This document shows positions 1-44,528 of a stretch of 44,528 nt of DNA, one piece after another. Positions within the stretch are counted from its first letter, which is position 1. Every line of letters begins with the position of its first letter. Made by a program: the position numbers and the translations under genes. The stretch covers positions 1 to 44,528 of the forward strand of contig QPMI01000118.1 in the NCBI GenBank assembly GCA_004431415.1, read 5' to 3'. The notes under the pieces were generated by a model, which saw only the letters and a list, made by a program, of their open reading frames with translations, made no database searches and was not told the DNA's origin. The DNA comes from Cyanophora paradoxa CCMP329 (taxonomy: Eukaryota; Plantae; Glaucophyta).

Positions 1-2556
1 CCGCCGCCGCCGCTGGCGAGCGCGGCGCCGCAAGTGACCCTCGACTCGATCGTGACGCAGTACCTGCGGCAGCAGCACCGCGAGTGCCCCGACCCCATCG
101 CCGTCCTCCCCCCCTTCTCCCTCCTCCAGCCCCACGTCTGCCCCCCCAAGCCCCGCGACGACGGCCGCCGCGGCGCCCCGCCCAACGCCGCCCTCCGCCT
201 CCTCCGGCGCTCCATCCTGCCGCCGCGGGGCGGGGCCGGGGGCGCGGCCAAGGACCGGCGCCTGGTCTTCTCGCGCTTCCGGCCGCTGCGGGTGCTGCGC
301 GACGGGGAGCAGGACGGGGGCACGGTGTACACGTGCGCGGCGTTCCTCGACGGGGGCGCCCCCGGGCGGGAGCGGCTGCTGGCGGGGACGATGGGCGGCG
401 AGATGAAGCTTTTCGACGTCCGCTCCGCCGAGTACCTCGTCCGCCCCGCCGCGCCCCGCGTCGCAGTCCGTCCGCCCGCTTCGCTGAGCGCCCTGCGCTC
501 GTGAGCAGGAGACGTACCCGTGCCACGAGCGGGAGCTCTGGGCCGTCCGCACGTCCCGCTGCGGCCGCACCGTCGTCACCGTCGCCCAGGGTCCGCCCCA
601 TCCCGTCCCGCCCCGCCCCGTCCCCGCGCCGGCCTCGAGCGGCGAGCGCGCCCGCAGGGGAGACGCGGGTGTGGTCCTTCGAGGCGCCGGAGGGGGGCGG
701 CGGGGGCGGGGGCGGGGGCGGGGCCGGCGGGCGGCCGGCCCTCGCCTCCCGCTTCCTCCTCGAGGGCCTCCGCGAGGGTGCCCCCGCCCCGCCCCGCCCC
801 GCCCCGCCCGCCCCGCCCGCCCCCTTGGCTGGACTGACTCTGCGCGGGCAGCGGCGCTGAGCAACCGGGGGGACCGCCTCGCCGGCATCGTCGGCCGCCG
901 CACCGTCCTCCACCGCGCCGACACCGGCGCCCTCATCGCCGCCCTCGAGGCCCGCCCTCCCACCCCGCCCGCCCCCCGGCTTCGGCTTAAGCTCTCGCCC
1001 GGGCCTCCCGCCTCCGGCATCGCTGACGGGCGGGGCGTGCAGGACGTGTCGGGGCTCCCCGGGCAGGCGGCGCAGGCGGCGCCCGGGGTGAAGGCCTACA
1101 CGGGCTGCGTGGCCTTCAGCCCGGGGGACGAGCTGCTGCTCTCCGACGCCGTCCTCTGGGACCCCCGCCTGCCCCGCATCGTCCACCGCTTCGACAAGCT
1201 CACCTCCTTCGGGAGGCACGCCCCTCCCCCGCCCTCCTCCCCGCGCCGCGTGACGCGGGGCCGGGGGCAGCGGGTGCTTCCACCCGGCGGGGCACCAGGT
1301 GCTCATCAACAGCGAGGTGTGGGACCTCCGCACCTTCAAGCTCCTCCGCTCCTGCCCCGCCTTCGAGCAGTCCTACGTGCGCTCGCGCCTCCCGCCCGCC
1401 CCGGCCGCCTCGCCGCGCGCCGGCTGGGGCCGAGGGGCGCGCAGCTGCTGTTCAACGCGGCGGGGGACGTGGTGTACAGCGTGGCGCGGCAGTACGAGCG
1501 GCCGTCCGTGAGCGGGGCCACGCCGCCGCGCGCGCGGCGGAACCCCTTCGGGACGACCTTCCGCACCGTCGACGCCTGCGACTACGGCCTCATCGCCACC
1601 ATCGAGCTTGTGCGCGCCCCCTCCTATGCTCCTCTGCCCCGCCCCGGCCCGCCCGCCCGCCCTCGACTTGTGCTTGACGGAGGGATTGGAGGATTGCGAA
1701 TAGCGGCTGGCTCTGCGACTTTTAGCCTCTCCGCCCCGCTCGCCCGCCTGCCTGTCCTTCCGCCCCGCCCCGCCCCGGCCCCGCCCATCCCTTTCTAGAG
1801 AACCGATGACAGTCTAGGGGACTGAGAGCTAACGTGGCGCCGGGCGGGCAGGAGCGGCACGTGCTGGACCTGGCGGTGGACCGGCAGGACGACTGCCTGG
1901 CGCTGGTCGAGAACGCGGCGGGCGACTCCGCCGTGCGCCTCTACGAGGTCGGCCGCCGCCGCGCCGCCGACGCCGACTCCGACCCCGAGGACGGCGAGTC
2001 CGAGGGCGACCGTGCGCCCGCCCCGCCCCGAAGCCCCCTCTCCGGCCCCTGAGGCGGCGCGGCGCGGCGGGGCCGGCAGCGCCGCCGGACGACGAGTCGG
2101 ACGACATGAGCGTCGACGGCAACTCGCGCGCCGCCTCCAACGAGGGCCCGCCCCGCCCGCCCCGCCCCGCCCCGCCCGGCGCCGTCTGACGGGCGGGGGC
2201 GGCAGAGGAGGCGCTGCTGGGGGAGATCTCCGCCATCGTCAACGGCGAGGACGACGAGGAGGACGACGAGGAGGACGAGGACGGCGGCGCCGTGCGCCGC
2301 CCCCGCCCCGCCCCGCCCGCTCGCCCCGCCCGGCCCGGGTTGAGGCTGAAGGGCGGCGCAGGTGATCATCGGGGACGGGGAGGACGAGGAGGACGAGGAC
2401 GAGGTGATGGCCGGCGGCTCGGACGACGAGAGCGGTGCGGCGCGCTAGCGCTCGAGCGCCGGCTCGGGTCGGGCTGGGATGCATATGGATTCAGACCTCG
2501 CGCCGACCGCCCCGCGCGCAGAGGACGGCGACGAGGAGGACGCCGACGACGACTGA
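1..2556 (+). CDS. DCAF1: DCAF1/VprBP (CUL4-DDB1 substrate receptor), C-terminal part: WD40 region and acidic tail; 5'-truncated, 11 introns in window
   Basis: Spliced peptides TLDSIVTQYLRQQHRECPDPIAVLPPFSLLQPHVCPPKP, DRRLVFSRFRPLRVLRD and [36 protein letters not shown] closely resemble DCAF1 as recalled; D/E-rich tail; TGA 2554-2556. Introns: 439-508, 591-657, 778-851, 950-1042(GC), 1216-1270(GC), 1377-1444, 1610-1851, 2012-2079, 2146-2205(GC), 2292-2361, 2435-2521. Confidence 0.93.
1678..1733 (+). ncRNA. Candidate structured RNA hairpin inside the oversized DCAF1 intron 1610-1851
   Basis: cggagggattggag-ga-ttgcg pairs with tgcga-cttttagcctctccg using several G:U pairs. The host intron is 242 nt, against 55-93 nt for the other introns of this gene. 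Confidence 0.3.
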
Positions 2557-3737
2557 TCGCACGCGTCGCGCCCCCGCCCACCTGCAGTGCCGTGTACATG
2601 AGCTAGGCAATTAATCGGAAGCTGAAGTCTGCCACCGTGCTCGCGCACGAGCAGTCACCTAATCAGCGGTCATGGTCTTGTGTTCCAGTGCGCGGGAGGC
2701 CTTAACAGACCGGAAACGTTTAACAGACACCGTACGCGTGGCACACGGCCCGCGGCCGGGGCCCGGGCCGCGTCCTGGGGAGGCCTGAAGAGGACCCTGC
2801 AGCTGGTGGCTGCAGCCACTGAAATTGTGACATTTGTGATCGAAATTCAAGCTTCGCATTATGCCATGATGCACATGACCATTGACTCATGTAGAGAGTT
2901 TGGCGATTAGTTTTTCGCGAATTCGAAGCTGCAGCTGCAGCCTAGGTCTGGCAGCGGCCTGCTGCTGGTCGGGTGTGCCCCCTGCTTCTTTAGGCCCGGG
3001 CCCCGGGGGCTTGTGGGATATCGATGCAGCCTCAGGGCCTGGCAGAGGAGCGACTTTCCTTTTGAACTTCGAAATGCATGCCGCAGTGCACAGTGCCACG
3101 GTGCAGGCCTTTCAGTTTAGAGCCTGAGAGCTTGAACGAAGCGAGGTGCACGTGCACGTGGCTCAACAAAATGCAACCTGGCAACTTGCTGGAAAGCCAA
3201 ACTTGAACTGCTCGTCAATTATGTGATGGCCTTTAGAATGCAATGATTCAAGGTTTCATGCGTTTTACCGCAGTACGACTCTGCGAGTTAGGAATTTGGA
3301 ACCGTTGGATTCGGACCTTTAATTTGCCTGCAGCGCTAGCTGGTCAGTTGAACCTCCAAAACGTCCGACGGGCCGACGGTCATGATGCCATGAGAAACTC
3401 CCGGGCCCTGGGGGCCGCCGGGCCTTTCCCGAGTCAACTTGGCAATTTCAAATTTCTCCAATCGGGGAATCCTCGGTTTGGCGAGCACCTGTGTGCACAT
3501 GCATTTCTCAGAATCTGCCCCCACTGCCAGTGGCGGCCTTGCAATTGCACGCAAGTCTGAATCGTAAGTGACTCCGACAGGAAACTGGAATTACTGGCGG
3601 CCCGACTCGAGAAGTTTCGGCGAAACTTTGAAATGCATTTTGCACAAAACTGCCAGGCTGACTTCTGGAAGGCGCATCTGTCCCGTGTTTTCGCTAGCAC
3701 ACTCTCATGATCATATGCGCGCGCCGTCTGCTGCGCG

Positions 3738-5874
3738 CTACTCGTCCTCCTCCTCCTCCTTCTCCTCCTCGTCCTCGTCCTCCTCGTCCTCCTCGTCCTC
3801 TTCGTGCTCCTCGTCGTCGTCCATGTCGACGACGCGCCGCTTCTTCGAGGGCGCCGCAGCCTCCTCCTCCTCCTCGCTCCCGCCTTCGCCCTCGCCGTCG
3901 CCCTCGGCCGCCGCCGATCCGCCGGCGCCGCCGCCCCGCCCCCGCCCTCGCCCGCGCCCACGACCGCGGCCGCGCCCGCGGCCTCTGCCGCGGGGGGCAG
4001 CGGACTCGCCCTCCTCCGACCCGTCCTCCGCTCGCGCCGCGCCTCCGCCGCCGCGGGATCCGCGGCCGCGGCCCCGCCCGCGGCCCCGGCCCCGCCCGCG
4101 GCCGCGCTTGGCGGGCGGCGCGTCGTCGCTGTCGCCGTCTTCCCTCCGCCGCTTGCCGCCGGCCTCCGCTTCCGCCCCCTCGCCGTCCTCGCTGCTCCCG
4201 CCGCCCGGCGTCACGTTCGTCACGATCAAGCGCTTGACGGCTGCGGCGGCGGTGAGGCGGGGCGGCGGCGGGCGCACGAGCGGGGCGGGCGGAGGGGGGC
4301 GGCACCGTGGAGGTCCCGGAAGCTGGTGCCCCGGGGCAGGGACTCGGCCGCCGCCACCGCCGCCTCCCACTCCGCCTGCCCCCCCGCCCGACCCCCGCCG
4401 CGTCAGCCACGGGCTAGCCACGGGGTCGCCCGGACGCGCCTTCGAGTGGTGCCTGGGGAACGGCTTGGCGCCGCGCTTGGCGAACTCGTCGAGGGCGCGC
4501 TGCCCGCCCGGCCCGGCGCGCCCGTCGAACGGCCACGCGCCCTTCGTGCCGTAGTCGTCGGGCCGCCACCCCACCTTCCCGAACTCTGCCCCCGCGCCCC
4601 CTCAGGGTCCGAGAGCGCGCCGGGGCCAGCGCCCAGTGCGAGCGCGGCGGCGGCGCACCGCCGGTGCCGAACCACTGGACGATGAGGAAGGCGGAGCGGT
4701 CCCAGTTGCCGTCGGCGATCTGCGGCCGCCGCGGCTCGTCCCGAGCGAGGCGGGGCGGGCGGGCGGGGCGGGCGGGGGGCGCGCCTTGGCGGGGAGGCCC
4801 TCGCACTCCTCCGTGACGACCACCGCCGGCCACATCGGGAAGCCCCGCAGCTGCACCCTGCGCGCCCCGCCCCGCCCCGCCGCTGAGACCAGAGGAGCAG
4901 AGGAGGCGCGGGGAAGGCGGACCAGAGGAGCTGCCCGAGCTTCGGCATGTCATCCGCCCGCCCGCCGGCCCCCTTCGCCTTGCCCCCCGCCCCCTCCTTC
5001 TTCTTCTCCGCCTTTGGCGGCCGCCCGGGGCCGCGCTTCTTCGGCTTCTCCTCCTTCTCCTCCTCTTCCTCCTCGCCCTCGGAGCTGTCGCTGGCGGCGG
5101 CGGCCGCCTTCTCCTTGTCGGCCTTCGGGGGCCGCCCGGGCCCCCGCTTCTTGGGCTTCTCCTCCTCCCCCTCCTCGTCGCCTGCCGCCGCCGCGCTCTT
5201 CTTCTTGTCGCTCTTGGGCGGCCGCCCGGGACCGCGCTTCTTCGGCTTCTCCTTGTCCTCCTCCTCCTCCTCCTCCTCCTCCTCCTCGTCCCTGTCCCGA
5301 GCCGCCGACGCCTCGCTCCTCCGCTCAGACTTGGGCGGTCGACCGGGCCGCCGCTTCTTCGGCTTGTCCTTGTCCTCCTCCTCGTCGCTCGCCGCAGCCT
5401 CCTCCTTCTTCGCGGCCTTGGGGGGCCGGCCCGGACCGCGCTTCTTGGGCCTCTCCTCCTCCTCCTCCTGCTCCTCCTCCTCCTCGTGCTTCTCCTTCTT
5501 CTTGTCGGAGCTGGGCGGCCTGCCCGGCCCCCGCTTCTTCGGCGTCTCCTCGTGCTTCTTGCCGTCCTCGCCGCCCGCCCCGGCCGCCTTCTCCTTGTCC
5601 GCCTTGGGCGGCCGCCCGGGCCCGCGCTTCTTCGGCGGCTCCGCCCCGCCCCTGTCCACCTCCTTCTGGGCCTTGGAGGGCCGGCCCGGGCCGCGCTTCT
5701 TCGGCTTCTCCTCCTCCTCCTCCTCGCCGGCCGACTCTGCCGAGGACGAAGAGGAGGAGGACGTGGAGGAGGACGCCTCGCTCGCCGAGTCGTCGTCCCC
5801 GCCCTTGCCCTTTCCCTTCTTCGGCTCCTTCGCCGGCGCCAGCTTCCGCGGCAGCCCGGCGCTCCGCTTCGCTC

Positions 5875-5906
<32 letters not shown>

Positions 5907-8900
5907 CCGGCCTTGGCCTTCGGCTTCTTGTCCTCGGCGCCCTCCTCCGCGCCCGCCTTCTTCTCCTTGGCCTCCTTCTCCGCCCCCGCGGCCGCCTTGA
6001 CGCCCCGCTCCTTCTCCTCCGCCCGCGCCGCGCCCTTGGCCGGCCCCTCCGCAGCCTTTGCCGCCGCCTTCTCGGCCTTCTCCGCCGCCTTCACGGGGGC
6101 CTTCTCGCCCGCCCTTGCCGCGCCCTTGCCCGCAGCCGTCTCCTTCTCCTTCTCCTTCTCCTTCTCCTTGTCCTTCTCCTTCTCCTTCTCCTTGCCCTTG
6201 CCCTTGTCCTTGTCCTTCTCCTTGTCCTTGTCCTTGCCCTTCTCCTTCTCTTTGCCCTTCTCCTTGTCCTTCTCCTTGTCCTTGTCCTTCTCCTTCTCGG
6301 CCTCCTTGGCTGGCGCCTTCTTCTCCGCCGGCTTCTTCTCCCCGCCCTTCTGCTCGCCAGGCCCCTCCGCGCCCTTGCCGGCCGCCTTCCCCTCCGACTT
6401 GACCGCAGCCGGCGCGGCCTTGTCTGCCAGAGCGGCCTTGACCGCAGGCGGGGCGGCCTTGTCCGAAGTTGAAGCGGCCTTGTCGGACGCGGCGCCCTTG
6501 TCCGCAGCAGGAGCGGCCTTGTCGGTAGCGGCGCCCTTGTCGGCCTTGTCGCCGGCGGCGCCGGCCGCCTTCTCCGCCGGCGCCTTCTCCACCGCCGCCG
6601 ACGTGCGGGGCGAGGCGGCGGGGATCTTCTCCGCCGGCGGCAGGGCCCGCGCCCGCGGAAGGTCCATCCCTGCGCGGCCGACGGCCTCAGCGAGCCGCGC
6701 GCACCGGCGCGTGCGCCGCGCTGCAGGGGGGCGGGCCTGGGGGCAGGAAGGAGAACTTGTCGGCGGCGTCGGGGCGCTCGGGGCCCGAGACGACCTGGGC
6801 CATCTGCGCGCGGCGGCGCGCCAGGTCCCCCGCCTCGCCCTCCCGCCCCGCCCCGCGGCCCGGCCCCGCCCCGGAGCCCGGCCCCGCCGCCCGCTGCGGG
6901 GCCCTGGAGGAGGCGGAGGAGGCCTCCGGCGACGCGCTTCCCGCTTCGTCGTCCTCCTGCGAAGGCCCCCGGCTCGGCCGGCGGCGCGGGCGGCGGGGGC
7001 GGGGGGGCGGGGCGGGGCGCACTTCGGCGAGGCTCGCCTGGATGAAGCTCGTCGTGCGAATGCGCTTCGCCTGCACACCGGCGTAAGCCACAGCGAGGAG
7101 CCGTGTATGTTCAGTGGCGGCACGTTCAGAGCTCCGGGCAACGACAGCGCGGCCCAGCAGGCGGCGGGTGACGGGGGGCGGGGCGGGGCGCACGGCGCCG
7201 AGGGCCCTGCGGGCGTCGGTGGGCGTGGCGTAGACGATGAGGGCCCTCCGGGGCTCCTTCGGCCGGCCCCTCCCCTTCTCCTTCTCCTTCTCCGCGTCGC
7301 CGGCGTCGCCATCCTTGCTCTCCCCCTCGGCGGGCGACGCGGCGGCCCCTTCCGGGGCGTTGTACGGGACCTCCCGCACGGAGCTGAGCCGTCGGCGTGA
7401 GGCGCGGGGGGCGGCGGGCGGCGGGGCGGGGCGGGCCTGACGGTGACGCCGCGGCCGAGCTCCTGGCGGATGAAGGAGAGGGAGTGGTCGGCGTTGTCCC
7501 ACACCACCTCCACCGTCCGCACCACCCGCGCCCCCGCCGCGCCCGCCGCCCCGGCGCCGGAGCCGCCGCCCGGGCCCCAGGCGGCGGCAGGCAGACCCGA
7601 GGGCCGCGTCGCGGAGGGGCCGGGGTGCCCGGGCGGCGGCGGGCGCCACGAGTCCTGCGCGGCCACGGACGGCGGCTCGCACTCCGGCTCAAACGTGACC
7701 TTCACCTGGCCCGCCTGCGCGCCGCGCGGCTCGAGGCGCGGCGCGAGAGGGCGGGGGGCGGGGGGCGGGGCGGCGCGCCTTGCCGTAGACGGGGTGGGCC
7801 TGCATGCGCTCCCGCACGGCGGCGGCCTCCGACGGGGCGCGGAAGTGCGCGCGGTAGTGGACGGGGGCGGGGGCGCCCGGCACGAAGGGGCCCGGGGAGG
7901 CGTGGCGGCCCCAGTACACGAGCATGCACACGCCGCTGTTCTCCAGCCTGTTCACCTGCAGGCCGCCCGTCGGGCGGGGCGGGGCGGGGCGGGGCCGGTC
8001 GGGGCGGCGGCCGAACCTCCTTGCGGATGGCGTCCGGAGAGCCCCTCCAGAGGGTGCAGTCGAACAGGAGCACCGAGGTGGGCGGCGGCCCCGCCGGCAC
8101 GGGCGGCGCGCGGCCGCGCGGCGGCGGCGGCGGCGCGCTGCTGGGCGGCGAGCGCGGTCGCCTGCAGGTCCACCAGGCCCAGCACCGAGGCCGACATCGC
8201 CGCCGGCTGAAGTGGCGCGGCAGGCGCCGCGCTGGCATAGTGGGCCGGAGGGGCCGGGGCGGCGGGGGCCGGGGCGGCCGGAGGCGGGGCGGGCGCGGCG
8301 CCCGGGGCGTAGCTCTCGAAGATGAGGTAGCCGCCGAGGACCCTCCGGCCATTGTAAGCCTCCATGGCAGCCGCTGCCGCCTCCTCCGTCCTGCGGGGGC
8401 GTCGGGGGGGCGGGGCGGGGGGGACGGCGGGGCGGGGCGCGGCGCACGCGAAGTGGTAGACGGCGCTGTTGGGGCGCGGGTCGGGCGCCTCCTCCACGTC
8501 CCCGAAGGCCTGCCGGGGGGTCACGGGGGGCTAGGGCTCGCCTTCGGCGCGCGGGGCCCGCGGACCCGGAGGAGGGCGAGGAGGGCGGAGGGATCGGCGA
8601 CGGCCGCCGGGCACATCCCGTACTTGATCGCCAGCGAGCGGCAGCCCGACTGCGGTAGCGACGAGGCCGCCGCCGACGCGGCCGGCGCCGGCGGCGGGGG
8701 CGGGGCAGGCTGGGGAGGTGGCAGGGGCGCGGCGGGCGGCGGCGGGAGGCCAGCCGGGGACGTGGCGGGCGAGACGGAGGCGTCGTCGGGCGTGGGGAGC
8801 CGCTGCGCTGCCGACGCGACCGGCGGGGCGGCGGCCACCGCAGCCGGCGCCGGCGCGGGAGCGTGCGCGAGAGCGGCGGCGGCGGCGGCGAGGAGGGCGG

Positions 8901-9924
8901 TATCCGGTTTGGCGCCGACAGGTATGGCCGCGCTGAGCCGCTCGAGGCCGCCGGGCTTCGAGAGGATGTCGGCTAGCGCGGAGACGCTGGCCAGCGGCAG
9001 CGCCGGTGTCGCCGGGGGCATCGCCGGGGGCACAACCGGGGCGCTGGAGGCGGGAGCCGGCACGGCGGTAGCGGGCGCCGGCTCCTTCTTGTAGTCGGGA
9101 TCCCACCGCGACTTTCGCCGCGGCTGGCCAGCCGCGGCGTCGCCTGCTGGCCCCGGCGCTGCAGGTGGCGCCGGCGGCGCCGGATGCGTATGCGTCGCCA
9201 CGGCGGCGAGCGGCGGAGTGCGCTGGCGCGGGGGAGGCGGCTCTAGGCGCTGGCGAGGCGGCGACTGCCGACGGGGCGGCGGCGGCGAGCGGGAAGAGCG
9301 CCGGTACGGCGGCGAGCGAGAGCGCCGGCGATAGGACCCGCGCGAAGGAGACCGGCCTTGACGCGGGGAAGACGATGAGCGCCGTCGCGGAGGGGACCGC
9401 GAATGACGCCTGGGAGAGCGATGCCCGAATTGACCGCCTGGATGAGAGTCGCGCCGCTCGGGCGCCTGCCGAACTTCGCCTGTGCTCATGAGTTAATACT
9501 CCCGGACCCATCAGGACAGCAGGGGCTTACCTCGAGACTCAGAGGGCGCGGGCGCGCGGGTCGGAGCTGGCGCGTCCTCCTCAGGATCGTACGTCGGCGA
9601 GGGCGCTTTTGGCTCCTTTTGCAACGACGATGGCGGGACCGGTGGCGGCGGCGGAGGAGGCGGAGGCGGAGGCGCGGCAAGCGATGGAGGCGCCTGAGCC
9701 GGGAAGGACTGCACCGGGACGAAAGCCTGGAAAGGGTACACGGGGACTGGCTGCGCTGCTGTTGCCATATGCTGACCCAAGTACGCGTAATACTGCGCAT
9801 GCTGGTAGGCGGCTGCGGCGGCTGCGGCGGCGACGGCAGTCGATTGCTGCTGCGGCGGCTGCTGACCATCACCGCGTTGCGTCTCCGCGTCCAGCACCCA
9901 AGGAGGTGGCCTCGAGCCCGACAT
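3738..9924 (-). CDS. Nuclear RS/ULM - 3x RRM-like - KE-rich - 8x AT-hook - PWWP - RG-repeat protein, 14 introns
   Basis: ATG at 9924 (MSGSRPPPW), TAG at 3738. A continuous frame results after removing introns 9480-9530, 8510-8565, 8391-8447, 7956-8016, 7706-7778(GC), 7384-7436(GC), 7071-7193, 6957-7022, 6670-6736(GC), 4858-4922, 4720-4784(GC), 4586-4658, 4376-4439(GC), 4241-4305. Confidence 0.8.
4340..4950 (-). other. PWWP domain
   Basis: Spliced PKLGQLLWVQLRGFPMWPAVV...FLIVQWFGTGEFGKV...AEWEAAVAAAE matches the PWWP pattern, including the F/W/F aromatic-cage positions. Confidence 0.88.
5012..5701 (-). repeat. Array of 8 AT-hook-like motifs (KKRGPGRPPK) separated by charged, mostly acidic spacers
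   Basis: Eight KKR[GR]PGRP[PS][KS] copies counted in ORF 4403..7705, most preceded by poly-E. Confidence 0.85.
6139..6300 (-). repeat. KE/KD low-complexity coding repeat
   Basis: (cttctc/cttgtc)n on + strand encodes KEKDKDKEKDKEKGKEKE... Confidence 0.9.
7023..8645 (-). other. Three divergent RRM-like domains
   Basis: Example: LLRAFGDVEE...SAVYHFATEEAAAAAMEAYNGRRVLGGYLIFES. Two further beta-alpha-beta-beta-alpha-beta-like segments end in HFRAPSEAAAVRERM...VKVTFE and ALIVYATPTDARRAL...IQASLA. RNP motifs are degenerate. Confidence 0.6.
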
Positions 9925-10254
9925 ACTCGTGCGCGAACTTGAATGCACGAACTTGAGTTTTCGCTTGACCCGATGTCGCTTCTTTGTACTGTTTAGAACC
10001 GCCTAAAGTCGCTTCGGAGCAGGAATCGGAGAGTCTCGCCTTCAAGTCGATCCAGGGAGGCTGGAGCTCGCTGCTTAGTTAACCGTACCCCCAGAAACAG
10101 TTCGAGTCCGACTTCGCGCAACGCCGGGCGGTCCAGGACGGTAGCTAAGGCGGCTGGGAGCGGCCTTGAGCCGGCTGAGCTCGAAAGGCAGCTCCCGCCC
10201 GAGAACCAGACTTGATCGGCCAGCCGCGTGCGGCCGGTCGGCCGTGCGGCAGCG
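9925..10254. promoter_or_regulatory. Short divergent (bidirectional) promoter/5'UTR interval between gene 2 and gene 3
   Basis: 330-bp AT-richer gap between head-to-head ATGs at 9924 (-) and 10255 (+). Confidence 0.6.
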
Positions 10255-12420
10255 ATGGGAAGCAGTGGTTCAAAGCAGCAGCCAGAAGCTGGAGGCGCAG
10301 GCGGCGCAAGCGGCGACCACGCCAAGCTGTATGAGCCCAAGCATCTCCAGCATTTATCGGCTGCGGAAATCAGCCTTTTGATAGTACAAACGCCGCCCGA
10401 GCAGCTGTGCAAGATATTCAAACGAAAGCTATCGTCCGCGTCGCGGGAAGCCATCCTGGAACAGATCGTTTGCAAGGGCCTCACCACAGCTCGGGCGAAA
10501 GCAGCGCTCGTGCAGGTGCTGCAACGCTCGCGTTGCGCCGCTGGATTGTAACGGTTGCTCCCAGGCGCTGAACCGAACGGACCTGGATGCGAAAGTGCAG
10601 CGAGCGCTGGAGTCGCTCTTCACCTCGACGCGCGGCGAGGAGCTAACTCTGATGAAGAGCCTGGTTGAGACCGGCCGAAAGGCAGTGAGCCTTCAGTACC
10701 TGCTCTTCAACCGCCTGCGCGTGCGCGGATGCTCGCCCTGCGCCTCAATCCCCTGGCCCACTCTCTAGGCAGGACACGCAGTGCGCTGCGACAATCATTC
10801 GCCACATCAAGTCGGAGGCGGATGCCGTGGTCCAGACGAACGCGCAGCGCGGGCGATCGGCGCTACGGCTCCTCAAGGTCATATCGGACATCGACGACAC
10901 GTTCATATGCATGACGCGGGACCCCACGTACCCCAAGACCTGCCTGTACCCGGGCGTGCTGGTGCTTTGCCCCCCTTTCGCGCCATCCCTCGCCCGCCCC
11001 GATCGGCCCGCACCGATTTCGCTCAGGATTTCTACGCGGCCCTGCATAACCCCGGTCCGTCTCTCTTGTGCGGGCCGCTGCATGTCGTCCCCCTCTGATC
11101 GCTCGGGCCGCAGCCTACTCGGGTGTGCCGAGCTACCTGCACGACGCGTACGCCGGCGGGGCGGACAAGGGCGAGGAGCGGGACGAGGGCGATGAGGGGG
11201 AAGCCGGCAAGGAGGCGGCGGGCAGGCGCGACCCGCTGAGCCGGACGCAGTCCGTGCCTCAGTATCTTGCGGACGGAGCGGATGGCGGCGTACCCCCCCT
11301 CACCGACCTGTCCGCCGAGGGGCCCCTCACCCCCCGCACCATGCCCCAGCACAGTGCGCCGACCGCGCCCTGCCACGCCGCTCCCCTCTGCACGCCCACC
11401 GCGCCCTCACGCCCCGCTCGCAGCCGGCATCCCCAGTTTCGAGTGGGCCTACAGTGCGGCCCTTTCCGCGCGCTCGCCGGCGCCCTCTGTCCTCACGCGC
11501 GCGCAGCCAACGCCACCTCCTCGCTCGCCCCGCCCGCGCATGCCCCAGAACAGTCTGGCGTCCCCGCGCCGAGCCCGCTACGGTTGCTCCGCCCGCCGGC
11601 GCCGGCGAGCTCGGTCACGCGGCACCACCGGAGCCGCAGCGACCCGCCGCCGATCCTGCCGCTGGCGACGCCGCCGCGGCCGTCGGGGGCCTCCTCCACG
11701 CACGGGGCGGCGACGCCGCCCAAGGCCCCCGGCTCCGTCCGCTCCTCCCACTCCTCGTCGTCGTCGGGCCTGGCGGCGTCGGGGGGGGCGGGGGCGTCGC
11801 GGGCGCGGCAGTCCCCGCGGGCGGCCGCCATCCGGGACTCGCTCTACGTGACCTTCATCACGGCGCGCCCCAAGATGTACCGCAAGGGCTACTACTGGCT
11901 CACCCTCCGCCAGCTCCGCCGCGTCCGCCCCCCCGCGCCGGCCGTCCCGCCGGCGGCCCCCGCTGAGCCCCGGGCGGCCGCAGACGGGCCTGGAGCACGT
12001 GACCGTCCTCCCCGGCTCGATGGCCTCCGTCCTCGGCGGCGTCGCCGGGTGCGCCGCCCGCCCCGCCTCCCCGGCGGCGGGGGGCGAGGGGGCGGCGGGG
12101 GGCAGGAAGCGGGACAAGAAGGTGGCAAACTTCGGGGAGTACCGGGAGCTCTTCGGGGAGTTCGCGTTCGTCTTCGTGGGCGACTCGGGCGAGTGCGACG
12201 TCGACGTCGCCCGCCTCCTCCTCCAGCGCCACCCCGCCTCCACCGCCGCCGCCCTCATCCACGCCCGCCCCGCCCCGCCCCGCCCCGCCCCGGGCGCCCC
12301 TCCCGGACCGACGGGGCGCCTGCAGGACGTGACGAACACGGGGCCGGAGGAGCGGGCGGCCCTGCGCGCCAAGGGCATCGTCTACTACGACACGTACGTC
12401 GGCGCCGCCCTCGAGGTCCG

Positions 12421-12460
<40 letters not shown>

Positions 12461-13101
12461 CCCCACGCCCCCTCCCCCCCCCTCCCGGCCGCCGCCACTG
12501 CGGCCGACGGCACCGCAGGCCCTCTCGCTGGGCCTGTTCAACGCCGTCTGCAGCTGCGGCGCCGCGGACGGGCCGCAGCCGGCGCTGTGCCCCCCGCACG
12601 CGCCGCACCTCGAGGGCCGCTCGGGCCCGAGCACCCCGACGCGCGGCGGCAACGGCTCGCCCGTGCCCCTCCCCTTCGCCTTCCCTCAGCGGAGCGGGGC
12701 GTCGACGCCGCCCGGCGGCCCCGCCTCGAGCTCGCGCCCCCCGAGTTGCAGCCCGGTGCCCATGCCGCGCGTCGGCCCCGACGGGGCGGTCGCCTACGCG
12801 CGATTCCAGCACGCCCCGGCCTGCCGCTGCGTCGCCACCGCCCTCCGCGTCGCCCGCGCCGCCGTCCGCGACCACGCCAGGCCCGCCGCCCGCCGCCCCG
12901 CCCGCTCGGTCCGACGTCAGGCCGAACGCGGGCGGGGCGCGCAGGGTCTCGTTCGGGCTCTCGGGGCAGCGGAAGCGGGCGGAGGCGCTGCTGGCGCGGG
13001 ACCTCGAGCTGCTCAACGCGCTCGCCCCGCCCGAAGAGCGCGTCGACCTCCCAGGCGACCGCCGCACCGCCGGCCCCTCCCCAATGTCCCCGCCGGCGTA
13101 G
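10255..13101 (+). CDS. HAD-superfamily phosphatase, APP1/DUF2183 (phosphatidate phosphatase catalytic domain)-like, with N-myristoylation motif; 10 introns
   Basis: Starts MGSSGSK. Motif I KVISDIDDT (DIDDT at 10887-10901), LYPGVLDFY, motif II TFITARP, KVANFGEYRELF, motif IV FVFVGDSGECD, ALIHDV, YYDTYVGAALEA. TAG 13099-13101. GC-AG introns at 12263-12325 and 12881-12944. Confidence 0.8.
12421..12459 (+). repeat. 39-nt poly(C) tract in intron 12416-12518
   Basis: Directly visible run of C just after the GTCCG donor. Confidence 0.9.
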
Positions 13102-13206
13102 CGCGAGCAGTTCCACTGGGCCGAAGAGAGACGGTGTCATTGACCCAGTTTCCGCCGCGGCCGATCGCGATTCGCGAGCCTTGCGCTGCTCAGCAGCTGC
13201 GCATGG

Positions 13207-13264
13207 CTGCAGCCTGCAGGCGCTAGAGCTCTGCAGCGCTAGCGCTAGCGCCTGCAGCCTGCAG
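13207..13264. repeat. 20-bp inverted repeat (19/20 match, 18-nt loop) built from CTGCAG/GCTAGC palindromes, about 100 nt after the gene 3 stop
   Basis: ctgcagcctgcaggcgctag (13207-13226) versus ctagcgcctgcagcctgcag (13245-13264). Confidence 0.75.
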
Positions 13265-13856
13265 GCTGCGCATCATTAGCAGCGCATGCGGCAGTGGCCC
13301 AGTGGGTGCGCCGGGGGCCATGGCCACCGTGGCACAGGCCCGGCCATATGGCCAGCAGCGGGGGCCGGCTGTGGGGCCCCGCAGTGACGCGCGCGAAGTT
13401 GGCCGGTAAGTGCGGCTCGGCCGGAGGTTTGGCGAAGTTCGTGTTCCGCAGTTGCAATCTGTCAATCGAAGGCAGTGAGGGGGGGAGAAACGAATTATGT
13501 CAAGGTCTGGCCACTTCAATCATTGAAAATGCGAGAAAACGGATTTTCATCAAGGCCGTCTCGTTGCGAACTGGCCCTGTCGGAGGGAGGTCAGCCGGCC
13601 GGCCCCGGTACCGAAATCGGACCGCGTGAGCGGCTGGGCTGCAGCGGTCAGAGCTCGGCGACGCGCGACCTGCAGCTAGCGGGTCAAGCGGAGCAGCCAG
13701 CCGCCTCCAGGCGCAGCTTCCAGTTCGCTGGAGCAGCGCAGGAGGGCGCCCTCGCGTTCGCCCGACGCGGCTGTGCGTGACAGATAGGAAGTTCTGGGAG
13801 TCCGACCTCTGGAAGCACAGTCGCGGCCCAGGCCCTCGCAGCCTGGGAGCGCACTT

Positions 13857-16800
13857 ATGGAAGGCGCCAGTAGAGGGGGAAGGCGCCGCAGGAGCCCAGC
13901 GCGGGTCCGAACTCGGAGGATTCACGCGGCATGCGCGTTGGTGCTCCTCGTAGTCTTCGTGGTCGCGTCGGCCCAGACTACCAGCGAGGGCAATCGCGCG
14001 ACCAACATCATTTTCGTGGACCTGGACGCGGCCTCCGACTTCGCTAAGCTCGTCCAGTCCGCGCCTTACTGCCCCACGCTGAAAGGTAAAACCGCACATT
14101 CGGAGGGGTGCGGTGCGAGAATAACTAATCTCATTCGCAGTCGACTCCTGGGCTGGCATAAATGGATCCATTGTCGGCTCGGTGTCGGTCTCCGGCTCGA
14201 CCGCGGGGCTCCCATCGTTCGCGCTTGGTCCGCGGCTGCCATTAGAAGCATGCAATATGCAATCTCTGTTCGCGAATCGTAACCGGCGACTTTCGCTCCT
14301 TGCAGCGACCGTGGAGTACCAGGTCGATTTCGGCGTGCAGGAGTCGTACAACACCTACTACGGCAGTTGGTGGAACAGGTCAGCGCGCGCATTTCGTGCA
14401 GCATCGTCTCTGGTTTGATCGACCGACGGCTCTGACGCCCTACGGTCCAGGCCGTCGGACGCGCAGCCGTCCGTGTCTGTTGCTGACGGCTCGTGGTCTG
14501 TGTCTGTGAGCGAGGGTGCGCTGCCTTTCATCGCTCCCTGTACATTTCTTTGGCATCTAAGCGAATCGCTCGGCCGCGCAGCCGACCTCGTCAACCTGTA
14601 CCTGGTGCCGTCGAGCGCATCGGTACCGCTGACGCAGGGCAACCGGTGCGCCCCGCAGGGCGACGCCGGGCTCCACATGCTAAGCGCTCTGTGATACCGC
14701 AGGTACCTGCCGGACGCGCTGGAGTCGCTCGCTGTCTCGCGGTCGGTGCTCGCACTGGGCCCCACGACGCGGCAGCTGCAATGGTCATGGCCCCGCGCTC
14801 CTGCTTGTGCGCCTGGGGCTGATGCTTGCTCTCTGCGCAGGTCCGGCAAGGTCTGGGCGAAGAAGGTGGCCAAGTTCACGCAGCTGGACCCTGGTGCGTC
14901 GGCTGCTCGGCCGCTGACGCCCCGCACACGAGCTCACGGACTCGGGTCCGGGCAGGTGGCAACTTCTGGTCCAACCGCGACGAGGATGTCTGGGTCGACG
15001 ACCAGGGCAAGCTGCACCTGACGCTCAAGCGGGCGACGCAGACCACCGACGACGGCTTCCTCCAGGGCCGCTGGTACAGCACAGGTGCGCAGCTTGCGCG
15101 GGCGGGCAGCCTTGAAAGCCTGGACTCACGCGTGGCTCGCAGAGGTCGTGCTCCAGGACATCATGGGATACGGTGCGCTTCAGAGCTTCCAGCGTCATGG
15201 GGCTCGCTGATCCGCAGCAGGCACGTACATCTGGTACCTCGACGCCCCCGTGCCTTGGGTTGACCCGTACGCTGTGCTTGGTATCTTCTTCTGGGTGCGG
15301 TGCTGTGCTCGCCGCTGTTGCGCGCCGTCGTCTTGTTCGATCGCTGACGTTTGGCCCCGCCTCGTTCGCGACACCTGCAGGAGGAGGAAGCGGTGCGTCT
15401 ACTGCTGTTGTCTCGCATCAACGTCAGTCTTGCAAATCCTCACTCCACTCGCGCGCTCAGACCGGCATCTCCCCCTGGCGGCACCGTGAAATCGCGTTCG
15501 AGTTCAGCCAGTTCGGAGTGGGCGCCGACCCGACCAACTTCCAGTTCGGCTCAGCCTACGACCCGGTCCGCGCTGGCGGCCATCTACAGCTCGCGTCACT
15601 CGCGTCTCGCTCACGTACCCTGGCGCCGCAGAATCCGGCGATCGGCCGGCCGGAGAACGCGACGATTCGCGTCAACATCAATGACTTGAAGGAGGCGAAG
15701 AACGTTCCGGCGAGCCAGACCAAGTACACCCTGCACTGTACGCGCTGCCCTCTCTTATCGCTAAACTTAAAGAGAATCAACTCACGCTTCTCAGTGACCT
15801 GGACGTCCGGCCGTGCTGTCTTCCGCGTCTATCCGGACTGGTCCGCGGTTGTCCATGACTGCGTCAGACGTACAAATTGTGAACTTGCATTCGGCAGGAT
15901 TTGCAAGTCGAAGCTCATGACGAAGGTGGAGCGCGATGCGCAGACGCTTCTTGCGGAGGAGGTCATCGAGTACCCGGTCTGTCATTATTGTTCACAAGCC
16001 TCGATGGTGGAGTGACCTCCTCCCGCCGCAGAACATCCCTACGCCTGGCCGCCAGCGCGTCCGGATGAACATGTGGAAATTCCGTGCGCCCTGTAAACGA
16101 AGCGGTGCTGGGCATGCTGATCGTGCCTCGCAGCCGACACAACGGGCGGAGACCGTCAGCCCCAGGACCGGACTTACGAGGGTAAGCGCTTTTCCTCTCC
16201 AGTGGATCGAACTGCCTCTCATACCCGTCCCGCAGCGGTTTTCGGCGGATTCGACTACGTGCCGGGTTCGCTGTTCTTCCCGTGTTCTGCAAGCCGTCAA
16301 CCCCCATTCTGACGGTTCTTCTGCAGGCGGGCCGGTTCCCACCAGCGCGCAGATGCCGGACTGTACGACTCTCAAGGTCGTGTTCGACCAGGTGCGCTGT
16401 CCACTTTTCTGTAGCTGCGCTCAAGCTCACAGCTTTCGCGCAGCGTATCGCACTTCCCCGCTCGAAGTCGCTGGTCTCCTTCTCGCCATCTTTCATTGGC
16501 TCCAACGCGGACCCTGCGGATCTCGCGAGCACAGACTGCTCGATGCTCGATGCCGCCTCGCTCGCCCTCGTCGGTGGCGCCGGTTCGTCTTTATGTATGC
16601 GCGCGCGTCGGCCTCGCTTGTCGCTTAGCGATGGCGCCAGATGCGAAGTGCACGATCACGGGCCCGAGCGAGATCACGATCCAGCTCGGCGCCTCCGCGA
16701 CCGTGATGCCCGGCGCGAGCATCAACCTGCGGCCCAACACCGTCGCGACTTCGACGGTGACCTGCGGCGACGCGGAGCCCCTCGTCACCTGGAGGGCCGT

Positions 16801-19800
16801 CGTGCCGTCGGAGCTGTCCAGCTGCTCGTCCACGACATCGACAGGTCTCTCTGCGTCGTGGAACCCCGGCGCCACCATCGGCGTCACCCAGCCGACCGGC
16901 TCCGACAAGCTTGACACCGTGCTGGACGCTCGTTTCAAGGCCCCCACGGCCATGCACCCTTGCAACAACCTCATGCTTGACGCCTCCACGACTGGAGGCA
17001 CTTGCGGTCGCCGCGTCGTTTACAAGTGGGGCTTCGGTGCGCGTTTTGTGTGGTGCTTTCTTCACCGATTCTGATCCTGAACTATCCCGCAGAAACGCTT
17101 GCGCCGAACAACATCTCCGTCGATGCGATTCGCGGCATCGTGGAGTCGGCGAACAGCACCGTCGTCCAGATCCCCAAGGAGCTGTTCGACCCCGGCCAGA
17201 CCTATACTTTCAACCTGACCGTCACGAACGCGTTTGGTCTGTCGTCGACCACCAAGCAGTCCACTGCCGTGTTTCCGATCGACGTTCCCATCGCCATCAT
17301 CTACGGCGCTCGCGACTTCTTCCCTCGAAGCGAGAACCTATATCTTGATACCGATCTTATTCCCGCGTACTGCCTTGGGATCACTCTTGGGCAGCTCCCG
17401 CCACTCGGATTTGATGTGAGTCGTTTTTAACATGATTTTTCTTCGTTGCTTGTCTGATCCTTGTGCGCAGTGGGCTGTTCGCGCTCTGAGCCCCCCAGGG
17501 CCTGAGCTCGCCATTCCCGACGCGTCCTTCAACTCGTCGCGGCGCCAGCTTATCATCCCTGTCCAGGCGCTCACTCCCGGCACGCTGTACGGATTCACCT
17601 TCCGCGCATATCAGATCGAGAAGCCTACCGTGTACGGCGAGGCCTTCGCGATGGCTTTCGCCAAGTACTCGCCGCTCGTTGTCGATATTCCGGAGACGGA
17701 CCGCACAGTGACTCAGCAGGTTCCTGTGAAGCTCACGTGCCAGGCGACTGATCCCGATGCGGGCTCCACGGGCACCTGGCAACCCGCGCCCACCGATAAG
17801 CGCCGTCGCCTAGCCAACCTCATCGACGACTTCACGACGCGCGCCAACCGCCGCCGCGCCCTCCTGGGCGACGAGCACGTGGTTGTCAAGCCGACGGTTG
17901 ATGAGATCTCGTGTATCTCCGGCGGCACGGACGGCACTTGCGTCATCTACTTCGGTGAGCGCTTTCCGACTCTTGTTCAGATGTCATGCGAATATTTCCG
18001 CAGGTTACGATAACCCGTCCACGAGGACGGTCGTGCAGCATGTGGTGACTGAGCCCGGCACCGCACCGACGTACAACACGCTGTACCTCCCGTTCGGCGT
18101 GTCGAACGTGTCGATTCCCCACGAGTTCATTCCCGGCCGCCAGTACAAGGTGTTCTACATCACTGTCCCGTGTGTCCCTTGCACGCAGACATACGCGTGG
18201 GCGCTCAAGACGAGCTCTGCGGACTCCGCCATCACCGCTTCCGCCAACCCGTGCTTCCCGCCGACGGACAGCGCCCCAACGTTTGATACGACCAGCAAGA
18301 AATGCACGGCCATTAAGCCGGACACGGCAGTTGTGCAGACGTCTGACGCGAGCTACGAGTGGTACTGCGAGGACCTGTCTGCGGCCGGAACTCCGTGTTC
18401 CGAGTTCATCGAAGCGTTTTCTGGCGGCATTCCCACAGGCGACACGCTCAACTTCATGTTCCGGCCGGGATTCAACTTTCCCTTCAAGTTTACCTGCAAC
18501 GGTTACGTTGGAAACAAGGCCGGCAAGGACTACGTGACGCTCACTTCAGTCGCTGGTAACGGTCCGACGGTCCTGGTCTATGGCGTCTTCGATGAGTACG
18601 GCAAGCCGTTCCCGAAGATCCAGGACGGCGATCGCTACATCCCGATCGTCCCGTGGAACCGCCCCCTCATGTTCCAGACCAAGGTGACGTCGAACGTCCC
18701 CGTCGGCACTGATCCGACGGTGACGTACGAATGGTCGCTGCCGCCCTCGGACATCGCTCTCGAGTACGGCAAGACGATTTCGACGACGAGCCGCTACAAC
18801 GTGCCGACTCTCATTGTCATGAAGAACGTCGTAACTCCGGGCGCCATTTACCGCGCGACGGTTACCGCTCAGGACGCCCTCAACAATGTCGCGTCTGGTT
18901 ACGTCGAGTTCAAAGTCGGCACGCCGCCGCTCACGCGGTCGCCCATTGGCGGCTTGATTGTCACTCCGACGAATGGCACGGCCATGGGATCCGGCCCCGA
19001 GACTACGCTGTTCCGCCTGACCGCGCTGGACTGGTACTCGCCGTTCGGGCCCGTGGACTTCAAGTTCTATTACATTCCTCCCCGTCAGCAGCAGAACGAT
19101 ACCATTTGGCTGTTTGAGGATATCGTGAACGGCACCGTCCGCAATGACACTGATGGGCGCGAGGAGCTCATCAGCGGGTGGAACCCTTCGAACACTCGCG
19201 GCAACGTCCTGCTCCCCGCTGGAATCCTGCCCTACTACTACATCACGTATGCGATGCTCGATTGATGGTTGTCGCTCTTGCACTCACTGCGGTGCAGGTG
19301 TGTGGTCTACGTGCGCGACATTTACGGAACGGAAGTCCGCGCGTTCACCCGCGCGAGCGTGCTCCCTCCGCGATTGACGGTACGCAACTGCAAATAACCT
19401 TGATGTCGACCAGAGGGTTGAGTTCACTACAGATTTGGTCGATCACGAACCGCACCGTCGGCTGGGCGGCGGACATGATCAACATCGGTGATCCTGGCGC
19501 AGGCCTGAACTCCATTCTCGCCGGTGCGCATCTGATCAACTGGGGCGCGAACGGAACCGCGGCCACGTGCTCGGTGTCGCTTCCATCGCTGTTGAGTTCC
19601 TGGAGTGACGACGATCCGGCCAACCCCACGGACGAGGCCGAGTACATGTACATGAAGGGGCACTACATCGTACGTAACGACCCTCGTTTAATTCTCTTCT
19701 GCCCGCGAGAATCTTATGACACCTTTCCATCGTCAGGTTCAGAACGAGGGGCGCACGGCCATCAGGGGCTCGCTCACGGTCACCTGCCAGCAGGTGTCCA

Positions 19801-22800
19801 CGTTCGCCAGCATTGCTGAAACAGGCAACCCACTCGAGACAAGAATCCCCTACTCGTCTCCGTATTCGAACGATGGTGGTCTTAACCAGCGTCTCTCTGC
19901 GGGGAACACCATCTACGATGACTCGTTCAACCTCACCGATGTCGGCTGGGCCATGCCCGTCGGGGGCTCCTCCAGCTTCGACCTGATCATCCGTTGCCCG
20001 AAGGGCCAGCAAGCACGGTGCCTGCTGCCGGTGTGCAGCTGCCCGACCGGGGACCAGAATCTGGCCAGGCCGGAGTCGCTCGACAAGCTGATGACGCTGG
20101 TGCGATAATCTTCCTCTGCTCTGCAGTGATCACCCCTTACTTCATTTTACGCAGGCCGCAAATATCACCTACCAGCTCAGCCGCGGCTCTATCCCGGACG
20201 CCGAAGTCGAGCAATGCATTAACGCTATCAATGGCATCTTCGGCGAAACAAACACAGACGCCATCATGTCTGGAACGACTCGAACCGCCGCCGGCATTCT
20301 CGCAGAGCTCCTCCGCGTCATGTTCGTTCACACCGGCTTTTCGATCGCTTTTCTGGAGCTAACCGCCTGCCGGCAGTGAGGCGGGCCAGCTTCCGTACGA
20401 TGTCACGTACGCGGCTGTGGAATCGCTGAACCGAATGCTGTGGAACCAGAATCAGCCGAACGACGTAGCGTGCGTTTGCGGCCGTGTTTGCTCACAATAT
20501 CGATCTATCTCACGCACCCTTGCTCACAGGACCGGCCGCCCCGACGCGCCGGGGGTCAAGCTGTCGAATATCACTATTTCGTCGATCTTCGTCACCGTCA
20601 ACTACCCGTCGTCCGTGATCCCCAGCGACGTGATCATGACGATCATCTACCGCCAAGGCCCAGAAGACGCAGAGCCGGTTCTGTTGGAGAGTCTGCCGAA
20701 CGGGCAGAACACGTACAACGACGAGGGGCTGCACTACGGCACCGTCTACACTTACACGGCGACCTTCACCCTGTCGAACGCGATCACCAGCCAGGTCTCC
20801 GATCCGGTCTCTGGCCTCACGCTCCTCCCCGTCGTGCCTACGCCGGTGATCACTGAAATCATCGAAGTCACCGAGAACTGTGAGCCTCTTGTTTGCTTGA
20901 ATTTGCTCGCATGTTCTGAATTCGTTTCTTCGCAGACGTCCAGCTGGCGTTCACGGCGGAGTGGTCAACGAACGGCATCGATGTCGATTTTATCCAGGCG
21001 AATCACACGCAGTACCCTATCTCCGTCCTGATCGCGCCAACGAAGAGGCGGGCGAACCGCCGTATGCTGGCCGCCGGCGAGCTTGCATTCAACGTACCGA
21101 GGGTCAGGGTCACTGAGTTCGGCGCTCTCAACTTCAGCGACTTCGACCTCGCTCCAGGGTCTGTCTACGACTACAACATCATGGCCCACGCCGAGAGCGG
21201 GGCCTTCTCCGCGGGATCGCCGGAGTACCGCATCACCACGTGCCCGTCGCCTCCGTCCCTGGACGTCATCTACGTGACCTGGAACTATGTCAACGTCTCG
21301 GTCGTCGAGCCGCTGGATAGGTCCGCTCAGGTGGCCGTTCGGGCGTACCTGAGGCGCCGCTACGAGCGCTCGGGAGCCGACGTGACGCTGCTGGTGAAGG
21401 AGGACGTCGTCCCGAAGCTCGATGTGACGCTGCCTTACTTGGACAAAGAAGTGCTCCCGGGGCGCGTGATCATCTACTCGGCGCGGTACGCCGTCCTCAA
21501 CTACGAGAAGCTGTACTACTCGCGGTGGACGGAGAACATCCCCGTCTACACCCCGCCGAGCCCTCCGGAGATCAATGCGACGCCCGTGAATTCGACCTGC
21601 GTCAGCGTCACCGTCTCGTGCCCTGCCGACGCCACGGAGCAGTACATCCGCAACGTGACCATCTACCGCGACGGCACACCGATCGCCACCCTGCCCGCCT
21701 GCGACGGGAACACGGATCCAGTTACCATCGTCGACTGCGGGGTCATTCCGGGCGGCGACCACACGTACACCTCGACTTTCAACGGCGATCACGGCACGAC
21801 CTCTGAATCATCCCAGGCGGCTCCCACGGAGCTCCCGCCATCGCCCCCGACTCTCGGCAAGGAGAACGTGGAGGACAAGAGCGCCGACATTAATATTTTC
21901 CTTCCGACCGACGGCAGCGCCACCGGGAACAACTCCGTGGTCGGGGCGTACCTGCTCCGCAACGGCGAGCCCGTCAATGATGTTCAGGGTGGCCCGTTGA
22001 ACGAGGGCGGCTGGGTCGAAGGGCCCGGCGACTGGACGTACCCGGACTCGGCCCTCAGCCCCGGCACCGAGTACACGTACGAAGCGTACATCGTCCGCGA
22101 AAACGGCCTCAAGTCGGCGACGTCGGAGCCGCTGACGTTCTGGACGCCCTGCTCACCGCCGCAAGTGGTGGCGACGTCGCCGACTACGGATTGCATCACC
22201 GTGATTATCACGCTTCAGGATCCCGTTTCCTCTGCGCTCGTGATCAACGTCACGAGGTCCACCGAGGGCGAGGCTCCCGTGGATGTCCGGTCGATCATCG
22301 TGCAGCCTAATGTCACCGTATACTCCTTTGAGGACTGTGGCCTGAATGCGGGCCGCCCGTACAACTACACTGCGACCGTGGACGGCAAGGGCGACACCAC
22401 CTCCGACCCTTCTAAGCCGGCTGAGGAATCGACCGTGCCCCCGCCACCCATCCTTACTCTTGGCCCGGACCCGATCACCAAGGACAACGCAACTTTCACG
22501 ATTTCCGTGCCCGATGGCACCAATGCCGACGACATCAAGTCTTTCAATGTGTACTGCAACGATAAGAAAATCGCCAGCGTCACGCTTCCTGCAGATCAGT
22601 CGAGTGTCACGTTCACGCACGATATCCACATCCCCGGCCATTTCTGCAAGTGCGTTGCATCGTTGACTGTCTGGCAGTCATCCGGTCTCAACTCACTCAC
22701 CTCGCAGTTACTCGGCGGAGATCGTATCGAAGTGGGATGAGGTCTCGAAGGAGTCCGAAGATCTCCCGTTGACGACGTCGCCTCTGGCGCCGCTTCCAGC

Positions 22801-25800
22801 TTGGGTCCCGTCGGGCGAGGATGCGAGCGAGGATCCGAAGTGCCGGTTCAAGAACACCATCAAAGCGACCGAGGTTACGATCACCGTTGCGTACCCCAAG
22901 GACGACCCATCGGGTGCCGAGAGCGGAAGCACCGTGACTCTGCTCGTGCTCGTAGTAAATGGCCCCTCGGGTCAGGAGCAGGTTCTTACGCCGCACACGG
23001 ACGCCCAAAATTACAACATCACGATTGTAAACCTGCAGCCGGACACTGTGTACACGATCATCACATACTACCACGGCATCGGAACTGCCCGGTCGTTCAA
23101 TTCGAGCGTCATTGTTCGGACTGCACCGTCTCCGCCGTCTGTTGAGATCACGGACACCTCAAAGACGCACGTTTTCTTGTCGTTGGAGTACCCGCAGACA
23201 GGGGGGAGCTTCTTGAACATTGATTTGAAGAGGCGACTGCTCGCTGACACCGAGGAATGGAATCCAGTAGTTGGGTCACCTTTCCAACCTGGAACGCACA
23301 ACGACAGCGCCGGCATCCTCCCTGGCCGGTACTACTCTTACATCGGCCGAATTGTTACTGATGTGTCCGGCGTGTGCTCTGACTGGTCCACCGCGGCCTC
23401 GAACTGGACGGAGATCTATCCTCCGATCATCCACGTGGACCCTGCCAACAAGACCCTGTCCGGCCTCGGCCCCGCGGTCACGAACGAGAGCGTGCGCATC
23501 AATATTGAGTATCAGACCCTCGAGAACTGGCAGGTAGTGTCCGTGGTGTACTTGTACCGGAATCGCACGGAGGCGTCCATTGGCGATCTCGTCGTCTTTG
23601 GCCAGCCTGACCGTAGTGCGGAGCTCTCTCCGCCGACTCTCATCGACCTGACGGCGAAGCCTGGAAACCGGTACAACTACGTCGCGCGGTTTGATGGCCC
23701 AGGCGAGGTCACTTCGGACTGGTCCAACGAGATCTGGGTCACCACTCCTCCCTCGGCTCCGATCTTGAGCCTGATCTACGCCGATGACGACATTATCACC
23801 ATCGACGTGCTGCCACCCACGGACGGCAGCGCGTTCAACCCCGATGTCCCCGTCTCCATCTTTATTATTCGCGTTGTCGTTAACGAGACTGGTCGGTTCC
23901 CCTCCGACCCCATTCGAGTGGACGAGTTCGGCCCGTGGAACGACTACGGTATCAGTCCTGACTACCGTGAGCCTGCAACTCAGTTTGAATACGTGGCGTA
24001 CTTGGAGACGGCCGATCAGTTCAAGTCGCCGGAATCGAACCGCGTCGACGTCGTCACCGCGCCCACGAGGCCTATCGTTGACGCGGACTACAGCGGCGTC
24101 GTTCTTATCGACGTCCTTCCTGGGCTCATCGAGTACAGTCCGGTCAACGCGTCGGATGTGCCTTTGCAGATCGTTATGCCCGACGACGGCAGCTACGAGG
24201 TGGCGACCGCCATCGTGATCTACCGCGATGGGCTCATCGTGGAGCCTGCTCTGTCGATGGACGTGATTGACTGTAAGGACACTTCTGGGAAGAAGTGCGT
24301 GTACTGGCGGGACGCTGGCCGCTCATCGGCCACATCCTACAAGTACGCGGCCTCCTTCAAGACGGCGCAACCTCTGGTCAACTCGCTGCAGTCGGATAAC
24401 TACACGATAATCTCTGCGCCGGTCAAGCCTGTGCTGGGGGCGTACTCGACGACCACCGACCACAACGTTACGATCAGCGTCCCGTATCCGGCGGGGTCGG
24501 CAGAGAATGTCCGCAGCGCGTCCGTCATCCAAGACACCCAGTGCTTCCGCCTTAGGGTCGGGCAGGACTCGTGGGGAACCCTCGATCCTCTACTCCTCTC
24601 TGGCGGCGAGGACAAGTACACCCTGGTCGATCGCAGCGTAAAGGAAGCCGCGGCTGTCTACAAGTACAAGTGCGTTTTCCGCGGCACCCCTGGCCAGCCG
24701 ATCTACGACACGAAGAGTGTCGAGTCGGAGGCGCTGGATGTGCATCTCCGCCCGGATCCCCCGGTTCTCAGTGGAACGACTGAGAACTCCACGGCTATTA
24801 CATTGACTGCGACGACTACTGGACTGAGTGCTGATATCACCAACGGGACCCGCTTCGAGTGCAACGGCACACTCATTGTTGTGACGGTCCCTGCTTCGGA
24901 ATCCGGTGTGACCTCAACGCTCCTTGGCCAGCTCAAGCCCGGGACAGTGTACACCTGCGTCGCGATTCTGGAATCTCCGTACGGAGACTCGGCGCCGTCT
25001 GTGCCTGAGGTCATCTCTACGGACCCCGCGCTGCCCCCGACTGTTGTCTGGGCTTACAGCAGCGAGCTCGGTGGCCAGACGAACTCTACCGCCGTCTGGC
25101 TCCGGGTGGACAATGTTCCGAACCCGAACGTGCCCGACATCCAAGTTGGCCAGGTCGTCATCCTGACGGATGCCGGTGTTCTTGTCACGACCCTGACGTC
25201 GAGTCCGTGGACGTTTGTGCACGCGGGCCTGACCCAGCGCAAAGAGTACAAGTACAAGGCCTTCTACACTACCCAGGGGGCGGACTCCCTTGCTAGCTCC
25301 GTGACGAGTGCATGGACAGCTCCGGCCGCCCCGGTCGTATCGATGACGGACCGCACCCACACGAGCATCTCGCTTTCAATCACTGAGGACAACACTGGCG
25401 GCGGCGAGAGAATCACGCATACCAAGGTCGAGCGCAGGCTGTTTGATTCGGATACCTGGGCTGCGAACTCCGACTGCTCCACCGACAACCAGCTTCCAGG
25501 CAACACATGCACAGACGATAACGACCTCAGCGCCGGCACCCAGTACGTGTACAGGGCGCGCTTCCTTGGCTGGGGAGGTGCCGAGGACGTCACGGAGGGC
25601 GAATGGTCGACGCCCTTGAACGTGTATTCCGAGGTCGAGCCGCCTGTCCTCACCTGCGTCTCTGCAACAAAGGACAGCGTAACGGGCTCGATCACATACA
25701 AGAATGGCACTGAGGCAGCTACTGAAGTTCGCGTCACTCGGACTTACCCGGACTCGGATCCTACGGCGGTCTTGACGGACAGCTCTGACCCGTGGGAAAC

Positions 25801-28800
25801 ATCGTTCTCTTCCTCTTCTCTCTCATCCGGGACAGTGTACAAATTCAAGGCCGTTGTCGACGGCCTTGGCCAGTCCACATCCGCGGATTCGAACACGCTG
25901 ACGGTGCGGACGGCGCCGAGCGACCCGACTCTTTCGCTTGTGTCTGCTGTGACAAACACCGACACCGGCAAGAGCACGATCACGATTCGCGTGGAGCACC
26001 CTTCGGACAACAGCACCTCAACCGTGATCTCGACTCTTATCTATCGCGTGCCTGCGTGGACCGATGGCGACGGGGTCACTGTGCTCTTAAAGGAGGTCTC
26101 AAGTTCTTCATCCCACGATTATGTTGACGACGACGGGGTTGACGCATCCACTTCGTACACATATCATGCTCAACTGAAGATGAGCGACTTTTGCGGGACA
26201 AATGAGGACGCGGACGTCAACATCCTATCTGCAAACTCAAATGAGCTTACTGTCACGACGCCGTCCGTTGCACCAGCAGTCACGAACGGCCCATACCCGG
26301 CAACGACCTCGACCATCAGCGTGGAGATTGAGCTCCCTGTGGGGTGGGAGAAGAGCAACGGGACGGAGCTCTACCGCGACGGCGCCGGCTCCAGCCCGAT
26401 CGTGACGATCCCGCTCTCGCCGTCGAGCTGCGGGCCGTGCATTCGCAATGCGTCTCTCAGCGGATGCTGTCTCCGATTCAATGACACCGGCCTGGCCGAG
26501 GGCCGCGCGTACAACTACACGGCGCTGCTGACGGTCGACAATGGCGGGGTGCGCGTCACGTCGCCGGAGTCGGCGAAGAAGGAGCTCTGGACCGCCCTGC
26601 CTGCGCCTGTGCCGGTCATCCACGCGAACACGAACTACCCGTCGGTGACGGTGAACGTTTCCCTGCCGCTGGGGCTCGAGAGCGTCGTCGTGAGGACGGT
26701 CTGCTGGGCCAACGCGTCGGCGGTCACCTTCACCGTCTCGGGCGCGCAGTTCGTCGTTTCGAGTGAAGACGGCGCGACGGGCTACAAGGTGGACTGGGCG
26801 ACGGCGTACGTGTGGAAGTGCGTGTTCGAGGGCCAAGGGGGCACGAGAAGCGAGGTGGGCGACGTGGCGGTGACGCTGCCGCCGAAGGCCCCCGTCGTGA
26901 CGATGACGATGGTGGACTCGAACACCATCAAGGTTCACATCGAAATCGAGCACGACGCGAGCAACGTGCTTGCCGACAACTACCAGCTGACCTGCAATGA
27001 CACGAACACGGCGCGCACGGTGGCCATCGAGCGGATGGGCCTGGCGGAGGAGGTCCTCGTGTCCCTGCAGCCGAGCACGACGTACTCGTGCTGGGCGATT
27101 GCGACCTCGTGGGTGGGCCCCTCGCAGGACTCGGACACGGCGTCGGCGACGACGGACGACTCGCCGCAGCCGACCCTCACGACGACTGCCGTCAACGCGA
27201 CGGCGGTGTGGTTGGAGGTCGCGCTGCCGACGCTCGACCCCGTGGTGAATGTGGCGGGGGTGCGGATCTCCCGGGCGATGTCCAGCGCGGCGGGGAGTGA
27301 GTGGACGACGGTCGCGATGGTCCCGACGGCGGACAGCGACGGAGTGTACCGCCACGTGGACACGGGCCGCGCGCACCAGACGGATTACTGGTACAAGGCG
27401 GTGTACCTGACGCCTGCGGACTCGAAGGAGAGCGAATCGAAGCAGGCCCGCACCGGCCCGCCGGCGCCCCAGCTGTCCCTGGGCTACAAGACGGAATTCG
27501 ACCTGAGGGTGGACCTCGCGGAGACCGACCTCAACAAGCTCCGCGTCTCCGAGACGTTCCTGTTGCGCAACTCGTCGCGAGTGTGCAGCGAGGCGTCGGA
27601 CAACTGGCTCGCGTCGTGCGTTGACGGCACCGGGGCCATCAACCCGGCATCACGTACGAGTACACGGCGCAGTACGAGGGCTTGGTCTTCTACAACGGCT
27701 TGGAGCGCAATGAGAGGGGCCTGATCTCGGATCCGCTCCACGTGACGGCGCTGCTGGTGGTGAAGCCGACCATCTCGTACACGCTGGTCACCGCGACGAC
27801 CGCGAAGATCTGCGTGACGTACCCGCGAAACCTCAGCCACGCTGAGATTAAGACGACGGAGTTCTCCCGCCTGTACCTTCCGACAAGCACCCCCAACACG
27901 TTCTCCATCCCCAAGGAGGACGAGTTCGAGGACTGCATAACGCTCACGGGCCTGGAGCCGGCGACGACGTCGAACATCACGGCGTACTACACTACGACGG
28001 GGCTGAACTCGCCGACCTCGGACGTCCTCCAGGTGACGCAGGCGAGCCCGGCAGCGCCGAAGCTGTATGTGAGCTTCGAGCCGGCCTACCCGAACGCGAC
28101 GGCGGTGAAGGTCCAGGTGGTGTACCCGACCGAGCCGGCGGATCCGGAGATGCAGACTGACCCGGCCGAGGACCTCCTGCCGGTCATCAAGCGGATCGAC
28201 CTGTACCGCAACGGCTCGCTCGTTGGCTCGCAGGGCGGAGTCAGCACGTTGGACACGTACGAGTTCATCGACGACGAGCTCGCCCCTGGCCTGCTCTACT
28301 ACTACCAGGCGACGCTGTTCACGCTGTACACGAACTCGCCGAACGGGTCGGCACTGGCGGAGACGGACATCGCCGCCAAGCCCAAGATCACGGCGACGGG
28401 CATCGACCGCAACACGTCGGCGATCACGCTGGTGGTGGACCGCCCGGTGCCGGAGCAGGCGGCGGCAGTGACGATCCGCATCTACCGCGCGCCGTCGGTC
28501 GACGGGACGTACCAGGAGATTGCGGAGATCAACAGCAAGCCGGAGCCGGAGGGCCACTACGTGTACACCGACACGGCTCGCGTGGCGGGGACACAGTACT
28601 GGTACAAGGCGGACTACACGACGTCCGGCGAGCCGGACGGGATCGCCGGGAAGGACTCGGATCTGAGCGATGCGGACGGGGCGTGGACCGCGCCGTCGCC
28701 GCCGGCGTTCAGCCTGAACTCGGCCACGGTGACGGGCTCCAGCGCAGTCACTGTCAGCCTGCACATGGCGCCGTCGGTGGCGAACAGCTCCGTCACCGGC

Positions 28801-31800
28801 TTGGTGGTGTCGCGCGACAGCTTCAGCTTCAGCTGCTCGGCGCCGAGCCCGATCGGATGGTTGGGCGGGGTGGGCGGCACGGCCACGTGCGTGGACGAGG
28901 ACGCTGATCCCGCGACGACGTACACGTACACGGCGCACTACATTGGCCAGGAGGGGCTGACGAGCGAGCGCGCGCACTTCAACGTGACGACGCCACCAGA
29001 AGCACCGCTGGTCGTCAAGGGCCCGTACCGGGCGACGACCTCGACCCTCAGCGTGGAGATTGAGCTCCCTGTGGGGTGGGAGAAGAGCAACGGGACGGAG
29101 CTCTACCGCGACGGCGCCGGCTCCAGCCCGATCGTGACGATCCCGCTCTCGCCGTCGAGCTGCGGGCCGTGCATTCGCAATGCGTCTCTCAGCGGATGCT
29201 GTCTCCGATTCAATGACGCCGGCCTGGCCGAGGGCCGCGCGTACAACTACACGGCGCTGCTGACGGTCGACAATGGCGGGGTGCGCGTCACGTCGCCGGA
29301 GTCGGCGAAGAAGGAGCTCTGGACCGCCCTGCCTGCGCCTGTGCCGGTCATCCACGCGAACACGAACTACCCGTCGGTGACGGTGAACGTTTCCCTGCCG
29401 CTGGGGCTCGAGAGCGTCGTCGTGAGGACGGTCTGCTGGGCCAACGCGTCGGCGGTCACCTTCACCGTCTCGGGCGCGCAGTTCGTCGTTTCGAGTGAAG
29501 ACGGCGCGACGGGCTACAAGGTGGACTGGGCGACGGCGTACGTGTGGAAGTGCGTGTTCGAGGGCCAAGGGGGCACGAGAAGCGAGGTGGGCGACGTGGC
29601 GGTGACGCTGCCGCCGAAGGCCCCCGTCGTGACGATGACGATGGTGGACTCGAACACCATCAAGGTTCACATCGAAATCGAGCACGACGCGAGCAACGTG
29701 CTCGCTGACAACTACCAGCTGACCTGCAATGACACGAACACGGCGCGCACGGTGGCCATCGAGCGGATGGGCCTGGCGGAGGAGGTCCTCGTGTCCCTGC
29801 AGCCGAGCACGACGTACTCGTGCTGGGCGATTGCGACCTCGTGGGTGGGCCCCTCGCAGGACTCGGACACGGCGTCGGCGACGACGGACGACTCGCCGCA
29901 GCCGACCCTCACGACGACTGCCGTCAACGCGACGGCGGTGTGGTTGGAGGTCGCGCTGCCGACGCTCGACCCCGTGGTGAATGTGGCGGGGGTGCGGATC
30001 TCCCGGGCGATGTCCAGCGCGGCGGGGAGTGAGTGGACGACGGTCGCGACGGTCCCGACGGCGGACAGCGACGGAGTGTACCGCCACGTGGACACGGGCC
30101 GCGCGCACCAGACGGATTACTGGTACAAGGCGGTGTACCTGACGCCTGCGGACTCGAAGGAGAGCGAATCGAAGCAGGCCCGCACCGGCCCGCCGGCGCC
30201 CCAGCTGTCCCTGGGCTACAAGACGGAATTCGACCTGAGGGTGGACCTCGCGGAGACCGACCTCAACAAGCTCCGCGTCTCCGAGACGTTCCTGTTGCGC
30301 AACTCGTCGCGAGTGTGCAGCGAGGCGTCGGACAACTGGCTCGCGTCGTGCGTTGACGGCACCGGGGCCATCAACCCCGGCATCACGTACGAGTACACGG
30401 CGCAGTACGAGGGCTTGGTCTTCTACAACGGCTTGGAGCGCAATGAGAGGGGCCTGATCTCGGATCCGCTCCACGTGACGGCGCTGCTGGTGGTGAAGCC
30501 GACCATCTCGTACACGCTGGTCACCGCGACGACCGCGAAGATCTGTGTGACGTACCCGCGAAACCTCAGCCACGCTGAGATAAAGACGACGGAGTTCTCC
30601 CGCCTGTACCTTCCGACAAGCACCCCCAACACGTTCTCCATCCCCAAGGAGGACGAGTTCGAGGACTGCATAACGCTCACGGGCCTGGAGCCGGCGACGA
30701 CGTCGAACATCACGGCGTACTACACTACGACGGGGCTGAACTCGCCGACCTCGGACGTCCTCCAGGTGACGCAGGCGAGCCCGGCAGCGCCGAAGCTGTA
30801 TGTGAGCTTCGAGCCGGCCTACCCGAACGCGACGGCGGTGAAGGTCCAGGTGGTGTACCCGACCGAGCCGGCGGATCCGGAGATGCAGACTGACCCGGCC
30901 GAGGACCTCCTGCCGGTCATCAAGCGGATCGACCTGTACCGCAACGGCTCGCTCGTTGGCTCGCAGGGCGGAGTCAGCACGTTGGACACGTACGAGTTCA
31001 TCGACGACGAGCTCGCCCCTGGCCTGCTCTACTACTACCAGGCGACGCTGTTCACGCTGTACACGAACTCGCCGAACGGGTCGGCACTGGCGGAGACGGA
31101 CATCGCCGCCAAGCCCAAGATCACGGCGACGGGCATCGACCGCAACACGTCGGTGATCACGCTGGTGGTGGACCGCCCGGTGCCGGAGCAGGCGGCGGCA
31201 GTGACGATCCGCATCTACCGCGCGCCGTCGGTCGACGGGACGTACCAGGAGATTGCGGAGATCAACAGCAAGCCGGAGCCGGCGGGCCACTACGTGTACA
31301 CCGACACGGCTCGCGTGGCGGGGACACAGTACTGGTACAAGGCGGACTACACGACGTCCGGCGAGCCGGACGGGATCGCCGGGAAGGACTCGGATCTGAG
31401 CGATGCGGACGGGGCGTGGACCGCGCCGTCGCCGCCGGCGTTCAGCCTGAACTCGGCCACGGTGACGGGCTCCAGCGCAGTCACTGTCAGCCTGCACATG
31501 GCGCCGTCGGTGGCGAACAGCTCCGTCACCGGCTTGGTGGTGTCGCGCGACAGCTTCAGCTTCAGCTGCTCGGCGCCGAGCCCGATCGGATGGTTGGGCG
31601 GGGTGGGCGGCACGGCCACGTGCGTGGACGAGGACGCTGATCCCGCGACGACGTACACGTACACGGCGCACTACATTGGCCAGGAGGGGCTGACGAGCGA
31701 GCGCGCGCACTTCAACGTGACGACGCCACCAGAAGCACCGCTGGTCGTCAAGGCCCGTACCGGGCGACGACCTCGACCATCAGCGTGGAGATTGAGCTCC

Positions 31801-34800
31801 CTGTGGGGTGGGAGAAGAGCAACGGGACGGAGCTCTACCGCGACGGCGCCGGCTCCAGCCCGATCGTGACGATCCCGCTCTCGCCGTCGAGCTGCGGGCC
31901 GTGCATTCGCAATGCGTCTCTCAGCGGATGCTGTCTCCGATTCAACGACACCGGCCTGGCCGAGGGCCGCGCGTACAACTACACGGCGCTGCTGACGGTC
32001 GACAATGGCGGGGTGCGCGTCACGTCGCCGGAGTCGGCGAAGAAGGAGCTCTGGACCGCCCTGCCTGCGCCTGTGCCGGTCATCCACGCGAGCACGAACT
32101 ACCCGTCGGTGACGGTGAACGTTTCCCTGCCGCTGGGGCTCGAGAGCGTCGTCGTGAGGACGGTCTGCTGGGCCAACGCGTCGGCGGTCACCTTCACCGT
32201 CTCGGGCGCGCAGTTCGTCGTTTCGAGTGAAGACGGCGCGACGGGCTACAAGGTGGACTGGGCGACGGCGTACGTGTGGAAGTGCGTGTTCGAGGGCCAA
32301 GGGGGCACGAGAAGCGAGGTGGGCGACGTGGCGGTGACGCTGCCGCCGAAGGCCCCCGTCGTGACGATGACGATGGTGGACTCGAACACCATCAAGGTTC
32401 ACATCGAAATCGAGCACGACGCGAGCAACGTGCTTGCCGACAACTACCAGCTGACCTGCAATGACACGAACACGGCGCGCACGGTGGCCATCGAGCGGAT
32501 GGGCCTGGCGGAGGAGGTCCTCGTGTCCCTGCAGCCGAGCACGACGTACTCGTGCTGGGCGATTGCGACCTCGTGGGTGGGCCCTCGCAGGACTCGGACA
32601 CGGCGTCGGCGACGACGGACGACTCGCCGCAGCCGACCCTCACGACGACTGCCGTCAACGCGACGGCGGTGTGGTTGGAGGTCGCGCTGCCGACGCTCGA
32701 CCCCGTGGTGAATGTGGCGGGGGTGCGGATCTCCCGGGCGATGTCCAGCGCGGCGGGGAGTGAGTGGACGACGGTCGCGACGGTCCCGACGGCGGACAGC
32801 GACGGAGTGTACCGCCACGTGGACGCGGGCCGCGCGCACCAGACGGATTACTGGTACAAGGCGGTGTACCTGACGCCTGCGGACTCGAAGGAGAGCGAAT
32901 CGAAGCAGGCCCGCACCGGCCCGCCGGCGCCCCAGCTGTCCCTGGGCTACAAGACGGAATTCGACCTGAGGGTGGACCTCGCGGAGACCGACCTCAACAA
33001 GCTCCGCGTCTCCGAGACGTTCCTGTTGCGCAACTCGTCGCGAGTGTGCAGCGAGGCGTCGGACAACTGGCTCGCGTCGTGCGTTGACGGCACCGGGGCC
33101 ATCAACCCCGGCATCACGTACGAGTACACGGCGCAGTACGAGGGCTTGGTCTTCTACAACGGCTTGGAGCGCAATGAGAGGGGCCTGATCTCGGATCCGC
33201 TCCACGTGACGGCGCTGCTGGTGGTGAAGCCGACCATCTCGTACACGCTGGTCACCGCGACGACCGTGAAGATCTGCGTGACGTACCCGCGAAACCTCAG
33301 CCACGCTGAGATAAAGACGACGGAGTTCTCCCGCCTGTACCTTCCGACAAGCACCCCCAACACGTTCTCCATCCCCAAGGAGGACGAGTTCGAGGACTGC
33401 ATAACGCTCACGGGCCTGGAGCCGGCGACGACGTCGAACATCACGGCGTACTACACTACGACGGGCTGAACTCGCCGACCTCGGACGTCCTCCAGGTGAC
33501 GCAGGCGAGCCCGGCAGCGCCGAAGCTGTATGTGAGCTTCGAGCCGGCCTACCCGAACGCGACGGCGGTGAAGGTCCAGGTGGTGTACCCGACCGAGCCG
33601 GCGGATCCGGAGATGCAGACTGACCCGGCCGAGGACCTCCTGCCGGTCATCAAGCGGATCGACCTGTACCGCAACGGCTCGCTCGTTGGCTCGCAGGGCG
33701 CAGTCAGCACGTCGGACACGTACGAGTTCATCGACGACGAGCTCGCCCCTGGCCTGCTCTACTACTACCAGGCGACGCTGTTCACGCTGTACACGAACTC
33801 GCCGAACGGGTCGGCACTGGCGGAGACGGACATCGCCGCCAAGCCCAAGATCACGGCGACGGGCATCGACCGCAACACGTCGGCGATCACGCTGGTGGTG
33901 GACCGCCCGGTGCCGGAGCAGGCGGCGGCAGTGACGATCCGCATCTACCGCGCGCCGTCGGTCGACGGGACGTACCAGGAGATTGCGGAGATCAACAGCA
34001 AGCCGGAGCCGGAGGGCCACTACGTGTACACCGACACGGCTCGCGTGGCGGGGACGCAGTACTGGTACAAGGCGGACTACACGACGTCCGGCGAGCCGGA
34101 CGGGATCGCCGGGAAGGACTCGGATCTGAGCGATGCGGACGGGGCGTGGACCGCGCCGTCGCCGCCGGCGTTCAGCCTGAACTCGGCCACGGTGACGGGC
34201 TCCAGCGCGGTCACTGTCAGCCTGCACATGGCGCCGTCGGTGGCGAACAGCTCCGTCACCGGCTTGGTGGTGTCGCGCGACAGCTTCAGCTTCAGCTGCT
34301 CGGCGCCGAGCCCGATCGGATGGTTGGGCGGGGTGGGCGGCACGGCCACGTGCGTGGACGAGGACGCTGATCCCGCGACGACGTACACGTACACGGCGCA
34401 CTACATTGGCCAGGAGGGGCTGACGAGCGAGCGCGCGCACTTCAACGTGACGACGCCACCAGAAGCACCGCTGGTCGTCAAGGGCCCGTACCGGGCGACG
34501 ACCTCGACCATCAGCGTGGAGATTGAGCTCCCTGTGGGGTGGGAGAAGAGCAACGGGACGGAGCTCTACCGCGACGGCGCCGGCTCCAGCCCGATCGTGA
34601 CGATCCCGCTCTCGCCGTCGAGCTGCGGGCCGTGCATTCGCAATGCGTCTCTCAGCGGATGCTGTCTCCGATTCAACGACACCGGCCTGGCCGAGGGCCG
34701 CGCGTACAACTACACGGCGCTGCTGACGGTCGACAATGGCGGGGTGCGCGTCACGTCGCCGGAGTCGGCGAAGAAGGAGCTCTGGACCGCCCTGCCTGCG

Positions 34801-37800
34801 CCTGTGCCGGTCATCCACGCGAACACGAACTACCGTCGGTGACGGTGAACGTTTCCCTGCCGCTGGGGCTCGAGAGCGTCGTCGTGAGGACGGTCTGCTG
34901 GGCCAACGCGTCGGCGGTCACCTTCACCGTCTCGGGCGCGCAGTTCGTCGTTTCGAGTGAAGACGGCGCGACGGGCTACAAGGTGGACTGGGCGACGGCG
35001 TACGTGTGGAAGTGCGTGTTCGAGGGCCAAGGGGGCACGAGAAGCGAGGTGGGCGACGTGGCGGTGACGCTGCCGCCGAAGGCCCCCGTCGTGACGATGA
35101 CGATGGTGGACTCGAACACCATCAAGGTTCACATCGAAATCGAGCACGACGCGAGCAACGTGCTCGCTGACAACTACCAGCTGACCTGCAATGACACGAA
35201 CACGGCGCGCACGGTGGCCATCGAGCGGATGGGCCTGGCGGAGGAGGTCCTCGTGTCCCTGCAGCCGAGCACGACGTACTCGTGCTGGGCAATTGCGACC
35301 TCGTGGGTGGGCCCCTCGCAGGACTCGAACACGGCGTCTGTGACGACGGACGACTCTTCCAAGCCGACCCTTACGACGACTGCCGTCAACGCGACGGCGG
35401 TGTGGTTGGAGGTCGCGCTGCCGACGCTCGACCCCGTGGTGAATGTGACGGGGGTGCGGATCTCCCGGGCGATGTCCAGCGCGGCGGGGAGTGAGTGGAC
35501 GACGGTCGCGACGGTCCCGACGGCGGACAGCGACGGAGTGTACCGCCACGTGGACGCGGGCCGCGCGCACCAGACGGATTACTGGTACAAGGCGGTGTAC
35601 CTGACGCCTGCGGACTCGAAGGAGAGCGAATCGAAGCAGGCCCGCACCGGCCCGCCGGCGCCCCAGCTGTCCCTGGGCTACAAGACGGAATTCGACCTGA
35701 GGGTTGACCTCGCGGAGACCGACCTCAACAAGCTCCGCGTCTCCGAGACGTTCCTGTTGCGCAACTCGTCGCGAGTGTGCAGCGAGGCGTCGGACAACTG
35801 GCTCGCGTCGTGCGTTGACGGCACCGGGGCCATCAACCCCGGCATCACGTACGAGTACACGGCGCAGTACGAGGGCTTGGTCTTCTACAACGGCTTGGAG
35901 CGCAATGAGAGGGGCCTGATCTCGGATCCGCTCCACGTGACGGCGCTGCTGGTGGTGAAGCCGACCATCTCGTACACGCTGGTCACTGCAACGACCGCGA
36001 AGATCTGCGTGACGTACCCGCGAAACCTCAGCCACGCTGAGATCAAGACGACGGAGTTCTCCCGCCTGTACCTTCCGACAAGCACCCCCAACACGTTCTC
36101 CATCCCCAAGGAGGACGAGTTCGAGGACTGCATAACGCTCACGGGCCTGGAGCCGGCGACGACGTCGAACATCACGGCGTACTACACTACGACGGGGCTG
36201 AACTCGCCGACCTCGGACGTCCTCCAGGTGACGCAGGCGAGCCCGGCAGCGCCGAAGCTGTATGTGAGCTTCGAGCCGGCCTACCCGAACGCGACGGCGG
36301 TGAAGGTCCAGGTGGTGTACCCGACCGAGCCGGCAGATCTGGAGATGCAGACTGACCCGGCCGAGGACCTCCTGCCGGTCATCAAGCGGATCGACCTGTA
36401 CCGCAACGGCTCGCTCGTTGGCTCGCAGGGCGCAGTCAGCACGTTGGACACGTACGAGTTCATCGACGCCGAGCTCGCCCCTGGCCTGCTCTACTACTAC
36501 CAGGCGACGCTGTTCACGCTGTACACGAACTCGCCGAACGGGTCGGCACTGGCGGAGACGGACATCGCCGCCAAGCCCAAGATCACGGCGACGGGCATCG
36601 ACCGCAACACGTCGGCGATCACGCTGGTGGTGGACCGCCCGGTGCCGGAGCAGGCGGCGGCTGTGACGATCCGCATTTACCGCGCGCCGTCGGTCGACGG
36701 GACGTACCAGGAGATTGCGGAGATCAACAGCAAGCCGGAGCCGGCGGGCCACTACGTGTACACCGACACGGCTCGCGTGGCGGGGACGCAGTACTGGTAC
36801 AAGGCGGACTACACGACGTCCGGCGAGCCGGACGGGATCGCCGGGAAGGACTCGGATCTGAGCGATGCGGACGGGGCGTGGACCGCGCCGTCGCCGCCGG
36901 CGTTCAGCCTGAACTCGGCCACGGTGACGGGCTCCGGCGCAGTCACTGTCAGCCTGCACATGGCGCCGTCGGTGGCGAACAGCTCCGTCACCGGCTTGGT
37001 GGTGTCGCGCGACAGCTTCAGCTTCAGCTGCTCGGCGCCGAACCCGATCGGATGGTTGGGCGGGGTGGGCGGCACGGCCACGTGCGTGGACGAGGACGCT
37101 GATCCCGCGACTTTGTACACGTACACGGCGCACTACATTGGCCAGGAGGGGCTGACGAGCGAGCGCTCGCACTTCAACGTGACGACGCCACCAGAAGCAC
37201 CGCTGGTCGTCAAGGGCCCGTACCGGGCGACGACCTCGACCATCAGCGTGGAGATTGAGCTCCCTGTGGGGTGGGAGAAGAGCAACGGGACGGAGCTCTA
37301 CCGCGACGGCGCCGGCTCCAGCCCGATCGTGACGATCCCGCTCTCGCCGTCGAGCTGCGGGCCGTGCATTCGCAATGCGTCTCTCAGCGGATGCTGTCTC
37401 CGATTCAACGACACCGGCCTGGCCGAGGGCCATGTGTACAACTACACGGCGCTGCTGACGGTCGACAATGGCGGGGTGCGCGTCACGTCGCCGGAGTCGG
37501 CGAAGAAGGAGCTCTGGACCGCCCTGCCTGCGCCTGTGCCGGTCATCCACGCGAACACGAACTACCCGTCGGTGACGGTGAACGTTTCCCTGCCGCTGGG
37601 GCTCGAGAGCGTCGTCGTGAGGACGGTCTGCTGGGCCAACGCGTCGGCGGTCACCTTCACCGTCTCGGGCGCGCAGTTCGTCGTTTCGAGTGAAGACGGC
37701 GCGACGGGCTACAAGGTGGACTGGGCGACGGCGTACGTGTGGAAGTGCGTGTTCGAGGGCCAAGGGGGCACGAGAAGCGAGGTGGGCGACGTGGCGGTGA

Positions 37801-40800
37801 CGCTGCCGCCGAAGGCCCCCGTCGTGACGATGACGATGGTGGACTCGAACACCATCAAGGTTCACATCGAAATCGAGCACGACGCGAGCAACGTGCTTGC
37901 CGACAACTACCAGCTGACCTGCAATGACACGAACACGGCGCGCACGGTGGCCATCGAGCGGATGGGCCTGGCGGAGGAGGTCCTCGTGTCCCTGCAGCCG
38001 AGCACGACGTACTCGTGCTGGGCAATTGCGACCTCGTGGGTGGGCCCCTCGCAGGACTCGGACACGGCGTCGGCGACGACGGACGACTCTCCGCAGCCGA
38101 CCCTTACGACGACTGCCGTCAACGCGACGGCGGTGTGGTTGGAGGTCGCGCTGCCGACGCTCGACCCCGTGGTGAATGTGACGGGGGTGCGGATCTCCCG
38201 GGCGATGTCCAGCGCGGCGGGGAGTGAGTGGACGACGGTCGCGACGGTCCCGACGGCGGACAGCGATGGGGTGTACCGCCACGTGGACGCGGGCCGCGCG
38301 CACCAGACGGATTACTGGTACAAGGCGGTGTACCTGACGCCTGCGGACTCGAAGGAGAGCGAATCGAAGCAGGCCCGCACCGGCCCGCCGGCGCCCCAGC
38401 TGTCCCTGGGCTACAAGACGGAATTCGACCTGAGGGTGGACCTCGCGGAGACCGACCTCAACAAGCTCCGCGTCTCCGAGACGTTCCTGTTGCGCAACTC
38501 GTCGCGAGTGTGCAGCGAGGCGTCGGACAACTGGCTCGCGTCGTGCGTTGACGGCACCGGGGCCATCAACCCCGGCATCACGTACGAGTACACGGCGCAG
38601 TACGAGGGCTTGGTCTTCTACAACGGCTTGGAGCGCAATGAGAGGGGCCTGATCTCGGATCCGCTCCACGTGACGGCGCTGCTGGTGGTGAAGCCGACCA
38701 TCTCGTACACGCTGGTCACCGCGACGACCGCGAAGATCTGCGTGACGTACCCGCGAAACCTCAGCCACGCTGAGATCAAGACGACGGAGTTCTCCCGCCT
38801 GTACCTTCCGACAAGCACCCCCAACACGTTCTCCATCCCCAAGGAGGACGAGTTCGAGGACTGCATAACGCTCACGGGCCTGGAGCCGGCGACGACGTCG
38901 AACATCACGGCGTACTACACTACGACGGGGCTGAACTCGCCGACCTCGGACGTCCTCCAGGTGACGCAGGCGAGCCCGGCAGCGCCGAAGCTGTATGTGA
39001 GCTTCGAGCCGGCCTACCCGAACGCGACGGCGGTGAAGGTCCAGGTGGTGTACCCGACCGAGCCGGCGGATCCGGAGATGCAGACTGACCCGGCCGAGGA
39101 CCTCCTGCCGGTCATCAAGCGGATCGACCTGTACCGCAACGGCTCGCTCGTTGGCTCGCAGGGCGCAGTCAGCACGTTGGACACGTACGAGTTCATCGAC
39201 GCCGAGCTCGCCCCTGGCCTGCTCTACTACTACCAGGCGACGCTGTTCACGCTGTACACGAACTCGCCGAACGGGTCGGCACTGGCGGAGACGGACATCG
39301 CCGCCAAGCCCAAGATCACGGCGACGGGCATCGACCGCAACACGTCGGCGATCACGCTGGTGGTGGACCGCCCGGTGCCGGAGCAGGCGGCGGCAGTGAC
39401 GATCCGCATCTACCGCGCGCCGTCGGTCGACGGGACGTACCAGGAGATTGCGGAGATCAACAGCAAGCCGGAGCCGGTGGGCCACTACGTGTACACCGAC
39501 ACGGCTCGCGTGGCGGGGACGCAGTACTGGTACAAGGCGGACTACACGACGTCCGGCGAGCCGGACGGGATCGCCGGGAAGGACTCGGATCTGAGCGATG
39601 CGGACGGGGCGTGGACCGCGCCGTCGCCGCCGGCGTTCAGCCTGAACTCGGCCACGGTGACGGGCTCCGGCGCAGTCACTGTCAGCCTGCACATGGCGCC
39701 GTCGGTGGCGAACAGCTCCGTCACCGGCTTGGTGGTGTCGCGCGACAGCTTCAGCTTCAGCTGCTCGGCGCCGAACCCGATCGGATGGTTGGGCGGGGTG
39801 GGCGGCACGGCCACGTGCGTGGACACAGGGGCGAGGCCCGCGACTTTGTACACGTACACGGCGCACTACATTGGCCAGGAGGGGCTGACGAGCGAGCGAT
39901 CGCACTTCAACGTGACGACGCCACCAGAAGCACCGCTGGTCGTCAAGGGCCCGTACCGGGCGACGACCTCGACCCTCAGCGTGGAGATTGAGCTCCCTGT
40001 GGGGTGGGAGAAGAGCAACGGGACGGAGCTCTACCGCGACGGCGCCGGCTCCAGCCCGATCGTGACGATCCCGCTCTCGCCGTCGAGCTGCGGGCCGTGC
40101 ATTCGCAATGCCTCTCTCAGCGGATGCTGTCTCCGATTCAACGACACCGGCCTGGCCGAGGGCCGCGCGTACAACTACACGGCGCTGCTGACGGTCGACA
40201 ATGGCGGGGTGCGCGTCACGTCGCCGGAGTCGGCGAAGAAGGAGCTCTGGACCGCCCTGCCTGCTCCTGTGCCGGTCACCCACGCGAACACGAACTACCC
40301 GTCGGTGACGGTGAACGTTTCCCTGCCGCTGGGGCTCGAGAGCGTCGTCGTGAGGACGGTCTGCTGGGCCAACGCGTCGGCGGTCACCTTCACCGTCTCG
40401 GGCGCGCAGTTCGTCGTTTCGAGTGAAGACGGCGCGACGGGCTACAAGGTGGACTGGGCGACGGCGTACGTGTGGAAGTGCGTGTTCGAGGGCCAAGGGG
40501 GCACGAGAAGCGAGGTGGGCGACGTGGCGGTGACGCTGCCGCCGAAGGCCCCCGTCGTGACGATGACGATGGTGGACTCGAACACCATCAAGGTTCACAT
40601 CGAAATTGAGCACGACGCGAGCAACGCGCTCGCCGACAACTACCAGCTGACCTGCAATGACACGAACACGGCGCGCACGGTGGCCATCGAGCGGATGGGC
40701 CTGGCGGAGGAGGTCCTCGTGTCCCTGCAGCCGACCACGACGTACTCGTGCTGGGCGATTGCGACCTCGTGGGTGGGCCCCTCGCAGGACTCGAACTCGG

Positions 40801-43800
40801 CGTCGGCGACAACGGACGACTCGCCGCAGCCGACCCTCACGACGACTGCCGTCAACGCGACGGCGGTGTGGTTGGATGTCGAGCTGCCGACGCTCGACCC
40901 CGTGGTGAATGTGGCGGGGGTGCGGATCTCCCGGGCGATGTCCAGCGCGGCGGGGAGTGAGTGGACGACGGTCGCGACGGTCCCGACGGCGGACAGCGAC
41001 GGAGTGTACCGCCACGTGGACACGGGCCGCGCGCACCAGACGGATTACTGGTACAAGGCGGTGTACCTGACGCCTGCGGACTCGAAGGAGAGCGAATCGA
41101 AGCAGGCCCGCACCGGCCCGCCGGCGCCCCAGCTGTCCCTGGGCTACAAGACGGAATTCGACCTGAGGGTGGACCTCGCGGAGACCGACCTCAACAAGCT
41201 CCGCGTCTCCGAGACGTTCCTGTTGCGCAACTCGTCGCGAGTGTGCAGCGAGGCGTCGGACAACTGGCTCGCGTCGTGCGTTGACGGCACCGGGGCCATC
41301 AACCCCGGCATCACGTACGAGTACACGGCGCAGTACGAGGGCTTGGTCTTCTACAACGGCTTGGAGCGCAATGAGAGGGGCCTGATCTCGGATCCGCTCC
41401 ACGTGACGGCGCTGCTGGTGGTGAAGCCGACCATCTCGTACACGCTGGTCACTGCACGACCGCGAAGATCTGCGTGACGTACCCGCGAAACCTCAGCCAC
41501 GCTGAGATCAAGACGACGGAGTTCTCCCGCCTGTACCTTCCGACAAGCACCCCCAACACGTTCTCCATCCCCAAGGAGGACGAGTTCGAGGACTGCATAA
41601 CGCTCACGGGCCTGGAGCCGGCGACGACGTCGAACATCACGGCGTACTACACTACGACGGGGCTGAACTCGCCGACCTCGGACGTCCTCCAGGTGACGCA
41701 GGCGAGCCCGGCAGCGCCGAAGCTGTATGTGAGCTTCGAGCCGGCCTACCCGAACGCGACGGCGGTGAAGGTCCAGGTGGTGTACCCGACCGAGCCGGCG
41801 GACCCGGAGATGCAGACTAGCCCGGCCGAGGACCTCCTGCCGGTCATCAAGCGGATCGACCTGTACCGCAACGGCTCGCTCGTTGGCTCGCAGGGCGCAG
41901 TCAGCACGTTGGACACGTACGAGTTCATCGACGCCGAGCTCGCCCCTGGCCTGCTCTACTACTACCAGGCGACGCTGTTCACGCTGTACACGAACTCGCC
42001 GAACGGCTCGGCACTGGCGGAGACGGACATCGCCGCCAAGCCCAAGATCACGGCGACGGGCATCGACCGCAACACGTCGGCGATCACGCTGGTGGTGGAC
42101 CGCCCGGTGCCGGAGCAGGCGGCGGCAGTGACGATCCGCATCTACCGCGCGCCGTCGGTCGACGGGACGTACCAGGAGATTGCGGAGATCAACAGCAAGC
42201 CGGAGCCGGAGGGCCACTACGTGTACACCGACACGGCTCGCGTGGCGGGGACGCAGTACTGGTACAAGGCGGACTACACGACGTCCGGCGAGCCGGACGG
42301 GATCGCCGGGAAGGACTCGGATCTGAGCGATGCGGACGGGGCGTGGACCGCGCCGTCGCCGCCGGCGTTCAGCCTGAACTCGCCACGGTGACGGGCTCCA
42401 GCGCAGTCACTGTCAGCCTGCACATGGCGCCGTCGGTGGCGAACAGCTCCGTCACCGGCTTGGTGGTGTCGCGCGACAGCTTCAGCTTCAGCTGCTCGGC
42501 GCCGAGCCCGATCGGATGGTTGGGCGGGGTGGGCGGCACGGCCACGTGCGTGGACGAGGACGCTGATCCCGCAACGACGTACACGTACACGGCGCACTAC
42601 ATTGGCCAGGAGGGGCTGACGAGCGAGCGCGCGCACTTCAACGTGACGACGCCACCAGAAGCACCGCTGGTCGTCAAGGGCCCGTACCGGGCGACGACCT
42701 CGACCCTCAGCGTGGAGATTGAGCTCCCTGTGGGGTGGGAGAATGAGCAACGGACGGAGCTCTACCGCGACGGCGCCGGCTCCAGCCCGATCGTGACGAT
42801 CCCGCTCTCGCGTCGAGCTGCGGGCCGTGCATTCGCAATGCATCTCTCAGCGGATGCTGTCTCCGATTCAACGACACCGGCCTGCCGAGTGCCGCGCGTA
42901 CAACTACACGCGCGCCTGCTGACGGTGCGACAATTGGCGGGGTGCGCGTCACGTCGCGGAGTCGGCGCAGAAGGAGCTCTGGACCCCCTGCCTGCTCCTG
43001 TGCCGGTCACCCACGCGAACACGAACTACCCGTCGGTGACGGTGAACGTTTCCCTGCCGCGGGGCTCGAGAGCGTCGTCGTGAGGACGGTCTGCTGGGCC
43101 AACGCGTCGGCGGTCACCTTCACCGTCTCGGCGCGCGCAGTTCGTCGTTTCGAGTGAAAACGGCGCGACGGGCTACAAGGTGGACTGCGGGCGCACCGGC
43201 GTACGTGTGGAAGTGCGTGTTCGAGGGCCAAGGGGGCACGAGAAGCGAGGTGGGCGACGTGGCGGCGTGACGCTGCCGCCGAAGGCCCCCGTCGTGACGA
43301 TGACGATGGTGGACTCGAACCATCAAGGTTCACATCGAAATTGAGCACGACGGCGAGCAACGCGCTCGCCGACAACTACAGCTGACCTGCAATTGACACG
43401 AACACGGCGCGCACGGTGGGCATCGAGCGGATGGGACCTGCGGAGGAGGTCCTCGTGTCCCTGCAGCCGACCACGACGTACTCGTGCTGGGCGATTGCGA
43501 CCTCGTGGGTGGGCCCCTCGCAGGACTCGAACTCGGCGTCGGCGACAACGGACGACTCGCCGCAGCCGACCCTCACGACGACTGCCGTCAACGCGACGGC
43601 GGTGTGGTGGATGTCGAGCTGCCGACGCTCGACCCCGTGGTGAATGTGGCGGGGTGCGGATCTCCCGGGCGATGTCCAGCGCGGCGGGGAGTGAGTGGAC
43701 GACGGTCGCGACCGTCCCGACGGCGCGACAGCGACGGAGTGTACCGCCACGTGGACACGGGCCGCGCGCACAGACGGATTACTGGTACAAGGCGGTGTTA

Positions 43801-44528
43801 CCTGACGCCTGCGGACTCGAAGGAGAGCGAATCGAAGCAGGCCCGCACCGGCCCGCCGGCGCCCCAGCTGTCCCTGGGCTACAAGACGGAATTCGACCTG
43901 AGGGTGGACCTCGCGGAGACCGACCTCAACAAGCTCCGCGTCTCCGAGACGTTCCTGTTGCGCAACTCGTCGCGAGTGTGCAGCGAGGCGTCGGACAACT
44001 GGCTCGCGTCGTGCGTTGACGGCACCGGGGCCATCAACCCCGGCATCACGTACGAGTACACGGCGCGTACGAGGGCTTGGTCTTCTACAACGGCTTGGAG
44101 CGCAATGAGAGGGGCCTGATCTCGGATCCGCTCCACGTGACGGCGCTGCTGGTGGTGAAGCCGACCATCTCGTACACGCTGGTCACCGCGACGACCGCGA
44201 AGATCTGCGTGACGTACCCGCGAAACCTCAGCCACGCTGAGATAAGACGACGGAGTTCTTCCCGCCTGTACCTTCCGACAAGCCCCCAACACGTTCTCCA
44301 TCCCCAAGGAGGACGAGTTCGAGGACTGCATAACGCTCACGGGCCTGGAGCCGGCGACGACGTCGAACATCACGGCGTACTACACTACGACGGGGCTGAA
44401 CTCGCCGACCTCGGACGTCCTCCAGGTGACGCAGGCGAGCCCGGCAGCGCCGAAGCTGTATGTGAGCTTCGAGCCGGCCTACCCGAACGCGACGGCGGAT
44501 GAAGGTCCAGGTGGTGTACCCGAACGAG
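13857..44528 (+). CDS. Giant secreted/cell-surface protein: signal peptide, GH16-like domain, REJ (polycystin-1-like) module and about 78 FN3-like domains; 3'-truncated, >9,000 aa
   Basis: ATG 13857 followed by hydrophobic IHAACALVLLVVFVVASA|Q. A continuous frame results after removing 31 GT-AG introns (first 14086-14140, last 22650-22707). One exon then runs 22708..>44528, broken only by 1-nt indels. Abundant N-x-S/T sequons and Cys pairs. Confidence 0.85.
14141..16265 (+). other. Bacterial-type GH16-like (beta-jelly-roll glycoside hydrolase/lectin) domain with N-terminal accessory module
   Basis: Spliced: RQLQWSGKVWAKK...PGGNFWSNRDEDVWVDDQGKLHLTLK...WYSTEVVLQDIMGYGTYIWYL...DPYAVLGIFFW...HREIAFEFSQFG...LTWTSGRAVF...IPTPGRQRVRMNMWKF...EAVFGGFDYVP. 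This follows the motif order I recall for a bacterial GH16-like subfamily. Confidence 0.72.
16641..19379 (+). other. REJ / PKD1-like extracellular module
   Basis: PCNNLMLDASTTGGTCGRRVVYKW, PGQTYTFNLTVTNAFG, LTPGTLYGFTF and PP...GGLIVTPTNGTAM...TLFRLTALDWYSPFGPVDFKFYY match REJ-domain hallmarks. Confidence 0.72.
20530..26302 (+). other. About 18 mutually diverged FN3-like domains
   Basis: Roughly 100-aa periodicity: T-x-P-x-x-P ... IYR(D/N)G ... D-x-G-L-x-PG-x-x-Y-x-Y ... S-x-x-S. Confidence 0.8.
26303..44528 (+). repeat. Coding tandem array: 2,733-bp (911-aa, 9 FN3-like domain) unit, 6 full copies plus a partial 7th, near-identical
   Basis: Anchor gtggagattgagctccct recurs at 26321, 29053, 31785, 34516, 37248, 39981 and 42712. 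Spacing is 2731-2733, and each shortfall equals the number of 1-nt deletions in that unit. Confidence 0.97.

Follow-up and report, generated by a model that had tools for sequence, protein, structure and literature searches.

A very large gene of Cyanophora paradoxa encodes a secreted-type protein with a GH16-fold head, a REJ module and a long rod of FN3-like domains

The window, by which we mean the whole stretch of 44,528 nucleotides analysed here, corresponds to Cyanophora paradoxa tig00000470. On its forward strand we found a stop-free spliced frame from an ATG at 13857 to 27620, with 32 exons (3,977 aa) and 31 GT-AG introns of 48-86 nt each, which spans a GH16-like domain, a REJ module and 18 unique FN3 domains and reaches the first unit of a tandem array. 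The features are as follows.

13857..13973, forward strand: start codon and a signal peptide, probably cleaved off (aa 1-39), in which the n-region is basic, aa 22-38 form the hydrophobic core and A-S-A precedes Q40
14079..14778, forward strand: N-module of about 120 aa (aa 75-198) in six small exons; it precedes the GH16 domain in bacterial proteins too
14779..16328, forward strand: GH16-fold domain (aa 199-455) with many introns, assigned from profile, paralogue fold, Atlas and RNA joints
15488..15502, forward strand: changed active-site motif, EIAFE (aa 309-313), with the two Glu retained and the central Asp replaced by Ala
16329..16933, forward strand: beta-rich segment between GH16 and REJ (aa 456-620), conserved in paralogue P0002, with no Pfam match
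16934..19379, forward strand: REJ module (about aa 621-1365); two basic sites, RRRL/RRRA at aa 872-895, lie in a loop inserted into it
19433..20530, forward strand: post-REJ linker (aa 1366-1652), apparently partly helical
20537..26260, forward strand: 18 mutually divergent FN3-like domains (aa 1655-3524) with two introns, assigned from HMM, fold and sequons
26261..44528, forward strand: tandem array without introns, in which a 2,733-bp unit (911 aa) encoding nine FN3-like domains is present in about 6.7 copies, giving about 60 domains, and which runs past the window end
27643..44499, forward strand: one-base indels breaking the array frame, at 27643, 31752, 32582, 33463, 34833, 41456 and 42382, then about 36 after 42700 (last 1.8 kb)

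The gene is real, transcribed and spliced, and it encodes an enormous secreted-type protein. An earlier note on this DNA had proposed a single spliced frame leading from a signal peptide through GH16-like and REJ domains into FN3 domains and staying open up to the window end, and had raised the alternative of separate transcripts near 16300 or 20500. We found that at least 19 of the 24 introns in 14780-20760 were supported by RNA contigs X17, X18 and X19, through joints or loose ends, with depth in 30 of 30 bins for X17. These contigs are separate pieces that cannot demonstrate one transcript, and their support lies within 14780-20760, not in the array. Among the matches listed, the introns at 16182, 16266, 16392, 20322 and 20470 had no RNA joint; they include both domain junctions doubted in the earlier note. 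Diverged paralogues were collinear across the two junctions (the GH16/REJ side and the pre-FN3 side), and the public model tig00000470_g1171 matched our spliced model, with identical residues 1-2179. On the RNA joints, the collinear paralogues and the public model we reject separate genes split at 16300 or 20500, and the proposed frame held, stop-free, between 13857 and the first unit of the array. Its continuation to the window end did not hold, as the assembly carries seven one-base indels and about 36 more after 42700. Homology searches used single exons, stop-free stretches or public protein ids, and the joined model was compared separately with N/X at the array breaks.

The indels appear to be of technical origin. 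None occurs in the unique 13.8 kb, no nonsense change was found in the array, and the longest unbroken array ORF runs from 34527 to 41474. Each indel is private to one unit, whereas 21 informative substitutions are shared. The first five are all deletions within runs of 3-4 bases, which make up 10% of the unit, and indel density climbs steeply over the last 1.8 kb. The assembly was built from PacBio RSII data with inserts of about 15 kb, shorter than the array (PMC6704402), and the reference was corrected with Illumina reads. Because the pattern fits long-read error, the array indels are probably sequencing errors of that type, and the full product therefore probably has at least 9,600 residues. 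The public annotation splits the gene at these errors: g1171 has gaps exactly at the first three indels and ends at the fourth, at 33463.

The start codon at 13857 is shared by g1171 and by a second copy on tig00000431, and the N-terminal stretch was the sole hydrophobic helix scored in 9,615 aa. The N-module had no Pfam match; blastp in a small local set returned L003 (E 1.8e-9), L001 (6e-6) and L006 (3e-4). For the GH16-like domain claimed earlier, direct Pfam and PDB sequence searches with the exons gave nothing useful, and an initial Atlas query with introns read through gave no usable match; the fold was seen only via a paralogue and a bacterial profile. The domain aligned to the bacterial family profile with 100% hhalign probability, and this profile matched lichenases with E 6e-11. 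A structure model of the P0002 head matched GH16 structures (VIA Z 12.5), giving a beta-jelly-roll fold that is modelled on the paralogue and tied to the locus's own domain by profile alignment. Together these results bear the assignment out. No bacterial donor of the GH16 cassette was resolved (long branch, unrooted tree).

The EXDXE or EXDXXE motif of GH16 hydrolases is absent from the head, which has EIAFE instead. Profile alignment places E309 and E313, the nucleophile and the acid/base, on the lichenase motif. The position between them is Ala in all three Cyanophora heads, whereas the 14 prokaryote-type relatives compared all have Asp. Lichenase activity drops strongly when this Asp is lost, a point for which our literature search returned no source. 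Judged from sequence, we favour a head that would bind glycan rather than cut it, because Asp is changed to Ala in all three heads, yet both catalytic Glu stay.

The REJ module was confirmed. PF02010 matched exon 18006-19244 with E 1e-6 (28.1 bits against a cut-off of 25), exon 17095-17415 with E 4.5e-4 and the near-identical P0008 with E 1.9e-14. In the linker that follows we found neither a Pfam nor a PDB sequence match and no sequence evidence for GAIN homology; it is 41% identical to that of paralogue P0006, up to and over the first FN3. PKD repeats, C-type lectin, SUEL and WSC domains ahead of REJ had no Pfam match in aa 40-640. No GPS/GAIN match immediately follows REJ; what comes there is a linker of 290 aa and then 78 or more FN3 domains. 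No GPS or membrane helix was found within the window (9,615 aa, apart from the N-terminal hydrophobic stretch), and the C-terminus lies beyond it.

An iterated HMM counted 78 FN3-like domains, compared with 0-2 in shuffled sequences. AlphaFold2 modelled the domain at 21835-22155 with pLDDT 86, and its best Foldseek matches were the FN3 domains of titin, Ihog and Robo3 (TM 0.6-0.7); the remaining domains are linked to this one model by the HMM. Pfam fn3 was weak on the window exons (E 4e-4 to 8e-4, 17-21 bits against a cut-off of 25) and reached the cut-off only in paralogue P0010. The HMM count and the predicted fold agree with the roughly 78 domains of the earlier note, which had also given about 17 N-glycosylation sequons per 911-aa unit; we counted 18, against 7.2 expected (p = 6e-5). 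In the unique 18-domain region there were 30 sequons against 16.6 expected, and no older nine-domain period was seen there. About 60 of the 78 domains are near-identical DNA copies of one nine-domain unit, on which the earlier note was silent. The units are 98.35-99.6% identical in DNA, are mosaic and differ at 74 sites, with a rough dN/dS of 0.42. These differences, and the separate unit variants carried by a second contig, make it unlikely that the assembly produced the array by copying a single unit; the unit number is uncertain, and part of the mosaic could stem from consensus calling.

What might such a protein do? By a small margin over even chances, we read it as a glycoprotein stalk that is anchored in the membrane, reaches 0.27-0.31 micrometre or more and ends in a tip that binds glycan. 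This reading builds on observed transcription, splicing, a signal-peptide-like start, the GH16 fold, REJ and at least 78 sequon-enriched FN3-like domains, to which it would add an anchor and a function. The protein would be a polycystin-1/REJ-like surface glycoprotein with its spacer shifted. One C-terminal membrane helix past the sequence end would anchor it, and the glycosylated FN3 chain would stretch out as a stalk measuring 270-310 nm or more. How long it is would depend on how many nine-domain units it has, a number that would change via unequal crossing-over. Because the glucan cleft is kept but the assisting Asp is lost, the head may mainly bind beta-glucan-like polymers. Targets could be polymers on other cells, the substrate or the alga's own secretions, and binding could serve tethering or contact reporting to the membrane. 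The extracellular giant of the earlier note is supported by the signal peptide, the sequon enrichment, the folds and the paralogues. To place a glycan-sensing tip about 0.3 micrometre away from the cell, as that note did, is a reasonable inference that needs a C-terminal membrane anchor, of which there is none within the window, and the prey or microbe sensor role had no direct support.

It is unlikely, though worth weighing first, that the product is a secreted, unanchored or shed structural filament, such as mucocyst content or matrix. RRxL-type motifs are subtilase/convertase sites, and Golgi proteases would cut them, leaving head and rod pieces to polymerise or cross-link polysaccharide. 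The basic sites at aa 872-895 are kept in three paralogues (P0002, P0003 and P0008), further ones lie at aa 1810 (RRML) and aa 2515 (RRLL), no anchor lies within the window, and Cyanophora possesses mucocysts. Against this, a transmembrane segment is present in nine of ten SpREJ proteins. Possible cutting of the head off the stalk at such sites was also counted against an anchored stalk.

We regard it as quite improbable that the gene is a decaying duplicate with real indels, making a secreted product of about 4,000 aa that stops near 27721, or none. The indels do stand in the reference despite Illumina correction, and the tig00000431 copy, about 95% identical and also transcribed, contributes its alleles to most RNA contigs. 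However, the indel pattern is error-like, 3,977 unique codons carry no stop or indel, the spliced X19 contig has this locus's own alleles at 19070-19317, and synonymous changes between the copies are in excess (27 synonymous, 11 non-synonymous). The two copies are less likely to be diploid alleles because the genome is reported haploid, though the RNA runs may be from other strains.

From sequence, there is perhaps a slim chance that the head is catalytically active, as an endo-glucanase or transglycosylase kept at a distance that cuts or remodels extracellular glucan. Both catalytic Glu are present, which was counted against a purely binding stalk tip; lichenases are the closest solved folds; and the head is the best conserved part between the tig00000470 and tig00000431 copies (98.8%; rough dN/dS 0.13). 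On the other side, the EXDXE Asp (PMC6827312) is Ala in three of three heads and 0 of 14 relatives, and non-catalytic GH16 binders are known. Hardly credible is a reverse orientation, with the N-terminal stretch as an uncleaved signal anchor, head and REJ at the membrane and the FN3 rod pointing outward to a C-terminal tip: a very basic 21-residue N-terminus does precede the hydrophobic stretch, and in a related array on tig00000269 the FN3 units are interspersed with, and followed by, LamG lectin-like domains, but the short core closes in a small-x-small cleavage motif in both copies.

The anchored stalk can be compared with several known systems. SpREJ1 and the PKD1/polycystin-1 family (PMC1934368, PMC3677617) likewise comprise secreted-pathway giants with a sugar-binding-type head, REJ and beta-sandwich repeats, and single-TM members exist; SpREJ1 joins a lectin head to REJ, GPS and one TM (PMC1934368). 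In this family GPS/GAIN comes between REJ and the first of 1-11 TM segments, PLAT follows TM1, and GPS cleavage of polycystin-1 requires REJ. In place of C-type lectin, SUEL or WSC, the Cyanophora protein has a head of bacterial GH16 type, and its repeats are FN3 domains in a nine-domain super-repeat, with no GPS, PLAT or TM seen within the window. These repeats follow REJ rather than precede it, which puts 7,900 residues or more between REJ and any GPS or membrane. The GH16 lichenases (GH16_21) and a bacterial group of GH16 proteins that is uncharacterised (Verrucomicrobiota, Planctomycetota, Latescibacterota and Acidobacteriota; about 30% identity) share the beta-jelly-roll fold and the non-bulged five-residue motif spacing, and some members of the bacterial group have the N-module. 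The Cyanophora head differs from them in having EXAXE instead of EXDXE, fusion to REJ and FN3, many introns and a long branch. GH16_4 non-catalytic binders (PMC6827312) also combine a GH16 fold with a changed catalytic motif, possibly for recognition, but by our searches are a different GH16 lineage, whereas the Cyanophora head keeps both Glu and sits on a giant stalk. Titin A-band super-repeats share the FN3 fold, super-repeat order and very large size by analogy only; titin is intracellular, and the Cyanophora rod is sequon-rich with units near-identical in DNA.

The family includes four older paralogue contigs in Cyanophora paradoxa. No relatives appeared in other eukaryotes in our searches or in viral contigs, and the sole metagenome match was a GH16 gene of prokaryote type that lacks introns and keeps the Asp. 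The GH16, REJ and FN3-rod layout was not found in the literature searched, in agreement with the earlier note, which had not recognised it.

A bolder and rather doubtful proposal is that the family builds the long, narrow flagellar hairs that Cyanophora bears, or a comparable surface filament, with a single-chain FN3 ruler tuned by nine-domain unit copy number, which would carry REJ and a disarmed bacterial glucanase at its tip and be linked to signalling at the membrane. In Chlamydomonas, the giant repeat protein MST3 anchors the hair and is proposed both to set its length and to work in a PKD1-like way (PMC11015965). MST3 contains polyproline repeats, 42 in number, and a channel domain like that of PKD2, and the likeness is one of design, with no homology claimed; Chlamydomonas-type mastigoneme proteins have hydroxyproline-rich repeats, whereas the repeats here are FN3-like.

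Our findings extend polycystin-1/REJ-type surface proteins to glaucophytes, with a very long spacer between REJ and the GPS and membrane, and point to a two-domain enzyme cassette of bacterial type that has been reused, probably for binding at the tip. They also reveal that public annotation conceals a very large gene family by splitting its members at assembly errors, and they provide named candidates for glaucophyte flagellar hairs, which are visible by EM and had no assigned protein in the literature searched. If the family does build these hairs, the third archaeplastid lineage would have arrived independently at the polycystin-1/mastigoneme design.

We assembled the gene model from GT-AG sites, RNA joints and paralogue alignment. 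It comprises 32 exons and 31 introns of 48-86 nt, and gives 3,977 stop-free codons from 13857 to 27620. The public model tig00000470_g1171 (P0012, 5,766 aa) has the same start and is identical over residues 1-2179, and therefore the window corresponds to tig00000470; another public model, g1173 (P0013), spans part of the FN3 array. The nearest relatives of the REJ exon were all EukProt proteins of Cyanophora paradoxa. Contigs from the probable RNA runs X17, X18 and X19 cover 14780-20760 (5,981 letters), upstream of the array, and their joints do not amount to proof of one transcript. Within this interval, at least 19 of 24 introns were evident among the joints listed, each as a full joint, as inserted letters of a micro-exon or as a loose end; the DNA run X1 had no joint among those listed, and X17 depth was present in 30 of 30 bins. 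The locus is thus expressed and spliced. The five introns absent from the joints listed include those near 16300 and 20500, and both junctions are crossed by the RNA-trained models g1171 and tig00000431_g675. The domain order is shared with two paralogues, P0002 (48% identical), collinear over the N-module, GH16 and the whole of REJ, and P0006, collinear from the linker to the first FN3. These four sequences support continuity across ~16300 and ~20500, which the earlier note had named as places where separate genes might end. We found that the giant locus is a real gene.

A 12-nt micro-exon (EEEA; 15381-15392) lies in the GH16 domain and is backed by an X17 contig; P0002 has a four-residue gap nearby. 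Two intron styles adjoin: the introns of the giant gene (14086-22707) are all GT-AG, 57.5% GC and CCCCG-poor (2.2 per kb), and the three upstream genes (1-13100) show 70-81% GC sequence with 8.4 CCCCG per kb. Palindromic and inverted repeats (13207-13346; 24-nt arms, 92% complementary) lie upstream of the giant gene, and similar CTGCAG-rich palindromes occur in a spacer near 2750-3160. A WD40 gene that is rich in introns and encodes an acidic tail occupies 1-2556 on the plus strand; we take it by eye to resemble DCAF1/VprBP, and a Pfam search with one piece of it gave no match.

The genome contains a further copy of the gene, tig00000431_g675 (P0008), with 94.9% identity across residues 1-2758. 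Since all 10 checkable amino-acid-changing variants in the RNA and DNA contigs agree with this copy, much of the RNA evidence stems from it; X18 and X19 also hold contigs with window alleles, one of them spliced. Among the 40 variants listed, 27 synonymous against 11 non-synonymous codons (rough dN/dS 0.13) reveal purifying selection. Beside g675, the 107-aa model tig00000431_g674 (P0014) repeats a stretch of the g675 GH16 domain with 100% identity, which reflects either tandem duplication of part of the gene or an artefact of assembly, and the array models g689/g690 are numbered 14 genes after g675. A related giant gene on tig00000269 (P0010/P0011) has LamG (PF13385) blocks among and after its FN3 domains. 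Among 1.84 billion representatives and in length-limited word-based searches, no other eukaryote yielded a protein of related architecture.

Older paralogues, with identity:
tig00021282, 79%
tig00021501, 48%
tig00021504, 40%
tig00021464, 41%

An HMM iterated on the repeats detected 78 domains of ~100 aa; shuffles gave 0-2, and the head had no match. Pfam fn3 scores were below the cut-off; one domain is predicted to fold as FN3 (pLDDT 86) and resembles FN3 domains of titin, Ihog and Robo3. The first 18 domains diverge from one another, and the array comes after them:

from ~26260, plus strand: intronless array of ~6.7 units of 2,733 bp, 98.35-99.6% identical

Unit variants are shared in a mosaic (98 of 210 informative site pairs incompatible). 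Amino-acid identity between units is 97.4-99.3% in the window and 97.8-98.8% in tig00000431_g689, and lower between contigs (95.9-97.9%); the nine-domain unit is present and collinear at 44-54% identity on tig00000269. The pattern fits an old super-repeat homogenised by unequal crossing-over or conversion, although some of the mosaic sharing may be due to consensus calling. Sequons are enriched in the unit (18 versus 7.2 expected, p 6e-5) and in the unique FN3 region (30 versus 16.6, p 5e-4), which supports an extracellular rod; the head showed no sequon enrichment. As an FN3 domain is 3.5-4 nm long, the rod, if extended, would reach 270-310 nm or more.

The REJ module scored above the Pfam cut-off, and is followed by a 290-aa linker that gave no Pfam or PDB sequence match. 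The protein would carry a C-terminal membrane anchor, and a cleaved or secreted filament seems unlikely. Residues 1-39 resemble a signal peptide and form the sole hydrophobic helix in the 9,615-aa chain. Basic sites RRRL and RRRA (aa 872-895, ~17790-17860), RRML (aa 1807-1813) and RRLL (aa 2515) are possible candidates for proprotein processing, and P0002, P0003 and P0008 retain the RRRL/RRRA pair.

The earlier note had described a single frame open to the window end. The assembly itself does not contain one, owing to ~36 further indels after 42700 and to the following:

27643, 31752, 32582, 33463, 34833, 41456, 42382, plus strand: one-base deletions that break the array frame

With X at the breaks, the chain is stop-free over 9,615 aa. 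Model g1171 spans the first three breaks with gaps there and ends at the fourth. The C. paradoxa assembly was built from PacBio RSII reads (~15-kb inserts), with polishing by Quiver and by majority-rule calls from Illumina data, and its genome was reported as probably haploid (PMC6704402). The indels look like long-read errors because every array indel is confined to a single unit, the first five deletions all fall in runs of 3-4 identical bases (10% of the unit), indel density climbs steeply toward the window end, the unique 13.8 kb has none, and no array change is a nonsense substitution. We consider it improbable that the breaks are real, and equally give little credence to a decaying copy. 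Judging by the error gradient, the contig may terminate within the array.

In the head, residues 75-198 are similar to a module placed before the equivalent GH16 domain in some bacteria, and residues 199-455 match a bacterial GH16 group that is itself uncharacterised. The profile of this group matches Bacillus lichenases (E 6e-11) with the motif aligned, and an AlphaFold2 model of a paralogous head (pLDDT 70) resembles GH16 structures, with a Foldseek probability of 1.0 and a VIA Z of 12.5 across 195 residues. The GH16 family motif is EXDXE (PMC6827312). The window gene and the tig00000431 copy have EIAFE and P0002 has ELAIE, whereas the motif Asp is kept in 14 of 14 prokaryote-type relatives; the head thus shares the fold of GH16 glycoside hydrolases but lacks their canonical motif. 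The tip would bind rather than catalyse, and an active enzyme on a stalk is unlikely. In an unrooted tree, the three Cyanophora heads group on one long branch (100/100), and the tree does not resolve a bacterial donor. One bacterial relative (P0007 locus) adjoins a GT2 cellulose-synthase-like gene and a PIG-L gene, and another (L011:28-3612) is fused to a GH30 domain, contexts that hint at an exopolysaccharide role for the bacterial group.

A protein in reverse orientation, held at the membrane by an uncleaved N-terminal hydrophobic stretch with its FN3 rod directed away from the cell, is very improbable. The long stop-free frames antisense to the array (26240-41492, minus strand; e.g. 34833-41492, 2,220 codons) are probably a shadow of the unit GC3 of 0.92.

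Literature searches turned up no paper describing either Cyanophora REJ proteins or the GH16, REJ and FN3 layout, an architecture that the earlier note did not recognise. By predicted domains, the closest in mode of working are SpREJ1-type proteins, which have a lectin head, REJ, GPS and one TM (PMC1934368). Unlike the SpREJ1/PKD1 type, the Cyanophora protein has nothing PKD- or lectin-like before REJ by Pfam, and no GPS directly after it. Cyanophora flagella bear two hair types, short flat and long narrow. In Chlamydomonas, MST3, a single giant repeat protein likened to PKD1, anchors a hair and is proposed to set hair length (PMC11015965). We tentatively suggest that the giant Cyanophora protein might be a component of a flagellar filament or hair.
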